Shown here: piece after piece, positions 1 through 64,000 of the stretch
Layout: each line of letters starts with the position of its first letter
Position numbering within the stretch: position 1 is the first letter of the stretch
DNA from: a virus
Reading direction: 5' to 3' (one strand)
Virus record (IMG/VR): IMGVR_UViG_3300044638_001843
Location: 5,067-69,066 of that record
Length of the DNA stretch: 64,000 bases
The notes under the pieces: model-generated
Seen by the model: the letters and a program-made list of their open reading frames with translations, nothing else
The model's database searches: none
Told to the model about the DNA's origin: nothing
Made by a program: the position numbers and the translations under genes

Positions 1-1
1 G

Positions 2-2326
2 GAGTATAACCGTGCCGTCGATGAAGGAAAGCCTGAGCAATTACTACTTGAAAGCGCAGTTATTCATCTTACACCTTTCTATCAAAAGTGGATTGACACA
101 TGTTCTAATAACCGCAAGTCGCCTGATTGGTTAGCACCATTACTTTGTGTTGGTGCAGCTAAGATGGCAGACATTACTATTAGAAATGTAATGCGCTTAT
201 TCCTAACTAGGAATACCATCCAAAGCTTTGATGATACAATGGGCATTCCAAGCAATGCACCAGTAGCACAACAAGTAGCTAAGCTTATTGCTGATGATGT
301 TATTAACATTGTATCCTATCAACAAGCAAAGAAGAAGTTCTCAGAAGATTGGAGAAAGCAATCCAAGTTCATTAAGAACTGGACAATCAAGCGGTGCAAA
401 GCATTTACTAAAAAGGTTGGATCTATTCCAAAGCTAAAGGCTAAGGAAAAGGAAGACCTTGGGCATAACATGCTACGCATTGCTCTATCCAGTGATATCC
501 TAGTAAGTAGGGTACATTGGAATGGAAAGAATCGTAAGTCATTACTTGTTTGTTTTGCTCCTTGGATTCTCAAGGAACTAAGCAAGCGACATGAATTACT
601 AGAAGCAGCATGTCTTGTATATCGTCCTATGATCTGCCCACCTATCCAGCACACAGCAAAGGAAGATGGTGGTTTCTTATCTCCCTGGATCCGTAAGAAG
701 ATGATCAAGCGATATCATCCTGTTGGTGCAAACCCAAAGGATTGGGACTCAAGGCCAAGCGAGTTAGTTCTCCGTGGTCTTAATGCCCTCAGCCATACTG
801 AGTGGTCAGTAAACAAACAAGTCTATGATGTAATGAAGACTATGTTTGAGAATGACTACAAGCTTGCTAACCTACCTGCATTTACCTTTAAGGATTATGC
901 ATTCAGTAGGCCATACCCGGAGGGAGGGACAAAGGAAGAGCAAGCTAAGTGGATGCAGGAATCTAATGAAGCGTGGGGTGAGTGGTATAAAGAAGAACAA
1001 GCTAGAAGTAGAATGATTGTAAGACTACAGCTAGCTAAGAAGATGCTAGACTGGGGTTTCTTCTACATGCCATACACACTAGACTTTAGAGGTAGAGCCT
1101 ACTCAGTATGTGAATTGCTATCACCTCAAGGTGTAGACTTTGATCGTGGACTTGTTCACTTTGCTTTACCACGCAAGCAGACACCGCGTGGTTTGTTCTG
1201 GTTGAAGGTACACCTAGCAAACCTATTCGATCAGGATAAGATTCCATTTGAAGATCGTGTTAAATGGGTAGATGATAATGCTGAAATGCTTATTGCAATA
1301 GCAGCTGATCCCTATTCAAACAAGCAATGGATTGATGCTTCAAAGAAAAAGAATAAATCATTCCAACGTCTTGCTGCTATCTTTGAGTTTGCTCGTACCG
1401 ATGGTATGACACAGCTCAATATTCAAATGGATGGTGCAAATAATGGTGGTCAACATTGGTCTGCTATTATGCGTAATAAGAAACTTGCTGTACTTACAAA
1501 CCTAATTGATTCAGAATCTCCTCAAGATTTGTATCAGTTTGTTGCAGATGCCAGTACAGAATACATGAAGCAACACCAAGAAAATAATTGGTATCAGGTA
1601 TTCTTAATTAACTGGGATAATAAACTACCAAGGGCTGTAGCCAAGCGTCCTACTATGTGTGATGCTTATGGTCTTACATTCTATGGTATGCAGAAGTATG
1701 TAAAGCAAGAAGGCCATGTTGATTGGGTTCCAAAGGAATCCAGGGGTGGTGCTGTAGTAGAACTAAGCAGAGCTATTCAAGCTGGCTTGGGAGAAACTAT
1801 GGAGTCACCCAACAAGGGTAAGGAATGGTTGCGATCTGTTGCAGACATTCTAAACAGTATCAATAAACCTTTTGTATGGACAACTCCCAGCGGGTTTGAA
1901 GTACATCATGTGTACAATCAAGTGTTAGAAAGGGTTTCCTATGCCGAACTATTCAACAGGCAGCAGTTGGTATTCTCAACTGTTACGGAAGATCTCGACG
2001 GCAAGGCACAATATCTGGCGATTTCTCCAAACTTTATCCATGCGCTAGATGCAGCTCATATGTTTATGACAATTGGAGAAATGCTTAATCAAGGTATGTC
2101 TGCTTTCTCAATGGTACATGATTCCTTTGGAACATATGCACCTGATGTTGATGAGATGCACTCCATACTAAGAGAACAGTTTGTTAAAATTCATCAGGAG
2201 AATCAGCTTGAAAACCTCAAAGAAGAAATTGAAAAGAAATACAAAATCTTCCTTCCCGACTGTCCACAACCAGACGGAGAGTTCGATGTTTCCGAAGTAC
2301 TCGGATCTAAATATTTCTTTGCCTAA
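2..2326 (+). CDS. T7-like single-subunit DNA-directed RNA polymerase (5'-truncated by window edge)
   Basis: Frame is open from position 2 (EYNRAVDEGKPEQLLLE...). Motifs in canonical order: DFRGRAY...SPQG, motif A QMDGANNGGQH, QDLY, motif B RAVAKRPTMCDAYG, SPNFIHALDAAH, motif C MVHDSFGT, C-terminal YFFA. Confidence 0.97.
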   Translation, partial: EYNRAVDEGKPEQLLLESAVIHLTPFYQKWIDTCSNNRKSPDWLAPLLCVGAAKMADITIRNVMRLFLTRNTIQSFDDTMGIPSNAPVAQQVAKLIADDVINIVSYQQAKKKFSEDWRKQSKFIKNWTIKRCKAFTKKVGSIPKLKAKEKEDLGHNMLRIALSSDILVSRVHWNGKNRKSLLVCFAPWILKELSKRHELLEAACLVYRPMICPPIQHTAKEDGGFLSPWIRKKMIKRYHPVGANPKDWDSRPSELVLRGLNALSHTEWSVNKQVYDVMKTMFENDYKLANLPAFTFKDYAFSRPYPEGGTKEEQAKWMQESNEAWGEWYKEEQARSRMIVRLQLAKKMLDWGFFYMPYTLDFRGRAYSVCELLSPQGVDFDRGLVHFALPRKQTPRGLFWLKVHLANLFDQDKIPFEDRVKWVDDNAEMLIAIAADPYSNKQWIDASKKKNKSFQRLAAIFEFARTDGMTQLNIQMDGANNGGQHWSAIMRNKKLAVLTNLIDSESPQDLYQFVADASTEYMKQHQENNWYQVFLINWDNKLPRAVAKRPTMCDAYGLTFYGMQKYVKQEGHVDWVPKESRGGAVVELSRAIQAGLGETMESPNKGKEWLRSVADILNSINKPFVWTTPSGFEVHHVYNQVLERVSYAELFNRQQLVFSTVTEDLDGKAQYLAISPNFIHALDAAHMFMTIGEMLNQGMSAFSMVHDSFGTYAPDVDEMHSILREQFVKIHQENQLENLKEEIEKKYKIFLPDCPQPDGEFDVSEVLGSKYFFA

Positions 2327-2615
2327 TAATATTACATATCCAACAATCCCTCAGTTAGTTTTAATTAGTTGGATTGATGCAGTAACTATTGGTGGTGAAG
2401 GCTGGCTTGATAGAAACAAGGCTTTGAATTATGCTAAAGATCCCTTGCCTATCATGGTTACAGTAGGTTTTATATTACATGAGGATGCTGATCACTTTGC
2501 AGTAACTAATACTGTAGGTCCAGATGAAACAGCACAAGTTAATAAAATCCCAAAGCGAATGATTGTTGAGATTCAGGATTTAAATTATGGCAGAACAGAA
2601 GAACATAAGACGTAA
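2286..2615 (+). CDS. Hypothetical phage protein (WxDA-type small protein)
   Basis: ATG 2286 preceded by GGAG; VLISWIDA...TVGF...IPKRMI pattern common in small phage proteins; start uncertain. Confidence 0.6.
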   Translation: MFPKYSDLNISLPNNITYPTIPQLVLISWIDAVTIGGEGWLDRNKALNYAKDPLPIMVTVGFILHEDADHFAVTNTVGPDETAQVNKIPKRMIVEIQDLNYGRTEEHKT

Positions 2616-2721
2616 AGATACAAAGGATTTTAATTATGACAAATTCAAAGCCAAGCAAGAAAAGAAACGACGAGAACAAGCCCGTCGTGCTGCGAGACAA
2701 AGGAAAAGTTACCTACAATAA
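2587..2721 (+). CDS. Small basic hypothetical protein (44 aa)
   Basis: MAEQKNIRRKDTKDFNYDKFKAKQEKKRREQARRAARQRKSYLQ, translated by eye; AGGA upstream. Confidence 0.45.
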   Translation: MAEQKNIRRKDTKDFNYDKFKAKQEKKRREQARRAARQRKSYLQ

Positions 2722-2866
2722 GTGGCAGGAACTACACCTCAAGGGAGAGTTTGATGTCTATGCTCCTATCCCCCAAGATGATGGGGGAGAGCCGCTTCCT
2801 CCCCTAGCTGTACAGTGGAAAGAAGATGCTAAAAGGAGATTGAATGCGCACACTCGTAATCGGTGA
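2636..2866 (+). CDS. Hypothetical protein
   Basis: 76-aa ORF with AAGGA upstream; overlaps neighbours. Confidence 0.45.
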   Translation: MTNSKPSKKRNDENKPVVLRDKGKVTYNKWQELHLKGEFDVYAPIPQDDGGEPLPPLAVQWKEDAKRRLNAHTRNR

Positions 2867-3497
2867 CTTACACTGCCCAGCAGTGCATCCGGCTTATCTT
2901 GAATTCTGTAAAGAAATTCAACGTAAGTATAAGACAAACAATACTGTATTCATTGGAGATATAATTGATCACGAAGCAATCTCCATGCATGACAAGAATC
3001 CAGATTTACCTGGACCACTAGAAGAATACAAAGCAGCTCTAGTAAAGGTTAAGGAATGGTACAAAGCATTTCCAAATGCTACTGTATGCGTTGGTAACCA
3101 CGATGCTAGAGTTCATCGTAAATCAAATAAGCATGGTATACCCAGCATGTATCTCAAGTCTTTCTCAGATTTATACAATACTCCTAGATGGAATTGGGTA
3201 TTAGAATCTGAAGTAGATGAAGTATTATATACTCATGGAGATGGCTGGGGTGGTATGTATCCATCGTTCAATGCTGCAAAAGCTAGACTACAATCAGTGG
3301 TTTGTGGTCATCACCATAGCATTGCTAGTATTAACTGGATTCGTGGCCCTAAGACCATGTATTTTGGTATGAATGTTGGGGCCGGAATTGACCAATCAAA
3401 TCCTGTATTCCAATATTCAAAGTCACATCTGAAGAAAGCCATCATCAGTTGTGGAGTAATCATTGATGGCAAACAACCCTATTTGGAGATTTACTAA
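2844..3497 (+). CDS. Calcineurin-like metallophosphoesterase
   Basis: GDLH, GDIID, GNHD, HGD, GHHH motifs; AGGAG RBS. Confidence 0.9.
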   Translation: MRTLVIGDLHCPAVHPAYLEFCKEIQRKYKTNNTVFIGDIIDHEAISMHDKNPDLPGPLEEYKAALVKVKEWYKAFPNATVCVGNHDARVHRKSNKHGIPSMYLKSFSDLYNTPRWNWVLESEVDEVLYTHGDGWGGMYPSFNAAKARLQSVVCGHHHSIASINWIRGPKTMYFGMNVGAGIDQSNPVFQYSKSHLKKAIISCGVIIDGKQPYLEIY

Positions 3498-3673
3498 TGA
3501 GTGAAGTAGAAACAAAGCCAGAACAGGTACGAGCTGTTCCTGTTGATGCTGTAGTTAATTACCTTGCTGACATCTATCGTCAGCTTGATGCAATTAGCTT
3601 CAACATTCGTTCTAATATTAATAACATTGCGCCTAAGCAAGAAGGAGAATCAAGCAATGCCAACGAAGAATAA
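3497..3673 (+). CDS. Hypothetical protein (58 aa)
   Basis: TAATG coupling to upstream gene, GGAG RBS; MSEVETKPEQVRAVPVDAVVNYLADIYRQLD... Confidence 0.6.
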   Translation: MSEVETKPEQVRAVPVDAVVNYLADIYRQLDAISFNIRSNINNIAPKQEGESSNANEE

Positions 3674-4127
3674 GTATGCCAAGCCTTTTGTTACAGGTAA
3701 TGTAACAGTTAAGTGGTCACACCTAATGTCACCAGATGACAAGTTCGGAAATCCAAATCACTCCGTAACTGTTGAGCTTACACCTGAGTTGCAGAAGCAA
3801 CTTCAATCATCTGTTAAGGAACTAGGTGGAAAGAAGATCAATGGCCTAAAGGATGCTGATGGTATCAAGACCATCAAGTTTAAGAATGTCCTCAAGGCAA
3901 AGGAAGGCATCAAGACTTTCCCAGTCATTGGCCCGGATACCAAGCCAACGGAAACCGTACCATTTGGTTCCGATGTAGTCCGTGTCAAGGTAACCCCAGC
4001 CCTGATTGCTCGGGATAATTCTGTTTCGTTCTACATGGAATCAATCCAGTTGATTGAACGAAACTATGCTGGTGCTTCTTCAGAGTTTACCTCTGTTGAA
4101 GAACCTGCTAGTGATATTCCATTCTAA
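3657..4127 (+). CDS. Single-stranded DNA-binding protein (T7 gp2.5-like)
   Basis: AAGGAG RBS; WSHLMSPDDKFG pattern; acidic tail ending EEPASDIPF; syntenic position. Confidence 0.8.
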   Translation: MPTKNKYAKPFVTGNVTVKWSHLMSPDDKFGNPNHSVTVELTPELQKQLQSSVKELGGKKINGLKDADGIKTIKFKNVLKAKEGIKTFPVIGPDTKPTETVPFGSDVVRVKVTPALIARDNSVSFYMESIQLIERNYAGASSEFTSVEEPASDIPF

Positions 4128-4140
4128 TTAGGGACTGCTT

Positions 4141-4542
4141 ATGATGGAGTATAAGTTTCCTGTTAATCCAGTAGCAGCAAGCCGACCAAGAGTTGGCAAG
4201 TTTGGTGCATACTTTACAGGACCTTATAAGAAGTTCCGGCATCTAGCGGCTCAGGTAATAAACCAAGTCCTGGGCCGGAACTTCACTCCTCTGAGCGGTA
4301 AGCTGGCAGTAGATATTAGATGCTATATAACAAGACCTAAAACAACTAAGCTAGAATATCCAAGAGCTGATGTAGATAACTACAGTAAAGCTATTCTAGA
4401 TTCGTTGAATGGTAAATTGTGGGAAGATGATTCTCAGATCTGGGCTTTATTCATTTCAAAACAATGGGCAGAGCCCGGGGAAGAAGGTTACTTTACCGTA
4501 ACATTTGAAAAGATCAAAGATGCACATCGAAAAGTATCGTGA
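4141..4542 (+). CDS. rusA: RusA-family Holliday junction resolvase
   Basis: PVAASRPR, DVDNYSKAILDSLNG, WEDDSQI motifs. Confidence 0.88.
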   Translation: MMEYKFPVNPVAASRPRVGKFGAYFTGPYKKFRHLAAQVINQVLGRNFTPLSGKLAVDIRCYITRPKTTKLEYPRADVDNYSKAILDSLNGKLWEDDSQIWALFISKQWAEPGEEGYFTVTFEKIKDAHRKVS

Positions 4543-4894
4543 TATTGCCTACGCAGAATATCTAAAATGCAATCAACTAAGAAACTATAACCACGTTAGC
4601 ATTGTTGTCCTTGACAATCGTGTACTTGGTGTTGGAACTAACAAGAGAAAGACCCATCCTCTAGCTATGAAGTATGGCTACAGGAACTATGAACTCCATA
4701 GTGAGCTCGATGCACTCTTGAAAGTACCACAACATATGCGTGGTGAAGATCTTAAGTTGATTAACTTTAGGTTTGGTCCAAAGGGAGATATGAAGTTGTC
4801 CAAGCCTTGTGCCAAATGTTTGCCTTGGTGTATCAACACCTTCGCAGAAATTTATTATTCAATCCCCAACGGACTTGTTCAGTTGGAGTATTAG
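4520..4894 (+). CDS. Zinc-dependent cytidine/deoxycytidylate deaminase-fold protein
   Basis: HSELDAL and SKPCAKC match the HxE...PCxxC deaminase signature. Confidence 0.8.
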   Translation: MHIEKYRDIAYAEYLKCNQLRNYNHVSIVVLDNRVLGVGTNKRKTHPLAMKYGYRNYELHSELDALLKVPQHMRGEDLKLINFRFGPKGDMKLSKPCAKCLPWCINTFAEIYYSIPNGLVQLEY

Positions 4895-4907
4895 GTCAGG
4901 AGTAAAT

Positions 4908-5150
4908 ATGCTAGTTGAAATTTTGTTCTCGTTGTGTATAGTTGGTTTTGCTTTATTGCTTGTTCTGATGTATCAAGTAATCAAGCGTATCCGACAGATC
5001 AACAATGAAATTAAGAACGATAGAGATTATGCAGACCAAGATGTTAATGACATCTACAAGCGTATTCTTGAAATCAGAGATGATTTTACTGTTCTCAACA
5101 GTCGCTTCAATTGTATTGAAGATTCAATCAAGAAGAAGAAGCGACGTTAA
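4908..5150 (+). CDS. Hypothetical membrane protein with coiled coil
   Basis: AGGAG RBS; hydrophobic N-terminal helix followed by charged heptads. Confidence 0.65.
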   Translation: MLVEILFSLCIVGFALLLVLMYQVIKRIRQINNEIKNDRDYADQDVNDIYKRILEIRDDFTVLNSRFNCIEDSIKKKKRR

Positions 5151-5173
5151 AGTAGGGGAGTAATCCCCTATGA

Positions 5174-5247
5174 AGAAGGGTGGCTGAAGTAGATAGAGCG
5201 CATGCCTTATAAGCGTGAATATGTGGGTGCAACTCCCGCCCCTTCTA
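5174..5247 (+). tRNA. tRNA-Ile (TAT), atypical T-loop
   Basis: Acceptor AGAAGGG/CCCTTCT + A; anticodon arm CATGC-CT TAT AA-GCGTG; T arm GTGGG-TGCAACT-CCCGC; no encoded CCA. Confidence 0.7.
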
Positions 5248-5297
5248 TTTAGGCCAAGGTGTTCTTGGCCTGTTTTTATCTCATAGGAATTAATGCA

Positions 5298-5852
5298 ATG
5301 CCTAATTGGTGTATGAATGAAGTGCGTATTTCCGGGCCGTACTCGGAAGTACATGAAATACTAACTAAGTGTGGTTACTACAGTAATCAAGAGTTCAAGA
5401 TGAATAGCTTTATCCCAATGCCGGATGAAGTTCGTAATACTGTATCACCCATGCCAAAGACTGAAGAACAAATCCTAGCAGAAGCAAAGAAGTATAACTG
5501 GCTTGTATCAGAAGTTAACGATGCGCTTAGCCGTGCTATTACTTCAGAAGAAGCAGAACGGTACAATGAAAACTACCGTAAGTATGGTGCGCATGATTGG
5601 TATGATTGGGCTATGAAGTACTGGGGTGTCAAGTGGGATCTATCAGATGTTTCTTGGGTTGAGGTTGAACTACCTGATCCAGGAGATGCAAAGTCAACAG
5701 ATGATGCAACCTTTACCATTAACTTTGATACTGCCTGGGGTCCCCCAGATATGTTCTACCATTTCCTTTCTAAGAATTACCCTAACTGCCATATCTCATG
5801 GTTCTACCATGAACCAATGATGGAATTTGCTGGATACCTAAACAATGAATGA
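5298..5852 (+). CDS. MPNWC-type phage protein (DUF1281/YubB ferredoxin-like)
   Basis: MPNWCMN start, DWYDWAMKYWGVKWD, FDTAWGPP, YHEPMMEFAG motifs. Confidence 0.7.
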   Translation: MPNWCMNEVRISGPYSEVHEILTKCGYYSNQEFKMNSFIPMPDEVRNTVSPMPKTEEQILAEAKKYNWLVSEVNDALSRAITSEEAERYNENYRKYGAHDWYDWAMKYWGVKWDLSDVSWVEVELPDPGDAKSTDDATFTINFDTAWGPPDMFYHFLSKNYPNCHISWFYHEPMMEFAGYLNNE

Positions 5853-6273
5853 ACTAATTGCTCAACAGTGGGTTACTGCTCTGCGTAGTGGAGACTATAA
5901 GCAAGGTAAGAGTGTACTACATAATCAAGATACTAACACTTATTGCTGCCTTGGTGTTCTCTGCGACTTGTATGTGCAAGAAAACAACAATAGAGATTCT
6001 TATTGCCAACAGCGTATGCTTAGTGATACCTCAATTGTTACATGCTTTGGTGATTCTACTGGTACTTTGCCAAGCGATGTTCGTATTTGGGCAGGTATTG
6101 GAGATGACAATGGACAGTTTAAGTACAACAAACCCATCCCAGGTCGTGATACTTCATACTTTAGGGATGAAGATACTTGCTTGCTCACCAGTATGAACGA
6201 TGGCGAGTACGGCCACGACTTTACCTTTGAAGAAATTGCAAACATTATTGAAGAACAATGGAGACAGCTATGA
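5845..6273 (+). CDS. Hypothetical phage protein
   Basis: WVTALRSGDYKQG...CCLGVLCD...MNDG...TFEEIA pattern seen in small phage proteins. Confidence 0.7.
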   Translation: MNELIAQQWVTALRSGDYKQGKSVLHNQDTNTYCCLGVLCDLYVQENNNRDSYCQQRMLSDTSIVTCFGDSTGTLPSDVRIWAGIGDDNGQFKYNKPIPGRDTSYFRDEDTCLLTSMNDGEYGHDFTFEEIANIIEEQWRQL

Positions 6274-6506
6274 ACTTCGGTATTGATCCTAATAATCGGG
6301 ATCGCTGTGTTATCCAGGCCCCCTGTGATCTTGCTTATATGCAGAAGCAGCGTGATCTTCTTTGGAAGATCTACTCTGATTCCCTGCTCTCTAGTGATGA
6401 AGATCTTGCTTATCTCCGTACCACTATCGGTTTTCTAGATCACTTTATTCACGGCGTATACTTTGTAGCTGCTGAATATCACACCGCTAACAGGAGTATT
6501 TATTAA
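6270..6506 (+). CDS. Hypothetical protein
   Basis: ATGA overlap with upstream stop; GGAG RBS. Confidence 0.6.
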   Translation: MNFGIDPNNRDRCVIQAPCDLAYMQKQRDLLWKIYSDSLLSSDEDLAYLRTTIGFLDHFIHGVYFVAAEYHTANRSIY

Positions 6507-6848
6507 ATGCTTATTAAGTCAAATGAAAAGTTTGTCAAGAAGTTTAAGATTCCCTTTGTTTATTATCATCTTTGTATATCTTTTAAGTTAAACAACGAAC
6601 AAGATCTTTATGACCCTGTTGATTGGATCATGGGAAAAGATTGTACCTACGGTAAAAATAAGAAACGCGCTAGTGCTTTCAAGAAGTTTAAGCTTCTTGA
6701 ACCCGACACTGGATATAATCTTATGACTCACGAAAGAGATCTTACTTTCTTTCAATTAACAAAAGAACAGATACGGTATCTTGTCAACACTTATAAGAAT
6801 AGTCCATTCCGTATTACTTATCTTGCTTGTGATATAGATGACGAATAA
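6507..6848 (+). CDS. Hypothetical protein
   Basis: 113-aa ORF abutting upstream stop; AGGAG RBS. Confidence 0.6.
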   Translation: MLIKSNEKFVKKFKIPFVYYHLCISFKLNNEQDLYDPVDWIMGKDCTYGKNKKRASAFKKFKLLEPDTGYNLMTHERDLTFFQLTKEQIRYLVNTYKNSPFRITYLACDIDDE

Positions 6849-7071
6849 ATCTAATACATTGGTATCAATGCAATTGTTAGGATTGCGTTTGGCTATCATG
6901 GTACTCAGACCGTTGCTGTATCTGGTAGCAAGTATCACTTGGCGGTTGGATGAGGTATACTACCGAATGAATGAATTGCGCAACCGTCTAAATAAAAAGG
7001 TAGAGCAACACAAAGCAAACAAAGCACTAGATCGCATTGCACAATTCGATCAGGAGAATGGATTACTATGA
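6838..7071 (+). CDS. Hypothetical protein
   Basis: 77-aa ORF tiled between neighbours. Confidence 0.5.
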   Translation: MTNKSNTLVSMQLLGLRLAIMVLRPLLYLVASITWRLDEVYYRMNELRNRLNKKVEQHKANKALDRIAQFDQENGLL

Positions 7072-7256
7072 AACAAGAAACACATCATACAATTTTAGTA
7101 CTACCGGATGGAGAAACTTGGTCTACTATTTCTGGATGTTCTGTTCTTGTTATAACAGACAATCAATTTAAAGACCTATGTGAAGACAGAATTGATGCAA
7201 GAGATTTAATGGCTACTCAAGTAATCTTACTTAGTCATCTTAAAAATCTTGAATAA
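7068..7256 (+). CDS. Hypothetical protein
   Basis: ATGA coupling; 62 aa. Confidence 0.55.
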   Translation: MKQETHHTILVLPDGETWSTISGCSVLVITDNQFKDLCEDRIDARDLMATQVILLSHLKNLE

Positions 7257-7262
7257 TTAAAC

Positions 7263-7331
7263 GAGATGGTAGCCCAAGTAGAGGCAGGTAGACAATACCA
7301 CACAGTGTAGGTTCAAGCCCTACCCATCTCA
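7263..7331 (+). ncRNA. tRNA-like element with aberrant anticodon arm
   Basis: Acceptor GAGATGG/CCATCTC + A, D arm GCC/GGC, T arm GTAGG-TTCAAGC-CCTAC; anticodon arm only GGTA-GACAA-TACC. Confidence 0.65.
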
Positions 7332-7335
7332 ATAT

Positions 7336-7409
7336 ATCTCCATAGCTCAACTGGATAGAGCAACAGCCTTCTAAGCTGTAGGTTGCTGGTTCAAGTCCAG
7401 CTGGGGATG
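7336..7409 (+). tRNA. tRNA-Arg (TCT)
   Basis: Full cloverleaf; ACAGC-CT TCT AA-GCTGT; GCTGG-TTCAAGT-CCAGC. Confidence 0.93.
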
Positions 7410-7410
7410 C

Positions 7411-7492
7411 GGCTCCGTGGCGAAACTGGCATACGCAGTAGACTTAAAATCTGCCGCCGCAAGGCGTGGGGGTTCGATTCCCCCCGGAGTCA
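7411..7492 (+). tRNA. tRNA-Leu (TAA)
   Basis: GGCTCCG/CGGAGTC acceptor; GTAGA-CT TAA AA-TCTGC; long variable arm CGCC-GCAA-GGCG; GGGGG-TTCGATT-CCCCC. Confidence 0.93.
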
Positions 7493-7494
7493 TC

Positions 7495-7567
7495 GCCCTC
7501 TTAGCTCAGTTGGTAGAGCAGTTGACTTTTAATCAATCGGTCGTAGGTTCAAATCCTACAGGGGGCA
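7495..7567 (+). tRNA. tRNA-Lys (TTT)
   Basis: GCCCTCT/AGGGGGC acceptor; GTTGA-CT TTT AA-TCAAT; GTAGG-TTCAAAT-CCTAC. Confidence 0.94.
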
Positions 7568-7586
7568 TTCATTTAGAAAGGTTATT

Positions 7587-9302
7587 ATGGAAACAGAATC
7601 AAAAGTTATTAATCGTAAGCGTTGTCCAGCATGTGCTGCACAGGGTAATGATACATCAGGTAACAATCTTGCTGTCTATGATGACGGCCATAGCTATTGC
7701 TATGCTTGTAAGTTTTATATTAAAGGAACAAAGACTAGTATGGAAACAGTAGTAGAAACTCCAGTTGTAGACACAGCATTTAGGACTGGTCAACCAGTTG
7801 CTTTGCAGCATCGTCGTATTACAGAGAAGACTGCACGACGCTATGGCTACATGACTGGTGTTAATAACAGCGAGATTGAAAACTTTTACAATGCTGAGGG
7901 CCAACTACAAGCCCAGCATATTCGATACAATGGAAAGAACTTTGCGTGGATTGGTAACACCAACAACCTACAGTTCTATGGTCAGCACCTATTCTCTGGT
8001 GGTGGCAAGCGAATCTGCATTACTGAAGGTGCTATTGACTGCCTGACAATGGATCAGGTATTTGAAAACAAGTATCCAGTTGTTTCAATTCCCAATGGTG
8101 TAAACTCAGCAGTCAAGGCTGTAAAGGATAACTATAGTTTCATTTCATCCTTTGAAACCGTTGTCATTTGCTTTGATATGGATGAGGCTGGCCAGAAGGC
8201 AGCGCGTGAGGTAGCAGAGATCCTACCACCCGGCAAGGCATACATCATGTCCCTGCCACGAAAGGATCCTAATGAGATGCTAGTTAATGCAGAGACAGCC
8301 CAGCTACTCCAGGCTTACTGGAATGCCAAGGCTTATTCTCCAGACTCTATCCTGCATGTCAGCCAGGTTGTTTCGGATACAAGCAAGCCATCCTCAGATG
8401 TCTATGAGTATCCTTGGGATTCTCTAACTACCTTTATGATTGGTCAGGATTCCGGTCGGCTTAATCTGTGGACATCAGCCACTGGTCATGGTAAGTCAAC
8501 CATTATCCGTGAGCTAGTCATGGATCATCTTAATCATGGTCGTAATGTTGGTGCTGTATTCCTAGAAGAATCACCAGAGCAAACCGTAGATGACCTTATC
8601 TCACTTAAACTTGGCAAACCTGTTCGCAAGATCATGTCTCAGCGTCAGCTTAATGAACTTAGAAAGAAGAACAACAAACCTACCGTAGATATGGTAGAGG
8701 ATAATCTAACAGATGACGAATACACAACTGCAAAATCAGAGATTGGCAGCAAGGCTCTCTTCCTTTATGATCACATTGGTAATGCGAACATTAGTAACAT
8801 TATCAATCGTCTTGAGTATATGGCTGTTGGTCTTGACTGTCGCATTATCTTTCTTGATCACATTACCCTTCTGGGTAATATGCTACTTAGTGCGGGAACC
8901 GATTACGGTAACGATGAACGACTAGTTCTAGACTCCGTAATGAAGAAGCTTCGTGAATTGGTAGAGCGTACTGGAGTTACTATCCATGTCATTGCTCATA
9001 TCAAGAAGACGGATAAGAATGTAGACGAAGGTGATCGCATTAATCTTAATGACCTTCGTGGCTCTGGCTCACTTGCTCAGATCTCTGACAATGTGTTTGC
9101 ACTAGAGCGTAATGCCCAGCATCCAGATCCACTTATCTGCAATACTACCAACATCCGTGTACTTAAGAACCGTAAGGGTGGTCGTAGAGGTGTCTCTACT
9201 GCTTTGTATTACAACGACCAAACAGCCAAGCTTATTGATGTGCCATTCGTTGTAACACCGGAAGGAGAAATAATTTATCGCCATGACAACATTAGCATTT
9301 GA
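7587..9302 (+). CDS. DNA primase-helicase (T7 gp4-like)
   Basis: Zn finger CPAC...CYAC, TOPRIM TEGAIDC...FDMDEAG, Walker A ATGHGKST, FLDHIT, LRGSGSLAQISD, KNR. Confidence 0.96.
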   Translation: METESKVINRKRCPACAAQGNDTSGNNLAVYDDGHSYCYACKFYIKGTKTSMETVVETPVVDTAFRTGQPVALQHRRITEKTARRYGYMTGVNNSEIENFYNAEGQLQAQHIRYNGKNFAWIGNTNNLQFYGQHLFSGGGKRICITEGAIDCLTMDQVFENKYPVVSIPNGVNSAVKAVKDNYSFISSFETVVICFDMDEAGQKAAREVAEILPPGKAYIMSLPRKDPNEMLVNAETAQLLQAYWNAKAYSPDSILHVSQVVSDTSKPSSDVYEYPWDSLTTFMIGQDSGRLNLWTSATGHGKSTIIRELVMDHLNHGRNVGAVFLEESPEQTVDDLISLKLGKPVRKIMSQRQLNELRKKNNKPTVDMVEDNLTDDEYTTAKSEIGSKALFLYDHIGNANISNIINRLEYMAVGLDCRIIFLDHITLLGNMLLSAGTDYGNDERLVLDSVMKKLRELVERTGVTIHVIAHIKKTDKNVDEGDRINLNDLRGSGSLAQISDNVFALERNAQHPDPLICNTTNIRVLKNRKGGRRGVSTALYYNDQTAKLIDVPFVVTPEGEIIYRHDNISI

Positions 9303-11004
9303 TATTGAAGCAGATGGTCTTAATGAAGTAGTAGCTGGTAAGAAGAAGACCTATCTAAAGGAAGCAACCAAGGTTTGGTGCTTGTCAATTGTAGATGTAG
9401 ACACAAAAGAAAAGTATCTATTTGAGCAGGATAACCTGGAAGAAGGTATCCAAATGCTGCGTGATGCTGATCTTATTGTTGGTCATAATATCTATGGCTT
9501 TGACATTCCTTTGATTGAGAGGTTATTTGGTTCTCTTGATAAGGAACCATTTACACAGGTTCTTGATACACTTATCCTAGCAAGAATGATGTGGCCAGAC
9601 AATCCACCAACCCCAGACCAAAGCAACTCTCTTGCTTCTTGGGGTGAGTTCTTGGGTGAACCTAAGATCAATTATCAATCTGGTTGGGATTGTTATACTC
9701 AAGAAATGGGTACTTACTGTGTTCAAGACTCAGTAGTAACTGCTAAGTTGTTTACATTCCTAACAACACAACCATACTTTAAGACATATTCCAGAGCAAT
9801 CCGCATGGAGCATGTGGTAGCTGACATGATTAAACGTCAGGTTGAGAATGGTTTTGCATTTGATATTGACAAAGCTGAAAACCTTGAGATGGAACTGTTG
9901 ATTGAGAAGTCTCAGATTGAAGATGAAATGCGACGCATCTTTCCTGACAAGGTAATTGAACGCTATTCAGAGAAGACTGGTAAGAGACTGAAGGATAAGA
10001 TTGAAGTATTCAATCCTGGTTCTCGACAACAGATTGCAGAAAGACTAAAGGAAAAGTATGGATGGGAACCTAATGAAACCGATAAGGGTAATCCAAAGGT
10101 TGATCACGATGTCCTATCCCAGCTAGAATATCCTGAAGCTAAGACACTATGCAAATACTTTGACCTTATTAAACTAATGGGTCAGGTATCTGATTGGGTT
10201 TCTCGGGCCAAGCAATCTAGAGATAAGAAGATTCACGGCTATGTAAATACCCTTGGTACTGTAACTGGCCGTATGTCTGCCAAAGAACCTAACATGCAGC
10301 AGGTTCACTCAGACTCCAGAGCACGGGCTTTGTTCCGTCCTCGGGATGGATGGGTTCTTGTAGGCTGTGACCTCAAGGGTCTAGAACTGCGAATGCTTGC
10401 ACACTATCTACACCAGTACGATGGTGGTACTTATTCCAAGGTAGTAGTTGAGGGTGACATCCATACTCACAACCAAACCGCTATGGAACTAGACTCAAGA
10501 AACACAGCTAAGACTGCAATCTATTGTTTCTTATATGGTGGTGGCGATGAGAAGTTTGGTAAGACTGTTGGCTGCACGGCATACAAGGCCAAGCAAATCA
10601 AGAACAAACTTCTATCAAACATCCCTGGACTTAAGAAAGTTATTGATAATTGTCGCTTTGATACTTTGAATGCTGGGTCTGTAAAGCCATTTAACTGGCG
10701 GCCTATTCCAGTACGCAAGGAACACGCAGCTCTCAATACACTACTACAATCCAGCGGAGCACATATTGCCAAAGCATGGGCCTGCGTAGCAGACCATAGA
10801 CTAAAGCTAGAGGTTGGTTCTGATAAGTTTGGTTGGGTTGCTTCTGTACATGACGAACTACAGATTGAATGTCATCCAGACTATGCACATAAGATTGGTA
10901 GCATTCTTTGTGAATCAGCAACCACAGCTGGTGATCTAATGAAGTGCAACTGTGTTATTGAAGCTGAATACAAGATTGGTTCTAACTGGTCGGAGACACA
11001 CTAA
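9283..11004 (+). CDS. Family A DNA polymerase (T7 gp5-like)
   Basis: Exo motifs FDIEADGL, GHNIYGFD, YCVQD; TVTGR, motif A DLKGLELR, motif B RNTAKTAIYCFLYG (Tyr at the T7 Y526-equivalent site), motif C VHDE. Confidence 0.96.
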   Translation: MTTLAFDIEADGLNEVVAGKKKTYLKEATKVWCLSIVDVDTKEKYLFEQDNLEEGIQMLRDADLIVGHNIYGFDIPLIERLFGSLDKEPFTQVLDTLILARMMWPDNPPTPDQSNSLASWGEFLGEPKINYQSGWDCYTQEMGTYCVQDSVVTAKLFTFLTTQPYFKTYSRAIRMEHVVADMIKRQVENGFAFDIDKAENLEMELLIEKSQIEDEMRRIFPDKVIERYSEKTGKRLKDKIEVFNPGSRQQIAERLKEKYGWEPNETDKGNPKVDHDVLSQLEYPEAKTLCKYFDLIKLMGQVSDWVSRAKQSRDKKIHGYVNTLGTVTGRMSAKEPNMQQVHSDSRARALFRPRDGWVLVGCDLKGLELRMLAHYLHQYDGGTYSKVVVEGDIHTHNQTAMELDSRNTAKTAIYCFLYGGGDEKFGKTVGCTAYKAKQIKNKLLSNIPGLKKVIDNCRFDTLNAGSVKPFNWRPIPVRKEHAALNTLLQSSGAHIAKAWACVADHRLKLEVGSDKFGWVASVHDELQIECHPDYAHKIGSILCESATTAGDLMKCNCVIEAEYKIGSNWSETH

Positions 11005-11219
11005 TGACAGATGCAGTTTACTTTATGAGACAAGTAAACGAGTTTATAGCTAGTAATCCAAGACATCCAATTGTTGTTGAATACCACAGAGGTAACATTG
11101 GACTTGGTTTTATAATTCGTAATTGGAAGGAAATACAGAATGAGAATTTTTCAGATAAGTGGCAAGGGCAGAGTTGGGAAAACAACAGTAGCTCAAGAGA
11201 TTCAAAAGAAAGCATTTGA
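11004..11219 (+). CDS. Hypothetical protein
   Basis: TAATG coupling to polymerase stop; GGAG upstream. Confidence 0.5.
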   Translation: MTDAVYFMRQVNEFIASNPRHPIVVEYHRGNIGLGFIIRNWKEIQNENFSDKWQGQSWENNSSSRDSKESI

Positions 11220-11787
11220 AGCTGGTTTTATTCCTGTTATCCTTCCATTTGCTGACTCACTAAAGAAGGCGGCACTAGAATTAGGATACTCAAAGGAATC
11301 TAATCCAGATGAGTATCGTAAGTTCTGCCAAGAACTTGGTGCTGGTAAGCGTAAAGAAGATCCTAATTACTGGATCAATAAAACATTTGAGTCTATTCAA
11401 AACTATATGTTAAAAGAAGTAGATAATCAAATGGAAGATAAAGAGTTCTGGGAATATGTAATTATTCAGGATGATGTAAGATACATGAATGAGATTGCTC
11501 TTGGTAGAGAGCTGGCTGCTATTCAAATCTTTATTGATTCCGGTGGTCGTACACTACCAGAACATGATGCTGAGTGGAGAAACCACGAAAGCGAAGAACT
11601 TGCCAACAAGATTGAAGAATCATTTGGCAATGTTAATAGTGACTATGAAGAGCTATTTGATATTATTCTATTTAATGGATCTACTCTTGCACACCTAAAG
11701 GAAGATATTGATTCTGACTTTGATGCTTGGGTAGAACTTGGTAAACTAGAAATTGAAGAAATGGATTGGTCTGAAGAGGATGAATAA
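11140..11787 (+). CDS. Deoxynucleoside monophosphate kinase-like P-loop protein
   Basis: ISGKGRVGKT P-loop, FADSLK, DDVRYMNE, HESE motifs. Confidence 0.8.
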   Translation: MRIFQISGKGRVGKTTVAQEIQKKAFEAGFIPVILPFADSLKKAALELGYSKESNPDEYRKFCQELGAGKRKEDPNYWINKTFESIQNYMLKEVDNQMEDKEFWEYVIIQDDVRYMNEIALGRELAAIQIFIDSGGRTLPEHDAEWRNHESEELANKIEESFGNVNSDYEELFDIILFNGSTLAHLKEDIDSDFDAWVELGKLEIEEMDWSEEDE

Positions 11788-12574
11788 ACCAAATGAAGCA
11801 ATTCTTGACGGAGATATTCTGGCCTATAGAGCAGCTTTCTGGGCAGACCAGGAAGGCATTGATGCATTGCAGGAAAGAATCGACCAAGACATCCGTAACT
11901 GGACTCCCCCTGGTATGGACAAGGTTTATATTGCTATGTCCTGCCCAAGAGAAAAGAACTACCGAAGGCTTTTCTGGTCTGAGTATAAAAAACATAGAGA
12001 AGATGTCAAGCCACCAGACTCAATGAAGTATGCGCTTGAGTGTATTTATGATACTCAATTAACCACTCGTTGTGTAGATAGGCTAGAGGCAGATGATCTA
12101 ATAGGTATGCTTGTCTCAGAGGGTCGTTGTATTGGTGTTACAGTAGATAAGGATCTTCGTCAGATTCCTGGATGGCACTGGAATCCTGACAAAGAACCAG
12201 AATCAGTTCTGGTTTCACAAGAAGATGCCGATACTTATTTCTATCAGCAATGGATTACCGGAGATTCTACTGATAATATTTGGGGTCTTTGGAAGTTTGG
12301 TCCAGCCAAAGCAAAGAAGGTTCTAGAAAACAATCCCAAAGAAACTTGGGATTCTGTAATTATGGATCTTTATCATAATGAAGACTGGGGCAAAAGACCT
12401 GATAATAAAATTCCAGAAGGTATGACTAGAGAAGAGTTTGCCCTAGCTCAAGCAAGATGCGTTAGGATTCTTAGAAACGGCGATTACAATAAAGAAACCC
12501 AGCAGATTTCTCTTTGGAGTCCTAATAACCTAACTGATAGAAACATTTTAGACTTACAGAAGGAGAAAGAATGA
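11780..12574 (+). CDS. 5'-3' exonuclease (T7 gp6-like)
   Basis: DGDILAY, EADDLIG, DKDLRQIPG, GDSTDNIWG motifs. Confidence 0.93.
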   Translation: MNKPNEAILDGDILAYRAAFWADQEGIDALQERIDQDIRNWTPPGMDKVYIAMSCPREKNYRRLFWSEYKKHREDVKPPDSMKYALECIYDTQLTTRCVDRLEADDLIGMLVSEGRCIGVTVDKDLRQIPGWHWNPDKEPESVLVSQEDADTYFYQQWITGDSTDNIWGLWKFGPAKAKKVLENNPKETWDSVIMDLYHNEDWGKRPDNKIPEGMTREEFALAQARCVRILRNGDYNKETQQISLWSPNNLTDRNILDLQKEKE

Positions 12575-14487
12575 GTAAGATATTTGAAGACTTTGTGGCA
12601 GTAGACAAGTATTGCCGTTGGATACCAGAGATTAACCGTAGAGAATCCTGGGAAGAGGCTGTTAATAGATACTTTGACTACCTAATTAAACGGTTTGATC
12701 TTAATAAGATTCTTCCTATTAGTATGAAGGAAGATCTTAATAAGGCAAGACAGATGATGATAAACCGCGAAGTCTTTGGATCAATGCGTGCTCTTATGAC
12801 TGCTGGTCCAGCTCTAGATAAGGATGATGTCGCTGCTTATAACTGCTGCTATGTTGCCGTTAATTCTGTTGAATCCTTTTCAAACATACTTTATACCTTA
12901 GCTTGTGGTACTGGTGTAGGTTTTTCAGTAGAAGCTGAAGAAGTTAATAACCTACCATCAGTTCCAAAATCAATTACTAAGGTATCAGATTCTATTGTAG
13001 TTGAAGATTCCAGAGAAGGCTGGGCAAATGCCTATAAGTGTTTTATTACAGAGCTGTTTAATGGTAAGCATTTTAATGTAGACGTAAGTAAAATACGGCC
13101 ATCTGGTACTAGACTAAAGACTTTTGGTGGTAGAGCTAGTGGTCCAGAACCATTTGTTAGACTAATTAAGTTTACTGCCAATGTATTTAATAATGCTTGT
13201 GGTCGAAGACTAAAGCCAATTGAAGTACATGATCTTGTTTGCCAGATTGCTGATAGCATTATTAGTGGTGGTGTTCGTAGATCAGCTTTAATTAGCTTAT
13301 CAGATCTCAGCGACTACGAGATGGCCCATGCTAAGAGTGGTCCTTGGTGGGAAAAGAATGGCAGAAGATCACTTGCTAATAACTCTGCTGTATTTGAATC
13401 CAAGCCAGACATGGGAACATTCCTAAAAGAGTGGTCTTCTCTTTATGATTCTCGTTCCGGCGAGCGTGGTATTTGTAATAGAGAATCAATGAAGAACATT
13501 GCAGCTAAGGCTGGTAGAAACCCAGACTATAAGTTTGGAACTAATCCATGTTCTGAAATTATTCTACGACCAAATCAATTCTGTAATCTAAGTACTGTAG
13601 TAGTTAAGCCTAATGACCAAGCTCCACAGCTAATCGAAAAGATTAAGCTAGCTACAATCCTAGGTACTATTCAATCAGCAATGACAAACTTTACTTACTT
13701 CAAGAGTAATGACAACCATGAGTTTGAAAATAACTGCAAGGAAGAAAGATTACTTGGAGTAAGTATGACGGGTATCTTTGACAACAATCTAACTAACGGT
13801 GGTCAAGGTGCTCCTGAATTGAAGAAGCTTCTAGAAGCCCTTAGATTTGTATCACATGGCATCAATAAAGCATGGGCCAGTGTACTACAGATTGAAGAAA
13901 GCAAGTCTATTACATGCATTAAGCCAGAAGGAACCACCTCTTGCGTAGCTGGATCAGCCAGTGGATTACATCCACGATATGATCACTATTATGTAAGAAG
14001 AATTCGTATGGAAAAGAACTCACCTATGGCTAACTTCATGCGTGATTCTGGTATTCCAAATGAACCATGTGTAATGAAACCAGACCATACAGCTGTGTTT
14101 TCATTCCCAATTAAAGCAGACTTTGGTGTAACTCAGAAAGAAGTAAATGCTTTAGGACATCTTAATTTGTGGTTAGCATATCAGCTATGGTACTGCGACC
14201 ACAAACCAAGTGTTACTATTAACTACACAGATAATGATTTCCTGGTTGTTGGTGGTTGGTTGTGGGAAAACTGGAATCTAGTTTCTGGTGTTTCTTTCTT
14301 GCCATCAGAAGATCATGTTTATCAGCAAGCACCATTTGAATCTATTACTCTTGCAGAGTACGAGCAAATGGAAGCATCTATGCCTAAGTCTGTAAACTGG
14401 AGCTTACTATCCAAATATGAATTAGAAGATTCAACAAAAGCTTCACACGCTATGGCATGCACTGCTAATGGCTGTGAACTAACATAA
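12571..14487 (+). CDS. nrdJ: Class II (adenosylcobalamin-dependent) ribonucleotide reductase
   Basis: YNCCY, GTGVGFS, GGRASGP, GGVRRSA, TNPCSEI, CNL, TCIKPEGT, HKPSVT, C-terminal CTANGCEL; no NrdB gene seen. Confidence 0.92.
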   Translation: MSKIFEDFVAVDKYCRWIPEINRRESWEEAVNRYFDYLIKRFDLNKILPISMKEDLNKARQMMINREVFGSMRALMTAGPALDKDDVAAYNCCYVAVNSVESFSNILYTLACGTGVGFSVEAEEVNNLPSVPKSITKVSDSIVVEDSREGWANAYKCFITELFNGKHFNVDVSKIRPSGTRLKTFGGRASGPEPFVRLIKFTANVFNNACGRRLKPIEVHDLVCQIADSIISGGVRRSALISLSDLSDYEMAHAKSGPWWEKNGRRSLANNSAVFESKPDMGTFLKEWSSLYDSRSGERGICNRESMKNIAAKAGRNPDYKFGTNPCSEIILRPNQFCNLSTVVVKPNDQAPQLIEKIKLATILGTIQSAMTNFTYFKSNDNHEFENNCKEERLLGVSMTGIFDNNLTNGGQGAPELKKLLEALRFVSHGINKAWASVLQIEESKSITCIKPEGTTSCVAGSASGLHPRYDHYYVRRIRMEKNSPMANFMRDSGIPNEPCVMKPDHTAVFSFPIKADFGVTQKEVNALGHLNLWLAYQLWYCDHKPSVTINYTDNDFLVVGGWLWENWNLVSGVSFLPSEDHVYQQAPFESITLAEYEQMEASMPKSVNWSLLSKYELEDSTKASHAMACTANGCELT

Positions 14488-14496
14488 GGAGGTTTT

Positions 14497-14727
14497 ATGC
14501 CAACAAGATTTGTAGAGTCTGAATATGATATGGACGAAGTTGTTAAGGAAGCAATCAGTCTAGTCAAACTAACCGACTCAACTCTTGATGTGGGTTTTCA
14601 TAACAAGAAGATGGTAAAAATCTTTTTAGATAATTTCCATCAAGCAATACATGAGAATCATATAGAACCCGGCCCCAAGAATTTTATGCTAAACATATTG
14701 ATAAATGAATCAGATGAACAGACTTGA
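14497..14727 (+). CDS. Hypothetical protein
   Basis: AAGGAGG RBS; 76 aa. Confidence 0.7.
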   Translation: MPTRFVESEYDMDEVVKEAISLVKLTDSTLDVGFHNKKMVKIFLDNFHQAIHENHIEPGPKNFMLNILINESDEQT

Positions 14728-14971
14728 TATTCTTTTATCGCAGTGGAGATTAGGGGTCATTCGTGATCCCGATCTCCGTTTGGCATTGAGTGTTATTAAT
14801 GATTATAGGAATGCAACAAATGAAAGAAAATCTAAGGATATCCAAGGAACTAGTCCAGTACTTGGAGAAAATAATAACTCTTCAGACGAGCGATCTAAAA
14901 CTAAAGGACTACGACAGAGGGGTAAAAAACGGACAGCTGGAAATAGTCCAGAAGATCAAGGTTCTTTATGA
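14705..14971 (+). CDS. Hypothetical protein
   Basis: Overlaps upstream stop; 3' half overlaps next ORF in another frame. Confidence 0.4.
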   Translation: MNQMNRLDILLSQWRLGVIRDPDLRLALSVINDYRNATNERKSKDIQGTSPVLGENNNSSDERSKTKGLRQRGKKRTAGNSPEDQGSL

Positions 14972-14990
14972 AGCTCAAGAAAGGAAGTAA
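14820..14990 (+). CDS. Hypothetical protein (position of T7 gp6.5-like genes)
   Basis: MKENLRISKELVQYLEK...GQLEIVQKIK; AGGA upstream; synteny. Confidence 0.55.
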   Translation: MKENLRISKELVQYLEKIITLQTSDLKLKDYDRGVKNGQLEIVQKIKVLYEAQERK

Positions 14991-14992
14991 CT

Positions 14993-15343
14993 ATGGGTGG
15001 TGGTAAAGGTGGTAGTCGTGGTCCCAGTTGGGAACAGCAAACACAATTTCAAAGAGACATGCAAAGAGAAGCATTAGAAGCACAAAAGCAAATGCAACTT
15101 GAAGCTGAAGAACGACTAAGAGTACAGCGAGAGCAGGAAAAAGAAGAAGAAGCAGAACGTAGACAAGAAGCTGCTCTTGCTAAGGAAGAAGAACTCCGTG
15201 CTCAAGAAGAACAAGAAGCAGCTGTCTTTGCTGAAATGACTGGTCAGGTTGGAGAAGAATCAAACGATGAAGGCATGGGCTTTAATCTAGATGCTCCAAC
15301 AATTGAAAGACCAGAGTACGAACAAGAAACAAGACCAGAATAA
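14993..15343 (+). CDS. Putative virion assembly protein (gp6.7/gp7.3-like position)
   Basis: MGGGKGG start, coiled coil, directly upstream of portal. Confidence 0.6.
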   Translation: MGGGKGGSRGPSWEQQTQFQRDMQREALEAQKQMQLEAEERLRVQREQEKEEEAERRQEAALAKEEELRAQEEQEAAVFAEMTGQVGEESNDEGMGFNLDAPTIERPEYEQETRPE

Positions 15344-15352
15344 GGAGAGTAA

Positions 15353-16957
15353 ATGAAATCCGAAAAGACCATAAAAGATAGGTGGCTTGTCTTACATGCT
15401 AAGAGAGACACCAAGTTAAACAAAGCTAGGGCTTGTTCGGCAATAACAGTTCCCTCTTTATTGCCATACCAGTCTATGTCTCAGCAGGATAATCTATTCC
15501 AGACTTATTCCTCTGTTCAATCCCGTGGAGTTACTTCCTTGGCTAGTAAAATCCTTAGTGTTCTTATACCCCTAAATGATACACCATTCTTTTCATTTGG
15601 GTTAAAAAATGGTAGAGAACCTAGCCCAGAGGTTGCTGAATATCTAGACAAGCTATCCTATCAGGTCTATCGGAAACTAATTTCAAACAACCTAAGAGAA
15701 GCTTCTTACCTTGCCATGCAACATTTAATTGTTGTTGGTGATGTTCTTATTATAATGGAGAACGACTTCTCTTATCGAGTTGTTAGATTAGATCAGTTTG
15801 TTATTCGTAGAGATGTTAACGGTGCTGTAAAAGAGTTTATTTACTTAGAGTTTATTTCACCAAGTAATGAAGAACCAGCTAGTGCATATGACTTTATGGC
15901 TGGCGAAGAACATCAAAGCGGATACAAGACAGTTTATATTCGTGTTTCACAAACAGAAGATAACAACTGGAAAGTAGAAAAAGAACTAGACGGAGAGATA
16001 ATTGATGTAGGTTATTATGATGTACTACCATATGTTATTCTTCGATGGTCAAGTGTAGCTGGTGAGGATTATGGTAGAGCCCATGTAGAAGATATCTATT
16101 CAGATATTAAAACACTAGAGGCTTACACAAGAGCTTTAATTCAAGGCATGGGTGCTGGCTCTACCTTTTTTATGGGTGTTGACCCAGCTGGTATTACAGA
16201 ACTAGATGACCTATCTGTAGCCGTTAACGGTCAATGGGTAGCTGCCCGTAAGAATGAGGTCTTTACTATATCTCCCGGTGACACCATCAATCCACAGTTA
16301 CAGGTTGGCAACGCAGCCGTAGAATCTATGCGTAAGGAGGTAGGGCAAGGCTTCCTACTACAAACCGCATCTATGCCTACGGGTGACAGAGTAACAGCCA
16401 CTGCCGTCCGTGCTGTTGGTAATGAATTGGAAACAATCCTAGGTGGTACATTCTCAGCTATTGCTAGAGACTTTATGGTTCCTGTAGTTAAGAGAACAAT
16501 CTATTTGATGTTGCAGAATAATGAGATTGATCCGGGAATGCGTGAACAGTTTGATGAAACAAACGGTATTCTTAACATTGAAATTTTAACTGGTCTTCAG
16601 TCTCTATCCAGAGAATCTGATCTGACTAAGCTATTACAGATGGGTGAGATGGTAAGAAACCTACCACCAGATGCGGCTAGTTCTTTCAAGTGGGAATCAT
16701 ACGCCAGAGCTTTAATTACCTCGCTTGGATTTGATCCTAGCAACTGGGTAAAGAGCGAAGAAGATATCCGTAAAGAAGAAATGGCAGCCGCTGACCGACA
16801 ACAGCAGATGGAAATGCAGAAGATGTATGCCCAGTCTGCTCTTAATACAGTTAGTGGCGCTGCTCAACAAGATCTTGTACAAAATGGTGGTAAGAATATT
16901 CCACCACAGTTTAGTGAGCAAGCTCTTAAAATTCTAGGTCCAAGCTTAGGAGTATAA
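15353..16957 (+). CDS. Portal (head-tail connector, T7 gp8-like)
   Basis: SRGVTSLASK, PFF, GEDYGRAHVE, RVTATAVR, ELETILGG motifs; 534 aa. Confidence 0.95.
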   Translation: MKSEKTIKDRWLVLHAKRDTKLNKARACSAITVPSLLPYQSMSQQDNLFQTYSSVQSRGVTSLASKILSVLIPLNDTPFFSFGLKNGREPSPEVAEYLDKLSYQVYRKLISNNLREASYLAMQHLIVVGDVLIIMENDFSYRVVRLDQFVIRRDVNGAVKEFIYLEFISPSNEEPASAYDFMAGEEHQSGYKTVYIRVSQTEDNNWKVEKELDGEIIDVGYYDVLPYVILRWSSVAGEDYGRAHVEDIYSDIKTLEAYTRALIQGMGAGSTFFMGVDPAGITELDDLSVAVNGQWVAARKNEVFTISPGDTINPQLQVGNAAVESMRKEVGQGFLLQTASMPTGDRVTATAVRAVGNELETILGGTFSAIARDFMVPVVKRTIYLMLQNNEIDPGMREQFDETNGILNIEILTGLQSLSRESDLTKLLQMGEMVRNLPPDAASSFKWESYARALITSLGFDPSNWVKSEEDIRKEEMAAADRQQQMEMQKMYAQSALNTVSGAAQQDLVQNGGKNIPPQFSEQALKILGPSLGV

Positions 16958-16958
16958 T

Positions 16959-17258
16959 ATGGCTAAGAGAGTAGATAAAAAATCAATGCCTTGTAATAAA
17001 CCAAGACCATCTACATCCCCCGGTAAAAAGAGAATGGTTAAAGCTTGCTCAGGTGGGCAAGAAAAGGTCATTCACTTTGGAGCCAAAGGATATGGACATA
17101 ACTATTCACCCGAAGCAAGGAAGAGTTTTAAAGCTAGACACAACTGCGCTGGTGCAACCAATAAACTTTCTGCCAAGTACTGGGCTTGTAAAAATCTATG
17201 GGCTGGCCCCGGTGGATCTAAACAAAGTTGCCCTAAAGGTAGAAAGTGTAAGGGATGA
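16959..17258 (+). CDS. Basic Cys-containing hypothetical protein
   Basis: AGGAG RBS; IHFGAKG...RKSFKARHNC...SAKYWAC pattern. Confidence 0.7.
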   Translation: MAKRVDKKSMPCNKPRPSTSPGKKRMVKACSGGQEKVIHFGAKGYGHNYSPEARKSFKARHNCAGATNKLSAKYWACKNLWAGPGGSKQSCPKGRKCKG

Positions 17259-18916
17259 GTGACCTAGAAAAAAGAAAACAATCTGCGGTAGCTAGAAGAC
17301 TTGCTGTAAATGTTAATGATACAGTAAGCTTAGTAATTAGTAGTTTAAATAATGATCTTCAATCCTTTAAAACTTTAACAAATACTAATGTATCTTCTAT
17401 TAATTCGCAGCTAAATGTTATTAATCTTGGTTTATCCAAGGTAACAAATACGCTTAATGCTCAGTTTGATATAAGCGATCCTAATAGCTGGGAGTTTAGA
17501 TTACAAAATCTAGAAGCAACCTTCTCTCCGGTGTCTATAAGTGGGACAACCAATGAAGTTACTGTAGATGTACTAGCAGTTAATAGTTATCAAATTGGAT
17601 TACCAGATGATGTTATATTAGAAACCTTGGAAGCTGATGGAATTTCTGTAAAAAGTTTAGGTAAACTAGAGTTATTTAATTTAACTAACTCGGTTCGTGT
17701 GGCCCACTCCTGTCCTTCTGGATTAGCAAATAACCATGAATACATCTGGCCTACAGCTATGGGGTTAGCTAAAGAATCTTTAATGATTCAATCGGTTGTA
17801 AGCCGAGTAGCACAGCTTGTATGGTATTCTCCAGTATTGGTTGATCAAGTAAATACATTTACATTTAAGCAAAGCTTTGATGCTGGTTTAGATGTTACTG
17901 GTTCTATTGATGGTCCCGGTTCTGGTTCTTTAACAATTAGCAATGGTGCTGGTGATGTTGTTATTACATCACCAATTACAACTATTGGTAACGGCGCTAT
18001 TGATTTTACTATTGATGCTGCTTCAGGTACAGTCGATGGCTCAGCGTTTGAATGGCAAACGGGTGATTTATCTACAGGTACTTTAGTAACAACCGGTAAT
18101 ATTACACTTCAGAATGCTGAAAGAATCCAAAACACAACAAATGGCCGGGTAGATATTGCTCCAGCCCCTTCAGCAAGCAGCTTTGGTCTATCCATTGATA
18201 TGACAAGCAAAGGTACAGGAGCCAGACTAACAACCGTAACAGGTACATTAGGCACTACACTAAGTACTGGTGTTTTAGAATCTCTAGTCGAATTCCAAGC
18301 ACCCAAGTTTACCTTGACTACAATAACTCTTAGTTCGTCAGTTGGTGGTGCTTTAGAATATGATGGTCAAGTTACCTATGCAAACACGGCTTCTGGTCGT
18401 GGTGTAATGGTAACTGAGCAAACAAGTATTCTAACATCTTCAAGAAACATCAATAGTGCTACTGGTAACCAGAATATATTTGGTACTCCACAGGATGTTA
18501 TTACATTGGCTGCTAATACTACTTACATGATCCGTGGTTACCTATTCTTAAATATGGGTACAACAACAACTAGACATATAGCATTAAGATTTACTGAAAG
18601 TCTTTCTGCAAATCCACCTACAATTCATTTCTCTACAATAGGCATGCCTTCTACTGGGGGTGCTGCGTCAAGAGCACAAGATATGGCCTATTTTACAACG
18701 CTATCGGGTGGTAATATGACACAAAGCACTATTACTAATGCTAACTACATCGCTTGGATTACTGGTGTAATAACAACTGTAGACTCAGTTACTATTACCC
18801 CACAGATTGCATTCAGTGCTGCACCGGGTAATACTTGTTCTGTAAATAGGGGAACTTTTATTTCATTTATACCCTACGGATCAAACACAATGGCTGCTGT
18901 TGGTCCTTGGAGTTAA
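17255..18916 (+). CDS. Putative virion fibre/structural protein
   Basis: N-terminal coiled coil then Thr/Ser/Gly-rich beta-type sequence; structural module. Confidence 0.6.
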   Translation: MSDLEKRKQSAVARRLAVNVNDTVSLVISSLNNDLQSFKTLTNTNVSSINSQLNVINLGLSKVTNTLNAQFDISDPNSWEFRLQNLEATFSPVSISGTTNEVTVDVLAVNSYQIGLPDDVILETLEADGISVKSLGKLELFNLTNSVRVAHSCPSGLANNHEYIWPTAMGLAKESLMIQSVVSRVAQLVWYSPVLVDQVNTFTFKQSFDAGLDVTGSIDGPGSGSLTISNGAGDVVITSPITTIGNGAIDFTIDAASGTVDGSAFEWQTGDLSTGTLVTTGNITLQNAERIQNTTNGRVDIAPAPSASSFGLSIDMTSKGTGARLTTVTGTLGTTLSTGVLESLVEFQAPKFTLTTITLSSSVGGALEYDGQVTYANTASGRGVMVTEQTSILTSSRNINSATGNQNIFGTPQDVITLAANTTYMIRGYLFLNMGTTTTRHIALRFTESLSANPPTIHFSTIGMPSTGGAASRAQDMAYFTTLSGGNMTQSTITNANYIAWITGVITTVDSVTITPQIAFSAAPGNTCSVNRGTFISFIPYGSNTMAAVGPWS

Positions 18917-18924
18917 GGAGAGTT

Positions 18925-19092
18925 ATGGCTAAGAGAAATTGGATTAAGGGCGCAATTAAAAGACCAGGAGCACTTACTAAGAAAGCCAAGGCTGCTGGCA
19001 AATCTATTACTCAATACTGTAAGAGTGGCAAACTAGACACAAGAACAAAGCGTCAATGCAGCTTGGCTAAAACTCTTAAGTCTTTCAAATAA
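18925..19092 (+). CDS. Small basic protein
   Basis: AAGGAG RBS; MAKRNWIKGAIKRPGAL... Confidence 0.7.
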   Translation: MAKRNWIKGAIKRPGALTKKAKAAGKSITQYCKSGKLDTRTKRQCSLAKTLKSFK

Positions 19093-19122
19093 CCAAGTAG
19101 TTAGAATCTTTAAGGAGATTAT

Positions 19123-19263
19123 ATGCCAAAAGACGCATGCTATAATAAGGTAATGTCTAGGTATAAAGGTAAACATAGCGCATATGCTTCAGGCGCAATG
19201 GTCAAATGCCGTAAGGTAGGGGCCAAAAACTGGGGCAATAAGACCAAGAAAGGAGGAAAGTAA
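19123..19263 (+). CDS. Small basic protein (46 aa)
   Basis: AAGGAG RBS; MPKDACYNKVMSRYKGKHSAYASGAMVKCRKVGAKNWG... Confidence 0.7.
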   Translation: MPKDACYNKVMSRYKGKHSAYASGAMVKCRKVGAKNWGNKTKKGGK

Positions 19264-19264
19264 T

Positions 19265-19372
19265 ATGCCAAAGGTAGGTAAGAAGACATTCCCATACACA
19301 GCTAAGGGCAAGGCCATGGCCAAGACCGCAGCTAAGAAGACCGGGAAGAAGATGACAAAGGGTATGAAGTAA
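19265..19372 (+). CDS. Small basic protein (35 aa)
   Basis: AGGAGG RBS; MPKVGKKTFPYTAKGKAMAKTAAKKTGKKMTKGMK. Confidence 0.7.
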   Translation: MPKVGKKTFPYTAKGKAMAKTAAKKTGKKMTKGMK

Positions 19373-19608
19373 TGGCTGACTTTTCTCAGGAAAAGAAGTA
19401 CGGATTACATGGTTGGTTCAAGCGGAACAATGGTAAGGGCTGGATTAATTGCAAGACTGGTGGCCCCTGTGGTCGGAAATCTGCCAGCTCTGGAGGCTCT
19501 TATCCCGCTTGCCGACCAACCAAAGCACAATGTACCTCCAAGGGTGTCAAGGCTAAGAAAAGCTCTAAGCCAGTACGGTGGGGGTCTTCCAAGAAAGGAA
19601 AGAAGTAA
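19372..19608 (+). CDS. Small basic Cys-containing protein
   Basis: TAATG coupling; GLHGWF...PCGR...YPACRP. Confidence 0.7.
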   Translation: MADFSQEKKYGLHGWFKRNNGKGWINCKTGGPCGRKSASSGGSYPACRPTKAQCTSKGVKAKKSSKPVRWGSSKKGKK

Positions 19609-19682
19609 TGGCTAAGAAGAAATCAAAGAAGTCTGGTAAATCAACAAAGAAGATGTCATGTGGTTGTGGGGGTAAGAAATGA
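19608..19682 (+). CDS. Very small basic peptide (24 aa)
   Basis: TAATG and ATGA coupling on both sides; MAKKKSKKSGKSTKKMSCGCGGKK. Confidence 0.5.
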   Translation: MAKKKSKKSGKSTKKMSCGCGGKK

Positions 19683-19978
19683 TTCCTCCAAATGGAAGCT
19701 TTAAAATAATTAGCAATGCAGCTCTTTCTGCCAAAACTTTAGTTCCTTTAGGAACTACTCATATTATGTTAACAGCAAGCCACTCTGGAAACAGTGATAT
19801 TGGTCATGCTCACCTTGAAATCTATGCAGCATTCAGTGATACAAATCCAACACTAGATAATATTGCTTTACCAACAAATGTATTTATTGCTATCAGTAAT
19901 TTAGTTGCTGGCACTTCCGGTATTAAAGGTGCAGACGCTGATGCTGAAAGCGTAACATTCGCACGAATAATGGGATAA
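19679..19978 (+). CDS. Hypothetical (probable virion) protein
   Basis: 99-aa ORF coupled to upstream gene. Confidence 0.6.
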   Translation: MIPPNGSFKIISNAALSAKTLVPLGTTHIMLTASHSGNSDIGHAHLEIYAAFSDTNPTLDNIALPTNVFIAISNLVAGTSGIKGADADAESVTFARIMG

Positions 19979-19988
19979 AGGAGAACAA

Positions 19989-22900
19989 ATGAATCCACTA
20001 TCATATCCTCAAGTATTAGCTTTAAGCAAGGGTTTAAACTTTTTCTATATTGAAAACAATAACGTAAGCCCTGTATCATTTTCACCAATTAGTAGCCGTA
20101 TACTTTTATCTGATAGTGGTGTTCTTCTTAGAGAAAAGACTTCTATTGTAGAGTTTAAAGCATGGGAGCAGTCTTCATTTATTGGCCGACAAGTATTTGG
20201 TTTAGGAAATCCACCAAAGGTTTTAGGAGAGTACCCCGCTGTCTATGGAATTAAAAAGTGTAATGATAGTTCTATTAGAAATATACTAAAGTTTAGTTAC
20301 TTTGATTACTTCGGTGATCCTGGATTTTTTAATAGACCTACATCAGAACAGGGTTTCTTTTTCAATACCGAAGAAGGCGAGCTTGCCCCAGAACCTTGGA
20401 TGCAGGTCGAAAAAAACTATGTTAACTCAGATCATATAGTTGGTGTTTATGCGTTTACAGACACACTAAATAATATTAAACCTTTTAATTCCGAAGGAAT
20501 TCCAACAAATACTTCAGAATTAGATTATCACTGTATTGCTATCCTTGCTTTAGGTAATAGAGAACGAGCCACAGAAGATGATGGATTCTTTGTAAATGTT
20601 GTAGGTGGTGGTGATAACTGGCTACTCCAAAAAGCTAATGGAACTATTGACTCAATTGGTGTTAGAAGCAACGAGTGTGATAGTTTTATTTTTGACCCCT
20701 TCAATGGACCAGTCTTTCCATCTGGTAGATTAAATAATATTAATGAAGACTATGAAGATGTAAAACCAGCTAACTATAGTGCAAGAATTACTTCCATGGA
20801 ACCTTATGGTATTTGGCTACCAAATTCGGTTGCTCCCAATACTCCAATTACTTTAGATAGTTTAAGTTGGATTTTTGCTGGAGGTCCAGAAGAAGCCCAA
20901 ATATTTAGAGCACTAGATGCAGATGTTTATACAAATGCTATTCAAAGATGTGATGATGAATTCTCTATTGATAACGTATATCCTTTCTATCCTTACTCTA
21001 AAACAACTGGCACAAATAACGAAAAATTTAATGATTTAGGTGGATTAGAAAGTACATTAATAATACTTAAAAATACTACAACAGACTACTGGGAACAAGG
21101 TTTAGCTGGAACCATGATAACAAGCGGTCAAGGTGGATTTAGAACAGACAGAAAATCAGCAAATCAAGTATTATTAAATTCGTTATCTACAAAAAATAAA
21201 GAGTTAAGTTTAGGTTATACTAGTAATCAAGAAGGCGGTGCATCTCCATATGAACTAGTTGATACACAAAGACGAGCTGCTGCTTCTCCAGCTGGTGGCT
21301 TTGGCAGTATTAAACCAATTGAATTTTATAAAGCACCATATTTTGACTTTGTTACAAATGAAGTTAAAGGATCCAGCAAACAAAGAATAAGTTGTGGTTT
21401 CTTTTCTGCTCTCCATATTACTCCTTCTGGTTTAATAGATGCCCCACAAAACGCATATTCAACAACAGATGCTTCACCATTTTCTTTAGATATTACTTTA
21501 CTAGTTAGAAATACTTATAATAACCGTGAAATAAATATACAAAATCCAAACCTAGTAGATAAGAGTTCAGCTACAGCTACTGATTTAGGATTTGCTAGTG
21601 GTTCTTTTAGTTCTACTATTAATGCAGCTATTGCTGGAGAAGACATAAAAAAGGTATGTGGATATCAAGATGAAATTGCTTTCATAAATTCAGGAAATGC
21701 ACTACACTATGCTGGATTTAATACTAATTTAGCGAGTGTTATTAATGGTGATGAGGTTGTTGATGTTGCTCTAAATAAAAATACAAACGCTAGTTCACGA
21801 AGATGGTTAGTAAAAATTATTTCAAGTGGTGGCGTTGAAGTTATTGATGGGGTTACTGGCCCAAGTCAAATAGGTGATTTAGTAGCAAACAAACCACAAC
21901 CTTCAACTGCCAAGGGTGGATTTGTAAGTGTTGATGCTGGATTTGATCATGCTATAGTTTTAAGAGAAGATGGGGCTGCCTTTGCCTGGGGTAATAATAC
22001 ATTTGGTCAGACCAGTGTACCTGCTGGATTATTCTTCCGGGAAGTAAAAGCACATGGTAACTATAGCTGTGGCATTACCACAGATAATACATTAAAGGTT
22101 TGGGGATCTTTGCAAGCAACAATTAGTGACGTAAGAAACTGTTGGGTAAGTGAATCCTTTATTGTAGTAGAGAAGTATCAATTTGCCTTTGCATCTACCT
22201 ATACTGTAGTAGGAGATGCACCAGCATTTGTTACTTCTTTTTTAAACAACTACAATTTTAATCCTCGTATAAGAAAACTTGCTGTTACACCTACTTATTT
22301 AATAGCCGAAAACTCAGAAAAAGAAAATTATATTGTAACAGCCGGTTCAAATACAAATGGAATTCTTACTGTACCAAGTACATCTTTATTTCAAGATTTA
22401 AGATTATTGCATGCAGCTAAAAACTATTCTTTAGTTGTTGGTGAAACAGGAATTAAAGCACCACTAAAAGAAGTTTATACAAAAGATACCGATGAAGATG
22501 GTATTGATGATGTTACAGTTGATTATGTGTCAATACATCAAGCAAGTGATGTAGCCCTTGTAACTTTAGATTCTAACGGATCTGTCAGAATTTTATATGT
22601 AGATTTAAATGCAATTGGTTCAAATACTACTATCGGATGGAATGGTTTAGCTTACTTTGGTAAGGATGAATTAATACCATTTTTAACTAGAGATGACGGA
22701 ACAATTCCAAGTATTGACAATGAAGGATTTGTTAAAGTTGTAGCAGCAGGAGGATATGGTAGAAGACCTTGCGTTGTTTGGTTATTACATGAAACTGGTA
22801 GTCTATATGGATTAGAGTTAACATCTTCTGTTAAATATGATTCTTTTAATCAGCTATATAAAACTAATCCACTAGAAGTAAACTTTGGAAAACCAAACAA

Positions 22901-23888
22901 CGGTATTGATTTATCTACTCAATACTCTGTTTGCTATCCAAATAATACCTTTCAACCTAATGCTACTGGTGGATCTAGATTGTTTATCAAGCACGCTTTA
23001 AACAAGATTCCAAAAGATTCCAGTGGTAATAGATTCCCGGTTATAGATATCTTTGGAAGTTATGCAACTTATGGTGGTTGTGTTTGTGCTAATACCAAAT
23101 ATACTGGAACTGAATCTGAAGAAATTCCATATCAAGAACCAGAAATTGTTTTCTTCCCTCCTGTTGGTTGTGGTTGGGGGCAGTTACAAGAAGATATGTT
23201 ATCAAAAATTCAACAAAGAAAAGCTGTATTTAGTTCTACTGGTAATGCTACATATATTGATAATCCTAATTTTAATAGAGAACTATACAATGAAGTTTTT
23301 GGTATTGTAGACGAATCAAAAGGACCAACAACAATAACGTATGCTCCACCAAGAAATGTATTTTATGCTAGAGCTCCCCGTAGTGCTTCTACTGCTGCGG
23401 CATCAGTTACTGTTGGCTCTGGTTTATGTGTTTTAGGTAGTAATGGTAATGTAACATTCTTAGGTACAACTAAAGCATTTGTAAACTATGATGCTCCAAG
23501 TAATCTAAGTACATTTAATTCAGATCTAACTTCTAAAGGATTTACTAAAACTAATTCTTCATTTTCCCCATCGCTATTAAGTACTATTTTCAATAGATTT
23601 ACACCTGATGTTGGTGTAAGTAGATTAAAGTTTCCAAAACCAGAGTATGCAAACTCTTTAGAAGAGTTTAATACTCCAGTTGATTTTGATATTGATACTG
23701 GTGTAGCTGGTGGTGGTGCTATTATTATCCCTGGTTTAGATTTTTCTCTTTCTCCTCCAGGATCACAGATATTCTTCTTAGATCGTGAAACAACACAAGC
23801 ACAAGATTTTAACTTAGACAGTTCTGTAGGTTCAGTCGAAAAACAACTACACAATACTGGTTTAAAACTTATTAAAAAAATAAAGTGA
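19989..23888 (+). CDS. Large virion protein with RCC1/BLIP-II-like repeats
   Basis: AAGGAG RBS; VSVDAGFDHAIVLREDGAAFAWGNNTFGQ and degenerate copies. Confidence 0.75.
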   Translation: MNPLSYPQVLALSKGLNFFYIENNNVSPVSFSPISSRILLSDSGVLLREKTSIVEFKAWEQSSFIGRQVFGLGNPPKVLGEYPAVYGIKKCNDSSIRNILKFSYFDYFGDPGFFNRPTSEQGFFFNTEEGELAPEPWMQVEKNYVNSDHIVGVYAFTDTLNNIKPFNSEGIPTNTSELDYHCIAILALGNRERATEDDGFFVNVVGGGDNWLLQKANGTIDSIGVRSNECDSFIFDPFNGPVFPSGRLNNINEDYEDVKPANYSARITSMEPYGIWLPNSVAPNTPITLDSLSWIFAGGPEEAQIFRALDADVYTNAIQRCDDEFSIDNVYPFYPYSKTTGTNNEKFNDLGGLESTLIILKNTTTDYWEQGLAGTMITSGQGGFRTDRKSANQVLLNSLSTKNKELSLGYTSNQEGGASPYELVDTQRRAAASPAGGFGSIKPIEFYKAPYFDFVTNEVKGSSKQRISCGFFSALHITPSGLIDAPQNAYSTTDASPFSLDITLLVRNTYNNREINIQNPNLVDKSSATATDLGFASGSFSSTINAAIAGEDIKKVCGYQDEIAFINSGNALHYAGFNTNLASVINGDEVVDVALNKNTNASSRRWLVKIISSGGVEVIDGVTGPSQIGDLVANKPQPSTAKGGFVSVDAGFDHAIVLREDGAAFAWGNNTFGQTSVPAGLFFREVKAHGNYSCGITTDNTLKVWGSLQATISDVRNCWVSESFIVVEKYQFAFASTYTVVGDAPAFVTSFLNNYNFNPRIRKLAVTPTYLIAENSEKENYIVTAGSNTNGILTVPSTSLFQDLRLLHAAKNYSLVVGETGIKAPLKEVYTKDTDEDGIDDVTVDYVSIHQASDVALVTLDSNGSVRILYVDLNAIGSNTTIGWNGLAYFGKDELIPFLTRDDGTIPSIDNEGFVKVVAAGGYGRRPCVVWLLHETGSLYGLELTSSVKYDSFNQLYKTNPLEVNFGKPNNGIDLSTQYSVCYPNNTFQPNATGGSRLFIKHALNKIPKDSSGNRFPVIDIFGSYATYGGCVCANTKYTGTESEEIPYQEPEIVFFPPVGCGWGQLQEDMLSKIQQRKAVFSSTGNATYIDNPNFNRELYNEVFGIVDESKGPTTITYAPPRNVFYARAPRSASTAAASVTVGSGLCVLGSNGNVTFLGTTKAFVNYDAPSNLSTFNSDLTSKGFTKTNSSFSPSLLSTIFNRFTPDVGVSRLKFPKPEYANSLEEFNTPVDFDIDTGVAGGGAIIIPGLDFSLSPPGSQIFFLDRETTQAQDFNLDSSVGSVEKQLHNTGLKLIKKIK

Positions 23889-23895
23889 GGTTAAC

Positions 23896-25245
23896 ATGAC
23901 AATTACTTATCAACAACAACTTGCATTGCGTCGTGGTTTGTTTTTAGACACAACTACAAACCAGTTAATTACCTTTGATCCTGTAGTAGCTAATACTCAA
24001 GGACTTGCAGATATTGATAGAACTGAATTAGTTGAAATTAGTATACCAATTGATTCTGAAGGATCAAATGAAACCGTTAATTCTGTATTTTCTATTTCTC
24101 CCCCCGGAGAAAGTGTAAACATTTTAGAAGATGGCAAAACAGTTACTGATATTGCTGTATGGCAAACTGTAACAGGGGCTGTTGGATCTAAGTATATTTG
24201 GCCAAGAAATATTCAGTCAGCCGAAGAAGCCCCACAAGTTGGTGATAAAGTATCTTCTTTTGCTACTGTAGTAGATAGTATGTATGCTAACAATACAGTT
24301 ATAGAAGAAATTAATCCAACCATGACTTTTACAATTAAGGATATTGTTATTGTAGGTGGAAGTGCAGAAGCACTAGAGGTTTGGGTATTAGCTACTCCAG
24401 ACCAAGGTGATATTAAATTTCCTATTTCGGGCTCATGGGCTAATGTTCCCATTGCTCAAAAATTTACATTTACTCTTGCAAGTAACATAGATATTGGTTT
24501 ATCATTTTTGGGTGTAATTGGACAAGCATTTAATAGTAAATTAAAAGAAATTTTAGGTTACACTAACTTTACTCCTTCGGATCATACTCAGTGTACTATA
24601 ACTAACTTTATTAAAGATTTATTTTCTAGTGATTATTCTATAGATACTTATACTGTAAATAGTATACCAAGTTATGTAGTAGCAAATGGAAGAGTTGGTA
24701 TTAATATTGGTAATGCAACAATAGACTCTCCAACACCAGAGGTTTCTGGAGCACTTACATTTAGATTTTATTTAGAAAAAGAAACTATGTTATGCTTTGC
24801 TGAAGGAGCTGATTTACCTGAAAATCCAACTATAGGACTTGCAGGCATATTATGGACAGATGTATCTATTGAAAAATGGAACACACCTAATCCCCCTGGA
24901 AAAATTCTTTTCCATGATTCTTTTAGTCTTGGTATTCTTCCCTCTACAATTACATTTGTACCAAATACTGGTGATGGTTCTAATGATGACGAATCTGCAA
25001 ATCCATCTTCAACTCTAGGATCACATTTACTTTGTTATAAATTAAACAACCCTTTAGTAAGTTTTACATCAGCTGGATCTACTTTTAGTAAATCTGATAT
25101 TACTAGGGTTTCATTTGGTTCAACAACAAGTACAGCGCAAACCGCCTATGTTGGTGATTCAATTAATAAGGATAGTTTATTAGATAATTGGGAAAATGGT
25201 TACCACAGAGCTGGTATGATTTTACAAAATAAACTTAAGAAATAA
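23896..25245 (+). CDS. Hypothetical virion protein
   Basis: GAGG RBS; 449 aa, beta-rich; termini resemble those of the upstream protein. Confidence 0.65.
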   Translation: MTITYQQQLALRRGLFLDTTTNQLITFDPVVANTQGLADIDRTELVEISIPIDSEGSNETVNSVFSISPPGESVNILEDGKTVTDIAVWQTVTGAVGSKYIWPRNIQSAEEAPQVGDKVSSFATVVDSMYANNTVIEEINPTMTFTIKDIVIVGGSAEALEVWVLATPDQGDIKFPISGSWANVPIAQKFTFTLASNIDIGLSFLGVIGQAFNSKLKEILGYTNFTPSDHTQCTITNFIKDLFSSDYSIDTYTVNSIPSYVVANGRVGINIGNATIDSPTPEVSGALTFRFYLEKETMLCFAEGADLPENPTIGLAGILWTDVSIEKWNTPNPPGKILFHDSFSLGILPSTITFVPNTGDGSNDDESANPSSTLGSHLLCYKLNNPLVSFTSAGSTFSKSDITRVSFGSTTSTAQTAYVGDSINKDSLLDNWENGYHRAGMILQNKLKK

Positions 25246-25254
25246 GGAGTATTT

Positions 25255-25482
25255 ATGGGTGCAAGAAAGAAAAAGAAAGCCGCTGCTGCTGGTCCTGGTC
25301 CTCAAGGAGTCGGTAAACCATCTCTAATAGAATCATTAAAAAAGATTAAAGTAGAAAGAACCGAAGTTCCTAAGAAATCTATGGCTACTAGAAAAGCAGA
25401 AATGAATGCTAGTAGGGCAGAATCAAAGAGCATTAGGAAAAAGAACATGGCAAAGAAATCTACAGGAGTAAACCCACAATGA
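25255..25482 (+). CDS. Small basic protein
   Basis: AAGGAG RBS; Lys-rich. Confidence 0.65.
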   Translation: MGARKKKKAAAAGPGPQGVGKPSLIESLKKIKVERTEVPKKSMATRKAEMNASRAESKSIRKKNMAKKSTGVNPQ

Positions 25483-25697
25483 TGAGTAATCCTGGAAGAA
25501 AAGAAGCTATGGGTAAAGAACCAGCTAGAAAGGGTGGTAAGACCCGCCCTAATATGCAAAGCAACCAAGGCCCAGGAACTAGCGAATCTACTGGTAAGTT
25601 TCAACTTCTCAGTGGGTTATCTGGAAGTGTTAATAACAAACCAAAGAAAAAGGTTTCAAAAAACCCAACTCCAAATATAAAGATGGGTTATAAATGA
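25479..25697 (+). CDS. Small basic protein
   Basis: ATGA coupling; AGGAG upstream. Confidence 0.6.
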   Translation: MMSNPGRKEAMGKEPARKGGKTRPNMQSNQGPGTSESTGKFQLLSGLSGSVNNKPKKKVSKNPTPNIKMGYK

Positions 25698-25798
25698 AAC
25701 CTAAAGTTAATGTAGATTATATCAAAACACGGACTGGTCCTAAGCCAGATACTAAGAAACCTCAACCAAAAATCAAACCTAAGACTGGTCGTAAGTGA
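25694..25798 (+). CDS. Small basic protein (34 aa)
   Basis: ATGA coupling; MKPKVNVDYIKTRTGPKPDTKKPQPKIKPKTGRK. Confidence 0.5.
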   Translation: MKPKVNVDYIKTRTGPKPDTKKPQPKIKPKTGRK

Positions 25799-25824
25799 TC
25801 AATAATCTTAGTAAGGAGAGATAA

Positions 25825-26760
25825 ATGTTAGAACAAAACAATGCTGAACAATCTCAGCCTGTCGAGACTCAGCCAGAATTAGTTAATACCACTCCAGCTG
25901 AAGATCCAGTTACAACACATGAACGTGCTATGTTTAACAAGTATGTTCAGGATCAGGGTCAGAAGATCCCATCTAACTTCAAGGATGCGGATGCGTGGTT
26001 TAACAGCCTGTTAGAAGCCCGTAAAGGCTTTACACAGGCAAGGCAGGAAGTAGCTGCCCTGAAGAAGCAGTACAATGAGAATGGCGTTAGCAACCCTGCT
26101 TACCAGCCATCAGGTGTAGTCGATCAGGTTCAAGAAGAACCTAAGTCAGAAGACCTTTCTGGAATACCAGAAGATCTCAAAATCACAATGCAAGATGCTT
26201 CCAAGCCTCCTGTAAATTCTCGGATTAGTACAGAAGATTGGGCTAAGTGGGGTAAAGAAATTGACTCTACTGGTTCCGTAAGTGCTACTACCCGTAAGGA
26301 AATTAAGGATAAGATGGGAGCTGATGATGTGATTATTGAACAAATGATCCGTGGTCGTAAGGCATTAGCCAAACAATCATGGGACGATGCAGCTTCGGTT
26401 GTAGGCGGAGGAGACAACCTAAAGCGATTGTTCAAGTGGGCGCAAACCAATCTTTCTAAGGAAGAGGTTGATGCCACAAACCGTGCCTTGCAGACCAATG
26501 CATACAGAAATGTTTTGCTAGGCTTAAAGGCTAGATTTGAATCTGAAACTACACCAGCAAAGCCAGCAAGTAAGGAACCACAGGCTTTGCAGAACAGGGT
26601 TAATCCCTCCCAGGTTCCACAACAAGTGCAAGTATTTAAGAATATGGCAGAACAAAAAGCTGCTGTAGCTGACCCCCGTTATCGTACTGATGCTAATTTC
26701 AGACGGGCCGTTGAGCAAATGCTTATTAATACTTCACGGTATGGGTTTAGAAATCGTTAA
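25825..26760 (+). CDS. Capsid scaffolding protein (T7 gp9-like)
   Basis: Upstream of MCP; VGGGDNLKRLFKWAQTNLS and DPRYRTDANFRRAVE motifs. Confidence 0.85.
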   Translation: MLEQNNAEQSQPVETQPELVNTTPAEDPVTTHERAMFNKYVQDQGQKIPSNFKDADAWFNSLLEARKGFTQARQEVAALKKQYNENGVSNPAYQPSGVVDQVQEEPKSEDLSGIPEDLKITMQDASKPPVNSRISTEDWAKWGKEIDSTGSVSATTRKEIKDKMGADDVIIEQMIRGRKALAKQSWDDAASVVGGGDNLKRLFKWAQTNLSKEEVDATNRALQTNAYRNVLLGLKARFESETTPAKPASKEPQALQNRVNPSQVPQQVQVFKNMAEQKAAVADPRYRTDANFRRAVEQMLINTSRYGFRNR

Positions 26761-26849
26761 CTCCGTATAATCCAATGGACACGGAATAACTAATGGTTTC
26801 TCCTATGTATATTTATTATGAGAGAAACTTTAATTAAGGAGAAACAACT

Positions 26850-28172
26850 ATGCCAATTAACGGCGACGATTTAGGTACAATTTTCCCAGTAGGTACTGAT
26901 GTAGGCAACTGGCCAAACGGTGGTACAGCACCCTCAACTACTTCTATTCCAGTTACTAGTGGTGCATCTGATCCAAACTACTGGCTTCCTATTTGGAGCG
27001 GTGAGGTTATTCACGCTTATGACCAGTACAACATCTTTGAGCCAATGGTTGTAACTGAAACCATTGAATCAGGTACTACCAAGCGTTTCCCAATTACTGG
27101 GACCGTTGGTCACAAGGGTGTATGGGAAGCAGGCGAAGAACTACTAGGTGATACTGGTATTTCAACCCCAGGTTGGTTCGATATCTCACTCGATCAGCGT
27201 CCTATGTGCGCTTTCTTTGAGCTTGATGATATCCACCTCATGCTTACTCAGTGGGACTACAGAGCTGAACTAGCCCGTCAGGCTGGTCTTGCTCTAGCTA
27301 ATGTCCGTGACAAGCAGATTGCTTGCATGATTGCTCAGGGCGCATTTGCTTCCAACCGCAATCCATTCGGTACTGGTTATGCTGGTATGAACAACAGCAG
27401 CAACCTTATCCTACCACCCGATGCAGTATTCAATGCTCTCGGCAACACCAAGTGTGATCCAGATGCAGTAGTTGCAAAGGAAAAGAGAACCAATGCAGCA
27501 CTAGCCCTACTTGAATACCTAGAGCGGTACATGGTTCACTTACAGGAGATCGACGTTATGGGTGGTGAAGTTTACTGTGCAGTAACTCCACAGGCTTTCC
27601 ATGACATTCGCGCTCTTGGTATTGCTCGTAACGTCGGTGATCTAGTTGGCGGTGCTGGCCGTCCATTCTTCGGTGGCGTTGCCGAAGCTGGTGGTCTTGG
27701 TGCTCCACTAAACACTGGCATGTTTGGTCTAAGTGATACCCTTGAGTATATGGGTGTTAAGATCATTAAGAGCAACCACCTTGGCCAGCTTGACCACACT
27801 TGGGTAAACACCGCTGGTGTTGCAACCCCCAAGACAATTGGTGTTACTGGCATTGGTGCTGTTGGTGATGAAATTGGCATTGTAACCGATCTTGGTGATG
27901 CTAAGTATAACTTTAACTTTGCTCAAACAACTGGTGTTTCTGCCACAGTAACCCCAGGTACACTATCATCCGGTGATACTGTATCGCCTGTTAAGGCTCT
28001 CGTATGGCAGAAGAATGCTGTATGCTCAATGCGCCTACAGGGCATGAAGGTTGAGACTGTTAAGGATGTCCGTAGAGGTACATTCTTTACCGTTAGCAGC
28101 ATCATGGGTGGCGCAGGTATCCTACGCCCAGAACTCTGCGGCGCAATCCAGGGTACTTACACTGTTGCTTAA
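26850..28172 (+). CDS. Major capsid protein (T7 gp10-like)
   Basis: Strong RBS; WSGEVIHAY, TIESGTTKRFP, RAELARQAGLALA, GAGILRPE; followed by terminator. Confidence 0.92.
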   Translation: MPINGDDLGTIFPVGTDVGNWPNGGTAPSTTSIPVTSGASDPNYWLPIWSGEVIHAYDQYNIFEPMVVTETIESGTTKRFPITGTVGHKGVWEAGEELLGDTGISTPGWFDISLDQRPMCAFFELDDIHLMLTQWDYRAELARQAGLALANVRDKQIACMIAQGAFASNRNPFGTGYAGMNNSSNLILPPDAVFNALGNTKCDPDAVVAKEKRTNAALALLEYLERYMVHLQEIDVMGGEVYCAVTPQAFHDIRALGIARNVGDLVGGAGRPFFGGVAEAGGLGAPLNTGMFGLSDTLEYMGVKIIKSNHLGQLDHTWVNTAGVATPKTIGVTGIGAVGDEIGIVTDLGDAKYNFNFAQTTGVSATVTPGTLSSGDTVSPVKALVWQKNAVCSMRLQGMKVETVKDVRRGTFFTVSSIMGGAGILRPELCGAIQGTYTVA

Positions 28173-28194
28173 TCTAGCGTTTAGCTAATAACTC

Positions 28195-28231
28195 ATGCCT
28201 AGGGAGTCGAAAGATTCCCTAGGTATTTTTT
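28195..28231 (+). terminator. Intrinsic terminator after capsid gene (T-phi-like)
   Basis: ATGCCTAGGGAGTC-GAAA-GATTCCCTAGGTAT followed by a T run. Confidence 0.85.
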
Positions 28232-28245
28232 CTAAAGGAGGATTT

Positions 28246-28407
28246 ATGAAACCATATAATCCAATTCAACAATCGTCTAGAGGACTTGGCGATTCCGTAG
28301 CTAAGGTTTTTAAAAAACTAGGTATAGATAAGAAGCCTGGTTGTGGCTGCGAGAAGAGACAAGAAATGCTGAATAAGTTAGTACCCTATAAGAAAGGATC
28401 AAAGTAA
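28246..28407 (+). CDS. Small hypothetical protein (GLGD...CGC)
   Basis: AGGAGG RBS; RGLGDSVAK...GCGCEKRQEMLN. Confidence 0.7.
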   Translation: MKPYNPIQQSSRGLGDSVAKVFKKLGIDKKPGCGCEKRQEMLNKLVPYKKGSK

Positions 28408-29075
28408 TGGGTTTGTATTCGTATACGGATGCTATAAACCATATGTTACTTGCTTCCGGTGAGCATCTGGTTAGTGATATTGAAACTGAGTCAGGCGTAG
28501 ATACAAGTGTAGCTCAGTTTATACTTAACCAAGCCATCAAGTCTGCAACAATGAGGGGTATAGCAAATAATAGGTTTGTAGATACATATGAGCCTGAAGT
28601 CGATGGTAAAATTCTTTTGCCAGCTAATGCTTGCTATGCCCAAGTTGTCGAGCCGTTGTTTGATTCTACGACGGGGGAGGTGATCCATACTACTATTAAG
28701 TCCAATCCACCTCGGCTTTTCAACATTACCAAGCAGACAGATGTATTTGACAAGGCTTTAAAGGTCGAAGTAATTGTTCTACTAGGTGATCCTTCTAGCA
28801 TATCCAATCCTTATGGATGGAATGATATTGATTCTCCATTGCAGCGCGGTATAATGGAAACCGCAGCAAGAGAATATCAAGCAGTAACTCAGGGTGATCC
28901 GAATGTAGATCAGTACTTAGCTAGCAGAGAGCAATTCCATGTAGCTAGAGGTAGAGCTTCTGATATCTCAAAGAAGCGTCGAAGTATATTTGGTGGTGAT
29001 CCAGGAACTAAAGCAGCTGTAGATCGCCGTGGTATACTAAGTAACGATCCTTACTTTACAAGAACGAGGTTTTAA
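28407..29075 (+). CDS. Tail tubular protein A (T7 gp11-like)
   Basis: DAINHMLLASGE N-terminal motif; size and synteny. Confidence 0.85.
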   Translation: MGLYSYTDAINHMLLASGEHLVSDIETESGVDTSVAQFILNQAIKSATMRGIANNRFVDTYEPEVDGKILLPANACYAQVVEPLFDSTTGEVIHTTIKSNPPRLFNITKQTDVFDKALKVEVIVLLGDPSSISNPYGWNDIDSPLQRGIMETAAREYQAVTQGDPNVDQYLASREQFHVARGRASDISKKRRSIFGGDPGTKAAVDRRGILSNDPYFTRTRF

Positions 29076-29078
29076 TTT

Positions 29079-31964
29079 ATGCCGTTTATCAGACTTCCTA
29101 TTAATTCACTTAGCGGTGGTGTTGGCAGACAAGCACCAACAAAACGATTGCTTTCAGAAGCACAAAACATTGATAACTGTCTGGTTACACTAGAGAAGTC
29201 TGTTGAAAAACGGCCACCACTTACTAAAGTTAGTTGTGAATCTGGTTCACCATACCTAGGTCAAACAGAGAATTCTCCGCTTAGCGTAAAGAATTCAACA
29301 CCGCTTACTAACTTCTTGGATCCTCTTGACCCAAATCAAGATGGTCCTTTAACAAACTTTAATACTGATAATTTGTTTTTCCATTTCTTGGATATAGATG
29401 GATTTAATCGTTATTGTATTATTATTAATAGAGCTGCTTATAAGTTTGATCCCGTTGCTGTAAATAGTTTTCACTATGAACCTGCTGGATTTGGTGTAGC
29501 TATTGATATTAAGTTAGATGATTTTATTTCTGTTTATAGAATTGAACCAACCGAGTGGATTAAGGAAACAGTAGACAATAGCGCAGGAATAAATAATACA
29601 AGTGGATTTAACCGAAGTGTATTTGAGTACTTAACATTTGGTAATAAAACTGGTCTTGCTTCTTATAAAATGGCAAACCAAGAAATTCAAATATCAAGCT
29701 CTACTCCGATGAAAGATACATTTGGTGCTATTGATTATGATGTTGGTATTATTCTATGGAATAAACTAGTTCCATTGGATTTTATGCCTAACAATGCAAG
29801 CTTAGAATCTAGTGGTGTTGGTTTTAAAAGCCCCAGTTTTTATTCAAACATTCCTAACAATGAATATATTCACTCTGGAGATGTAATTAATTATAAGATT
29901 TCTGCTAGGCCACCTGCTTACAATGGTGCAAATGTTGCAGAACCAGCCATCCAAGAAGATATATTAGGTTCATTTGATATTAATGGTGATTTTATTGAGA
30001 ATCCTTTTTATTGGGATAATGTTAGAGATGATATTATATTTGAAGTAGATGCATCAAATGAGTTATATGAAGAAGTTGAAAAAGGACAAAGTAGAGAAAA
30101 CTTTGGTAACATACCACAGATAGTTTCTTTAGGTTCAGATAATAATATATCTCAAGCAGTCAAGGACCCAAACGGCTGGCAGGCTGTAAGAATGTTCCAC
30201 CATTATTTAGATAATCCACGGAATATTCCTATTCCATTGGTTGATGGTATTGAAGTAATTGACTGGACTAAAGATCACTATCATAGAACATCACCACTTC
30301 CTCAAGAAGACCGTGATGGAGAAACAAGTTACTGGGGATTTGGTAAGGTGTTCAATGCTAGAAGCCCATACCTTACATTCCCCGCTGGTTTCTATAGAGC
30401 AACCAGATATAAGAAGAATCCTTACTTTGAGCGTGTAAGATCTGAAGGTCCAAATACAGTATTTGATCACAGAAGATTCCCCTTAATTATTTATAAGGAT
30501 ACCGCTACAGATGGACAGTGGCGTGTCAAGCACTTACCTTTATTCCCACGACGATCTGGAACATCCTTAAATAATCCAGGTCCATCCTGTGTTAATAAAA
30601 AAGAAAAGATTCAGTCTATGGCTATTTGGAAAAATAGATTATGGTTTGCTACTAATAATAATCTATTAGCTAGTAAAACTAATTCTTTCTTTAACTTTTG
30701 GATTGATGATGTTAATAACATAACAGAGACAGATCCTATTGATATTCAAGCAAGCGTTGGATCCTACAACAAGCTAAGTCATATTGTACCATATCAGAAT
30801 ATCATGCTTGCCCTTAGCTCTGGATCTACTCAGTTTGAAGTTCGTGGTGGATCTTTAGATACCAACATATCTGCATTTAATGTAGAGTTTAGACCTACAT
30901 CTTACTTCAGTACTTCCAAGCTAGTTGCTCCCCAAAAGATGGCAACAAGTATTTTCTTTATGGATAATGGGAAAAGCTATCTTTATGTTTCTGGTGGATC
31001 AATGGGAGATGAGTATTCAACCAGTCAAGATGTAAGCTTCCATTGTAGGGGATACTTGCCAGATGCTATCTCAGCAATTACTGCAAGCTCAGCTACAAAT
31101 TCTATATTTGCCGTAGACAGTGCAAATAAAAATGAAATATATGTTCATACCTTTAGAGTTAATAATAATGCAATAGCTCAAAATGCATTCCATAGGTGGA
31201 TTCTATCTGAAAATGATAAGGTTGTTGCTATGAATACTTATGAAAAGGATATGTACATTATTTCTAGAAGACAGACTTCAAGCCTAAGTCCATCTGAAGG
31301 ATTGGCTGTTTACTATGTATCCTTAGAGTCTGTTCCAGTAACCACACCCATGATAGATTGGTTACAGAAGATTGAATCACCAAGTATTTTCTATGATTCA
31401 ATTTCTGAAGAATCTACAATTACCTTACCCGTATATGACCCATTAATTGATTATGTAGTCCTTCACGAAGATTGGGGTAATGATGCCTATAATGCCTATG
31501 AGGTTACAGAAAACTTTGCTGATCCTATTACTGGTCAAACCAAAATCAAGGTTACTGGTGATATATCAGAAAACGCCGTTTGGATAGGTAGATCTTATTT
31601 AATGAATGTTGAGCTATCTCCACTGATTGCTAGATCATCAGATGATTCTTCATCTGTTAGCGAAGGTGTGTTAAATATTAAGAGACTGACAACTAGGCAC
31701 TTTAATACAGGTAACTATGATGTTATAATTGCAAGGAAGAATAGAGCTCAGTCTGTTACAACCTTCAATCCATTGGATCTTAATAATCCTTTAACACCAA
31801 TAGGTAATCTAAAGATATCAGAAGTTGGGGAGCACTTTACTAAGGTTCTTGCGTTCTCAGAAAACCTCAGTATTTTTATACAATCACCCTACCCAACACC
31901 ATGTAATATAACAAATATCGAAGTACTTGGTACATTTAGACCAAGAAATACCAGTATTGAATAA
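29079..31964 (+). CDS. Tail tubular protein B (T7 gp12-like nozzle)
   Basis: INSLSGGVGRQ, KRPP, WKNRLWF, DPIDI, QNAFHRW motifs. Confidence 0.88.
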   Translation: MPFIRLPINSLSGGVGRQAPTKRLLSEAQNIDNCLVTLEKSVEKRPPLTKVSCESGSPYLGQTENSPLSVKNSTPLTNFLDPLDPNQDGPLTNFNTDNLFFHFLDIDGFNRYCIIINRAAYKFDPVAVNSFHYEPAGFGVAIDIKLDDFISVYRIEPTEWIKETVDNSAGINNTSGFNRSVFEYLTFGNKTGLASYKMANQEIQISSSTPMKDTFGAIDYDVGIILWNKLVPLDFMPNNASLESSGVGFKSPSFYSNIPNNEYIHSGDVINYKISARPPAYNGANVAEPAIQEDILGSFDINGDFIENPFYWDNVRDDIIFEVDASNELYEEVEKGQSRENFGNIPQIVSLGSDNNISQAVKDPNGWQAVRMFHHYLDNPRNIPIPLVDGIEVIDWTKDHYHRTSPLPQEDRDGETSYWGFGKVFNARSPYLTFPAGFYRATRYKKNPYFERVRSEGPNTVFDHRRFPLIIYKDTATDGQWRVKHLPLFPRRSGTSLNNPGPSCVNKKEKIQSMAIWKNRLWFATNNNLLASKTNSFFNFWIDDVNNITETDPIDIQASVGSYNKLSHIVPYQNIMLALSSGSTQFEVRGGSLDTNISAFNVEFRPTSYFSTSKLVAPQKMATSIFFMDNGKSYLYVSGGSMGDEYSTSQDVSFHCRGYLPDAISAITASSATNSIFAVDSANKNEIYVHTFRVNNNAIAQNAFHRWILSENDKVVAMNTYEKDMYIISRRQTSSLSPSEGLAVYYVSLESVPVTTPMIDWLQKIESPSIFYDSISEESTITLPVYDPLIDYVVLHEDWGNDAYNAYEVTENFADPITGQTKIKVTGDISENAVWIGRSYLMNVELSPLIARSSDDSSSVSEGVLNIKRLTTRHFNTGNYDVIIARKNRAQSVTTFNPLDLNNPLTPIGNLKISEVGEHFTKVLAFSENLSIFIQSPYPTPCNITNIEVLGTFRPRNTSIE

Positions 31965-31973
31965 GGAGAAACA

Positions 31974-34900
31974 ATGCCCTGCTACAGTTACAGTGACGGT
32001 AATCCCGTATTTTATGCCGACAACATAGAAAAAGTTTATTCAGCTAGTGGAGCAACTTACTCCTTTTCAGACATCAACTGGATTTGTGAGTTTCCTGTTA
32101 CTTCCCAGCTAAAGGTTTATACTAGAGCTTCTGCTGGAGCTGAAGAGACTCAGTTAATTGAAAATACAGACTATGTTTTTGATGTAGACAATAACAATAT
32201 TGTTTTCAATACTGCTCCAACATCAGGTCAGGTTGTTATTAGAAGAAGTACACCATCTGATAGAATGCTATTTAGGTTTGTAGATGGTGCTAAGCTTACA
32301 GCAGAGCAGCTTAACACTTCTTTCCACCAACTTTTGTTTGCCATACAGGAAAAAGAATTTGCAAGCGATAAGATTTCATACTTTTCAACTGGTGGTCTTA
32401 CTGTAGAAGGTGGTGTTAGTCCTTTAGTTTTCGATTTAGATAGTATTGCTATTGGTGATACTTTAATATGGCAGGGTGATAAGTTTGTTCCTGGTTCCAG
32501 TGGTGGCGGTGGTGGAAGCAGTACATTCCTTCCAGTCCTTACAGCTCCAATTGAAGCTGGTAGTATCTTGGTTGTAAGTGGAACTCCTTTGCAATGGCGC
32601 AATGTTGTTCCTACAGTAGATATTACAGTAGATAATCTTATCTTTAAGGATCGTGTATTCTATAAGAATAGAACTATTGGTAATGACTTATCATATACTT
32701 CTGATTCTACAAGTATTAATGTTAGCAGTAAATCTTTCTTAACAAGATTTAAGTCTGCTTCACCAGGATTACAGTGGGTTCTTTTAGATGCTCCTACTGG
32801 ATACCATTTAGTTAAGACACTAATACCAGCGGGGCAAGACCATCAAGACCCAGAAGAATGGTTTAACTGGGTACAAGAAACTTTAGATGATATTGCAATT
32901 GATAGTGGTAACCCAACCAAGATGAAATTCTATTGGAATATTGGGTTAAACCGTCAGGATTATAAATCAGATGCCTCAGCTGTAGAAGTAAATACAGATG
33001 GCATATGGAAAAACACTAGAAATAATCCTTTAAACTGCCAGAATACTCAATTCTGGGATCACCCATGTGAGCTTTACTCTCCTTATGGATATGTTCACTA
33101 TAAGTTATTTGGCGATCCAGCAAATGCTCCGTTTACCACAAACGAAACCCAATGGATATCTTCTATCGTAGAGAGTATTGATGGCACAATCACTGATCTT
33201 TTAGGAGTACAGTATACAGGAGTTACAACCTGGAGATATGATAGCCCCTGGTCTTATGGTTTAGCTAGAACAAAGGCTGGTTTAATACAACTAGACCCCA
33301 CTGATTTTGATTTGGATGATCCTAATAATACCACTTTAGATCATCATTCAAAGGTTTACGGTTACGGTATTAAGGCTTTTTATCTAAGCATTCCACAATG
33401 CACCACCTCTACACTTAAGTTACCAGTATTCTTATCTGGAACAGATGATTACTTCCATTTAGATGAAACTGAAGGTGGTGTGGCTGAGAGTACAGTAGTT
33501 GATGCTATTAATGCTTTAGGTTCTTCTTGGTCACCGAGTGATCCACAAACAAATTTGGCTGTAGGCACACCAAGAACATATTGTGATTTTTATTTACTTG
33601 GGTTACGCGATTTAGCTTTTGCCGGATCTAGATTATTATATCAATTTAATAACGATGTAGACTTAGAAACTAAACGGGCTAGAGATACATTAAGTAGATA
33701 CTATAAAGCAGGCGCAATAAAGGCAGATTATTCTGGTTGGAATACTTTAACTACTTCTTTCTTTGGTGAAACTGGATTTAAAAGACTAGAAATACCTAGT
33801 GAAGATATTAAACCAATTACCTTTAAGATTCCAGAGCAAATAATTTACTACAATGAAATTGCACTGGCACTTGGAATGAGTCCTTCTTCAACAACTGTTG
33901 ATGATTGTAAGAAAAATGTTAGATTCCAGGGTCTTTCAAGAAACTATATTACAATCTATGACGATCCATCTCCTAGTGCGCAACAATACAATGATGTTAG
34001 GGGAAAAAGATATACTTCAGCTACACTGGCTGAATCGCCCAGTAATGGTTTGGTTGATGCTGGTGGTTACTACTTTAAAGCAGATAGTTTTTGGGAAGAT
34101 TGGTGTACGGAGTGGTCTGAAGACATTTTGCCTAATCCACTCCATGTAAGAAATGTAACAAATAATTTTTATAATGAAGCCTGTATTGATTGGTTTGTAA
34201 CAGAAACAAACCTAAGTTCTCTTACTGGAATTTCTGTCACTAGTCCAAGTACTAATTCTTATTATAATACCTGGAATACAATGCCCACCCTATCTAATAT
34301 ATCTGCTACAGCTGGGCAGTTATCAAATATAAAGGGTAAATACTTTGTACCCTGGTTATATAGACCAAATGAATTACATGTTGATGCTGCTACAGCCCCA
34401 CCAACAAGTGGATTTCATATTAATGATGATAAAGGATACCAAGGAACACACCTTTTAAACATTGACGCTAACTGTTTATTCTCACAGGCTTCTAACTTTA
34501 TTCCAGACCCTGTAGATGAGTATGTATTTAGAATTGTTTCTAAGGGTGAAATAGCTTCTTTGGTTAGGGATCCATCTAAAGATGTATTAAACAGTGCTGT
34601 TGTTTTAGAGTGGGGTCTTAACAATCAACCAACATCTGGAACAACCCAAGTACTTACTAATATTGAAGATATATTTGCAGATTCTTCTGATATCGAAGCT
34701 CTTAGAGCATCTTCAAGATATGATTATTCTAAGTTAAAAGTATATATTAAAAATGAACAAATAGAGAATCATGGTGGTACTTTTAGATATGTTATAACTC
34801 TTGCTATTCAAACACCAAGAATTAAATCAATTGGTTATTCAAAAGTATTTAGAAGATTTACATCACAGAATTTAAGTTTAGATTACCCAAATTGGGATGA

Positions 34901-35258
34901 TAATGGAACTGATTCTGAAAAAGATGGTGGTCCCTGGAACTTTAGTTTAATAGACTTTAGGAATACATCTACAAGTACTGGCAATGCACTTTATACTGAA
35001 GGTTCTTTTGATGCTGATACTGTATCTTTTGGAGAAGGTACAATGGATTCAGTTGAAGGTAATTTAGGAACTACTAGAATTTCTTCAATTGCTCCTATGA
35101 TTTCTGGTAGAAATGAATGTGCAGTTAAGTTTACAAGAGCTGGTATTCCTGGTAATCTATGGATTAGATTGTCTGTACTTACATCAGATGCTTGTGAGCC
35201 ATTGCTTGTTGGATTAGATCCAGACAATCTTAACTTTAGTGAGTTTACAGAGGAGTAA
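31974..35258 (+). CDS. Tail fibre/spike with T7 gp17-like N-terminal adaptor
   Basis: FNTAPTSGQVVIRRST...FVDGAKLTAEQLN...QLLFAIQE. Confidence 0.85.
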   Translation: MPCYSYSDGNPVFYADNIEKVYSASGATYSFSDINWICEFPVTSQLKVYTRASAGAEETQLIENTDYVFDVDNNNIVFNTAPTSGQVVIRRSTPSDRMLFRFVDGAKLTAEQLNTSFHQLLFAIQEKEFASDKISYFSTGGLTVEGGVSPLVFDLDSIAIGDTLIWQGDKFVPGSSGGGGGSSTFLPVLTAPIEAGSILVVSGTPLQWRNVVPTVDITVDNLIFKDRVFYKNRTIGNDLSYTSDSTSINVSSKSFLTRFKSASPGLQWVLLDAPTGYHLVKTLIPAGQDHQDPEEWFNWVQETLDDIAIDSGNPTKMKFYWNIGLNRQDYKSDASAVEVNTDGIWKNTRNNPLNCQNTQFWDHPCELYSPYGYVHYKLFGDPANAPFTTNETQWISSIVESIDGTITDLLGVQYTGVTTWRYDSPWSYGLARTKAGLIQLDPTDFDLDDPNNTTLDHHSKVYGYGIKAFYLSIPQCTTSTLKLPVFLSGTDDYFHLDETEGGVAESTVVDAINALGSSWSPSDPQTNLAVGTPRTYCDFYLLGLRDLAFAGSRLLYQFNNDVDLETKRARDTLSRYYKAGAIKADYSGWNTLTTSFFGETGFKRLEIPSEDIKPITFKIPEQIIYYNEIALALGMSPSSTTVDDCKKNVRFQGLSRNYITIYDDPSPSAQQYNDVRGKRYTSATLAESPSNGLVDAGGYYFKADSFWEDWCTEWSEDILPNPLHVRNVTNNFYNEACIDWFVTETNLSSLTGISVTSPSTNSYYNTWNTMPTLSNISATAGQLSNIKGKYFVPWLYRPNELHVDAATAPPTSGFHINDDKGYQGTHLLNIDANCLFSQASNFIPDPVDEYVFRIVSKGEIASLVRDPSKDVLNSAVVLEWGLNNQPTSGTTQVLTNIEDIFADSSDIEALRASSRYDYSKLKVYIKNEQIENHGGTFRYVITLAIQTPRIKSIGYSKVFRRFTSQNLSLDYPNWDDNGTDSEKDGGPWNFSLIDFRNTSTSTGNALYTEGSFDADTVSFGEGTMDSVEGNLGTTRISSIAPMISGRNECAVKFTRAGIPGNLWIRLSVLTSDACEPLLVGLDPDNLNFSEFTEE

Positions 35259-35262
35259 TAAT

Positions 35263-35526
35263 ATGAAAGACGAAAAACCAAATGTTTCATCAGTAATTCA
35301 GTGGATTCAATTGGTAGTTCTTAGTGTTGGTGTTGGTGGATTCTTTGTTGATATTGGTAAACGAACACAACAACTTGACAAGCAGAATCAAGATTTATTA
35401 GAACTAAAGGTTATTGTCCAAGATCTAGTCAAAGCCCAGATTCAAATTTCATCTAATGATGCTACACATAAAGCCATGTTAGATGATCTTAAATCACGGG
35501 TTGTAGAACTAGAAAGAAGGCGATAA
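35263..35526 (+). CDS. Membrane-anchored coiled-coil protein (possible lysis protein)
   Basis: AGGAG RBS; one N-terminal hydrophobic helix plus coiled coil. Confidence 0.55.
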   Translation: MKDEKPNVSSVIQWIQLVVLSVGVGGFFVDIGKRTQQLDKQNQDLLELKVIVQDLVKAQIQISSNDATHKAMLDDLKSRVVELERRR

Positions 35527-36071
35527 TGAATAGACTAATACTACTTTTTTGTTTATTATTTACTGTAGGCTGTAAATCACCTACTGCTCAGATTGCTAAG
35601 GATGCTAATCAAGTATCTAGTTTAGCTCAATCTTCTAAAGAAAGGTTTGTTAGGATTGATGAAGCCACAAAAACCGAGGTTATAGATGTTGCGTCGATTC
35701 AGTCAGAATGTTCTGACGGGATCAATGAACAAGATACTATAGTTGGTTTAACAAAGTCTACATTAGTTGCGTTAACTAAAGTAGAAGACGAGGTTCCTTG
35801 GTGGGCTAGTTTATTATCTTATATAATGGTAGCACTTAGTATCCTAGCTATATGCTTTATACTATGGTATACTGGGTTAGGAACATTACTTAAGAGTATA
35901 TTCTATTCTTTAGGTTTATTTATTCCTAAAGCTAAACTAGAGCAGGCAGAGCTAGCTAAGAAAACGCTAGACGAGTCTGATCCAGTTACCCCTAGGGAGA
36001 TGGTTGCTGCACTACGGGCATCTGATAAAGCCTTTGATGCAGCTTACACTAAATTAAGTAAGGAGAAATAA
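35526..36071 (+). CDS. Lipoprotein with C-terminal TM segment (possible unimolecular spanin)
   Basis: Signal MNRLILLFCLLFTVG-C; hydrophobic WWASLLSYIMVALSILAICFILW near C-terminus. Confidence 0.55.
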   Translation: MNRLILLFCLLFTVGCKSPTAQIAKDANQVSSLAQSSKERFVRIDEATKTEVIDVASIQSECSDGINEQDTIVGLTKSTLVALTKVEDEVPWWASLLSYIMVALSILAICFILWYTGLGTLLKSIFYSLGLFIPKAKLEQAELAKKTLDESDPVTPREMVAALRASDKAFDAAYTKLSKEK

Positions 36072-36072
36072 C

Positions 36073-36174
36073 ATGGAATCATTTTTAGGTAGTCTTTGGT
36101 TTGCTGGTATGACATTAGTTGTTGGCTATGTCCTTGGTCACATCTTCCCAATCAGCAAGTTTGGTAGCAAGTAA
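36073..36174 (+). CDS. Small membrane peptide (33 aa)
   Basis: AAGGAG RBS; MESFLGSLWFAGMTLVVGYVLGHIFPISKFGSK. Confidence 0.55.
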   Translation: MESFLGSLWFAGMTLVVGYVLGHIFPISKFGSK

Positions 36175-36175
36175 T

Positions 36176-36397
36176 ATGAAAGATCAACTTAGCAAGCTCC
36201 AGGAACTGCTAATTAGCCGTTTAATTGCTGACTTTGGCGATGAGGCTAAGTGTACTCCTGGTTTTTATACCGTAGTTCGCGGTATCCTTAGTGATCATAA
36301 GGATCAGGTCAATAAGATTCCTAGCGAGTCTATTGAAGCCGTAGAACTAGCCATGAAAAACGCAGCACCATTCAAAATGAATAAGGCTGCTTACTGA
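36176..36397 (+). CDS. Terminase small subunit (T7 gp18-like), putative
   Basis: Size, helical character and position immediately upstream of large terminase. Confidence 0.6.
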   Translation: MKDQLSKLQELLISRLIADFGDEAKCTPGFYTVVRGILSDHKDQVNKIPSESIEAVELAMKNAAPFKMNKAAY

Positions 36398-36409
36398 TAG
36401 GAGATAAGG

Positions 36410-38074
36410 ATGCGTGTTCCCCAGGAAGTAATTGACGATTTTAGAAATCACTTATACTTTTGTTTTAAACATCTTGGACTGGGAGAACCAACACGAATCC
36501 AATATGAGTTAGCCAGACAAATACAAGAGGGTCCCGATGATCAGATTATTGCGGCAGGCCGTGGTACTGGTAAATCTACCATTACTGCTTGCTTGGCTAG
36601 TTGGGAATGGTTAAAGAATCCCAACTGCACCTTCCTTGTATTGTCCAATACTCAGGGCAAAGCCATTGACTTTGTTTCTCAGGCTAGAAAAATTCTATCT
36701 GTTGTTCCTTATTGTGTACATCTAATCCCCGGAGATACAGATAAGGACAATGCCCTTGGTTTTAATGTAGCCATTAGAACCAAGTTTACACAGGACTTGA
36801 GTTGTGCTGCCCGAGGTATTACAGGGCAGATTACAGGTCTTCACGCTGATCGTATTATCCTAGATGATATTGAGATTGCGGGTAAGAATGAGACTCCCAT
36901 TGGTAAGGAGAACTTACTCAAGAAGTTAAATGAACTTGAATCTATACGCAATAAGCCATCTAGGGTTATTTTCCTAGGAACACCCCATTATCAGGACTCT
37001 ATTTACAATGTCCTTAAGGGTTCTTACCCCATGATTAAGTACCCAGCAGAAATGCCAAATACAACCGTACCCCATGAAGTCGAGGACGTGGCTCCCTGGG
37101 TCCTAGACTTGGATATAGAGCCAGGGGACGCTACACAGCCAGAGAGGTTCGACCGAACCGAGCTAGCCGCCAGACAGGCTAAAATGGGGCCTAGTGCCTA
37201 TGCCCTCCAGTACCGTCTAATTACAAGCCTAGCTGATGCTGATAGATACCCACTTAAGTTACGGGACCTACTAGTTATAGATATAGACCCGGAAGTAGGG
37301 CCTGATAGATTGGTATGGCAGGGGCAGAATGGATTACAGGGTATGCCTATGTTTGGAATTTCGGGTGACTTAATTCCAGAGCCAATGCATGTGTCTAGTT
37401 CGTATATGCCGTGGCAGCATATGCATCTAACCATAGATCCTTCCGGTAGAGGCACAGATCAAACCGGAGTTTGTATAGCCTCTGTTCTAAGTGGTATGAT
37501 ATTTGTACATGAGCTTCTTGGAATAGAAGGTGGGTACAGTGATGCTACTTTATTAAAGATTGCAAAGCTAGTAAAGGAATATAAAATACCATTAGTTCGT
37601 GTTGAGTCTAACTTTGGTGATGGCTTGTTTACTAAGGTATTAATTCCATTTTTAATAGAGCACTGTGGTAAGGTTGGAGTAGAAGAATTCAAAGTAACTG
37701 GACAAAAGGAACTAAGAATCATAGAAACTCTTGAACCTGTCATGGCTATGCATAGATTAGTTATAGCCCGAAAGGCAATTAAAGATGAACAAAACCAAAT
37801 CCAACTTACAAGGTTGCATCGGGGTCGTGGTGCTTTACGCCATGATGACCGTGTTGATGCTTTATCTGCTGCTGTAGATTTTTATAAAAGCCATATGTCA
37901 ATGGATACTGAAAAAACAGCCAAGGATTTAGAAAAGAAAGCTTGGCAAAAGAGAGTAAAGAATTGGGCTGAGAACTTTAGAGCTGGTGACTATTATCCTA
38001 ATAGCGGAGCTACTAAATTAATTGCAACCAATCATAAACCTAAAAAGAAAGGTAAAAGTCAATGGGGATGGTAA
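36410..38074 (+). CDS. Terminase large subunit (T7 gp19-like)
   Basis: AGRGTGKS Walker A, ITGQITG, ILDDIE, LGTP, IDPSGRG, ESNFGDG, HDDRVDAL. Confidence 0.96.
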   Translation: MRVPQEVIDDFRNHLYFCFKHLGLGEPTRIQYELARQIQEGPDDQIIAAGRGTGKSTITACLASWEWLKNPNCTFLVLSNTQGKAIDFVSQARKILSVVPYCVHLIPGDTDKDNALGFNVAIRTKFTQDLSCAARGITGQITGLHADRIILDDIEIAGKNETPIGKENLLKKLNELESIRNKPSRVIFLGTPHYQDSIYNVLKGSYPMIKYPAEMPNTTVPHEVEDVAPWVLDLDIEPGDATQPERFDRTELAARQAKMGPSAYALQYRLITSLADADRYPLKLRDLLVIDIDPEVGPDRLVWQGQNGLQGMPMFGISGDLIPEPMHVSSSYMPWQHMHLTIDPSGRGTDQTGVCIASVLSGMIFVHELLGIEGGYSDATLLKIAKLVKEYKIPLVRVESNFGDGLFTKVLIPFLIEHCGKVGVEEFKVTGQKELRIIETLEPVMAMHRLVIARKAIKDEQNQIQLTRLHRGRGALRHDDRVDALSAAVDFYKSHMSMDTEKTAKDLEKKAWQKRVKNWAENFRAGDYYPNSGATKLIATNHKPKKKGKSQWGW

Positions 38075-38841
38075 AAGAATTTATTGCTTCAGTGTTGTTT
38101 ATTTCTATTATTTCACTTGTTAATTATTTATTCCCTTCAGAAAATCTTTGCTTCTTGCCTATTGCCCTTGGAGCTATGTCATTAGCTCAGGGTGTTATGG
38201 GTGGTATGGCAGCAAGTGCAAAAGCAGAAAGAGAAAATGAAGAAGCCCTAGCTAAATGGGGTGCAGCAACTGTACAGAAAGCTTGGAATAATTCTAAAGC
38301 TCAGCTAGAAGCCGTACAGCAGTTTGAAAACCAACTTAAAAAGAATAGACAAATATCCGAAACAGCTTTTGCTTATAACTATGATGCAATGGGTGCTGCA
38401 AAAGTTGCTAATACAATGAAGCAAGAACAAACATATAATCTTGCAGCCGCTCAAAGAGCCGCTTTAACTTCTTCTGTTGGTGCTAGAGGTTTAGCTGCTA
38501 AATCAGGATCTACTACAGCTATGTTAATGGCTCAAGCCAAGTCTTTGATGGAAGAAAATGGTAGACAAGAAATGGAATTTGCCCAGCAAGTTAAGAATAT
38601 CAATACCCAAACCAAGAATATGTTGAACAATCGAACAGAGAATGTATTTATTGCTGACTTCCAGGGTTATGATGCAGCTCCACAGCTACAGGATACTGGT
38701 TCTCCATTAGTTGCTGGCATTATGTCTGGTGTTTCTGGAGCATTTGGTGGTATGTTAACTGGTGCAAACCTTTCTAATGCTATGGGTAGTGGTGGTATAG
38801 GTGGATTGTTTGGTATGAGTGGTGGTATTTTAGGAACATAA
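38062..38841 (+). CDS. Internal virion protein (gp14-like)
   Basis: Ala/Gln-rich helical protein with Gly-rich hydrophobic termini; precedes large internal proteins; start uncertain. Confidence 0.65.
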   Translation: MGMVKEFIASVLFISIISLVNYLFPSENLCFLPIALGAMSLAQGVMGGMAASAKAERENEEALAKWGAATVQKAWNNSKAQLEAVQQFENQLKKNRQISETAFAYNYDAMGAAKVANTMKQEQTYNLAAAQRAALTSSVGARGLAAKSGSTTAMLMAQAKSLMEENGRQEMEFAQQVKNINTQTKNMLNNRTENVFIADFQGYDAAPQLQDTGSPLVAGIMSGVSGAFGGMLTGANLSNAMGSGGIGGLFGMSGGILGT

Positions 38842-38856
38842 ACCTGGAGGTTAATA

Positions 38857-41800
38857 ATGGCTATAGATCCTAACATTTTAAAAATTGGCGGTAACCGTGG
38901 TTTGAATTTAAATGTAACTCCAGGCTCTGTTGCAGAACCCGGTAGAACAATTGGAGGTAGATTCCAGGTAGGTGCGCCCCAAACAGCTGTTGGTCCTAGC
39001 GGAGATGAAGCTTTATATGCTAATCTTTCTATTATTGCTGGTGGTGTTGTAGACTCAGCCCAGAATATTGCACAACTTGCCGAGTTTAACAATAATGTTA
39101 GCTGGCAAGATTGGTACGCTGATAGTTGGGAAGGTGATAAAAGCAAAAGAAGAGCAATACTTGATAATACAGAATTAAATTCAGAAGAAAAAAGAAATCA
39201 ATTAATTAAGTTATTAGATGAAGCTCCCAGCAATGGTGCAAATAAAGCAAGAAAAGCACAACTTTATGGTGATTGGTTAGACCAAGATCCAGATTCAACA
39301 GGAATTTTTCAATCAGCCTATACTACCTTTCAACAAGAAACACTAACACTATCACCAGAAGATAGACTTAGACAATTTGAAACTACTTTTGGATACGAAT
39401 TATCTTATGGAAATGAACAAGCTGTTTCTGCCAGACTAGGATATGAAAGAGATGTATTAAATTTTAATAATGAGAATGCCATTACACAGGGTAAGCTAGC
39501 TTTAGAAAGAAATAGCGGATATGTAAATGATGTTTTAGATGCTATGCTTTCAGAAGAACTTGGTGATAACATACCAATGCAAGAACTTAGAAGACAAGCA
39601 GAAGCCGAAGGATCATTACCACAGTTTGAACAAACCCTCGGTCAGGCTCAGTTAATCAGAGAAAATCGAGCATCAGCAGATGTTATTCAAAGTGTTTTAT
39701 TAAGCAATCTTAATATTAACTCAAGCTCTGAAATCTTTTCTCCGTTTGATCAAACAATGTCTAACTTGATTACAGCTAAATCAACTCAATTGTCAAGAGA
39801 GTATGGTTTAAAAATGGCTAAAGCTACTGCGGTTCAGGAGGAAACAAATAAAGCTTATACTAGAATGTCATTTAGCCAGACTCCATTAAATGTAGATCCT
39901 AGTAAAAATGGAGCTGAAATAGCAGCTTTACTTGCAACCATAAATCAACTAGATGGCAAAGATCGCAACGAAGCAATGGCAGCATTAATAAGTTCATTAG
40001 TAACAACCTCAGAAGCAAACAGATTTAATTATAATCAAGCAATAACATTTAGCACTGATTTATTTATTAAGGTTTGGGAAACGGCAACACCATCTCAAAG
40101 AAGAATATTAAGCCAAATGGGTTTTGTTCCCACACCACCAGCAATTTCTCCTGAAGATTTAAAAAAGATATACGATCAACCAAGTTTTGCATCAACCAAT
40201 AGAGATAAGATTGAGCTTGCTGTTACTGGTGTTTTATCTTCTAATGATAGATTTGCAAAGGGTGTTTCCGAACAACTAACTGCTGCTACTGCTCCATTTG
40301 AAACATTGCAAATTGAAGGTCCTCAATCAGCTTATGGTTTAGCTGTTGCTTTAGATGCTACGGTTAAACAACTTGGTATGAGTGGCAATTCTCCAGCATT
40401 TTTAAGACTAGAAGCTTTGCGATCTAGTAATACAAGCAATAGACTACGGGGTGAAAATGGATTGCAAATCTGGACACTTGGTTTAGGATTACCTCCAGAA
40501 GACTATGAACTATTTATTGCAGCTAATACCGATGGTGTTGCTAGAACACCAGAAATGAATGCTGTCATTACTAAGTATGGAAAACTTCCTTCTTTAACAG
40601 AAGAAATGAAAGCTATATCAGACTCTGTATCCAAAGGTGATAAGCTAACTCAAAGTTTAAATAAAAAAATAAATGAAACCATAGATAGTGTTGTAAAAGC
40701 TGTAGCAAAAACGGGAGGACCTACTGTTACTGGTGTGTTTGACAAAAACCATTTTAAAGATTTAACTACAGCAGCCAATAATTTTCCTGAAAGATCGGGA
40801 GTTGTAGATAGGCTTGTACATGATAATCCTGCTTTAGGTTCAATTGCACAAAAAACTGTAGAAGCTGCTAGTAAATTTACTTATGGTAAAACAATAGGTA
40901 ATAATCAGTATAGTTTTGAAATACCTCAAGCAGCTAATGGAATTCCCTTACCAAAACAACTAACTGAAAGACTAAAAGAAATAGCGGATCTGCGGCAAAA
41001 AGAATTAGATGCCTTATTAAAAGAATCTCCAATTGCATACAAAGCTAAACTAAATGATATTAGGGCTGAACTCAATACGTTGGCTGTTCAAGAAATGGTA
41101 TTAATGGAAGCTTCTAACAATCCGTCTATAGTAGGAAACAAACCAGAAGAGTTAGCATCACAGCAAGCTGCATTAAGGCAAGTGGTAGAGACTACATTAA
41201 GAACTCAAGATGAGTATGCTGCTCTATTTAGATCAAGTAACATAAGTCCAAAAGAACCCTTTTTATCGCCTATCATGGGTGATAACGATGTTGCAACAAT
41301 TCAATTAGTTGATGGAGCAGGTAATACAAATACAGAAAACTATTCAAGACTTGTGTATAGAGTAACTAATGGAACGTCTGATAGCAATTCACAGTTTTTA
41401 CCAACATTACAAAAAGCATTTACAGCTTTGGGTTCTAATAATGGTAACGCTCAATTAACAATGGAAACATCAAAACAAGAAATGATGTATTTATTTGCGG
41501 TTGCAGATGGCATTGCAGCAAAAGCTACTATTGAGTCTAAAGGTGATCCTTATGTTATGTTACAAAGAGTACAAACTAGAATTAATCAACTCTTAGTAGG
41601 ATCTGATTTAAGTTCATATAGACCAACTCTTAGAAAACTAGTAGAACTTAAGTTAGCTGACAATCCAGAGTTTGGTAAAACAAATGGTGTTAGGTTTATT
41701 CCTAGTGATCCAAATGATACATTTGCTAGATTAACTGGCACAGCTAAAAAAACTTTAACAGATAAAATGACAGCAGAGCAGAGCAGGCTTGATAGAGTAT

Positions 41801-43215
41801 CTAAGTATTTATTTAAATCTTTAATGCTTCATACGGAAGATAACATAAGAGGTAAGGGAATGGATCTTACCAAGCTACCACAATCAACTTCATGGGGAGG
41901 GTCTGGTACGCAAGATTTTATTACTAATGCTGGTTTGTTAGCTCCATTTAATGTTAGAACACTTATAAACGATGAAGCATCTATTAGTATACGAGATGAT
42001 GGCAATGCTGTCTTGGGATATTGGGAACAATCTGGATGGAAAATTCCAGGTAATTCAGAAACAGAAAAACAAACATCTATTGTAGTAGCATTAGCTAATG
42101 CTTCTGGTATGCCTGTTAATGTTGATAAAGATGGTATTGTATCGTTGTATATGACAACCTATGATGATAGTAGAAATCTAAGTTTAGTAGAATTAACAAA
42201 TGATAACTTTGGATTCATTGTAGAAACCTTAACAGGATCTCTTTCTACTAATAGGGACTTTACTAATTTCTTAGAAGCTCACCGTACCGTTGAACCAAAT
42301 AGCACAAACCTAGTAGAAGTTCTATCAACTTGGCAAGACTATGATTCTTTCTTTGGTAGTAGTAGAGGAAATATCGTAATTCCAAACTATAGAAGTTATG
42401 AGGTTGGTTCTTGGAAGACTTTAAACTGGGGAACAGACCCAGCAATGGTAGCGGAATCAGGTAATATAATTATTCCAGCAGAGCACGAAAAATATAGAAT
42501 GCCTATGCTAGCTGTTCCAGATTCAATTCAAGCTGTTCCTGGTTCTTTTACTGAATCCAATACTATTGAAGAAAATAGAGAGGGTAATCTTCTTTTTGAT
42601 GATGAGCGTTATATTCCAGGCATGCGCGGCAAGGAATCTACCTATGCTACTATCTGGCTATTTGGAGAACGCTCTAAAAATAGATTAAGTGAAGCCGCCT
42701 TTAAAGAAGATTTAACAAAAATTATTACTTCAGCTTTAAGTGGCCGGGAACTTAATCCGTCAACTATAGCTAAAATTAATGATTCCGCTAGTAGACTTGC
42801 TGGTGGTTCAGATGCAAGATCAAAAACAAATGCTATGGTTTTAATGGCTGCTAATGATATTTTAGGTAGTGGGTTTAAAATACTACCAGATGATTTATTT
42901 GCTGTAGGTAATGGCATATTTAGTGATACTGCATCAAACAGAGATACATCAACATTTAAAATTAACTTTGGTAAAGATGCTAAAGTTACACAACTAGTTT
43001 CAACAGAAGATGGAACACCATTTCCAGTTAATTATAGGATTCCCTTTGATCCTAGTATGTTTCCTGTAGAACTAACTGGTTCTTTTGCTAGCCAAATTCA
43101 ATTATCAAATATGCAAAGACAACTTGATTTCATTAGAGAAAACTTTATCCACGACCGCGGCCATCCTAATTATGGCCATCCTTGGATTCACTTTAAGGGA
43201 GACAGTAATAAATGA
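38857..43215 (+). CDS. Large internal virion protein (gp15-like position)
   Basis: GGAGG RBS; 1452 aa, mostly helical; synteny. Confidence 0.65.
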   Translation: MAIDPNILKIGGNRGLNLNVTPGSVAEPGRTIGGRFQVGAPQTAVGPSGDEALYANLSIIAGGVVDSAQNIAQLAEFNNNVSWQDWYADSWEGDKSKRRAILDNTELNSEEKRNQLIKLLDEAPSNGANKARKAQLYGDWLDQDPDSTGIFQSAYTTFQQETLTLSPEDRLRQFETTFGYELSYGNEQAVSARLGYERDVLNFNNENAITQGKLALERNSGYVNDVLDAMLSEELGDNIPMQELRRQAEAEGSLPQFEQTLGQAQLIRENRASADVIQSVLLSNLNINSSSEIFSPFDQTMSNLITAKSTQLSREYGLKMAKATAVQEETNKAYTRMSFSQTPLNVDPSKNGAEIAALLATINQLDGKDRNEAMAALISSLVTTSEANRFNYNQAITFSTDLFIKVWETATPSQRRILSQMGFVPTPPAISPEDLKKIYDQPSFASTNRDKIELAVTGVLSSNDRFAKGVSEQLTAATAPFETLQIEGPQSAYGLAVALDATVKQLGMSGNSPAFLRLEALRSSNTSNRLRGENGLQIWTLGLGLPPEDYELFIAANTDGVARTPEMNAVITKYGKLPSLTEEMKAISDSVSKGDKLTQSLNKKINETIDSVVKAVAKTGGPTVTGVFDKNHFKDLTTAANNFPERSGVVDRLVHDNPALGSIAQKTVEAASKFTYGKTIGNNQYSFEIPQAANGIPLPKQLTERLKEIADLRQKELDALLKESPIAYKAKLNDIRAELNTLAVQEMVLMEASNNPSIVGNKPEELASQQAALRQVVETTLRTQDEYAALFRSSNISPKEPFLSPIMGDNDVATIQLVDGAGNTNTENYSRLVYRVTNGTSDSNSQFLPTLQKAFTALGSNNGNAQLTMETSKQEMMYLFAVADGIAAKATIESKGDPYVMLQRVQTRINQLLVGSDLSSYRPTLRKLVELKLADNPEFGKTNGVRFIPSDPNDTFARLTGTAKKTLTDKMTAEQSRLDRVSKYLFKSLMLHTEDNIRGKGMDLTKLPQSTSWGGSGTQDFITNAGLLAPFNVRTLINDEASISIRDDGNAVLGYWEQSGWKIPGNSETEKQTSIVVALANASGMPVNVDKDGIVSLYMTTYDDSRNLSLVELTNDNFGFIVETLTGSLSTNRDFTNFLEAHRTVEPNSTNLVEVLSTWQDYDSFFGSSRGNIVIPNYRSYEVGSWKTLNWGTDPAMVAESGNIIIPAEHEKYRMPMLAVPDSIQAVPGSFTESNTIEENREGNLLFDDERYIPGMRGKESTYATIWLFGERSKNRLSEAAFKEDLTKIITSALSGRELNPSTIAKINDSASRLAGGSDARSKTNAMVLMAANDILGSGFKILPDDLFAVGNGIFSDTASNRDTSTFKINFGKDAKVTQLVSTEDGTPFPVNYRIPFDPSMFPVELTGSFASQIQLSNMQRQLDFIRENFIHDRGHPNYGHPWIHFKGDSNK

Positions 43216-45968
43216 ACCAGTACAACTTATTAGGTGAGTCCTTTAATCCTAAAGATTTTTCTTCTTTACTTATACCAGTAGTTAAGGATGAAGACAATGA
43301 ATTAGTAAGAGCAGATATGAAAGCATACAACGAATACTCTAATGATATTCAGTTGTACGATTATATTAACTCTTATATAAAAGAGTCTTACATTAAACCA
43401 GTAGATGAAAGTGCAGAAGAAGAAAAGAAGAAGCAAGCAGCTAAAGAGTGGCAATCTTCTTTAGGTAGAGATCCTAGTTCTACAGATCAACTTACAGATG
43501 AAGCTACAGTTAGAAGCAGAGAATTAAATAACATAGGTCCACTTGTATTTAGAGACAACGGTACTGGTAAATTATTATTCGGTCAGCCAGCAAGAGATGA
43601 ACTACAGTGGACGGTATCACAGGGTAGGGATAATGTAGAAGGTATCTTTGGGTTTGAGAACACAGCCCTTGGTCAGGTTGCTTTGCGAATGATGGGTTCT
43701 GAGTTTAATACAGATTCTTTCTATGAAGAATTAAACAAGCTTAACATGTCATTAGATCCAGAAAAAAGAAAGCAAACATTAGAAAGATTAAAGGGAATGG
43801 CAGGGTGGGCTGAGTATGGTGCTCTTGCTAACTGGGTTCAGTTTCTTCCTGGCGTAGATCCAGAGGATCGGTTTAATGCATCGGAAGAAGTATTAAATGT
43901 ATTTGGGTATAAAGGATTTAATGCATTTGGAAGAAACTATTATTCGTCTGATCCATTTGATTTAGCCGCTAACCTTCCATCTAATCCTAACTGGAACTAT
44001 AACAAAGCATGGGAAGCTTTTACTACAACAAACCCAGGCGCAGCAGCCTGGTTTGAAACAAATGGATTTAATGTTCAATCTAGATTAAAGAATACTAGAC
44101 ATGAATTAGATTTCTTTTATGAACTAAATGAATTTATTGATACAAATGCTTTCCAACGTATTATGTCATCAGATGTAGAACAAATGAGTTCTACTGGATA
44201 TGCTTGGAAGACAACAGTATTACCCCTAATTAGAGATTCGTTTGCTTCAGTAGATGCTCCTCTAGATATTGCAGTAACTGTTGGCCTTGGTACTTTAACT
44301 GCTGGTACTAGTACGGCTGCTTTGGTTGGAGCAAGAACAGCATTAATGGCTGGTAAAATTGGATCCACAAGTTTAAAAACATTGAATGCAGTCCAGCGAT
44401 TTAGGAAGGGTGCTGAAATTGTTACTTCTTGGTTACCTCATAATATAGCGGGTAGGTTTGCTAAAAACGCTACATCAATAACTGGTAAAACTGCTAGCTA
44501 TGTCGGAACCAGTGTTGGTAATGGTATTATTACTGGTGCTTGGTATAATATAAATAACCAGTTAAATAATATGGATAATGATGATACATATCGCTGGAGT
44601 ACAGAAAACCTAGCTCACGATATTGCATTAGAAATAGTTGGTGAACTTGGATTGGGTGGTGCAGCCACTATGGCACAGGCTGGTGTCTTTAAGCTAGGTG
44701 GTTTAATAGACAAAGGCACTGGATCTTATATTGGTAAAGCAGCCAAGAAGCAATTTGAAAAGCTTCCAACAGAACTAAAAGAAGTACTAAAAGCTTCTGC
44801 ATCTTTAGGTAGAGTTGGTAACATGGGCGATATGAATAACTATGAATTACAATTATATACTGATTCAGTTGTTATGATGTATGCTATGCGTACTGCTGGT
44901 GTTATTGACCCAAAAAATCCAACCCTAAACTTTAGAACAGCAGCTGCTTGGGGTGTAGCTACTAGTAGACTAAGTGCAGAAAAAGCCAACACCACCTTGA
45001 AAACAGCCAAAGAAGAGTTTGCTAGAAAGAAAAAAGAACTGCAAGATAGTGGGTCTACTGAAGTATTAACAGATGAAGATCAAGATATGTATGTATCTAA
45101 TATGTTATTATCTGCTATGCTTAGTGATTCTAGAGTTAATCCAGATACACAGGAAAGAATCTTTAATCTCTGGAACAGCATTGAACGTGAGCAATTTAAT
45201 CGTGAGTTTAGAAGTACTCCAGAAATTGAAACCAAACAAAAAGAAATATCAGACTTAGAAGATCAAAAACTAGATCTTGTAGAACAACTAGCCAAAAGAT
45301 CAAAAAAGATTTCTCAAGTAGAAAAAGATATTCTTCAAGTAGAAATAGATGATAGGACTGCTAAGATTGCTATTAAAACTTCAGAACTAGAAACATTACA
45401 GAGTTCAGTTAAGACAGTAGAAAACATGTCAGCAGAAGAGTTAGCTACAAAGCTTTACGAATGGCGTAAAGGTAAAAGAGAAAGAGTTAAAACTTTATTG
45501 GGTTTAATCAATCCATCAGCAACTGTAGCTGCAACAACTGAACTACTATCTCCCGAAGAAATGCAACAAGTTGCTACTGACTTAGGTGCTTCAGCTCCAG
45601 AAGTAATACAAGCAATGGCAGAATCTGAAGTAGAGTCCGGCCTTCCCCGTGATCTTGGTGTGGCCACAGCTGGGGCTTTAAGCGTTGCTGCGGCTTCTGT
45701 TAGCCAACCAGCAGCACCAGCAATGGAAGCCGCTCCCGTGGCTGAAGTAGTTCCAGAAGTTGAAGCTGCCCCCGTAACAGAAGCAGCTCCAATAACAGAA
45801 GAAGCTGCTGAAATTGTAACAGCTGAACCTGCTGTAGCACCTTCAACCGAGGTTATAGAAGCTACCCCAGAAGCCGTACTTACTGAGATTATTGGTAGAC
45901 TAAAGAGTATTGATAGAGTATATCTATTCAATAATATATTACAAAAATACAAAGACGTATGTAAATAA
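43212..45968 (+). CDS. Internal virion protein with hydrophobic Gly/Ala segments, coiled coil and EAAP-rich tail
   Basis: 918 aa; IAVTVGLGTLTAGTSTAALVG segment; C-terminal EAAPV-type repeats. Confidence 0.65.
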   Translation: MNQYNLLGESFNPKDFSSLLIPVVKDEDNELVRADMKAYNEYSNDIQLYDYINSYIKESYIKPVDESAEEEKKKQAAKEWQSSLGRDPSSTDQLTDEATVRSRELNNIGPLVFRDNGTGKLLFGQPARDELQWTVSQGRDNVEGIFGFENTALGQVALRMMGSEFNTDSFYEELNKLNMSLDPEKRKQTLERLKGMAGWAEYGALANWVQFLPGVDPEDRFNASEEVLNVFGYKGFNAFGRNYYSSDPFDLAANLPSNPNWNYNKAWEAFTTTNPGAAAWFETNGFNVQSRLKNTRHELDFFYELNEFIDTNAFQRIMSSDVEQMSSTGYAWKTTVLPLIRDSFASVDAPLDIAVTVGLGTLTAGTSTAALVGARTALMAGKIGSTSLKTLNAVQRFRKGAEIVTSWLPHNIAGRFAKNATSITGKTASYVGTSVGNGIITGAWYNINNQLNNMDNDDTYRWSTENLAHDIALEIVGELGLGGAATMAQAGVFKLGGLIDKGTGSYIGKAAKKQFEKLPTELKEVLKASASLGRVGNMGDMNNYELQLYTDSVVMMYAMRTAGVIDPKNPTLNFRTAAAWGVATSRLSAEKANTTLKTAKEEFARKKKELQDSGSTEVLTDEDQDMYVSNMLLSAMLSDSRVNPDTQERIFNLWNSIEREQFNREFRSTPEIETKQKEISDLEDQKLDLVEQLAKRSKKISQVEKDILQVEIDDRTAKIAIKTSELETLQSSVKTVENMSAEELATKLYEWRKGKRERVKTLLGLINPSATVAATTELLSPEEMQQVATDLGASAPEVIQAMAESEVESGLPRDLGVATAGALSVAAASVSQPAAPAMEAAPVAEVVPEVEAAPVTEAAPITEEAAEIVTAEPAVAPSTEVIEATPEAVLTEIIGRLKSIDRVYLFNNILQKYKDVCK

Positions 45969-45979
45969 GGAGAATACAA

Positions 45980-48900
45980 ATGGGCAAATGCAGCGAAGAG
46001 GTTTTAAACAAGATACGAGAAGAACTAAAGTCAAGTGGTGCAGAACCTGAAACAATTAATACTGTTGTTTCTTTATTTGAAAAGTCTGTTGAAACCGATG
46101 CATCTGCCGACTTGGTATCAAAAACCCTCACTAATTCTTTATTTACAACTTCAGATATTGAGAAGCTTAATAAACTAATTTCAAAGTTTAGAAGAGCTAA
46201 GGGTGATATAACTAAAGTTACTAATGACGATCTGTCTGAATTTACTTTCTTATGGTCTAAGTGGCAAGCTTACATGGAAGGTAAAGTACTTATTGCCGAG
46301 GGATTCAAAACAAAGGAAACTCTAGAACTAAAGAAAAAACTAAGAAAGCTAGAAAGTAAGTTCCTTAGTGAAGGTAAAATTAAAGAAGCAAGAACACTTA
46401 ATAGATTAATTAGAAAAATAGAAGCAACCGAAAAGCAGAATAGAAATGCTGGTAGATTTATTAGGAACATAGAGTTTGAAGGTAGACTAGAAAAAACTAA
46501 AGCTTTACTTAATGCTGTTAATGCGTCTTATGAATTTGAGGCTTCAAACAATGAGACAATTAAAAAACTAAACAATACTAGATTTGCTTTAGTTGGTGAG
46601 CTTCAAAGAGAAACAGACCCAGAAAAGAAAAAAGAAATTCAAAAAAAGATTGATGAGAATGTCAAAGAAACTACCACAAAAACAAATGAAATCTTATTAA
46701 GTAAGGCATTTAGAAAGCAACAGAAAGCAGACTCAACTGGTCAAATATCTCTATATGAAGCAGTTAAAGAACTTAGTTCTGAGATTGATAAGAACTCATC
46801 TACATACCGCCTTGCTCTAAATGAACTGATTGATTCTCGTAATACCCTAGAACATGATAAGCAATTGTTTGAATTAGCCAAACAGGGTATTCAGGTGCTT
46901 AATACAAGTAAGGCTTTGTTGGATGCTATTAGAAAAGAAAAGGGCGGCAAAGTTACTGTAGCAGAACTAAAAGCAGTAATCGGAGATTTGGGTGTTTCCA
47001 TTGATCAATTAATTATTGATACCCACAATAAAGTTAATCCAAAAGAAAAAGCAAAGTCTTTAAAGGGAAGTACTGAACTAGATAACAATACACTATCTTC
47101 TATCTTTAATACATTAGCTAATCTAGCAATAGATCAGGCTTTTTCAAATGGCATTGCTTTAGGTTTTGAGTTTTCACCAGAAGATCAAATGTTAGCAGAT
47201 AATCTAAAAGCAGCTAGTAATAACATGGATATTGAAAACGAAGACCAGGTAAATAACGATACTGTTATGCCAAAGGCTAGAACAGCCAGCAAAGCTAAGG
47301 AAGAAACCCTTAGTACTAGAGAACAAAAAATTAAAGAGTTTAAAGAAGGCACTGACTTTAAGAAGCTTTATGTAATGTTAAAGCAAGCCTTAGAGCGTGT
47401 AGAAACACTGAGAAAACTACCACAGTTCTCAGAGCATATATCAAGAGATATGGTTTTAGCAGCCCTAGGACCACAGTTACACCTACTAAATCCAGACATT
47501 TATTTTAGTAGTGCTGTTGTAACTGCAACATCTGTAGCACGACTAACAGCTCCGGCTCTATCTAGCTTGCCTGTACCGCCAGCATTAGAAAAAGCTTTTG
47601 CTAATTTAGGTATGGATCCAAGAGCAATTAAGGGTTTACCTGAAGTAGCAAACCCAGATGAATACGCAAGAAACTGGGATAGAGTTATTTCATTTGATAT
47701 TGAAACAAAGGGTGATGAGATCTTTATGATTTCTATTAGACACTCAGCAACAGAAGAAAGACTTGATCCTTCTATTGAACAGCTTGTTTCAAATCCAGCC
47801 AAAGGTTCTATTGGTAACTTTACTGCTTATTCAAAAGAAGATCTACTGCGATTCTTACGATCTTTAGAATTAATGCAAAATATGGGATGGAAGGTTGCTG
47901 GATTTAATAATGTTGGATTTGATTTAGCTTCTATAGCTAAATCTATTGGTACAGAAGAAGCATCAAATCTAGCCGCTCGGGTTGCTTTAAGATCATATGA
48001 TATGTACGCTTGGATTAAGATGCAATATGGAGCTACTGTTAATTTAGACAACCTTGCAACAGCAACACTTGGTCGAGGAAAGATTAAAGGCGTAACTGGC
48101 ACAAGTGTAGTAGATCTTTTACTTGCAGCAAAAACAGAAGAAGAAACTTCAAAGGCACTAGAGTATTCTAGAAACGACTCTGATTTAGTATTTGAGATTA
48201 TTGAAAACCTAAGATCAAACCCATCACGAAACCTTACTGTTAATGTAAACAATGTAGATAAGAGTACTGTAAATTTAAGTTTAAGTAATCCACTTCAAAC
48301 ATGGCAACTAGCTATTTTTCACAGTAATACAAATAGTAACTTTAATGGATTCTTTTTAGAATACAATGCAGCAGGAGTACAACCAGCAATAAATAACTTT
48401 GTTGGTGAATCTAGTAATGCTGAAAGAACATCTAGACTGCTATTTAATACAGAAGCAGTTAGAGATCAGTTGCTATTGCATATGTCTTTATCTTTAAGAG
48501 CAGATCCAGATACAGCTGTAGTTGGAGAAACTTTAATTAAAGAAGCCGAAAGACTTACTAAAAAAGAACAAGAAGTTCTTGTTACTCAGATGAAGTTAAT
48601 GAGAACACATAGGCAAGCTGGTATTGAAGCAAAGAAAGCTTTACTTGGTTCTGATGGAGAACCAAAGTTTATTCTTTCAATCATTGAAGGTGAACCAAAA
48701 TATATTGAAGCAACTACCAGTACAACAGCTGAGTCTCAGTATGAAGCAGCAGTAATTGAAGCATTTAATCAGTTTTACTTAGATATGGCAGGGGATAGAG
48801 TACCAGCCGATCAGATAGTTTCTCGGATGAATGAAAAGATTGTTGAGTATGGATTTAGAGAAAAGACTGGATCAGAAACCCAAGCAGACTACATTAAAGC

Positions 48901-51900
48901 TTTTATTAACGAAGTAATCTTGCCATCAGTTAAAGCAAAAGCTATAACAGACTTTGGTAATGGTAATACTGATTATGCTCCTGCTTGGAATGTTGGATAT
49001 GCTATAGCTCAGATTGCAATGGGTAGACGAGATGGTATTATGGATTCTAGATTTATTGAAGAGCAAGCATTTGTTACTCCACTATCTACAATGAATGACC
49101 TGGAAAACAATGCAAAGAATCTATCTGAGTCTATAAAAGTTAGACAACCACATAGAAAAAATGTATCTATGTTTGCCCCAATATCCCTTAAGCAATATGA
49201 AGAAGTATACAATGACTGGGCTTTACGGCAAAGAATAAACCATATTCTAAACGGTGATAGATACAAAGGATTGTCAGAAGAAGAACTACGAAAGAAACTA
49301 GCCGACATTCGTGGGGCTGAGTATATGCGTAGAGTTTCTGTATTAGCTAAGTCAACAACAATAATTCCCGATATTACCCCCACGGTAAATAACAGACAGT
49401 TATTTAATGAGCTTCCAACAATTGAAGATACACTAGATAGAACTCTAGAAACCTTACTAGACTTACCAGCAATTGGTGTTGCTGTAGTACATGACTCTGT
49501 ATTTTTAAGAACAAAAGTAGTTGTAGATAATGATGGTAAGAGTTTAAAATTCTCCAGACTAGAAGCATCACCTGGTGCTTGGTCTGCACGATCAATTATC
49601 AACGGTCAGCTTGTAGCCCAGTTAGGTTGGTATCAAACATATGGTATTACTGATGGTGCTATTAAAACATCGCTTGAAGAAACAGCTAAGGGTATTCAAG
49701 CTGGTAAACTGCAATTAAAGAATATAGATTATTTTGACTTTGACTTTAATGGTGTTCACCACATGTTAATGTTAATGTTGGCTTATAATATTCCAAACGA
49801 CGTAGGTACTAGAGGTGTAGCAAACCTTATAAAAAATCTAAATCTTTCTGAATGGTGGTCAACTGTAGATGCCAACAAGGATGACTTTTATACTCAAGTA
49901 TCTCTTCAAGTCCAGAAGAATATTGCAGAGCAGTATGTTAAACTATCTGAAAGAAAACAAACAGCACCGCTAACTAAAGATGAACAAGCTAAGTTTGATT
50001 CATTAGAAAAGTGGAATGCTATTTTAAACAGCATGGACGAAACAGGATCCAAGAGAACTTTTAGAGATTTCTTTAAGGCTGCTGTATTACCTCGTTTGTA
50101 TCAGGGCGGTATTCCTAGTATTTCACAAGCTCTATTTGAAAAAACTCAAGATCCAGAGTTTAAAGAAACATTCCCATCTATTGTTATTAACAATGCTGAT
50201 ATTGGTTTTTTGTTAAAGGATGCTGAGTTTAGCGGCGTTATTGGATTAATTAAGTTAATAGACGAAACAATAAATATTTCTGTCGATGGTAGAACTAAAC
50301 TAAAACAACAACTAGATGAGTGGAACCAAAAACTTTTCTACAAAGATGGTGTACAAAGACATCATGCAGTTCTTAAGGAAATGGGAAAGTCAACCGATTT
50401 TGGTCGCGGTATCATTGATGATACAACACTAACTAATCTTATCAATCTTCGTATTGATGCGGCTGCAAGAATGTTGGTAAAACCTAGTGATATTATGCAG
50501 TTTGGATCTTTAGAGTCAGCTATTAATAATAAGAAACAACGTCTAGCTAAACTGTGGGCTGACCGAATTAACGCGGGTCGAGAGTATGTAAGAACTAAGG
50601 GTGGTACTCTTACAACCCGTGGAGAATATATTAAGCTAGCTGAGATTATGGGTAGAGATCCCCAAGCTTGGAAAGACTTACCGTTACTGGCTGCTATAAA
50701 CACTGCTAATAGAACACCACTTAAGATTAGAGAAGAAGCTATTAGAGAAGCCACAGAAGAGTTTGGTGTTAATGTAAATGACTATCTTGGTAATTCTGGT
50801 AACTATCTTTTCTTCCAGAGTTTAGCCAGAGACTTGGCTGGTGGTCGTATGTACACAACACCATCCGGTATTTCATACCAGGGTCCTTCTTATTCTCAAG
50901 TCGCTACTCCAGCTCCTTTTGATCCAGCCGATGTAGACACTACAGCTTTATGGGAAATTGACGAGTTTTCTTTTGCTAGACTAGCAAGAGAAAATCCAGA
51001 AGAAGCCCGTAGATACATTACTCAATTAGTCCTACAGCAATATGAATTACGGTTGGCTACTGAGTATATGGCTAATGACTATAACGATAAAACTCTAGAG
51101 ACACCCGAAAGATTCCTAGAAGATTGGTCGCGCATTAGTAAAAAGGAAAGAGAATTCTATGCCAGACGGCGTAGTATAGAAACCCTAAGAACAGCTCAGG
51201 CAGAGGCTCAGATTGAATCCGTTGTTACACCCGGTGGTGCAAGACCTAACGCCAAGAACTGGATTAAAGAAGCTCGTAAGCGCGGCTTGCTATTAGAGCA
51301 GGGATTAAGATATCTTGCTTCTCCATCCCGAGTTATTGGGGATACCAGTAAAGCATTTGAAGAGTCTAATCAAAAAATGGGTATATTTGCATTTAGACCC
51401 AAGACTGCCGATATTGATATTACAGATCTACCTATTTACGCTTTAGCAGAATTAGCTATTGAACGCCGTATTGATAAAGAAAATGAAAACTGGGTAAGAG
51501 CAAGTAAGAAGAATAAAGCACCAAGTTCTGTAACAGATATTATTCCAGAACAGGCTATAGGGTACACTCATACAGTAAACCCAGAATCTTTACCATATGT
51601 TCCAAGAGAACTTATGTCACTGGGTTTACTTACTAATCTAACAGATGTATCAACTAAACTTGCCGTTGAGCAAGCTAGAATTCAAAGCAGACTTTATAGG
51701 TTTGCAAAGCAAAATGGATTAATGCATCTCTTACCGCGCGGTAGAGAAAACTGGGCTGCTGTTCATTTCATTAGAATGGCTCATGTCCGAGGTGGTTACC
51801 CACTACTAAGAAAACTTGGTAAGGTTTATAATGCAGATGAAAATACTTTAGTATCTGAATATAACTTAGGTGTATCAAAGTTCTTAACATCCATGTTTGA

Positions 51901-54900
51901 TATTATTGAGTATCAACACAATACAATGGATAAGGATGTAACACAGTTAGACTTTAATTACTTTGGTGGGTTTAATCCAAAGATGTTTAAGGGTATGCGT
52001 GGAAGTCCAACATACTACAATCTTCTTACAATGTTGTCTGATGCATCAGAACAACTAGGAAGTCTTAAGTATGGTCTTACTGTTTCATCAAGAACTAGAG
52101 TAGCAGGACCCGACTCGCAACCTATTGACGAAAACACAAGAACACTACCGGTAACCGTACAAGCTATGGATGCTGTTAACCTTGTGTTTATTCTTTACAA
52201 CTTAACAAAAGTAAAACAAGTAGCTACTGAATTAGTTAAAGCTAGAAATATTGCTGGTGTTGAATTTGATCCTGCTGGACAAGTAATACCTGAATCAATC
52301 CCAGCAAACGCAGCAGTTACATTGCTACCAGAAATTCTAAGTAGACCAGAGTTTACAGAAGCTGACATAAGATCCGTAGGGCTATATGTACTTTATAATG
52401 AGTATCAAAATACTGCTGAGCTTGTTGTTGATAAACCCACGGCTAATACAATGGATATTCAAACAGCCATTGGTCCAGTCCCACAAGTAAATGTTAATGA
52501 TAGTAAAACAAAGTATGCGTTCACACCAGAAATGTTAAACTCATTGTTACTTGCTTTAAGAAACTCTGTTGTACTAAACCAGGCTGAACTTGCTTATGCT
52601 ACTAATAAATCAATTGGTGAAAAGAAGTCAAACCTAGAGCGTGGCAATCTACAAAGAACATTAGAATATTACAATGGGGCTAGAGAACTAAAAGCCGATG
52701 AAGCTACAGTTTTCTCGGCTCTCCATGCTGGACTATCTCCACTGTATACTTTAGATGGTGGTATGTATGATGCCCGATATAATGTTCAGTATGAAATTTT
52801 AGATTCTATTAGATACTTAGCCAAAGAAAACTTTAATTTAATTTCTACTAAGTATTTAGATAGTCGATCTACACCGTTTACTGTAAAAGCATATGAACTA
52901 GCTTTGCTTATGCCACTTCAAAGAGCTATAGCAATTGCTGAAAATAACAATCTTAAGTCTGCTTTAAATACTATTAACAGTACTTTAAATAATAATCCAC
53001 AAGAGATTAGACAGCTATTACCAATTATTTCTTTGGCTATATCAAAGCCAACAATGGAACTAAATGCTATTAAAGCTCTTGTTGATTATACATTCAGTAG
53101 AGAAGGTATTTCAAAAGCCAAAGTTGATGCCCTAACTAGTGATATTCAGATTCTTTTAAATGTAGTTAGAAGCATTACAGATCCACAGTCTAATGAGTTC
53201 TATACACCAGTTAGAGCTTTCTTACAGCGGCTAGATGTACCAACTGATAAACTAAATGAACTAGATGCTACTGTTCAGTTTATTGCTTATCAGGAAGAAA
53301 GAGGTAAGAAACTAAACGCAGAACAACAGAATAAAGTTAGACTAGCCGTTTCTCACTCTATTAAAAACTTACAAGAAGATTCTCAATTAAGTCTTTCATT
53401 CTATGGAACTGGACCAAAAGAATCAGCTAATAAGTTTGGGAATGAAACAATATTCTTGTCTACATTTGTAAATTCAGGTGAACAACTAAATAATCAAATT
53501 AAGTCTTTAGGATTGGATGCACTAACAGAACAGATGTATAGAGCTATGATTGGATTTATTTTACATAAGCATCCAGAACTTGAAGGTCACTTGACTATTA
53601 GCATAGATGATGTTGAAGGAAATAGATTAGCTAAAATCCGTAAGGTTAATGATGTATTTAATATTGTCTTTGCTAAGTCTCCAAACACAATTAAAGCAGC
53701 AGTTGCTGGTAAAACAACTGAACAAGCTATTGAAGTAATAGCACATGAGCTATCCCATATTGCTTTAAACTATTCTAAGATTAGAGATAGAATTGGTTAT
53801 GAAGAAGCAATTGAAAGCTTAATGACAGACACCGGGCAAGAAGCAATAGAAAAAATGGTTACTAATGCTTTTGCTGGTGGGGTGCTAACTAGAAATGAAA
53901 TCACTAAACTAGTTTCTTACTATCAACAAAACTTGGAAGAAGCTTTGGTTATGTGGGGAAGCCAAATGCTTATTACAAGAGCAATGGGTAAAGATCGTGT
54001 TGAGCTAAAGGCTATAGAGGAAGAAAACAATATAGCTAGTAAGGTTAATTCTTGGTGGAAGAGAACCTTTAAATCTATTGAATACTTTGTAAATAATCTA
54101 GTTACATTCTTAGATGAAATGACTGGTAGTAGATTTGTTGGTGTATCAGACAAAGTAAACAGAGTCTTTAATGGATTCTTTGATGCTACTTCAGATCTTA
54201 GAATGGAAGACAAAGCCGTATACGATGATGTACTTGAAGAAAGTTTTATTATCTCAAATGCGGATGTATATTATAATCCTGGTTCAACATCTACTGAACG
54301 TACTGCTTATCTTGAAGAGCAAGAAAGAAATCAGAATCAGTACAGAAGATTAACCCAAGAGCTTAGTACACTGGATCCAAACTCAGCAGAATATGCAAGA
54401 GTTAAAAGAGAACTAGACTCTATTAGAGATAAGTGGCAAAATAATGTAGACCACTTAGGTATCTCTGATGAACTATACTATGATACATTAACTAGACTAC
54501 GCAACAGAAATGATGTTGTAGGTCGTGAATTTGATTATGCAGAAACAACAGAAGAAGAGATTGTACTAGCAGATCACATTATTAGAAAGCTGTCAGAGGT
54601 TCGTGGCAAGCGTGTCGATAGCCCAGGTACAGCTGCGTATCTAGCTAGACAAATGATGAATCTATTCTCAGGCACTGTGTCTATGCAAGACGATGGACAT
54701 GCAAGAAATAGATTAATCCAAACACTACAGAAGATTTCTACTTCTGTTTATCTTGTAACTGGTAATCAATCTGGCCAAACCTATAACTCTGCTTTTGGTA
54801 TTATTGTATCACTAGCGCACTTAATTGATGCCGAAGCACAAACAGTAGATTCATACTTTGAAGGTAACGGCGGATTAGATGGTATTAAACAAAACCAATA

Positions 54901-57900
54901 CCAAGTAAATCTATTGGTTAATCAAGTATCTTCTGTTTATAACCAAATTGTTTCAGAGTTTTCTTCAGCAATCCCAGTACCAGGCGCAACTAATAGATCT
55001 GGAGATATTATCCTAGAGTCATTTAGTTACCTAGCCAGTGGTAAGATTGATCCTTCATTTAATGAAAAGGAACAAGCTGCTATCCGTAGACTTGGAGATA
55101 CATATCGTAAGTCTTCAGAACTATTACATGGAATAATTACAGATGCTAATCTAAAAGATAGATCAAGACCATTCCATGATAGCTACCTTGCATTCAAGTT
55201 AGATATTGATCAGTTTAGAGAAGAAAAGAATAAAGCTGGTTATCAAACAAGAAGAACGCAGTTTATTCAATCTGTATCTTCTTTAATCAAAGCAAAACAA
55301 CTTTCACAGTTACAAGATCTTGATAGAGTACATCCGGTTACATTTATGTTGACTTCCGGGTTACCAACACTTAAGACATCTAACTCATCAGACATGTCTT
55401 CAGAACAAGAGTTTATTAGCTTTATTGAAAGAAACGCAAGTGGATCTACAAATCCAAATTCAGTAGAGGCTATTATATTTAACTCTATTCTTTCTTATGC
55501 TGCTCAGGTTAAAGAAGGATCTGTTGATTTAGCAACTAAAAAGGATCTCATTAGATCAGGTGCAACTGTTGGAAACTCGGTTGCATTGAAAGATTTAAAG
55601 AAAGGCTACAAGGCTTTACTAGAAGCAAGCACTAGTAGAACAGCTACTGTAACTGGATTGCTTACAGCACATACATCAGGTATTACCCCAGAACAAGTAA
55701 AGATAATCCAGAATGCAATAAAGAATACCATTACTTCTGATATTGGCAATCCACCCAATATGAAAGCAAAGCTTCAAGCTATGCGTTCTGAGAGATTCCC
55801 AATTAAGATCAAAGAAGAAAGAAATATCTTTAGTGCATCTACAAATACAATTCCAGAACTACTGGCAATAGACTTCTTAAATACTATTGGTTCTTCTGCT
55901 GCTATTACTTATAAGGATGACATCAACCTAACAATAGATGATATCTTTGGTGATAACTTTACTGAAGTACTTGGCGTAGAGGAAATGAGATCTATTCGTA
56001 GTGGCTTCTCCAGAGACATAAGATCTATTATTAAATCAATTGGATCTGGTTTAGGTCAGCAAGCTGTATCAAGTTCATTGATTTACAAGATGACTGGGGT
56101 ACAAGGGTATGATGTTCTTAAACTAATTAGGACTCTAAAGGCATATGTCGATGGAGCCAATAGACCAACTGGATCTCATATATCACAGGGTCAGTTTGAA
56201 AGAACCGAACAAGGTGTAAGAGCTAAACCCCTATCACAAGCAGAAGTCAAGTTACTTAGTGATGCCTTAACAGTATTGGAGCACAAGTATCAGTATATGT
56301 GGAACATGCGTTCTGCTGTATCTGGTGATGCCATTGGTAAGAATGCAATTAAGTTTACAACACAAGCTGCCCACCTAATTTGGGGTGGTAACCAGATTGC
56401 CGCTGGTATTCTTGTAGACTCTTCAGCAGCAGCCGTTGGTGCTATGATGCTAGGCGGTGCTGGTGGTGTACTTGGTTTCTATGGCAGATACATTGGAGAT
56501 GTCCTTAGATTAAGCTTTGGTGCATTTAGTGATGGATGGAAACAAACCCAGGTTCGTGGTGACTTTGCCGACTTTGCAGAAATACTTTGGGATACTAATA
56601 GTAACTTTGTTGAGTCATGGGAAAAGTTATATGGTGAAGTAGACTTTACTAGAAAAACCGGAAGACTGGCTAGTAGATTCTTAAGCTTTAACCAAGCACT
56701 AAATATGTCAACATCTATCTCTGCAAGAACAGCTTTGGCTAAAACTGCATTAGTACAACTCAATAGACAACTAAATACTAACAACCTAGAAGAAGTAAGA
56801 CGTATGCTTATTGATGGTGAATTGGAATCTGGTAACTATAGAGGATATGTAACTCTGATGAAAAAGCTAAAGAACAACGGCTTTAGAAAACTATCTTCAC
56901 CTGAAACAATTCTACGAATGAAAGCTGCTGGTATGTTTGAGGTTGGGGTTATCGAAAGCCTTAAGTTCTTAAAGCAATCAGGACCAATTAGTATTTCTCA
57001 GTATATGGACAAAATCCTAGATCTTGATAAAGATTTTAGCGTTAATGTAGATGGTGTTACCGTAAATAAACAAATGCTAATACAAGCTGTAGGAGCTATT
57101 GAAAAGTTCCAAGACTTGGCAGTTAAACAATCATTAATATCTTCTTCAGCTTTTGATGGTATAACAGATGATTCTCCACTAAGCAAGTTCTTAAGCTTGT
57201 ATAGATCATATTCAATTCTATTTGCTGGTCAGATGTTACTACGCAACAGTGCCAGAATGTCTACATCAAAGATGGCTGGACTCATGTTGGTATATACCAT
57301 TACCGATATTATGTATCAGACTATGCTTGCAGCAGCCAGCGGGTTCCTTGCTGGGGATGAGATTGAAAGATTACTAAGGGGTGAACCATCTGAAAAGGTA
57401 ATTAAACTTATTGCTAAAGCAGCAGTAAGAAACCCCATGTTTACTTTACAGGGCAACTTCTTGTTGGATACTACCTTGTTCTTGGCAGATACAGTTGCTG
57501 GTAACAAGGGATTAGAACCAGAGATTGCACCGCTAGGTGTTACTGCTATGGTACGATTACTAAAGAACCTAGCAACCAATACCAATACCTTTATCAATGC
57601 ACAGTCAGATGAAGAAAGAATTAAGTCAGCTTACAATGGTGGATTATATTTACTACCAATACTAAATCAAGCTTGGTTTAAAACTTTAATTAATCAGGGC
57701 TTAGCTACAGAAGCAAAGAAACAAACAATGGGTTCCTTTGATTCTGGAAGACGCAATAGTGAAGGTAGACCCATGAATACAGCATTTGCTACAGCTTATG
57801 CTGAATACGAAAACATGCAACTACCTACGCCAAACAATATAGCACAGGCTATACTTAAGTCATTGTATCAAACTGAAATGAATAACAAACTTCAGCAATA

Positions 57901-58087
57901 CATGCATCAGTTTAAAAAGAAACAAATGCCAAACCTAGGTCTAACAGCTCCAGAAACTCCAGTACCAGAGAAGCCAGTAGAAACAACTTCTACCAGCGAA
58001 GTCATGGTTGGACCTAAGCCAAGCACTGGTTCATCTCTACAAAAGGAAGCAACAACACCAATTAAAGCTCCAGACTCACTGAAGTAA
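45980..58087 (+). CDS. Giant virion protein, putative virion RNA polymerase with DEDDy exonuclease domain and HEXXH motif
   Basis: 4035 aa, AAGGAG RBS. FDIET/GFNNVGFD/YSRND; VVHDS; FDFDFNGVHH...DVGTRGVANL...DDFY; RDFFKAAVLPRLYQG; RDLAGGRMY...SYQG; HELSH. Confidence 0.75.
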   Translation: MGKCSEEVLNKIREELKSSGAEPETINTVVSLFEKSVETDASADLVSKTLTNSLFTTSDIEKLNKLISKFRRAKGDITKVTNDDLSEFTFLWSKWQAYMEGKVLIAEGFKTKETLELKKKLRKLESKFLSEGKIKEARTLNRLIRKIEATEKQNRNAGRFIRNIEFEGRLEKTKALLNAVNASYEFEASNNETIKKLNNTRFALVGELQRETDPEKKKEIQKKIDENVKETTTKTNEILLSKAFRKQQKADSTGQISLYEAVKELSSEIDKNSSTYRLALNELIDSRNTLEHDKQLFELAKQGIQVLNTSKALLDAIRKEKGGKVTVAELKAVIGDLGVSIDQLIIDTHNKVNPKEKAKSLKGSTELDNNTLSSIFNTLANLAIDQAFSNGIALGFEFSPEDQMLADNLKAASNNMDIENEDQVNNDTVMPKARTASKAKEETLSTREQKIKEFKEGTDFKKLYVMLKQALERVETLRKLPQFSEHISRDMVLAALGPQLHLLNPDIYFSSAVVTATSVARLTAPALSSLPVPPALEKAFANLGMDPRAIKGLPEVANPDEYARNWDRVISFDIETKGDEIFMISIRHSATEERLDPSIEQLVSNPAKGSIGNFTAYSKEDLLRFLRSLELMQNMGWKVAGFNNVGFDLASIAKSIGTEEASNLAARVALRSYDMYAWIKMQYGATVNLDNLATATLGRGKIKGVTGTSVVDLLLAAKTEEETSKALEYSRNDSDLVFEIIENLRSNPSRNLTVNVNNVDKSTVNLSLSNPLQTWQLAIFHSNTNSNFNGFFLEYNAAGVQPAINNFVGESSNAERTSRLLFNTEAVRDQLLLHMSLSLRADPDTAVVGETLIKEAERLTKKEQEVLVTQMKLMRTHRQAGIEAKKALLGSDGEPKFILSIIEGEPKYIEATTSTTAESQYEAAVIEAFNQFYLDMAGDRVPADQIVSRMNEKIVEYGFREKTGSETQADYIKAFINEVILPSVKAKAITDFGNGNTDYAPAWNVGYAIAQIAMGRRDGIMDSRFIEEQAFVTPLSTMNDLENNAKNLSESIKVRQPHRKNVSMFAPISLKQYEEVYNDWALRQRINHILNGDRYKGLSEEELRKKLADIRGAEYMRRVSVLAKSTTIIPDITPTVNNRQLFNELPTIEDTLDRTLETLLDLPAIGVAVVHDSVFLRTKVVVDNDGKSLKFSRLEASPGAWSARSIINGQLVAQLGWYQTYGITDGAIKTSLEETAKGIQAGKLQLKNIDYFDFDFNGVHHMLMLMLAYNIPNDVGTRGVANLIKNLNLSEWWSTVDANKDDFYTQVSLQVQKNIAEQYVKLSERKQTAPLTKDEQAKFDSLEKWNAILNSMDETGSKRTFRDFFKAAVLPRLYQGGIPSISQALFEKTQDPEFKETFPSIVINNADIGFLLKDAEFSGVIGLIKLIDETINISVDGRTKLKQQLDEWNQKLFYKDGVQRHHAVLKEMGKSTDFGRGIIDDTTLTNLINLRIDAAARMLVKPSDIMQFGSLESAINNKKQRLAKLWADRINAGREYVRTKGGTLTTRGEYIKLAEIMGRDPQAWKDLPLLAAINTANRTPLKIREEAIREATEEFGVNVNDYLGNSGNYLFFQSLARDLAGGRMYTTPSGISYQGPSYSQVATPAPFDPADVDTTALWEIDEFSFARLARENPEEARRYITQLVLQQYELRLATEYMANDYNDKTLETPERFLEDWSRISKKEREFYARRRSIETLRTAQAEAQIESVVTPGGARPNAKNWIKEARKRGLLLEQGLRYLASPSRVIGDTSKAFEESNQKMGIFAFRPKTADIDITDLPIYALAELAIERRIDKENENWVRASKKNKAPSSVTDIIPEQAIGYTHTVNPESLPYVPRELMSLGLLTNLTDVSTKLAVEQARIQSRLYRFAKQNGLMHLLPRGRENWAAVHFIRMAHVRGGYPLLRKLGKVYNADENTLVSEYNLGVSKFLTSMFDIIEYQHNTMDKDVTQLDFNYFGGFNPKMFKGMRGSPTYYNLLTMLSDASEQLGSLKYGLTVSSRTRVAGPDSQPIDENTRTLPVTVQAMDAVNLVFILYNLTKVKQVATELVKARNIAGVEFDPAGQVIPESIPANAAVTLLPEILSRPEFTEADIRSVGLYVLYNEYQNTAELVVDKPTANTMDIQTAIGPVPQVNVNDSKTKYAFTPEMLNSLLLALRNSVVLNQAELAYATNKSIGEKKSNLERGNLQRTLEYYNGARELKADEATVFSALHAGLSPLYTLDGGMYDARYNVQYEILDSIRYLAKENFNLISTKYLDSRSTPFTVKAYELALLMPLQRAIAIAENNNLKSALNTINSTLNNNPQEIRQLLPIISLAISKPTMELNAIKALVDYTFSREGISKAKVDALTSDIQILLNVVRSITDPQSNEFYTPVRAFLQRLDVPTDKLNELDATVQFIAYQEERGKKLNAEQQNKVRLAVSHSIKNLQEDSQLSLSFYGTGPKESANKFGNETIFLSTFVNSGEQLNNQIKSLGLDALTEQMYRAMIGFILHKHPELEGHLTISIDDVEGNRLAKIRKVNDVFNIVFAKSPNTIKAAVAGKTTEQAIEVIAHELSHIALNYSKIRDRIGYEEAIESLMTDTGQEAIEKMVTNAFAGGVLTRNEITKLVSYYQQNLEEALVMWGSQMLITRAMGKDRVELKAIEEENNIASKVNSWWKRTFKSIEYFVNNLVTFLDEMTGSRFVGVSDKVNRVFNGFFDATSDLRMEDKAVYDDVLEESFIISNADVYYNPGSTSTERTAYLEEQERNQNQYRRLTQELSTLDPNSAEYARVKRELDSIRDKWQNNVDHLGISDELYYDTLTRLRNRNDVVGREFDYAETTEEEIVLADHIIRKLSEVRGKRVDSPGTAAYLARQMMNLFSGTVSMQDDGHARNRLIQTLQKISTSVYLVTGNQSGQTYNSAFGIIVSLAHLIDAEAQTVDSYFEGNGGLDGIKQNQYQVNLLVNQVSSVYNQIVSEFSSAIPVPGATNRSGDIILESFSYLASGKIDPSFNEKEQAAIRRLGDTYRKSSELLHGIITDANLKDRSRPFHDSYLAFKLDIDQFREEKNKAGYQTRRTQFIQSVSSLIKAKQLSQLQDLDRVHPVTFMLTSGLPTLKTSNSSDMSSEQEFISFIERNASGSTNPNSVEAIIFNSILSYAAQVKEGSVDLATKKDLIRSGATVGNSVALKDLKKGYKALLEASTSRTATVTGLLTAHTSGITPEQVKIIQNAIKNTITSDIGNPPNMKAKLQAMRSERFPIKIKEERNIFSASTNTIPELLAIDFLNTIGSSAAITYKDDINLTIDDIFGDNFTEVLGVEEMRSIRSGFSRDIRSIIKSIGSGLGQQAVSSSLIYKMTGVQGYDVLKLIRTLKAYVDGANRPTGSHISQGQFERTEQGVRAKPLSQAEVKLLSDALTVLEHKYQYMWNMRSAVSGDAIGKNAIKFTTQAAHLIWGGNQIAAGILVDSSAAAVGAMMLGGAGGVLGFYGRYIGDVLRLSFGAFSDGWKQTQVRGDFADFAEILWDTNSNFVESWEKLYGEVDFTRKTGRLASRFLSFNQALNMSTSISARTALAKTALVQLNRQLNTNNLEEVRRMLIDGELESGNYRGYVTLMKKLKNNGFRKLSSPETILRMKAAGMFEVGVIESLKFLKQSGPISISQYMDKILDLDKDFSVNVDGVTVNKQMLIQAVGAIEKFQDLAVKQSLISSSAFDGITDDSPLSKFLSLYRSYSILFAGQMLLRNSARMSTSKMAGLMLVYTITDIMYQTMLAAASGFLAGDEIERLLRGEPSEKVIKLIAKAAVRNPMFTLQGNFLLDTTLFLADTVAGNKGLEPEIAPLGVTAMVRLLKNLATNTNTFINAQSDEERIKSAYNGGLYLLPILNQAWFKTLINQGLATEAKKQTMGSFDSGRRNSEGRPMNTAFATAYAEYENMQLPTPNNIAQAILKSLYQTEMNNKLQQYMHQFKKKQMPNLGLTAPETPVPEKPVETTSTSEVMVGPKPSTGSSLQKEATTPIKAPDSLK

Positions 58088-58170
58088 ATCGACTTAGGGG
58101 TCAGAAATTTCTGAGGGGTTAGGTAAGGAATTAGAGGGTGGATATCCCCCTCTATCCCCCCCAATCAAAC

Positions 58171-58210
58171 AAAGCAACCAGAGAACTAATAATTCTCTGG
58201 TTGTTTTTTT
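58171..58210 (+). terminator. Intrinsic terminator after the giant gene
   Basis: AAAGCAACCAGAGAA-loop-TTCTCTGGTTGTTTTTTT. Confidence 0.8.
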
Positions 58211-58286
58211 CCCAGGTAGATTCCCTACCTATCCCTATCACTGGGGTTCAGTGAATCTAGGTCCTATAGACCAGAAAGATTAGGGG

Positions 58287-58430
58287 ATGCAAACCTACAA
58301 GTTTGAAATCCTGCATAGCACACGCGGACGGGTTACCGTTACAGTCAAGGCTCATAGCCTTGAGAAGGCGTGGATGCGCCTTTACGTCAAGCACACGCCA
58401 GTCCACATTGTTCGATGGTGGCAGTGCTGA
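58287..58430 (+). CDS. Small early protein (47 aa)
   Basis: MQTYKFEILHSTRGRVTVTVKAHSLEKAWMRLYVKHTPVHIVRWWQC; stop abuts the first hairpin repeat. Confidence 0.55.
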   Translation: MQTYKFEILHSTRGRVTVTVKAHSLEKAWMRLYVKHTPVHIVRWWQC

Positions 58431-58471
58431 GAAATTCCCCCAGGTTAATCCCTGGGGGATTTCTTTATGGG
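58431..58471 (+). promoter_or_regulatory. Hairpin + TTATGGG element, copy 1
   Basis: GAAATTCCCCCAGG-TTAATC-CCTGGGGGATTTC-TTTATGGG. Confidence 0.7.
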
Positions 58472-58535
58472 TAGCATATGCTGCCTCTGTTAGGCCCCTA
58501 CAGTCTTAGGGGTTGTCTTGCAAAGGAATAAGAAG

Positions 58536-58742
58536 ATGGATATTCTTATCACTCGATTCCTGACAAACGAGGAAACCGTTTTGTACTCAGTAGAAAATGA
58601 CGGTTACACCGTTCCCCGCGAGATGTTCGCTCTTTCCCCAAAGGAAAGCAATTTGTGGACGTGGAAGGAAGTTTGCCACTACGTTTGGTACTGGTCTCAC
58701 GAAACCAATGTCACTGTCACCGTCCGCTACAAGAAAGGGTAA
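58536..58742 (+). CDS. Small early hypothetical protein
   Basis: AAGGA upstream; MDILITRFLTNEETV... Confidence 0.6.
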   Translation: MDILITRFLTNEETVLYSVENDGYTVPREMFALSPKESNLWTWKEVCHYVWYWSHETNVTVTVRYKKG

Positions 58743-58780
58743 GTCGTTTTCGGGTAAGATGTGATTAATGGCTTGCCCGA

Positions 58781-58819
58781 AGCATCCCCCGGAGAAATCC
58801 GGGGGGTGTTTTTTATGGG
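58781..58819 (+). promoter_or_regulatory. Hairpin + TTATGGG element, copy 2
   Basis: AGCATCCCCCGGA-GAAA-TCCGGGGGGTGTT-TTTTATGGG. Confidence 0.7.
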
Positions 58820-58913
58820 TTGAATGTAACCCAAGCCCTACTGTTGGGCAAGCTCATGGCTAGAGCTATATAAGTCAAGCCCTAACTCCTTCTTATAGAG
58901 AGGAAACCACCCA

Positions 58914-60791
58914 ATGAACATTCCATTCTTGGGTAAGGGTGAGTATACCGTTCACGACCTGGTGACGCTCATCCAGCCGGATGCGGTCCTTGCGGGGATC
59001 GACCCGGCATCGTTCTCAGTTGTTGGCGGCATCATTGGTAAGATGCTGTCAACGGGAGCTTACAAGATGCACTGCGAGGTTGTTCGTGGTGGATCTCAGG
59101 TGTTCAAGGCTTGGACGCTTCGGCGGCAGGCTGAGGACATCCTGAAGCTCATGCCTGAGTGTCGCAGCTGGTCTAGCCACGCAAGTGGCATGGCCGCAAT
59201 GGACAAGGTTACCTGGGTGCGCGATGAGCGCATGTTCAACCTGGCCATTGATGCTGCCTGTCTGCTGGGCAAGAAGCCCTATGAGGTGGTTCACAACGGT
59301 CGTTCAAATACCGTGATTGAACCTGTGTTCCTCATGGAGTACTTGGCTAAGTGGCAGATCGAAAACTTGGCCAAGCTTCCTTCGGGAAGCGAGATCAAGT
59401 TCTGGCACTCGGCAGATCGTCGTGGCGGTCGCTTCTATGCGTACAACCGCGACGGACTGGTTTTGCCTACGATGTACGATGGAGATGTGTGCGCTCTCTA
59501 TCGGCTGGCAGAAGGCAACCCTGTCACCAAGGAAGACATTGAGCTGTGGTCTACCCTGGTCGAGAAGGAGTACGGTGTCACGCGGGAAGAGATGTGCCGC
59601 GTGGCAACTGATCGTGAGTTTGCTCTGGGTTTGTTTTCCAACCCAATCGGCAAGCTGAAGTCAGTTGGAAGTAAAAAGCGGAATGTGCTGCGGTTCATCC
59701 AAAACTGCTACCACATCAGTGACGCTCTTGCATCCGGCGTGTCTCATGGGCATATTGGATATGATGCCCATGCTCAGGGTCCGGTGGCTACCTCCTTGGC
59801 CATCGGTGGGAGCCGTACCTGTCACGATGTGATGATGGGTCGGAAGGTCTACGAAGGCATTACGGAGTGCCTTGGCATCGTTCCGTCGGAGGTTGAGTCG
59901 TTTGTTCGTTCCCGTGAGTGGGCAAAGAATGTTCTCACGGTGACGAACTACACCGGGCGTGTGTTGGGCCAGGTGTTCCTCTACGGGATGGGCGGAGAGC
60001 TGGAGGACGAGGATGGTTCTGTCCTCGCTCCGTTCAACCTTGCAAATGCTGTGATCAAGGTTGACAAGCTCCGCTCTGGTCTGGAGCTGATCAAGGACTG
60101 GCCCCAGTCCAAGATCAAGGAACTGGCAGCATCTGTTTCTGCCATGTCGGTGAACGCGGCCCTTCGCTACGACAGCAAGCTGTTCAAGTTTGGTGACCTG
60201 TGGTTGGCTCACCAGAAGGCGAAGGAGGAGGTGTTCTCATACACCTACGGTGGGATTACGTTCCCTCACTTCAAGATCGCACCCGCGCTCTCATGGTTCC
60301 CGGTTGATGAGGCTACCAAGATGCGGGATCTGCCTCAGATCTCCGTGTCCCTGCCTCATTCGGTGCTGGATCTGTGCAAGAAGAACGGGTGGCCTACGCG
60401 CTTCCAGCCGCGTATGGCTCCGTTCACCAAGGGCTTCACTGATGACAACGGGCCTGTTGTGCCGTGGTCAGACAGCGGAGAACCCAATCGGGTTGATACC
60501 CCGAACGGGTCCTTGGTGGCAGTTACCACTTGTCAGGATGGCAATGTCCTGACTAACACCATCAATGAGATGGGTGGACAGGTGGCGACCACGCGGCACG
60601 ATGCGATCACTGTTCGCATTGGTCCAGCCCTGAGAACGGTGCAGGAAGTGTACACTCGTCATATGTACCGCGAGTGTGTTGGCAACTACCGTCAGGTCCT
60701 TCGGGAAGAGTTGGGCAAGTTGTTCCCCAACATCACTGAGGATGTGTCGGAAGAGCAGTTTGTTCTTGCCGCCAAGAACATCTTCCGCTGA
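58914..60791 (+). CDS. Highly divergent T7-type single-subunit RNA polymerase (625 aa)
   Basis: FWHSADRRGGRFY; motif A IGYDAHAQG; motif B REWAKNVLTVTNYTG (R-x3-K-x7-Y); TCQDGNVL; motif C TRHDAI; canonical order; GAGGA RBS. Confidence 0.72.
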   Translation: MNIPFLGKGEYTVHDLVTLIQPDAVLAGIDPASFSVVGGIIGKMLSTGAYKMHCEVVRGGSQVFKAWTLRRQAEDILKLMPECRSWSSHASGMAAMDKVTWVRDERMFNLAIDAACLLGKKPYEVVHNGRSNTVIEPVFLMEYLAKWQIENLAKLPSGSEIKFWHSADRRGGRFYAYNRDGLVLPTMYDGDVCALYRLAEGNPVTKEDIELWSTLVEKEYGVTREEMCRVATDREFALGLFSNPIGKLKSVGSKKRNVLRFIQNCYHISDALASGVSHGHIGYDAHAQGPVATSLAIGGSRTCHDVMMGRKVYEGITECLGIVPSEVESFVRSREWAKNVLTVTNYTGRVLGQVFLYGMGGELEDEDGSVLAPFNLANAVIKVDKLRSGLELIKDWPQSKIKELAASVSAMSVNAALRYDSKLFKFGDLWLAHQKAKEEVFSYTYGGITFPHFKIAPALSWFPVDEATKMRDLPQISVSLPHSVLDLCKKNGWPTRFQPRMAPFTKGFTDDNGPVVPWSDSGEPNRVDTPNGSLVAVTTCQDGNVLTNTINEMGGQVATTRHDAITVRIGPALRTVQEVYTRHMYRECVGNYRQVLREELGKLFPNITEDVSEEQFVLAAKNIFR

Positions 60792-60805
60792 ACTCACCCG
60801 CAACT

Positions 60806-60843
60806 TCCCCCCTAGGTAATCCCTAGGGGGGATTTCTTATGGG
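60806..60843 (+). promoter_or_regulatory. Hairpin + TTATGGG element, copy 3
   Basis: TCCCCCCTAGG-TAATC-CCTAGGGGGGA-TTTCTTATGGG. Confidence 0.7.
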
Positions 60844-60867
60844 CATATTGCCCAGAAAGGTTTTGCC

Positions 60868-61176
60868 ATGTTAAAGAAACTGTGGAATCGGTTCCGTCAG
60901 CAAGACAAGTTGGATGCAACCAAGAAGGATCTGGAACTCGCAAATGATGAATTGCACCGGGTCGAGTCGCTGTGCTACATGCTTCACCACACTTTGCTTT
61001 ACTCAATTGCCTATCCTGAGTGCGAAGGCATTGATGACATGGTGGTGGCAGCAGATGGAAAGCTCGACAAGGCAAAGGAAGTGATTGCCTCTCACATTTC
61101 AGAGTGCATGAACTACAGCTCGTTCCATTTCGGGAATCCCCACACTGGTGATGGGTTCCCGCCAGATCACCTCTGA
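60868..61176 (+). CDS. Early hypothetical protein
   Basis: AAAGG upstream; 102 aa bounded by hairpin elements. Confidence 0.65.
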   Translation: MLKKLWNRFRQQDKLDATKKDLELANDELHRVESLCYMLHHTLLYSIAYPECEGIDDMVVAADGKLDKAKEVIASHISECMNYSSFHFGNPHTGDGFPPDHL

Positions 61177-61193
61177 CCCAAACCCGGGTCATT

Positions 61194-61231
61194 TCCCCCT
61201 AGGATAAAACCTAGGGGGATTTCTTTATGGG
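61194..61231 (+). promoter_or_regulatory. Hairpin + TTATGGG element, copy 4
   Basis: TCCCCCTAGG-ATAAAA-CCTAGGGGGA-TTTCTTTATGGG. Confidence 0.7.
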
Positions 61232-61288
61232 AAAGTTTATCTAGGTTTGTATCCCAATAACCTTAAACCTAGTATATGGAGATGTCAT

Positions 61289-61813
61289 ATGACAACTTCA
61301 CAGTTTGTGCTTGGCTCAGTCGAGTTCGTCCCTACCAAGGGTTCCGCCCCCATGTTCTTCAGCACGGGGGAGCACGCCTATCGGGTGTGGACCAACTCCA
61401 CCAGCTGGCGCGTGGACGTTCGGGGACACCGCACGAAGTTCACCCACCTGGACATCATCCAGATGGGGTTCGGTGTCAAGATCCACCAGGAGATGCAGAC
61501 CCGCTACGGAGCGGATCTGGACGGTTGGGTGTACCTCAGCAATGGGGTTACAATTAGCCGTGACCCTAGCGGGTCTACTCCGCCCTGGGTGGCCGAAGGC
61601 AAGTTGGTGCTTCGGTCGAGGTTCTTTCTGGCTCCGTGCCGGGAACGAAACCTGACTGCCTGCCTGCGAGAATGGGGTCAGACCCCCGCAGAAGCAGAGA
61701 GCTACTGGAACTCGGCTTGGAACAAGCGTGCCGTGGAACTGGAGTACCCGGCTCACCGCATCGTTCCCTCCAAGAACGGGCATCGCATGCCAGAATTCAC
61801 TGTTCTGGTCTGA
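61289..61813 (+). CDS. Early hypothetical protein
   Basis: GGAG RBS; MTTSQFVLGSVEFVP...; bounded by hairpin elements. Confidence 0.65.
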   Translation: MTTSQFVLGSVEFVPTKGSAPMFFSTGEHAYRVWTNSTSWRVDVRGHRTKFTHLDIIQMGFGVKIHQEMQTRYGADLDGWVYLSNGVTISRDPSGSTPPWVAEGKLVLRSRFFLAPCRERNLTACLREWGQTPAEAESYWNSAWNKRAVELEYPAHRIVPSKNGHRMPEFTVLV

Positions 61814-61828
61814 TGCTCCGTTCTCCCT

Positions 61829-61864
61829 ACCCCCTAGGTAATACCTGGGGGGTTTTCTATTTGG
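61829..61864 (+). promoter_or_regulatory. Hairpin element, copy 5 (variant tail)
   Basis: ACCCCCTAGG-TAATA-CCTGGGGGGT-TTTCTATTTGG. Confidence 0.6.
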
Positions 61865-61879
61865 TTATTATTACCCCCT

Positions 61880-62130
61880 GGTAACCTGTACCTACCCATC
61901 CGTACCCTTGAGTACCCCAAGTAGTACCTAGATGTTAACTAGTTCTACAGTAGGGGGCCTACGGTTTGTACCTAGATGGTGGGTAGCCTGAGTACCTGGG
62001 CCTACGCTAAGGGGCCTAGGATGCCCTAGGAAGCCACGGAATACCTAAAAGGCCCTGTGGTAGCCCCAAATCTACCCGGCTTCTAATGGGATTTACCGAA
62101 ATTTACCCATGAACCTGGGTGTACCTGCTT
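61880..62130. repeat. Non-coding tract with dispersed GTACCY and CCTAG/CCTA repeats
   Basis: About seven GTACC(T/C) copies and several CCTA(G) words in about 250 nt with no credible ORF. Confidence 0.55.
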
Positions 62131-62264
62131 TTTTCCCACAAATACCCTAAAGCTCGCGCCACACTTCGTGTGTCGTGGGTGAAAACGCAAGTTTTCGTTG
62201 TCTGGGTTGGCTTTGGTTGTGCTTGTTGCATACCCCTAACCATCCCCAATACAAGGAGGCATCT

Positions 62265-62525
62265 ATGACGGATGCAGAACTGAAGGTCCGACAGGAGGCC
62301 CTGGCTTCCCTCGGAATCACCACCTCCGTGACTGAGCACTTCGCCAAGGCGGAAGCTCGCCAAGCTCGGCGCGAGGCCCTGTCGGAACAGGACAGGCTCA
62401 AGCTCAAGCTCAACGGCTTGGTTGGAGGAGTCATCTTGAATCCCAAGGCTACGGAGGCCACAATCTCCGCAGCTGTGGCCAAGGCGACGGTGATCCAGAA
62501 CCAACTGGCTGAACTGGAACAGTAA
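62265..62525 (+). CDS. Early hypothetical helical protein
   Basis: AAGGAGG RBS; MTDAELKVRQEALASLG... Confidence 0.75.
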   Translation: MTDAELKVRQEALASLGITTSVTEHFAKAEARQARREALSEQDRLKLKLNGLVGGVILNPKATEATISAAVAKATVIQNQLAELEQ

Positions 62526-62569
62526 ATCCAGATCCCCCCACCCCTGGGGAAACCTACGGGTGGCGATTT

Positions 62570-63265
62570 CTAGTACCCCAAACGGGGTATAACGGTGGCT
62601 GCAACCACCATAGAACCGCAAGCAACCTCTCCCAGGCGGTATATAAATAGGGGGACACATAATAACCGCTGGTTTCCTTGCAGGGAATACAGCTATGGAA
62701 AGCCTATGTCACAGGCAAGTACTTACGGTTAAGGTTATTGGCCTAGGTAGAGGATAACCTAGTTAAAACCTCACAAACTTCACGGCGGAGCCGTTGCAAC
62801 GGTGGCCGCAATAGGATACTGGGTAGGCCGCAACCTATCCAGTAAACGCCCCGGCAAGGGTGTAGCAGGAGTTGTCTACCCTGTGGTAATATTATTAGCA
62901 CGATCCGTTTAGACTCGGATCATAGGAATAATGGTAATCCAGGACTTATTCCAACGCAAACGACTGGGTACTCGACTATGCGAGTATAAATAGAAATTAG
63001 GCATAGTGCGGCTACGGTTTTGTTGCGCAACAAACTGTAGCGTCTTGGTTTACTAACAGTCCCACAAAGCTGGGTAGGCTATGTCAGGTAAAGTGAACAG
63101 TCCTGACCGCTTGTTCAAACTGTTACCCTACTATAGTAGGCTGACCCCGATATAAAGCAAATAAGGGGTAGTAATAACCTAGGCTAAGGACCTAACCCAC
63201 CCTGGCTTAGAGCAAGCTAATAGGGTTACTAGGCAGTCTATGGGGAAACCTGTAGACTGTCTTTC
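62570..63265 (+). ncRNA. Candidate large structured non-coding RNA (about 700 nt)
   Basis: No credible + strand ORF; more than a dozen consecutive hairpins, many with G-U pairs and GCAA-containing loops; ends in terminator-like hairpin. Confidence 0.6.
63231..63264 (+). terminator. Terminator-like hairpin closing the structured tract
   Basis: AGGCAGTCTATGGG-GAAA-CCTGTAGACTGTCT-TT; short U tract. Confidence 0.55.
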
Positions 63266-63448
63266 CGGCAGTCAAATAAAGATGTGCATTAAGAAAGGTC
63301 CCCTTTGGAAAACTGGGATGTACTTGCAGACTGGGAAGCCTTAATGGATTCCTATCTATCCGACGAATAATGTTTGTTTACCTAACTGTGTTGCTATCTT
63401 TGCTAGGGATAGCTACACTAATCCATGTACTAGCAGAGGTGATAACTT

Positions 63449-63703
63449 ATGTCAGAAAGTCAAGCCGTAATCCCTAACATTCGTGTTGATGTGTGGAAGG
63501 TTAATTCAGATAATCCTAAGTCGCCCCAACTTAATGGATATGTCACAATTAATGGAACCAGGTATCCTATTTCACTGTGGGCTAATACTTCAGATAACCC
63601 AAAGGCTCCGGCCTTCAAGGGTAAGCTGAGTAAGCCAAGTCCAAAGGAAGTTACCTTTGTTCCTGTGACCCCTGTTTCTGTTCCTGATCCACTCCCGTTC
63701 TGA
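63449..63703 (+). CDS. Small putative ssDNA-binding protein (DUF736-like) with SSB-type tail
   Basis: GAGGT RBS; duplicated W-x3-SDNPK(S/A)P-x3-G unit; ends PDPLPF. Confidence 0.6.
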   Translation: MSESQAVIPNIRVDVWKVNSDNPKSPQLNGYVTINGTRYPISLWANTSDNPKAPAFKGKLSKPSPKEVTFVPVTPVSVPDPLPF

Positions 63704-63713
63704 CGAACTATCC

Positions 63714-63746
63714 GGGTAGCCTAGGTTAATCCCTAGGCTACCTCTT
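63714..63746 (+). promoter_or_regulatory. Hairpin related to the early repeat
   Basis: GGTAGCCTAGG-TTAATC-CCTAGGCTACC; same TTAATC loop as copy 1. Confidence 0.55.
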
Positions 63747-63829
63747 TAACCTAGCATATAGCTAGGGCTTTAAACCTAGGTATTATTATTACTATAGTAT
63801 TAATATTACCTAGGTATACCTAGGAGTAT

Positions 63830-64000
63830 ATGGCAATGTATAATTCGTACACTGAGGTGATCAAAGAAGTAACTAAGGAATTGGGTATCAAGGTTATTGC
63901 CCATACCTATGAAGGAGAGTACCAAATTACCAACTGTTATCTCCTATCAAATGGAGATAAGTATGCCCTTCTTTGGGTATACCAAGGCACTTGTGCCTTG
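63830..64000 (+). CDS. Hypothetical protein (3'-truncated)
   Basis: AGGAG RBS; MAMYNSYTEVIKEVTKELG... open to window end. Confidence 0.6.
   Translation, partial: MAMYNSYTEVIKEVTKELGIKVIAHTYEGEYQITNCYLLSNGDKYALLWVYQGTCAL

Follow-up and report, generated by a model that had tools for sequence, protein, structure and literature searches.

The genome of an uncultured freshwater podovirus (~68 kb), from which a window of 64,000 nucleotides was analysed (the whole stretch of DNA to which positions below refer, unless the genome is named), carries two phage single-subunit RNA polymerases (RNAPs) on a T7-type backbone, a canonical T7-family enzyme (RNAP1) and a compact one of 625 amino acids (RNAP2). 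Motifs in a giant protein of 4035 residues suggest that a third RNAP is probably contained there. We think it fairly probable that this phage joins T7-type replication and morphogenesis modules to an N4-like transcription plan served entirely by single-subunit RNAPs of its own. A sequence-only reading of the window had proposed three such polymerases, and all three open reading frames lie where it placed them (Table 1). Its claim stands for RNAP1 and RNAP2, while the RNAP of the giant protein can be called probable, the grounds being motif strings, profile alignments that are in register but weak, and a lead from a language model.

Table 1. Positions in the window of the genes, candidate domains and RNA elements discussed in the text.
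Feature	Position	Strand	Basis
RNAP1, canonical T7-family single-subunit RNAP	2..2326	+	Pfam PF00940, PHROG 414
Four phage tRNAs: Ile-TAT, Arg-TCT, Leu-TAA, Lys-TTT	5174..7567	+	ARAGORN
Three Cys-poor proteins (259, 1452 and 918 aa), candidate ejection or internal virion proteins	38062..45968	+	
Giant 4035-aa protein, candidate ejected virion protein	45980..58087	+	ORF; 1 Cys in 4035 residues
DEDDy 3'-5' exonuclease-like motifs inside giant protein	47693..48184	+	read in translation
Candidate RNAP core, giant protein residues 1100-1460	49277..50359	+	invariant motifs, profiles, ESM Atlas
Second T7-like block, giant protein residues ~1565-1665	50672..50974	+	hhalign
GC-rich island, candidate early region	58000..63300	+	47-57% GC vs ~37% elsewhere
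Hairpin element 1: 9-bp stem, 6-nt loop, then TTTCTTTATGGG	58436..58471	+	
Hairpin element 2: 8-bp stem of other sequence, 4-nt loop, then GTGTTTTTTATGGG	58786..58819	+	
RNAP2, compact 625-aa single-subunit RNAP	58914..60791	+	AlphaFold2 fold, Foldseek, motif conservation
Hairpin element 3: 10-11-bp stem, then TTTCTTATGGG	60806..60843	+	
Hairpin element 4: 10-bp stem, then TTTCTTTATGGG	61194..61231	+	
Hairpin element 5: stem with G-T pairs, then TTTCTATTTG; without ATGGG	61829..61863	+	
Pistol self-cleaving ribozyme in island, downstream of RNAP2	62970..63022	+	Rfam RF02679

The complete RNAP1 gene (genome 4954-7392, 812 aa) starts 112 nt ahead of the window and is the sole match to PF00940 in a search of the whole record. 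Its assignment as a canonical RNAP is borne out by its scores against Pfam RNA_pol PF00940 (2.2e-83) and PHROG 414 (1.4e-155); it is 83% identical to the RNAP of the relative L025, and no repeated RNAP1 promoter was found in the 23 intergenic regions searched. RNAP1, at 27-31% identity to the best 15 of 2741 phage records, is one likeness to the T7-like phages (Autographiviridae; T7, LUZ100, Vibrio phage 1.204.O), and others are the coding of all genes on a single strand and the backbone PHROGs, which comprise primase-helicase, Pol A, exonuclease, portal, scaffold, capsid, tail tube A and B, fibre and terminase. Compared with those phages of ~40 kb, the present genome is larger (~68 kb) and has the 4035-aa protein where internal core proteins sit, a second RNAP gene, the GC-rich island with its hairpin elements and Pistol ribozyme, and four tRNAs.

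Sequence searches of Pfam, PHROG and the PDB gave no match for RNAP2, which has 10 relatives among 1.84 billion representatives, and it is by its modelled fold only that it is confirmed as a right-hand single-subunit RNAP. The AlphaFold2 model, built from a 9-row alignment, has a pLDDT of 86.1 and a pTM of 0.85. In the PDB it gave 73 Foldseek matches at E<=1e-3, with all 50 of those listed being mitochondrial or T7 RNAPs, and in BFVD it gave 43 at the same threshold, with phage RNAPs on top and N4-type virion RNAP (vRNAP) pieces at ranks 27, 29 and 38. N4 RNAPII structures are also matched (Foldseek and VIA), and in size and predicted fold RNAP2 is like a fusion of both N4 RNAPII subunits into one chain. 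Its sequence identity to the N4 RNAPII structure 6DT7 and to the T7 RNAP structures 1S76 and 8DH1 is only 11-12%. The motifs read as DRRGGR (168-173), motif A (D284), motif B (K338/Y346), QD (D542) and motif C (H562-D563), and the catalytic Asp residues are kept among the homologues: D284 in 8/8 rows covering that site and D563, like K338, Y346, R561 and H562, in 9/9 rows. Compared with T7 RNAP, only ~165 residues lie ahead of the DxxGR motif, so that most of the T7 promoter-binding N-terminal domain is missing from RNAP2.

The giant protein, almost free of Cys and encoded where the structural module ends, is probably ejected with the DNA. It has a single Cys, compared with 0 in the 3500 residues of N4 vRNAP and 1.2-2.7 per 100 residues in the cytoplasmic enzymes of this phage. 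The three genes just 5' of it, past the terminase and likewise at the end of the structural module, encode proteins with 1, 0 and 1 Cys (in the order of Table 1) that gave no match in PHROG. Homologues of the giant protein form only 5 clusters among 5.8 billion proteins (identities 99, 67, 46, 46/45 and 25%), and sequence searches of Pfam, PHROG and the PDB gave no match. No Schitoviridae-type match was found for it either, which, with the T7-type backbone PHROGs, bears out the earlier remark that N4 differs in its gene set. Toward its N-terminal side it holds the exonuclease-like motifs FDIET (572), GFNNVGFD (641) and YSRNDSD (729), which we take to be ExoI-III; family searches with this region gave no match.

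The sequence-only reading had placed an RNAP domain of the giant protein at about 49.4-52.2 kb. The best-supported core is narrower and is probably that of a very divergent RNAP, with possibly further pieces at residues 1565-1665. The motif strings expected of it are present, beginning with TVNNR (1135-1139) and VVHDS (1169-1173) and continuing with motif A, D1253-x4-G1258-x2-H1261 (matching T7 D537, G542 and H545), DFY (1302-1304), motif B, R1362-x3-K1366-x7-Y1374-x-G1376, and a possible QD/C pair at D1407 and D1428. The pattern R-x3-K-x7-Y-x0-1-G is found just once in the giant protein (at 1362), and 6/6 homologues keep it. When a motif-B matrix was made without the giant family, this site ranked first both in P0002 and, at the aligned position, in P0020 (25% identity); the matrices for TxxGR, A and C did not pass their own positive controls, so that only the motif-B matrix carries weight. 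Among 24 windows of the giant protein compared with a T7-like profile, the best three all lie within 1121-1760 (P 0.009-0.022) and the remaining 21 have P of at least 0.17. In hhalign the core falls in register with T7 514-586 (P 0.022; motif A and DIY) and with N4 mini-vRNAP 608-688, at probabilities of no more than 4.5%, and with the N4-type profile decoy windows equal the candidates (27.7 and 26.7 vs 27.6 and 26.6). Of the 30 ESM Atlas hits for residues 1100-1460, at least 24 are RNA_pol or N4 vRNAP clusters, the first three (0.92, 0.92 and 0.91) all being PF00940 clusters and the top hits sharing 181 and 185 features, at a recognition of 1626, under the 2300 mark below which the tool rates high scores as weak evidence.

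None of the 6 homologues matches the Pfam RNA_pol and N4 vRNAP families (0/6), and when the module was compared by hmmsearch with a mixture of known RNAPs and shuffled decoys, no hit had an E under 0.4. The AlphaFold2 model of the domain is of low confidence (pLDDT 41.1, pTM 0.31), and Foldseek with it returned unrelated proteins only (E of at least 0.04), matches that are meaningless. Downstream, the second T7-like block holds AINTANRTPLKI (1572), DLAGGR (1618-1623) and SYQG (1632) and gave the best hhalign result of the 24 windows (P 0.009, against T7 RNAP 316-479), in register with the AIN block and DxxGR-PQG; the block has 7/12 residues in common with T7 AINIAQNTAWKI and is also the best hhalign match for the DxxGGR region of RNAP2 (P 0.054). 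Considering that the best motif-C match, VVHDS, precedes motif A and the best DxxGR-like block (1618) follows motif B, either the order is non-canonical or some of the matches are due to chance.

Directly 3' of the giant gene follows the GC-rich island with RNAP2, an arrangement conserved in relatives. GC3 is 0.67 in the island, 0.34 in RNAP1 and the replication genes, 0.27 in the structural genes and 0.22 in the ejection-protein genes. The four phage tRNAs read the codons ATA, AGA, TTA and AAA, whose share of their codon families rises from 1-5% in the island to 6-30% in RNAP1 and the replication genes and to 23-70% in late genes. The island shows no enrichment of sigma-70-like sites (4 vs 6.9 +/- 2.8 in shuffles). 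Conserved hairpin-TTTCTTTATGGG elements lie between its genes, element 2 (a variant shared with L005/L024) ~95 nt 5' of the RNAP2 start and element 3 15 nt past the RNAP2 stop, and are kept in L002, L003 and L005 with compensatory stem variants. The Pistol ribozyme scores 43 bits (gathering score 34.5) and recurs at the equivalent position in L025 (65.2 bits), L003 (43) and L002 (40.5), that is, in 3/5 relatives' loci, the other two ending short of that place.

An account with two phage RNAPs only, which we regard as rather unlikely, would make the giant protein an ejection protein or a protein of the internal core that does not act as a polymerase, with RNAP-like strings owed to chance or to a decayed remnant; host RNAP would read the island, and the hairpins would be ordinary intrinsic terminators between early genes. 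The early genes of T7 are indeed read by host RNAP, no profile or fold method reaches significance for the giant protein, its motif order is non-canonical, and the hairpins are GC-rich stems followed by a T-run, 4/5 in the window being called terminator-like, and so are compatible with intrinsic terminators too. Against this account, ATGGG, for which a terminator has no need, is conserved past the T-run, the island lacks an excess of sigma-70-like sites, and RNAP2 shows that Pfam and hhalign can both miss a genuine RNAP fold in this phage. The named residues of the core, moreover, are invariant in 6/6 homologues down to 25% identity (D1253, G1258, H1261, D1302, Y1304, R1362, K1366, Y1374 and G1376, and likewise TVNNR, VVHDS, D1407 and D1428), in an alignment with only 353/4035 (8.7%) invariant columns; the composite A-DxY-B pattern appeared in just 10/20,000 shuffles, and three independent sets (T7-like profile, N4-like profile and language-model neighbours) converge on the same 300 residues.

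Motif B (R-x3-K-x7-Y-G) and VHD(S/E) are common to family-A DNA polymerases and single-subunit RNAPs, and it is conceivable, at a low probability, that the giant protein bears a family-A DNA polymerase-like or other nucleotidyl-transferase module for DNA end repair or priming at entry. Its DEDDy-like region (572-735) lies upstream of what would be a palm and fingers core, as in Pol I, and family-A enzymes rank next as a fold class for RNAP2, which makes it hard to tell the two classes apart. However, a Gly lies five residues past the motif A Asp, as in T7, N4 and RNAP2, at a position where family-A DNA polymerases have a Glu steric gate; the DxY and AIN blocks are RNAP features, the language-model neighbours fall in RNA_pol or N4 vRNAP clusters rather than DNA_pol_A, and the phage already has a Pol A gene (9283-11004). 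That RNAP2 and the island are a recent foreign cassette or an assembly chimera, outside the phage programme, we consider very improbable. The island exceeds the rest of the genome by 18 points of GC, and in run X11 a 5.6-kb contig of it has a depth of 107 vs 1-35 on the giant gene; yet the layout recurs in four further lineages, with the same island seen in L002, L023, L024 and L025 and RNAP2 only 32-62% identical. In L002 and L025 the sequence is continuous from giant gene through the island with RNAP2 and small genes to a T7-type RNAP, in L005/L024 and L023 it runs from giant gene to island, and the codon gradient has three steps, not two.

In coliphage N4 (Schitoviridae), as outlined in PMC4496689, the programme passes from the virion RNAP gp50 to RNAPII (gp15 and gp16) and then to host RNAP. 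Set against that outline, the present phage would likewise use three polymerases in succession and has hairpin elements in the region proposed to be expressed earliest, here the island; both phages have a giant protein of 3500-4000 aa, Cys-free or nearly so, with a polymerase-like core (here a candidate) about one third along. Unlike N4, its giant protein has no sequence or Pfam relation to gp50, its backbone genes are of T7 type, its RNAP2 is one chain where the outline gives a heterodimer, its third enzyme is its own T7-type RNAP rather than host RNAP with N4SSB, and the genes share the orientation of the remaining genome. The hairpin stems here are 8-11 bp long with loops of 4-7 nt, and a T-rich spacer of 9-14 nt precedes GGG, compared with 5-7-bp stems and 3-nt loops centred at -11 as outlined for N4.

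In the three-polymerase programme that we infer, the injected giant-protein enzyme would transcribe the island first, whose genes, with host-friendly codons, would not need the phage tRNAs and whose hairpin-TTTCTTTATGGG elements may be start signals, stop signals or both. RNAP2, an island product, would then drive the next class (small early genes, RNAP1 and tRNAs), and RNAP1 would transcribe the genes for replication, structure and ejection, which in their codon usage lean increasingly on those tRNAs. Cys poverty, the GC3 and codons of the island, its hairpins and the lack of sigma-70-like enrichment fit this cascade indirectly. Such a phage would be independent of host RNAP, and its plan of gene expression, in which an RNAP is injected with the DNA, would to our knowledge have been known so far only from N4, an unrelated phage.

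Two phage-encoded single-subunit RNA polymerases (RNAPs) are proven, a canonical T7-family enzyme (RNAP1) and a compact one of 625 amino acids (RNAP2), and a third is probable within the 4035-residue giant protein. The sequence-only reading had claimed all three outright; RNAP1 and RNAP2 stand as claimed, and the third stands as probable only. By gene content the genome is of the Autographiviridae type, with its own T7-type RNAP and T7-type modules on one strand: all large ORFs of the ORF map lie on the + strand, and the replication and structural modules matched PHROGs 239, 17, 107, 449, 1052, 267, 446, 457 and 38. The replication set comprises RNA polymerase, metallophosphoesterase, primase-helicase, family-A DNA polymerase, dNMP kinase, exonuclease and ribonucleotide reductase (RNR), and the structural set portal, scaffold, major capsid, tail tube A and B, fibre and large terminase; the proteins of 259, 1452, 918 and 4035 aa that come after the structural genes matched no family. 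The window spans bases 5067-69066 of an IMG/VR record of 69,066 bp, which is complete according to CheckV, and because its ends repeat each other (1-126 recurs as 68206-68331, and 482-794 corresponds to 68751-69066 at 91%) the genome is about 68.2 kb long and circularly permuted or terminally redundant. The window was present (at least half of sampled words) in 14 of the 23 sequencing runs listed, and the labels are all of lake, freshwater or wastewater metagenomes. Two W-x3-(S/T)xNP(K/Q)(S/A)P repeats occur in a small ORF that has a diverged copy at the opposite end of the record; this ORF is suggested as a candidate SSB-like cofactor.

Coordinates of the features discussed (window positions unless a related locus or the genome is named)
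Feature	Position	Strand	Remarks
RNAP1	2-2326	+	full ORF at genome 4954-7392
tRNAs Ile-TAT, Arg-TCT, Leu-TAA, Lys-TTT	5174-7567		between RNAP1 and the primase gene
Three proteins upstream of the giant gene	38062-45968		259, 1452 and 918 aa
Giant protein	45980-58087	+	4035 aa
DEDDy-exonuclease-like motifs	47693-48184		giant-protein residues 572-735
HELSH zincin-like motif	53744-53758		giant-protein residue 2589
GC-rich island	about 58000-63300
RNAP2	58914-60791	+	within the island
Pistol self-cleaving ribozyme (Rfam RF02679)	62970-63022	+	island, downstream of RNAP2; 43 bits
Small ORF with repeats	63449-63703		diverged copy at genome 192-500
Pistol ribozyme, related locus L025	12838-12904		same relative place; 65.2 bits
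Pistol ribozyme, related locus L003	14311-14363		same relative place; 43 bits
Pistol ribozyme, related locus L002	9480-9557		same relative place; 40.5 bits
T7-type RNAP, related locus L025	17918-20383

RNAP1, of which the window holds the last 774 of 812 amino acids, is the canonical T7-family enzyme it was taken for and an ordinary feature. It belongs to the Pfam family RNA_pol (PF00940) at 2.2e-83, scoring 281 bits where the cut-off is 22 (276.9 bits in the genome search), and it matches PHROG 414 at 1.4e-155. Its matches in 2741 phage records all lie below 60% identity, the best 15 of the 2741 at 27-31%. The related loci L002 and L025 likewise continue past the island into a T7-type RNAP, of 813 and 822 aa respectively. 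That of L025 is 83% identical to RNAP1, the giant protein of the same locus only about 24% and its small RNAP 34% identical to their counterparts here, a pattern that points to either very unequal evolutionary rates or exchange between lineages.

RNAP2 escaped the family searches. It had no Pfam match at E <= 0.1 and no PHROG match at E <= 0.01, PF00940 searched on the genome at E <= 10 returned RNAP1 alone, and its BLASTP similarity to RNAP1 was not significant. With RNAP2 (P0001), its alignments (A1 and A2) and the giant protein (P0002) as queries, phmmer and hmmsearch against the PDB gave chance matches only (E >= 0.11), and tblastn of P0001 against 50,697 phage records gave no match. By hhalign, A1 reached a probability below 1% against N4 gp15 and gp16, and the P of only 0.51 for the RNAP2 family against nine Schitoviridae virion RNAPs (vRNAPs) shows the method to be blind at this distance. 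Relatives are few: a word-indexed search found two clusters, at 96% and 62% identity, and an exhaustive HMMER search over 1.84 billion representatives yielded ten proteins, six of them full-length (624-657 aa, 31-36% identical).

In the resulting nine-row alignment S333, W336, K338, Y346, T347, R561, H562 and D563 are invariant, D284 of motif A is kept in all eight covering rows, and D168 and R173 of DxxGGR are kept in seven and eight of eight; DxxGR, the motif A Asp, the motif B Lys and Tyr and the motif C Asp are all conserved and in canonical order. The AlphaFold2 model built from this alignment (pLDDT 86.1, pTM 0.85) predicts a right-hand thumb-palm-fingers fold that is superposable on T7 and mitochondrial RNAPs. 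Foldseek returned 73 PDB matches at E <= 1e-3, all 50 of those listed being human or yeast mitochondrial RNAP or T7 RNAP (E 1e-9 to 1e-6), and 43 matches in BFVD at the same threshold, with phage RNAPs first and pieces of N4-type vRNAPs lower. Fold and conserved catalytic residues together establish the ORF as a real compact single-chain RNAP, which bears out its reading as a right-hand polymerase whose catalytic Asp residues are kept among homologues. RNAP2 corresponds in size and fold to N4 gp15 plus gp16 (269 + 404 aa in the excerpted text of PMC4496689), though without detectable sequence relationship to them, and whereas N4 RNAPII is a gp15/gp16 heterodimer, RNAP2 consists of one chain, as does each of its eight full-length relatives (624-657 aa in all). 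It ranks among the smallest single-chain T7-type RNAPs, with relatives of its own at 31-36% identity.

The island that carries RNAP2 comprises 5 kb at 47-57% GC in a genome of 37% GC, and it occupies the same place in related lineages, where RNAP2 identity is 62% (L002), 32% (L005/L024), 35% (L023) and 34% (L025); an assembly chimera is ruled out by this shared position. GC at third codon positions falls from 0.67 in the island to 0.34 in RNAP1 and the replication genes, 0.27 in the structural genes and 0.22 in the ejection genes. The codons ATA, AGA, TTA and AAA, all A-ending and exactly those of the four phage tRNAs, make up 1-5% of their codon families in the island, 6-30% in RNAP1 and the replication genes and 23-70% in the late genes. 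This gradient agrees with translation of an immediate-early class at a time when the phage tRNAs do not yet exist, and its three steps, matched to the phage tRNAs, offer a clean example of temporal codon partitioning.

By analogy with N4, the giant protein would be a candidate for an ejected virion protein that transcribes early genes from DNA hairpin promoters, in view of its gene position, its Cys depletion and the hairpin elements described below. In the excerpted text of PMC3821669 the lack of Cys in N4 vRNAP is linked to passage through the periplasm. The giant protein has one Cys in 4035 residues (N4 vRNAP has none in 3500) and is in this respect like N4 gp50, a giant single polypeptide devoid of Cys; the residue is at position 4, and at 3-4 in all six homologues, with a second Cys in P0020, the 25%-identical homologue. 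The three proteins encoded upstream have 1, 0 and 1 Cys, against 1.2-2.7 per 100 residues in RNAP1, primase-helicase, DNA polymerase, RNR and RNAP2. The giant protein also holds DEDDy-exonuclease-like motifs, below the family threshold, and a HELSH zincin-like motif for which Pfam SprT-like gave E 0.12 in two of six homologues, again below threshold.

The case for a polymerase in this protein comes from residues conserved among five homologous clusters (99, 67, 46, 46/45 and 25% identity, all of 4027-4068 aa), in which 353 of 4035 columns are invariant over six sequences. Invariant in all six are N1137-N1138-R1139, V1170-H1171-D1172-S1173, Y1251-F1252-D1253, N1257-G1258 and H1260-H1261, followed by D1302, Y1304, R1362, K1366, Y1374, G1376-G1377, D1407 and L1426-I1427-D1428. 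Motif A (D-x4-G) and motif B (R-x3-K-x7-Y-G) are accordingly present, collinear and conserved in 6/6. D1253-x4-G-x2-H mirrors D537, G542 and H545 of T7, the D-x4-G being common also to N4 vRNAP, RNAP2 and six T7-like RNAPs, and R-x3-K-x7-Y-x-G occurs once in the giant protein. Motifs A and B lie 113 residues apart (94 in T7, 111 in N4), and the distances from A to DxY and from DxY to the Lys are 49 and 62 (32 and 60 in T7). The composite A-DxY-B pattern arose in 10 of 20,000 shuffles and motif B alone in 967, a count that is indicative only because the pattern was picked after viewing the sequence. A motif-B matrix from three reference families, which ranked motif B first in RNAP2 and N4 vRNAP when each family was left out, placed position 1366 of the giant protein first at 8.5 bits, a score reached by 34.5% of shuffles, and the homologous site first in P0020 at 14.3 bits, reached by 3%. 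No other matrix (TxxGR, A or C) passed this control, and those ranks were set aside.

Similarity searches with the giant protein were not significant. None of the six homologues matched a Pfam RNA_pol or N4 vRNAP family; the N4 gp50 families PF21894 and PF21867 gave no match, in control genomes as well; tblastn of residues 1008-2207 and of the exonuclease-like part against 50,697 phage records found nothing; and rescanning viral contigs with the giant-domain alignment added no relatives. With hhalign the core reached at best P 0.009 and a probability of 4.5%, and the domain P 0.27 against N4 alone and 0.01 against the nine-sequence vRNAP profile; in that profile the candidate windows stand in register with N4 608-688, and two decoy windows score equally. 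When 24 half-overlapping windows were aligned to a T7-like profile, 1441-1760 (P 0.009), 1281-1600 (0.010) and 1121-1440 (0.022) came first, the other 21 being at P >= 0.17. An hmmsearch with the giant-protein modules against 24 known RNAPs and 528 decoys or shuffles gave no E below 0.4, and the top 12 held four true RNAPs, two of them near-identical, which amounts to weak enrichment only. In the ESM Atlas, residues 1100-1460 had as first matches three PF00940 clusters, scoring 0.92, 0.92 and 0.91 (181, 185 and 172 shared features out of 256), at a recognition value of 1626 that is below the tool's trust level for high scores; of 30 matches, 20 were in the RNA_pol set and four in the RNA_pol + N4_RNAP_helical set, with N4 vRNAP sets in further rows. 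The longer query 1100-1720 scored only 0.79, and an AlphaFold2 model of residues 1000-2199 from six rows (pLDDT 41.1) was too poor for fold comparison. On balance we consider it more likely than not that the giant protein holds an RNAP-type core.

How such a core would be ordered depends on two pairs of conflicting candidates: VVHDS at 1169, upstream of A, against LID at 1426-1428 for motif C, and TVNNR at 1135 against DLAGGR at 1618, downstream of B, for DxxGR. One option is a compact canonical core in residues 1135-1428, running TVNNR, VHDS, A, DxY, B, D1407 and D1428, in which VHDS is set opposite the IHGAN block of T7. The 21 residues between D1407 and D1428 equal the D542-D563 spacing of RNAP2, at the cost of a span of only 41 residues from motif B to the QD-like Asp. 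Alternatively the core would be rearranged, motifs A and B preceding an AIN-DxxGR block at 1572-1635. Against the T7-like profile hhalign pairs giant-protein residues 1252-1319 with T7 514-586 (motif A and DIY) and 1569-1669 with T7 316-479, the latter setting AINTANRTPLKI opposite AINIAQNTAWKI and DLAGGRMY...SYQG opposite DWRGRVY...NPQG of T7; P0020 carries FINNAQNVGLKLN at the site of the AINTANRTPLKI/DLAGGR block. VVHDS has the top motif-C score in the giant protein, from the matrix that failed its control, and a circularly permuted palm of order C-A-B was retained solely within the rearranged reading, not adopted by itself, because VVHDS has an alternative placement opposite the IHGAN block. 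In its fullest form the rearranged reading would have an active enzyme with A and B (the gp16-like half) before AIN, thumb and DxxGR (the gp15-like half), like a split N4 RNAPII-type enzyme fused in reverse, starting at the hairpin-TTTCTTTATGGG elements, so that three phage RNAPs would make host RNAP unneeded throughout; we regard this whole as unlikely.

Five hairpin elements lie between the island genes, with the consensus TCCCCC(T)AGG, a loop of 4-7 nt, CCT(A)GGGGGA and then TTTCTTTATGGG. Related loci hold three (L002), four (L003) and six (L005) copies, whose stem variants retain pairing, as in CCCCCGGA/TCCGGGGG and CTTCCCCAGG/CCTGGGGAAG. Of the five in the window, four were classed as terminator-like, and the ATGGG kept beyond the T-run suggests that they may be initiation sites as well. 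Sigma-70-like sites are not enriched in the island (4 against 6.9 +/- 2.8 in shuffles), and an exact 9-mer search showed no promoter-like repeat in 23 intergenic regions except in the island and at the genome ends. The early promoters of N4 are DNA hairpins centred at -11 (excerpted text of PMC4496689), with a geometry unlike that of the window elements. The hairpin-TATGGG elements provide concrete templates for probing a new promoter class.

Metatranscriptome contigs cannot show transcription starts. The small contigs of RNA runs X19 (10) and X20 (8) fall on RNAP2, the rest of the island and the giant gene alike, with DNA carry-over possible; the deepest in X19 (depth 39) stops at 63000, within the Pistol ribozyme. 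The cDNA-labelled run X11, a library that may hold DNA, gave an island contig of 5.6 kb with a depth of 107, compared with 1-35 on the giant gene. A contig of run X11 joins 60836 to 61225, dropping a 102-aa ORF between two hairpin elements, and other contig joints (window 58255-61194) likewise fall at hairpin elements, which may be recombination points between strains.

The phage-encoded cascade proposed by the sequence-only reading is plausible. The T7-type phages serve as the model of reliance on one self-sufficient RNAP, and to our knowledge only N4-type phages have so far provided a model in which an injected single-subunit RNAP precedes a second phage RNAP. The proposed scheme resembles the N4 programme, but by sequence none of the three enzymes belongs to an N4 family, and the polymerase acting third, unlike in N4, would be the phage's own. 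The listings and abstracts returned by a literature search describe no T7-type phage with a virion RNAP or with three phage RNAPs. If this conserved freshwater lineage does combine both strategies, polymerase injection can exist apart from the Schitoviridae gene set, a giant ejection protein can conceal a polymerase from family profiles, and a phage may dispense with host RNAP entirely.

Follow-up and report, generated by a model that had tools for sequence, protein, structure and literature searches.

A giant virion-type protein of an uncultured T7-like phage carries a 3′–5′ exonuclease of the DEDDy subgroup within the DnaQ-like (RNase H fold) enzymes, as shown by its motifs and its modeled fold. 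The window, that is, the whole 64,000-nucleotide stretch of viral DNA analyzed here, encodes this domain as one module of a large ORF that also bears segments resembling single-subunit RNA polymerases (ssRNAPs) and an HExxH region (Table 1). The literature searched yielded no description of an exonuclease module joined to RNAP-like motifs in a phage virion polymerase.

Table 1. Features of the giant ORF and its upstream neighbors (window coordinates)
Feature	Position	Strand	Evidence
Three cysteine-poor ORFs (259, 1452, 918 aa), terminase gene to giant ORF	38062..45968	+	Cys counts 1, 0, 1
Giant ORF (P0001), 4035 aa, contains the exonuclease module	45980..58087	+	ORF list, translation
Helical lead-in to exonuclease module, aa 530–565, LG...PE(F/V)xxP..W	47567..47674	+	Alignment A1, AF2
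DEDDy 3′–5′ exonuclease core, aa 566–779	47675..48316	+	AF2 model, VIA, Foldseek, motifs
ExoI, D573-I-E575	47696..47704	+	D and E in 24/24 distinct relatives
ExoII, N643-N-V-G-F647-D648	47906..47923	+	D648 24/24, N643 22/24, F647 22/24
D674 of LRSxD motif, between ExoII and ExoIII	47999..48001	+	24/24 relatives
ExoIII, Y729-S-R-N-D733 (Y-x3-D)	48164..48178	+	22/24 relatives
ssRNAP-like motif A (D1253..N1257 G1258..H1261), DxY (D1302, Y1304), motif B (R1362, K1366, Y1374, G1377)	49733..50152	+	Alignment, hhalign
ssRNAP-like 'AIN', T/DxxGR, PQG segment (D1618..G..R1623..Q1634), after motif B	50672..50899	+	hhalign
HExxH (H2589 E2590 H2593) zincin-like region	53417..54139	+	Motif conservation

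Motifs, fold, and kinship of the exonuclease

The four strings from which the first-pass annotation had recognized a DnaQ/RNase H-like DEDDy domain with intact acidic residues, RVISFDIETKGD, KVAGFNNVGFDLASI, LRSYDMYAWIKMQYGATVNLDNLATATLGRGK, and KALEYSRNDSDL, are all present in the translation at aa ~570–735, with the D573 codon starting at 47696 inside RVISFDIETKGD. Alignment, AF2 fold, VIA, and conservation among 24 relatives agree on this assignment, and the tyrosine, rather than histidine, in the Y-x3-D of ExoIII places the domain in the DEDDy type. D573, E575, N643, D648, D674, Y729, and D733 are invariant in the 12-sequence family alignment (A1). In the broader set, N643 gives way to alanine in relatives L009 and L010, and ExoIII cannot be scored in two others, one cut off before the motif (P0010) and one whose match stops short of it (P0016). 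The fold extends past 48210, where the domain had initially been taken to end. Its lead-in, which AF2 folds into four short helices and in which L543, G544, and E555 are nearly invariant in A1, is found in all relatives, whatever the position of the cassette.

Orthologues of the giant share only 18–64% overall identity, and the retention of D573, E575, D648, and D674 together with the tyrosine across this range suggests selection on catalysis. Conceivably, the fold could have been kept as a 3′-end-binding or structural module, gripping the genome end during ejection, for example, without hydrolyzing it. Pol alpha, Pol zeta, Exd1, and Egalitarian, whose exo-fold domains we take to be inactive, are indeed found by title among the structural matches. 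Inactive exo-fold domains, as a rule, lack the catalytic carboxylates; here, all four carboxylates and the tyrosine are present in every full-length relative, and a purely non-catalytic role is quite improbable.

The AF2 model of the module is of high quality (pLDDT 88.9, pTM 0.88). Against 48,161 chains, its best VIA match is Pol epsilon (4m8o; Z 11.3, 172 aa, 3.6 Å), and 51 chains reach Z ≥ 8; model residues 36–250 match Pol epsilon, PolB, Nibbler, RNase D, RRP6, and Klenow at Z 10–11.3. Judged by title, the 50 VIA matches listed are exo-domain polymerases or DEDD-type nucleases, the titles of 5zo5 and 3cym being silent on this point. Foldseek matches are family-B polymerases throughout, and in the ESM Atlas the module lies closest to clusters of viral PF13482/PF10108 proteins (score 0.93). 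At the sequence level, the family profile matches the exonuclease domains of Pyrococcus/Thermococcus family-B polymerases in the PDB (best E 9.7e-5), with ExoI and ExoII in register and D674 aligned with the 'RIHFDL' of Pfu-type PolB. Together, these comparisons show the domain to be nearest to the PF13482/family-B-polymerase exonuclease type.

Under the Pfam curated cut-offs, the window's own exonuclease sequence falls short of both PF01612 (16.8 vs. 23.6 bits) and PF13482 (13.4 vs. 22), but 7 of 12 relatives (P0006, P0007, P0008, P0011, P0013, P0015, and P0017) pass one or the other, so that membership in the DEDDy subgroup is assigned by transitivity and fold. A phmmer search of the PDB with the single sequence returned designed helical proteins only (E 0.2 and 1.7), and a homologue search with aa 500–800 of the giant returned just two proteins. 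NCBIfam gave nothing for the exonuclease domain, P0017, the HExxH region, or P0018, and for P0013 an unrelated L25/Ctc match alone, at 16 bits against a cut-off of 309.

With family-B exonuclease domains and the stand-alone viral PF13482 (RNase_H_2) and PF10108 (DNA_pol_B_exo2) proteins, the giant's domain shares the DEDDy set (DxE; Nx3FD; Yx3D), an intervening aspartate, and the RNase H-like fold. Unlike them, it has no DNA polymerase attached, being embedded instead in a 4035-aa virion-type protein, and it has two further elements, a conserved helical lead-in of 35 aa and a β-hairpin at the C-terminus.

The polymerase-like region

The exonuclease had been described as lying upstream of a virion RNAP domain. 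This placement is correct insofar as T7/N4-type motifs do occur downstream; the domain itself is less secure, as the motif order is non-canonical, motif C was not identified, and the fold model is of low confidence. We regard these segments as a candidate polymerase. Motif A, DxY, and motif B (aa 1252–1391) are invariant across 11 orthologues and match an N4-family profile (hhalign P 0.0016, score 46.8; best of reversed/shuffled nulls 15–26). The T/DxxGR segment (aa 1565–1640) matches a T7-family profile over T7 aa 312–441 (P 7.9e-4, score 48.4; best nulls 17–30). These profile–profile P-values are only ~1e-3. Since T/DxxGR follows A, DxY, and B, the order differs from that of canonical ssRNAPs (T/DxxGR, A, B, C), and this altered order is retained in the 5.2–5.8-kaa relatives; in a control alignment of T7 with N4, the motifs are collinear (P 4.6e-9). 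H1171-D1172 and D1428 are candidates for motif C. The AF2 model of aa 800–1950 has a pLDDT of 50.5 and gave no Foldseek match at E ≤ 1e-3. T7 RNAP (3e2e) ranks first by VIA, in the same register, with a Z of 7.0 over 98 aa that ties with unrelated helical hairpins. The phage also encodes a T7-like RNAP and a 625-aa small RNAP-like protein; hhalign of either single sequence against the giant family was non-significant (best P 0.11), and PF00940, searched against this phage's genome at E ≤ 10, matched the T7-like RNAP alone.

The statement of the first-pass annotation that T7 RNAP and N4 mini-vRNAP lack such a domain is supported. Searched against full-length N4 gp50, eight partial Schitoviridae vRNAPs, and nine T7-like RNAPs, the exonuclease profile found nothing significant (best whole-sequence E 0.12; positive control 2.7e-79). 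Congruently, the words 'exonuclease', 'nuclease', and 'RNase H' are absent from the available text of the N4 ejection-protein paper (PMC13434306).

The co-occurrence of the two modules raises the question of whether the exonuclease serves the polymerase-like one, either by trimming or proofreading the 3′ ends of nascent RNA (backtrack rescue) or by resecting the entering genome end to provide a single-stranded DNA template. Both modules reside in one polypeptide in all 12 of the ~4-kaa giants found and in the 5,175–5,489-aa giants, motifs A, DxY, B, and T/DxxGR of T7/N4 type are conserved, and the N4 vRNAP relies on single-stranded hairpin promoters (PMC4496689). Arguing against such a partnership, the order of the exonuclease relative to the polymerase-like segments varies, one lineage dispenses with it, and both the polymerase fold and motif C are putative. 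End resection faces a further difficulty of polarity. A 3′–5′ exonuclease removes the 3′-ended strand and leaves a 5′ tail, and an RNA polymerase reads its template 3′ to 5′; on such a tail, it would run solely outward to the terminus, which disfavors the idea. In the window, as at the left of the full record, nearly all genes lie on the + strand, so that reading from a left end would proceed inward. No repeats occur at the ends of the record, with respect to which relatives' contigs are rotated. On balance, we consider service to the polymerase-like module unlikely.

A stronger version of this partnership would make the giant an injected, self-contained nucleic-acid machine, in which a rearranged T7/N4-family RNAP (A and B before T/DxxGR) is joined in cis to a working DEDDy exonuclease that acts on the 3′ ends of RNA or template. 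This is unlikely; if true, it would be the first case of a 3′–5′ exonuclease linked to a single-subunit RNA polymerase, and the giant, the 625-aa protein, and the T7-like RNAP would constitute a three-polymerase cascade for which host RNA polymerase is not needed.

Proposed mobility of the cassette and probable packaging of the giant

The exonuclease occupies different positions among relatives. In the ~4-kaa class, it precedes the polymerase-like region, at aa ~520–870, in 12 giants (two of them cut by contig ends), and all 12 giants found in this class retain it. In P0012, P0014/L004, and L008, it is located at aa ~3270–3590, directly before the HExxH region, the other modules being collinear; across the 5,053–5,489-aa relatives, the polymerase-like segments come first and the exonuclease after. 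It is absent from L041, a complete 5825-aa ORF, and from L042. To judge from these sequences, the giant protein carries the exonuclease as an accessory cassette that can change place, and its variable position and absence from one lineage point to an accessory early-entry effector rather than an obligate proofreading partner. The retention in 12 of 12 ~4-kaa giants fits a functional link to the polymerase and an accessory role equally well.

The same variable position and absence argue against an exonuclease–polymerase unit of the family-A kind. An echo of family A DNA polymerases had been seen in the exo-then-polymerase layout; this likeness did not hold up, as the nearest matches are family-B exonucleases and PF13482. 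No PF00476 or other Pfam match was found in the giant, the phage's PolA is a separate protein, and a recent duplication of that PolA's own exonuclease was likewise rejected (BLASTP E 0.093).

Is the giant part of the virion? By analogy with N4, it is probably ejected with the DNA, given its cysteine depletion, its ejection-type gene block, and the HExxH region after the polymerase-like one. A single cysteine (C4) occurs in its 4035 residues, and relatives have 0–2 in 2000–5500 aa; for contrast, the same phage's replication enzymes contain 1–2.7% cysteine. N4 gp50 has none in 3500 aa, an absence that one report ties to passage through the tail (PMC3821669). The giant gene lies downstream of the portal, capsid, tail, and terminase genes, apart from the replication block. 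Immediately before it, the 259-, 1452-, and 918-aa ORFs, without a match in Pfam and PHROG searches, are likely ejection proteins, and the same four-gene block recurs in L002, L003, L006, L007, and L010. H2589, E2590, and H2593 are invariant in five orthologues, with HExxH in 8 of the 10 alignment rows that reach the region; a SprT-like match in P0006 is weak and under the cut-off (E 0.0022). In N4 vRNAP too, an HExxH peptidase domain follows the RNAP, as noted in the main text of the polyvalent-protein survey (PMC5512222).

A giant that stays unpackaged, with an intracellular role in replication, repair, or recombination and an ordinary DNA-metabolism nuclease as its exonuclease, would be in keeping with the full replication module of this phage, in which other DNA enzymes are at hand. 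The location of the gene among cysteine-poor giant ORFs and separate from the replication block, the gp50-like cysteine depletion, and the HExxH architecture resembling N4 vRNAP all speak for packaging instead, making an unpackaged giant highly improbable.

Beyond the window's own record, the family extends to at least 15 IMG/VR contigs. IMG/VR contigs include orthologues of 3950–4106 aa. As a whole, the giant matched no family in Pfam or PHROG searches and no PDB sequence; PHROG searches with nine pieces of it and with neighboring proteins found no family, and a five-sequence profile against the PDB gave nothing relevant. A Kyte–Doolittle scan detected one weak hydrophobic segment and no clear membrane anchor. 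Neither cultured phages (INPHARED) nor PHROGs contained a match to the exonuclease-bearing family, INPHARED having been searched by tblastn with the exonuclease and polymerase-like regions and with P0017, a stand-alone relative. This absence from cultured-phage collections marks the family as representing an unstudied infection strategy. One candidate relative, P0009 (457 aa), was excluded because it is a repeat protein whose eight matches all fall on query aa 123–151.

Proposed function and known systems

The reading we favor, and consider somewhat more probable than not, is that of an active nuclease in a packaged, N4-vRNAP-like polyvalent protein, serving as an accessory early-entry effector; DNA 3′ ends as its target are a weakly held guess. 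The exonuclease would be one module in a chain that runs from a long N-terminal region through the ssRNAP-like motifs and the HExxH peptidase-like region to an equally undivided, long C-terminal stretch. Packaged in a T7-like capsid and ejected together with the DNA, the protein would bring its nuclease into play in the first minutes of infection, removing nucleotides from free 3′-OH ends by a two-metal mechanism. Its substrate might be DNA 3′ ends at entry, in particular the phage's own terminus, which could be blunted or made a poor substrate for end-dependent nucleases of the host; host or defense nucleic acids are alternative candidates. Phage-ejected proteins decide the earliest minutes of infection, and to our knowledge, few enzymatic activities have been described in them: virion RNAPs of N4 and crAss type, transglycosylases, and Alt-type ADP-ribosyltransferases. 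An intact and strongly conserved 3′–5′ exonuclease on an ejected protein would add a new activity to those injected, posing the question of which 3′ end is trimmed at entry.

Among known proteins, N4 gp50 (Schitoviridae) resembles the giant in size (3500 vs. 4035 aa), in being free or nearly free of cysteine, in its location beside large ejection-protein genes, and in the presence of ssRNAP-like motifs A, B, and T/DxxGR, followed by an HExxH region and a long C-terminal part. It differs in lacking an exonuclease domain, and it is in the giant that T/DxxGR comes after motif B and motif C was not identified. The polyvalent proteins, as portrayed in the main text of their survey (Iyer, Burroughs, Anand, de Souza, & Aravind, 2017; PMC5512222), are likewise multidomain proteins of more than 2000 aa in a packaging/structural gene context, with a zincin-like HExxH (a likeness at the motif level here), an N4-type polymerase module (a candidate here), and variable accessory enzymatic cassettes. 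In that main text, 'RNase H' and 'DEDD' do not occur and 'exonuclease' appears a single time, among the references; it therefore describes no DEDD exonuclease cassette, the 131-domain inventory being placed in the supplement, outside that text.

The phage hosting the giant is unlike N4 in having a T7-like portal, capsid, nozzle, and terminase along with its T7-like RNAP. The family combines a T7-like virion and replication module with an N4-like giant polymerase-type protein. Its likeness to the T7 core proteins gp14, gp15, and gp16 is by position only, as large, presumably ejected proteins encoded in the structural region; no sequence similarity of the giant block to the three was detected, and T7 gp16 is a 1318-aa protein that has a transglycosylase and not nuclease or polymerase motifs. 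Unlike the T7 core proteins, the block of the giant follows the terminase gene.

The exonuclease domain and its relatives

The DEDDy 3′–5′ exonuclease module lies inside a single ORF encoding a 4035-aa protein, hereafter the giant protein, to which residue numbers refer; the motifs quoted for it in the first-pass annotation are all found at their places in the translation. As a single sequence, the module matches Pfam family PF01612 only with an E value of 0.0064 and 16.8 bits, under the cut-off of 23.6. An exhaustive HMMER search over 1.84 billion representatives (E ≤ 1e-3) found 15 proteins, the majority of them giants of 2032–5489 aa, and of the 12 relatives scanned, 7 score above the curated threshold for PF13482 or PF01612. 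A repeat protein, P0009, was dropped as a relative. The 12-row alignment of the region takes in the window sequence, parts of ten relatives and a further protein, P0017, leaving out P0002 (98% identical), the fragments P0004 and P0010, P0009, and P0016; D573, E575, N643, D648, D674, Y729, and D733 are invariant in it. The homologues collected gave 25 matches, of which 24 are distinct; all 24 have the four carboxylates, and 22 have the tyrosine and last aspartate, both exceptions being matches that stop ahead of motif III. The domain is thus real, of the DEDDy type, and keeps its catalytic residue set complete among orthologues that share just 18–64% overall identity. Exonuclease-fold domains without activity usually have lost their carboxylates, and the present one is probably active.

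Structural comparison bears out the RNase H-like fold that had been proposed. An AlphaFold2 model built with the 12-row alignment (pLDDT 88.9, pTM 0.88) matches DEDD-type exonucleases in a VIA-align comparison against 48,161 chains, 51 of which reach Z ≥ 8: Pol epsilon aligns with Z 11.3, the highest value, over 172 aa at 3.6 Å, and the other chains at this level include archaeal PolB, Nibbler, RNase D, RRP6, Klenow, WRN, T7 DNA polymerase, and Pol III epsilon. Foldseek returned family-B polymerases only, with one match at E ≤ 1e-3 (1wn7, 4.3e-4). Searched against the PDB, the alignment profile matched Pfu/KOD-type family-B polymerases over ExoI and ExoII, with a best E value of 9.7e-5, and T7 DNA polymerase weakly. 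In the ESM Atlas, the exonuclease domain has as its neighbours viral proteins of PF13482/PF10108, about 190–250 aa long.

Polymerase-like and other regions of the giant protein

Downstream of the exonuclease, eleven orthologues of the giant protein share three invariant segments, D1253-x4-G1258-x-H1260, D1302-x-Y1304, and R1362-x3-K1366-x7-Y1374-x2-G1377, which in profile alignments line up with motif A, the DxY element, and motif B of the N4 and T7 RNA polymerases (RNAPs). A Schitoviridae mini-vRNAP profile (9 sequences) aligns its DxY-to-motif-B stretch to residues 1300–1391 (P 0.0016, score 46.8), while a T7-like RNAP profile (9 sequences) places its "AIN", D-x-x-G-R, PQG stretch (T7 residues 312–441) on residues 1565–1640 (P 7.9e-4, score 48.4) and its motif A-to-B stretch on residues 1252–1387 (P 0.09). 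As a control, the T7 and N4 profiles are collinear (P 4.6e-9). The giant alignment in reverse, and eight versions of it with shuffled columns, gave best scores of only 15–30. By profile comparison, ssRNAP-type segments are thus present in the giant protein. The T/DxxGR segment follows motif B, a non-canonical order shared by distant relatives, and could reflect a rearranged palm and fingers. Motif C was not identified in the giant protein; VAVVH1171-D1172-SVF and D1428 are candidates. An AlphaFold2 model of residues 800–1950 reached a pLDDT of just 50.5 and found no match in Foldseek; in VIA the top-ranked chain was T7 RNAP, with the register expected (model 503–621 versus T7 569–686), but its Z of 7.0 ties with unrelated helical hairpins. 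For these reasons the region is called polymerase-like, short of a proven virion RNAP. T7/N4-type segments are nonetheless found where the first-pass annotation placed a virion RNAP domain, downstream of the exonuclease.

Further features recall N4. The HExxH region resembles the zincin peptidase region that follows the polymerase in N4 vRNAP; the first histidine is lost in two relatives (loci L009 and L010). The giant protein has a single, invariant cysteine, its relatives (2000–5500 aa) have 0–2, and of its neighbours the 1452-aa protein has none and the 918-aa protein one, whereas replication enzymes of the same phage contain 1–2.7% cysteine. N4 gp50 lacks cysteine over its entire 3500 aa, a trait tied in the literature to passage via the tail and periplasm (PMC3821669).

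Features of the window
Feature	Position	Strand	Remarks
T7-type RNA polymerase	2–2326		Pfam, E 2e-83
Three cysteine-poor ORFs (259, 1452, 918 aa)	38062–45968	+	ahead of the giant gene; block kept in all relatives with sufficient flank
Giant protein ORF, 4035 aa	45980–58087	+	
Cys4	45989–45991	+	in invariant N-terminal MGKC (or near variant), kept by relatives of about 4 kaa
Exonuclease core, aa 566–779	47675–48316	+	
ssRNAP-like segments, aa 1252–1640	49733–50899	+	motif A, DxY, B ahead of "AIN", T/DxxGR, PQG
HExxH (H2589, E2590, H2593)	53744–53758	+	followed after some 60 aa by a conserved Glu; present in 8 of 10 alignment rows
P0018, 625 aa	58914–60791	+	by eye DRRGGRFY, GYDAHAQGP, KNVLTVTNYTG, TRHDA: canonical T/DxxGR-A-B-C order

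A movable cassette and its possible role

Segment HMMs from the family of about 4 kaa were used to map modules. In P0014 (locus L004) and at locus L008, the polymerase-like, HExxH, and C-terminal modules keep the order of that family, with the exonuclease at residues of about 3320–3590, directly ahead of the HExxH region; in P0012 it is likewise late (3271–3518). A second IMG/VR search, made with the polymerase-like region and hence independent of the exonuclease, yielded 14 loci from 43 pattern matches, seven being contigs that the exonuclease had already brought up. Five of the seven new loci carry the exonuclease at residues of about 520–820. The complete 5825-aa ORF at L041 and locus L042 have the other modules and no exonuclease, even at E < 1 or by motif regex. 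On this distribution the exonuclease is a movable cassette. As had been stated earlier, the N4 and T7 enzymes lack it: its profile has no significant match in N4 gp50, 8 partial Schitoviridae vRNAPs, or 9 T7-like RNAPs. By sequence comparison, it was not copied recently from the exonuclease of the PolA that the phage itself encodes.

Because its position varies and it is missing from one lineage, we take the exonuclease to be an early-entry effector, an accessory part of a polyvalent protein and not a proofreading partner. It would be carried into the cell aboard an ejected protein and would hydrolyse 3′-terminal nucleotides by two-metal catalysis. The first-pass annotation suggested that it could resect the entering genome end to expose hairpin promoters. 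Standard enzymology suggests a polarity problem: what remains after 3′–5′ degradation is a 5′ tail, and since an RNA polymerase reads its template 3′ to 5′, transcription on the tail would only run off the end. In the first 5 kb of the record and almost throughout the window, coding is on the + strand; the record's ends need not be the physical ends of the genome, and relatives' contigs are rotated relative to this record. Candidate targets of the early-entry effector are the phage terminus, host or defence DNA, and RNA.

The DEDDy exonuclease fold is known; its setting in the giant protein is new. Exonuclease, nuclease, and RNase H are absent as terms from the available text of an N4 ejection-protein paper (PMC13434306); the main text of a polyvalent-protein paper lacks RNase H and DEDD and has "exonuclease" in the reference list only (PMC5512222). 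Full-text literature searches turned up no description of ejection or internal virion proteins with an exonuclease, nor of phages with both N4-like and T7-like RNAPs.

Genome setting

The source record (69,066 bp in IMG/VR, of which the window is bases 5067–69066) is rated complete by CheckV. Judged by gene content, the phage is T7-like. Beside the T7-type RNAP, Pfam identifies a T7-type primase–helicase, family-A DNA polymerase, 5′–3′ exonuclease, and class II ribonucleotide reductase, together with T7-type portal, scaffold, capsid, tail tube, nozzle, fibre N-terminus, and terminase. Among cultured phages, the terminase matches 2701 records, each of them Autographiviridae-like and below 40% identity. 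Downstream of its gene, the ORFs of 259, 1452, 918, and 4035 aa have no family in Pfam or PHROG. The first three products are likely ejection proteins; the 259-aa protein has two hydrophobic segments near its N-terminus, and similarity of the three to T7 gp14–16 was not detected.

P0018, the 625-aa product, is probably a second, small ssRNAP, close to N4 RNAPII in its combined size. It has no match of its own in Pfam, PHROG, or NCBIfam, but ORFs of 620–629 aa on two related contigs do pass PF00940, with E values of 5e-10 and 4e-8. Elsewhere, a 1299-aa tail-region ORF (19989–23888, +) bears RCC1 repeats (PF13540, E 1.6e-12); its PHROG match, to a tail protein, is weak. Near the right end, ORFs of 126, 155, 185, and 52 aa (60812–62901) lie on the minus strand, the rest of the genome being otherwise on the plus strand.

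What the first reader, a model, noticed from the sequence alone, without database searches (positions are those of the whole stretch)
49484..52183. Virion RNAP domain with apparently shuffled catalytic motif order
Seen in the 4035-aa protein: motif C-like IGVAVVHDSVF (49484, aa about 1169); motif A-like DYFDFDFNGVHH...DVGTRGVANL...DDFY (49727; compare T7 FDGSCSGIQH...DEVGGRAVNL...QDIY); motif B RDFFKAAVLPRLYQG (50063); the DxxGR element LFFQSLARDLAGGRMY...SYQG (50828); and LPVTVQAMDAVNL (52145, resembling SPNFIHALDAAHM of the main RNAP). Established order in T7 and N4 is DxxGR, A, B, PNFxH helix, C. The order here (C, A, B, DxxGR, helix) is not a simple circular permutation. Inference: a topologically rewired palm. 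An alternative motif C candidate (GVEFD, about 52257) follows the helix.
Basis: partly seen in the sequence, partly recalled or inferred. Interest (0 to 1): 0.88.

Follow-up and report, generated by a model that had tools for sequence, protein, structure and literature searches.

The report
Rearranged RNA polymerase domain in giant phage protein
A 4035-residue, probably virion-delivered protein of an uncultured T7-like phage carries a T7-type RNA polymerase domain whose conserved catalytic blocks lie in a different order along the chain than in every described relative.

Summary
The window is 64 kb of a 69,066-nt T7-like podovirus record that also has a canonical T7-type RNAP.

The giant protein belongs to a rare family of ~4000-aa proteins, 19 full-length members, the distant ones 18-21% identical. 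Only 50 of 4035 columns are invariant. They include H1171-D1172, D1253/G1258/H1260, D1302, K1366, Y1374 and R1623.

Profile comparison with T7-like RNAPs maps four blocks above all 198 decoys:
- aa 1122-1176 = T7 755-816 (motif C)
- aa 1252-1317 = T7 536-584 (motif A)
- aa 1567-1599 = T7 315-342
- aa 1622-1658 = T7 424-458 (DxxGR)

So the order C, A-B, DxxGR is real in sequence and is not a circular permutation.

Not shown: that the blocks meet in one active site (no coordinates available), activity, and virion packaging. New variant of a known kind. The scan held no look-alike on other DNA.

The parts
45980..58087 (+). Giant ORF, 4035 aa (P0001), member of a family of ~4000-aa proteins
   Evidence: Homologues: 5 proteins; 33 at E<=1e-3 among 1.84 billion representatives; 16 of them 3992-4228 aa.
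47657..48229 (+). PolA-type DEDDy 3'-5' exonuclease-like domain (aa ~560-750)
   Evidence: hhalign aa 617-657 = T7 gp5 34-74, score 30.2; aa 570-631 = gp5 2-48, score 18.3; aa 724-746 = gp5 165-187, score 16.2. Pfam PF01612 E 0.0075, 16.5 bits, below the 23.6 cut-off. D573/E575/D733 kept in 15 of 19, D648 in 16 of 19.
49343..49507 (+). Block Z (aa 1122-1176): equivalent of T7 RNAP 755-816, ending in the hydrophobic strand plus H1171-D1172 (motif C)
   Evidence: hhalign score 25.1-26.7 against a decoy maximum of 17.7. H and D kept in 19 of 19. In model M1, HD sits between strands 1168-1170 and 1173-1175. It also aligns to motif C of T7 DNA polymerase, score 21.4.
49505..49528 (+). Strand directly after HD (aa 1176-1183)
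   Evidence: In the truncated model M2 this and the motif A strand are the only two strands of 3 or more residues, so they most probably pair with each other.
49709..50251 (+). Block Y (aa 1244-1424): motif A strand and helix (D1253, G1258, H1260), D1302/Y1304, and the fingers with the motif B helix (R1362, K1366, Y1374, G1376-G1377)
50678..50776 (+). Block X-a (aa 1567-1599): equivalent of T7 315-342 (the AINxxQNTxWxIN element at the end of the N-terminal domain)
   Evidence: hhalign score 22.8-23.2. N1574 kept in 15 of 19.
50822..50953 (+). Block X-b (aa 1615-1658): DxxGR-like hairpin, G1622-R1623 ... Q1634-G1635, equivalent of T7 424-458
   Evidence: hhalign score 22.8-25.0 to T7 and 23.2 to the N4 TxxGR at N4 1420-1435. 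R1623 kept in 19 of 19; D1618 in only 9 of 19.
52145..52183 (+).
   Evidence: hhalign score 14.2, below the decoys, and not recovered. Q2061 kept in 16 of 19, D2064 as D or E in 18 of 19.
52256..52297 (+). GVEFD...VIPES turn (aa 2093-2106) with conserved D2097; an alternative acidic residue of unknown role
   Evidence: D..G found in 18 of 19. The four preceding residues are polar (mean hydropathy -0.44, against +1.89 before HD).
53744..53941 (+). Zincin-like HExxH (H2589, E2590, H2593) with E2654
   Evidence: E2590, H2593 and E2654 kept in 19 of 19; H2589 in 16 of 19. Weak Pfam M48/M78 hits, E 0.02, below cut-off.
56396..56452 (+). The single strongly hydrophobic segment (aa 3473-3491)
   Evidence: Kyte-Doolittle window of 19 residues above 1.6.
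38062..45968 (+). Three preceding ORFs (259, 1452, 918 aa) with no family match; candidate internal virion proteins
   Evidence: No Pfam or PHROG hit. 2 Cys in 2629 aa. The same order of large ORFs is seen in L002.
2..2326 (+). The phage's canonical T7-type RNAP (812 aa in the full record)
   Evidence: PF00940 E 2e-83.

Best explanation
- Y: motif A and the fingers with motif B (D1253, K1366, Y1374).
- X: the end-of-N-domain element plus the DxxGR hairpin (R1623).

This is a non-circular permutation.

Inferred mechanism: the three blocks still fold into one right-hand polymerase. The HD hairpin and the motif A strand carry the two metal-binding Asp. The O-helix Lys/Tyr bind the incoming NTP. 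R1623 contacts the primer end.

Also inferred: the protein is packaged with the three preceding cysteine-poor proteins as an internal/ejection protein and enters the cell with the DNA. There it acts like N4 vRNAP, transcribing the first (GC-richer) genes before the phage's own canonical T7-type RNAP takes over.

Shown: conservation, block order, and the fingers fold. Inferred: spatial convergence of the blocks, RNA rather than DNA synthesis, packaging, and timing.
For: 1) Family and conservation. There are 19 full-length members of 3992-4228 aa; 14 of them are only 17.7-21.4% identical to the query. Only 50 of 4035 columns are invariant. Nine of them are the residues that match T7 H811, D812, D537, G542, D569, K631, Y639, R425, plus H1260 next to T7 H545.

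2) Whole-protein hhalign scan. 99 windows were compared with a 118-sequence T7-like RNAP profile. The six best windows (22.5-25.1) all fall on the four blocks and on the right T7 motifs. The 198 reversed decoys have maximum 17.7, mean 13.1, sd 2.1. The result repeats with a 2-sequence profile of T7 plus the phage's own RNAP: 23.3, 22.2, 20.9, 18.5.

3) Structure, model M1 (aa 1045-2244, mean pLDDT 62.2). The secondary structure fits the motifs: HD lies between two short strands, D1253 ends a strand that is followed by a helix, K1366/Y1374 lie on a helix, and R1623 lies between two strands.

4) Structure search with VIA-align.
- With model M2, T7 scores 8.7 and human mtRNAP 8.1.

5) RNAP rather than DNAP. 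A matched T7 gp5 + own PolA profile hits only the shared HD motif (21.4) in the polymerase region, not motifs A or B.

6) Truncation test. In M2 (aa 1060-1565) the strand right after HD and the motif A strand are the only two strands of 3 or more residues. The pLDDT of both Asp-bearing turns falls from 73-79 (M1) to 45 once aa 1566-2244 are removed. This fits both turns contacting the removed part.

7) Virion inference.
- The gene follows TerL and three large unassigned ORFs, and L002 shows the same synteny.
- The protein has 1 Cys in 4035 aa, and the four ORFs together have 3 in 6664 aa, against 108 in 9322 aa in 14 other ORFs.
- 13 of 19 family members have exactly one Cys.
- N4 vRNAP has 0 in 3500 aa, T7 RNAP 12 in 883.

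8) Weak lead. In the ESM-feature search, 7 of 9 listed clusters carry PF00940 or N4 vRNAP Pfam families, but the scores are only 0.75-0.80.
Against: - No sequence library recognises the domain: Pfam, PHROGs and PDB by phmmer/hmmsearch.
- Foldseek found nothing at E<=0.001 in PDB (two searches) or in BFVD.
- The hhalign hits are weak in absolute terms: probability 0.3-11%, pairwise E 0.003-0.2.
- hhalign does not recover motif B. The best hit of window 1325-1404 is T7 23-40 at 11.3.
- The same method applied to N4 vRNAP, a proven RNAP, recovered only motif A, and its decoys reached 23.8. Sensitivity and the null therefore depend on the query profile.
- No structural alignment extends from the fingers into the palm.
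- Both models are of middling confidence (pLDDT 62-64, pTM 0.41-0.53).
- In M2 the HD turn is drawn as a low-confidence helix.
- D2097 is also conserved.
- D of 'DxxGR' is kept in only 9 of 19.
- No thumb-sized segment lies between blocks X-a and X-b: 23 aa against 82 in T7.
- Packaging and activity are untested.
Confidence: 0.6

Rival explanations
1. The topology is canonical and the motifs are mis-assigned. The true motif C would be the D2097 turn after the helix at aa 2056. VVHDS would be a palm hairpin with another role, and GGR an insertion.
For: D2097 is conserved (D..G in 18 of 19). It lies 33 aa after a Q/D-containing helix that resembles PNFxHxxD by eye. The HD hairpin lies 81 aa before motif A, roughly where the DxxGR hairpin sits in T7.
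Against: - Helix 2057-2073 scores 14.2 against T7 780-796, below the decoys.
- The residues before D2097 are polar (-0.44), not a buried strand.
- HD aligns with motif C of both T7 RNAP and T7 DNAP.
- Two colinear hits (T7 315-342 and 424-458) place the genuine DxxGR block after the fingers.
Confidence: 0.08
2. It is a polymerase of the Pol I superfamily, but it makes DNA. For example it could fill in or extend the entering genome end together with the fused PolA-type exonuclease. It would not be a transcriptase.
For: A PolA-type 3'-5' exonuclease domain lies upstream (hhalign 30.2 to T7 gp5), as in family A DNA polymerases. Motif C HD is shared by both classes.
Against: - Motifs A and B and the T7 315-342 element match RNAP profiles, not the DNAP profile.
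- The residue after HD is S/A/C/G, never the Glu of Pol I 'HDE' (the HDE signature is recalled).
Confidence: 0.1
3. It is a polymerase-derived relic. The blocks survive in an ejection protein as a nucleic-acid clamp or DNA-pulling module without catalysis.
For: - The order is scrambled.
- No palm alignment was obtained.
- No thumb lies at the T7 position.
- D of DxxGR is variable.
Against: Every residue known to be needed for catalysis in T7 RNAP that could be mapped is kept in 19 of 19 members at 18-21% overall identity. That is hard to explain without catalysis.
Confidence: 0.1
4. The blocks do not fold within one chain. After cleavage, perhaps by the zincin domain, or between copies, the pieces assemble in trans into a split polymerase. 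Chain order would then be irrelevant.
For: A conserved HExxH...E domain is present. Split T7-like RNAPs exist (N4 RNAPII heterodimer, passages of PMC4496689 and recalled). Truncation lowers the confidence of the active-site turns.
Against: No cleavage sites are known. The linkers are conserved and partly well predicted. Nothing tested here speaks directly to this.
Confidence: 0.09
5. The resemblance is chance. This is an ordinary gp16-like internal core protein without a polymerase fold.
For: There are no Pfam, PHROG, PDB-sequence or Foldseek hits.
Against: as set out above.
Confidence: 0.03

Closest known systems
T7-type single-subunit RNA polymerases (phage T7 gene 1, mitochondrial POLRMT/Rpo41; Pfam PF00940)
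   Same: - Equivalents of T7 R425, D537, G542, D569, Y571, K631, Y639, H811 and D812 are present.
- The T7 315-342 element is present.
   Different: - The block order is C / A-B / DxxGR instead of DxxGR / A-B / C.
- There is no PF00940 hit.
- There is no thumb-length segment before DxxGR.
- The domain is embedded in a 4035-aa protein with exonuclease and zincin-like domains.
Phage N4 virion RNA polymerase gp50 (Schitoviridae)
   Same: - A giant protein (3500 against ~4000 aa) with a central single-subunit RNAP domain at a similar position in the chain.
- Almost no cysteine: 0 against 1.
- The GR...Q element aligns, score 23.2.
- The gene lies beside other large virion-protein genes (annotation).
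   Different: - N4 has the canonical order TxxGR 1421, A 1556, B 1663-75, C 1948.
- N4's Pfam families PF21769/21894/21624/21867 do not hit this protein.
- The host phage here is T7-like with its own canonical RNAP.
- N4 motif C lacks the His (KIFDG).
Birnavirus / permutotetravirus RdRp with C-A-B palm permutation
   Same: Motif C lies upstream of motif A in a right-hand polymerase that is still active. This is recalled knowledge. One search lists reviews of such RdRps by title and start of abstract only.
   Different: Those are RNA-dependent polymerases with only motif C moved. Here the enzyme is of the Pol I/T7 class, and the DxxGR block has also changed sides.
Bordetella phage BPP-1 major capsid protein (non-circularly permuted HK97 fold)
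   Same: It is a precedent that a phage protein can keep a fold after a non-circular swap of sequence elements, said to occur rarely in nature (passages of PMC3863775).
   Different: It is an unrelated fold and function, and it is proven by a cryo-EM structure. Here the spatial fold is not yet shown.
T7 gp14-gp15-gp16 internal core / ejection proteins
   Same: A run of large genes in the structural module of a T7-like genome. The largest comes last and carries enzymatic domains (gene order; the role of gp16 is recalled).
   Different: The genes lie after the terminase rather than before the tail fibre. There is no sequence or family match. gp16 has no polymerase.
crAss-like phage virion RNAP gp66 (two-barrel, DFDxD)
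   Same: A large virion-packaged polymerase-bearing protein (abstract start of 10.1101/2020.03.07.982082). The local string DFDFN looks similar.
   Different: Only the first Asp (D1253) is conserved: 19 of 19, against D1255 in 6 of 19. The fold match is to single-subunit RNAPs, not two-barrel ones.

Membership tests
T7-type single-subunit RNAP (PF00940) | Match to the Pfam RNA_pol model above its cut-off | tested here: not met
   No PF00940 hit for the whole protein at E<=1, or for aa 1045-1670 and 1671-2244 at E<=10. The phage's other RNAP scores 281 bits.
T7-type single-subunit RNAP (PF00940) | Motif A Asp at the end of a strand, followed by G..H on a helix | tested here: met
   D1253, G1258 and H1260 are kept in 19 of 19. 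hhalign places them on T7 536-584 with score 24-26. Strand then helix in M1.
T7-type single-subunit RNAP (PF00940) | Motif B R-x3-K-x7-Y-G on the O helix of the fingers | tested here: met
T7-type single-subunit RNAP (PF00940) | Motif C: hydrophobic strand, then His-Asp at a hairpin turn | tested here: met
   H1171-D1172 are kept in 19 of 19. The preceding four residues have mean hydropathy +1.89. hhalign places them on T7 808-816. They form a hairpin in M1 but not in truncated M2.
T7-type single-subunit RNAP (PF00940) | T/DxxGR element | tested here: inconclusive
   R1623 is kept in 19 of 19 and G1622 in 15 of 19. The acidic residue is D in 9 and E in 3 of 19, with one extra residue in the spacing. 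hhalign score 22.8-25.
T7-type single-subunit RNAP (PF00940) | Order DxxGR, A, B, C along the chain | tested here: not met
   The order is C (1171), A (1253), B (1366-74), GR (1623) in all 19 aligned members.
T7-type single-subunit RNAP (PF00940) | The two catalytic Asp converge in one palm site; RNA synthesis | not testable with these tools
   Structure prediction returns no coordinates. No alignment reaches the palm.
N4-type virion RNAP (gp50) | Match to the N4 vRNAP Pfam domains (PF21769, PF21894, PF21624, PF21867) | tested here: not met
   These domains are precomputed on 120 of 120 listed N4 relatives. None is hit by P0001 or its parts.
N4-type virion RNAP (gp50) | Giant cysteine-free protein with a central polymerase domain | tested here: met
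   4035 aa with 1 Cys, polymerase blocks at aa 1122-1658. N4 has 3500 aa and 0 Cys.
N4-type virion RNAP (gp50) | Packaged in the virion and injected; transcribes early genes from hairpin promoters | not testable with these tools
   There is no isolate. The hairpins at 58178-58820 have T-runs and look like terminators. This was not analysed further.
Family A DNA polymerase | Polymerase motifs A and B of the Pol I type | tested here: inconclusive
   A 2-sequence DNAP profile hits only HD (21.4) in the polymerase region. The exonuclease part matches (30.2). A 2-sequence profile is of low power.
Two-barrel RNAP (crAss gp66 / YonO type) | Conserved DFDxD metal-binding motif | tested here: not met
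   D1253 is kept in 19 of 19, D1255 in only 6 of 19, and position 1257 is never D.

The most novel reading that the evidence does not exclude
This is a natural, active single-subunit RNA polymerase whose palm is built with a second chain topology (motif C block, then A plus fingers, then the DxxGR block), that is, a non-circular permutation of the T7/Pol I design. It is carried in the virion of a T7-like phage that also encodes a canonical T7-type RNAP. The phage would then run an N4-style injected-polymerase early programme on a T7 chassis. The fused PolA-type exonuclease and zincin domains might process the entering DNA end or the protein itself.
Probability: 0.45. Interest if true: 0.88.

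Novelty: new variant of a known kind. Interest (0 to 1): 0.78.

Why it matters
As far as I recall, every described member of the T7/mitochondrial/N4 single-subunit RNAP class has the same linear order of catalytic motifs. Two full-text searches found no report of a permuted one.

A conserved family with the order C, A-B, DxxGR would show three things:
- The Pol I-type right hand tolerates a non-circular rewiring, so far known for the RdRp palm and for an HK97 capsid fold.
- A new scaffold would be available for polymerase engineering.
- Motif-order-based detectors miss such enzymes: Pfam, PHROGs and Foldseek all failed here.

Biologically, it suggests that an uncultured lineage of ~69-kb T7-like phages delivers its own polymerase with the genome. 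The lineage is widespread: 661 relatives of its canonical RNAP were found, from sources that include Tara Oceans. Delivering its own polymerase would make early transcription independent of the host RNAP, as in N4.

Tried and rejected
Searches that gave nothing useful
- Sequence libraries. Pfam on the whole protein gave 2 irrelevant weak rows. Pfam on six parts gave only sub-threshold exonuclease and peptidase rows. PHROGs gave 0.
- PDB by sequence. phmmer gave 1 irrelevant row. A 2-sequence profile gave 1 irrelevant row. A 25-sequence profile gave 61 rows, coiled-coil noise.
- hhalign of A3 against the phage's own RNAP as a single sequence found nothing.
- tblastn of aa 1045-2244 against 50,697 phage records gave no match.
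- Foldseek gave 0 matches at E<=0.001 for M1 vs PDB, M2 vs PDB and M2 vs BFVD.
- No family A DNA polymerase or two-barrel RNAP appeared in the 50 rows shown. Absence from a list is not exclusion.

Relatives' context
- The viral-contig scan gave 2 loci.
- The metagenome scan gave 1 partial locus.
- P0014 as query gave none.
- The 19-sequence alignment was too divergent to scan with.
- Only L002 gave synteny.

Controls and unstable hits
- Second-tier hhalign hits are unstable between windows and were dropped: aa 1889-1911 = T7 830-852 at 19.7; aa 995-1030 = T7 654-695 at 19.7; aa 3402-3439 = T7 51-87 at 19.5.
- The N4 positive control (14 sequences, all >=71% identical to N4) recovered 1 of 4 motifs.
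- Against N4 as a single sequence, apart from the GR element the scores above 20 were scattered, and the decoys reached 21.4.

Readings rejected or not supported
- The neighbouring 625-aa ORF, read by the first stage as a compact RNAP, gave no RNAP signal in Pfam, PHROGs, PDB sequences or single-sequence hhalign.
- The two-barrel DFDxD reading of DFDFN is rejected.
- A circular-permutation reading is rejected. The order Z-Y-X is not a rotation of X-Y-Z.

Not done or limited
- Supplementary files of papers were not opened.
- Papers: PMC13492108, outline and abstract only. PMC4496689, PMC10747016 and PMC3863775, passages found by term only. Others, search listings only.

Full report
WHAT THE WINDOW IS

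The window is bases 5067-69066 of a 69,066-nt virus record. Its genes mark a T7-like podovirus:
- a T7-type RNAP (PF00940, E 2e-83; 812 aa in the full record)
- primase-helicase
- family A DNA polymerase
- class II-like RNR
- T7-type portal, scaffold and capsid
- tail tube and nozzle
- T7 tail-fibre N-domain
- T7-type large terminase

After the terminase come ORFs of 259, 1452, 918 and 4035 aa with no Pfam or PHROG match. GC content rises from about 0.35-0.40 to 0.45-0.51 beyond the giant gene. The canonical RNAP is at most 28% identical to that of any of 50,697 deposited phage genomes. It has 661 metagenomic relatives, many on 65-71-kb contigs. The lineage is therefore uncultured but widespread.

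CHECK OF THE OBSERVATION

The protein has few relatives. Five were found by the word-seeded search. The exhaustive HMMER search of 1.84 billion representatives found 33 at E<=1e-3, and 16 of those are 3992-4228 aa long. I aligned 19 full-length members, leaving out P0002, which is 99% identical to the query. Four are 42-64% identical to the query and fourteen are 17.7-21.4% identical.

Only 50 of 4035 columns are invariant. Within aa 1100-1700 these include H1171, D1172, D1253, G1258, H1260, D1302, K1366, Y1374 and R1623, each kept in 19 of 19.

ARE THEY POLYMERASE MOTIFS?

I cut the family alignment into 80-aa windows. Each window was compared by hhalign with a profile of 118 T7-like RNAPs (T7 itself, the phage's own enzyme, and 116 relatives). 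Reversed profiles and reversed windows served as decoys.

Over the whole protein (99 windows) the 198 decoys reached at most 17.7 (mean 13.1, sd 2.1). The six best real windows scored 22.5-25.1, and all fall on four places:

| Family residues | T7 residues | Equivalences |
|---|---|---|
| aa 1122-1174 | 755-814 | HD on H811-D812 |
| aa 1252-1317 | 536-584 | D1253 on D537, G1258 on G542, D1302 on D569, Y1304 on Y571 |
| aa 1567-1599 | 315-342 | the AINxxQNTxWxIN element |
| aa 1622-1658 | 424-458 | R1623 on R425, Q1634-G1635 on Q435-G436 |

The T7 numbering was checked. The same four places come back with a profile of only T7 plus the phage's own RNAP and when template and query are cut to the matching parts.

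In absolute terms the hits are weak: probability 0.3-11% and pairwise E 0.003-0.2. hhalign does not find motif B. The same procedure on N4 vRNAP, a proven but very divergent RNAP, found only motif A, with decoys up to 23.8. The method is therefore insensitive, and its null depends on the query.

STRUCTURE

Model M1 covers aa 1045-2244 with 25 alignment rows. Its mean pLDDT is 62.2 and pTM 0.53, and the part covering aa 1074-1764 mostly scores 60-90. It predicts the secondary structure expected for each motif:
- HD sits between two short strands and is followed by a longer strand.
- D1253 ends a strand that is followed by a helix.
- K1366 and Y1374 lie on one helix.
- R1623 lies between two strands.

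Foldseek found nothing.

VIA-align gave clear matches.
- All of these align aa 1297-1424 with T7 564-690. That puts K1366 and Y1374 within two residues of K631 and Y639.

No alignment extends from the fingers into the palm. That is expected from a sequence-order-bound aligner if the palm is wired differently, but equally expected if the palm is badly modelled.

THE ORDER

In all 19 members the blocks are colinear, in this order:
- Y: T7 536-690, motif A, fingers, motif B
- X: T7 315-342 and 424-458, with DxxGR

T7 and N4 have X-Y-Z; the N4 positions were read from its sequence.

- LPVTVQAMDAVNL (aa 2056) is not supported as the PNFxH helix: score 14.2, below the decoys. The T7 segment before motif C aligns instead to the residues just before HD.
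- GVEFD holds a conserved Asp, but the residues before it are polar. HD, in contrast, follows a strongly hydrophobic strand, as motif C should.

DOES IT FOLD INTO ONE SITE?

I could not measure this, because no coordinates are returned. There are two indirect hints.
- In M2, which lacks block X, the only two strands of 3 or more residues are the one just after HD (aa 1176-1183) and the motif A strand (aa 1244-1251). These presumably pair, as the second motif C strand and the motif A strand do in canonical palms.
- The confidence of both Asp-bearing turns drops from 73-79 in M1 to 45 in M2. This would follow if both turns touch the removed part.

Both hints are weak.

RNA OR DNA?

Upstream lies a PolA-type DEDDy exonuclease-like domain. 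hhalign scores 30.2 to T7 gp5 residues 34-74, with colinear weaker hits to the Exo I and Exo III regions. Pfam PF01612 hits it below cut-off.

In the polymerase region the DNA polymerase profile matches only the shared HD motif, whereas the RNAP profile matches four blocks. All strong fold matches are RNAPs. I therefore favour RNA synthesis.

VIRION LOCATION

Virion location is inferred from four observations.
- Position after the structural genes, behind three large unassigned ORFs. The same order is seen in a 46%-identical relative.
- Size.
- A single hydrophobic segment near the C-terminus.
- A striking lack of cysteine.

On cysteine: the protein has 1 Cys in 4035 aa, and the four ORFs together have 3 in 6664 aa. 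Fourteen other large ORFs of the window have 108 in 9322 aa. Thirteen of 19 family members have exactly one Cys, always at residue 3-6. N4 vRNAP has none in 3500 aa, whereas T7 RNAP has 12 in 883.

COMPARISON WITH WHAT IS KNOWN

The domain works like a T7-type RNAP, as far as residues and fingers fold show, and sits in a protein built like N4 gp50. It fails membership tests of both families:
- It does not match PF00940.
- It does not match the four N4 vRNAP Pfam families that mark 120 of 120 listed N4 relatives.
- It lacks the canonical motif order.

Analogous rewirings are known. The C-A-B RdRp of birnaviruses is recalled. The non-circularly permuted HK97 fold of phage BPP-1 is called rare in nature in the passages of PMC3863775.

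Two full-text searches for a permuted single-subunit or T7-like RNAP returned nothing relevant. A search for virion RNAPs in T7-like phages found only a speculative assignment in phage StenR_269, based on size and lack of cysteine (passages of PMC10747016). The scan's own index holds no look-alike.

VERDICT

The interpretation of a shuffled motif order is supported at the sequence level. The spatial 'rewired palm', activity and packaging remain inferences. It is a new variant of a known kind.

Noticed in passing
window 38062-58087 (four consecutive ORFs): Extreme cysteine depletion: 3 Cys in 6664 aa, against 108 in 9322 aa in 14 other large ORFs. In the giant protein the only Cys is residue 4. 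An N-terminal Cys at position 3-6 is present in all 19 family members, and 13 of 19 have no other Cys. The C-terminus ends in a conserved TTPIKAP-like proline motif (P4027 and P4031 invariant).
   Followed up: partly
window 47657-48229: A PolA-type DEDDy exonuclease-like domain in the giant protein. hhalign scores 30.2 to T7 DNA polymerase residues 34-74, with colinear weaker hits. Pfam PF01612 is below cut-off. The acidic residues are kept in 15-16 of 19 members, not all.
   Followed up: partly
window 53744-53941: Zincin-like HExxH with a downstream Glu. E2590, H2593 and E2654 are kept in 19 of 19. The first His is replaced by Glu in 3 of 19. There are weak sub-threshold Pfam hits to peptidases M48/M78.
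   Followed up: partly
window 58178-58210, 58435-58470, 58784-58820: GC-rich hairpins, each followed by a T-run, look like intrinsic terminators. The first has no TTATGGG. The latter two are followed by TTATGGG, the repeated element another first-stage note read as hairpin promoters.
   Followed up: no
window 58914-60791; L002 20879-22753: A 625-aa ORF conserved in position (624 aa in L002). The first stage read it as a compact RNAP. It gave no RNAP signal in Pfam, PHROGs, PDB sequences or a single-sequence hhalign. It is Cys-rich (11 Cys).
   Followed up: partly
window 49112-49280 (aa 1045-1100): The most conserved 50-aa stretch of the whole protein (mean column conservation 0.51; P1067 and R1085 invariant). 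It lies just upstream of the motif C block, is confidently helical in M1, and has no T7 equivalent.
   Followed up: no
window 2-2326 and the whole record: The canonical RNAP is at most 28% identical to any cultured phage RNAP, yet has 661 metagenomic relatives, many on 65-71-kb contigs from freshwater and marine sources. This points to a large uncultured clade of enlarged T7-like phages.
   Followed up: partly
window 56001-64000: GC content rises from 0.35 to 0.45-0.51 at the right end of the record, beyond the giant gene.
   Followed up: no
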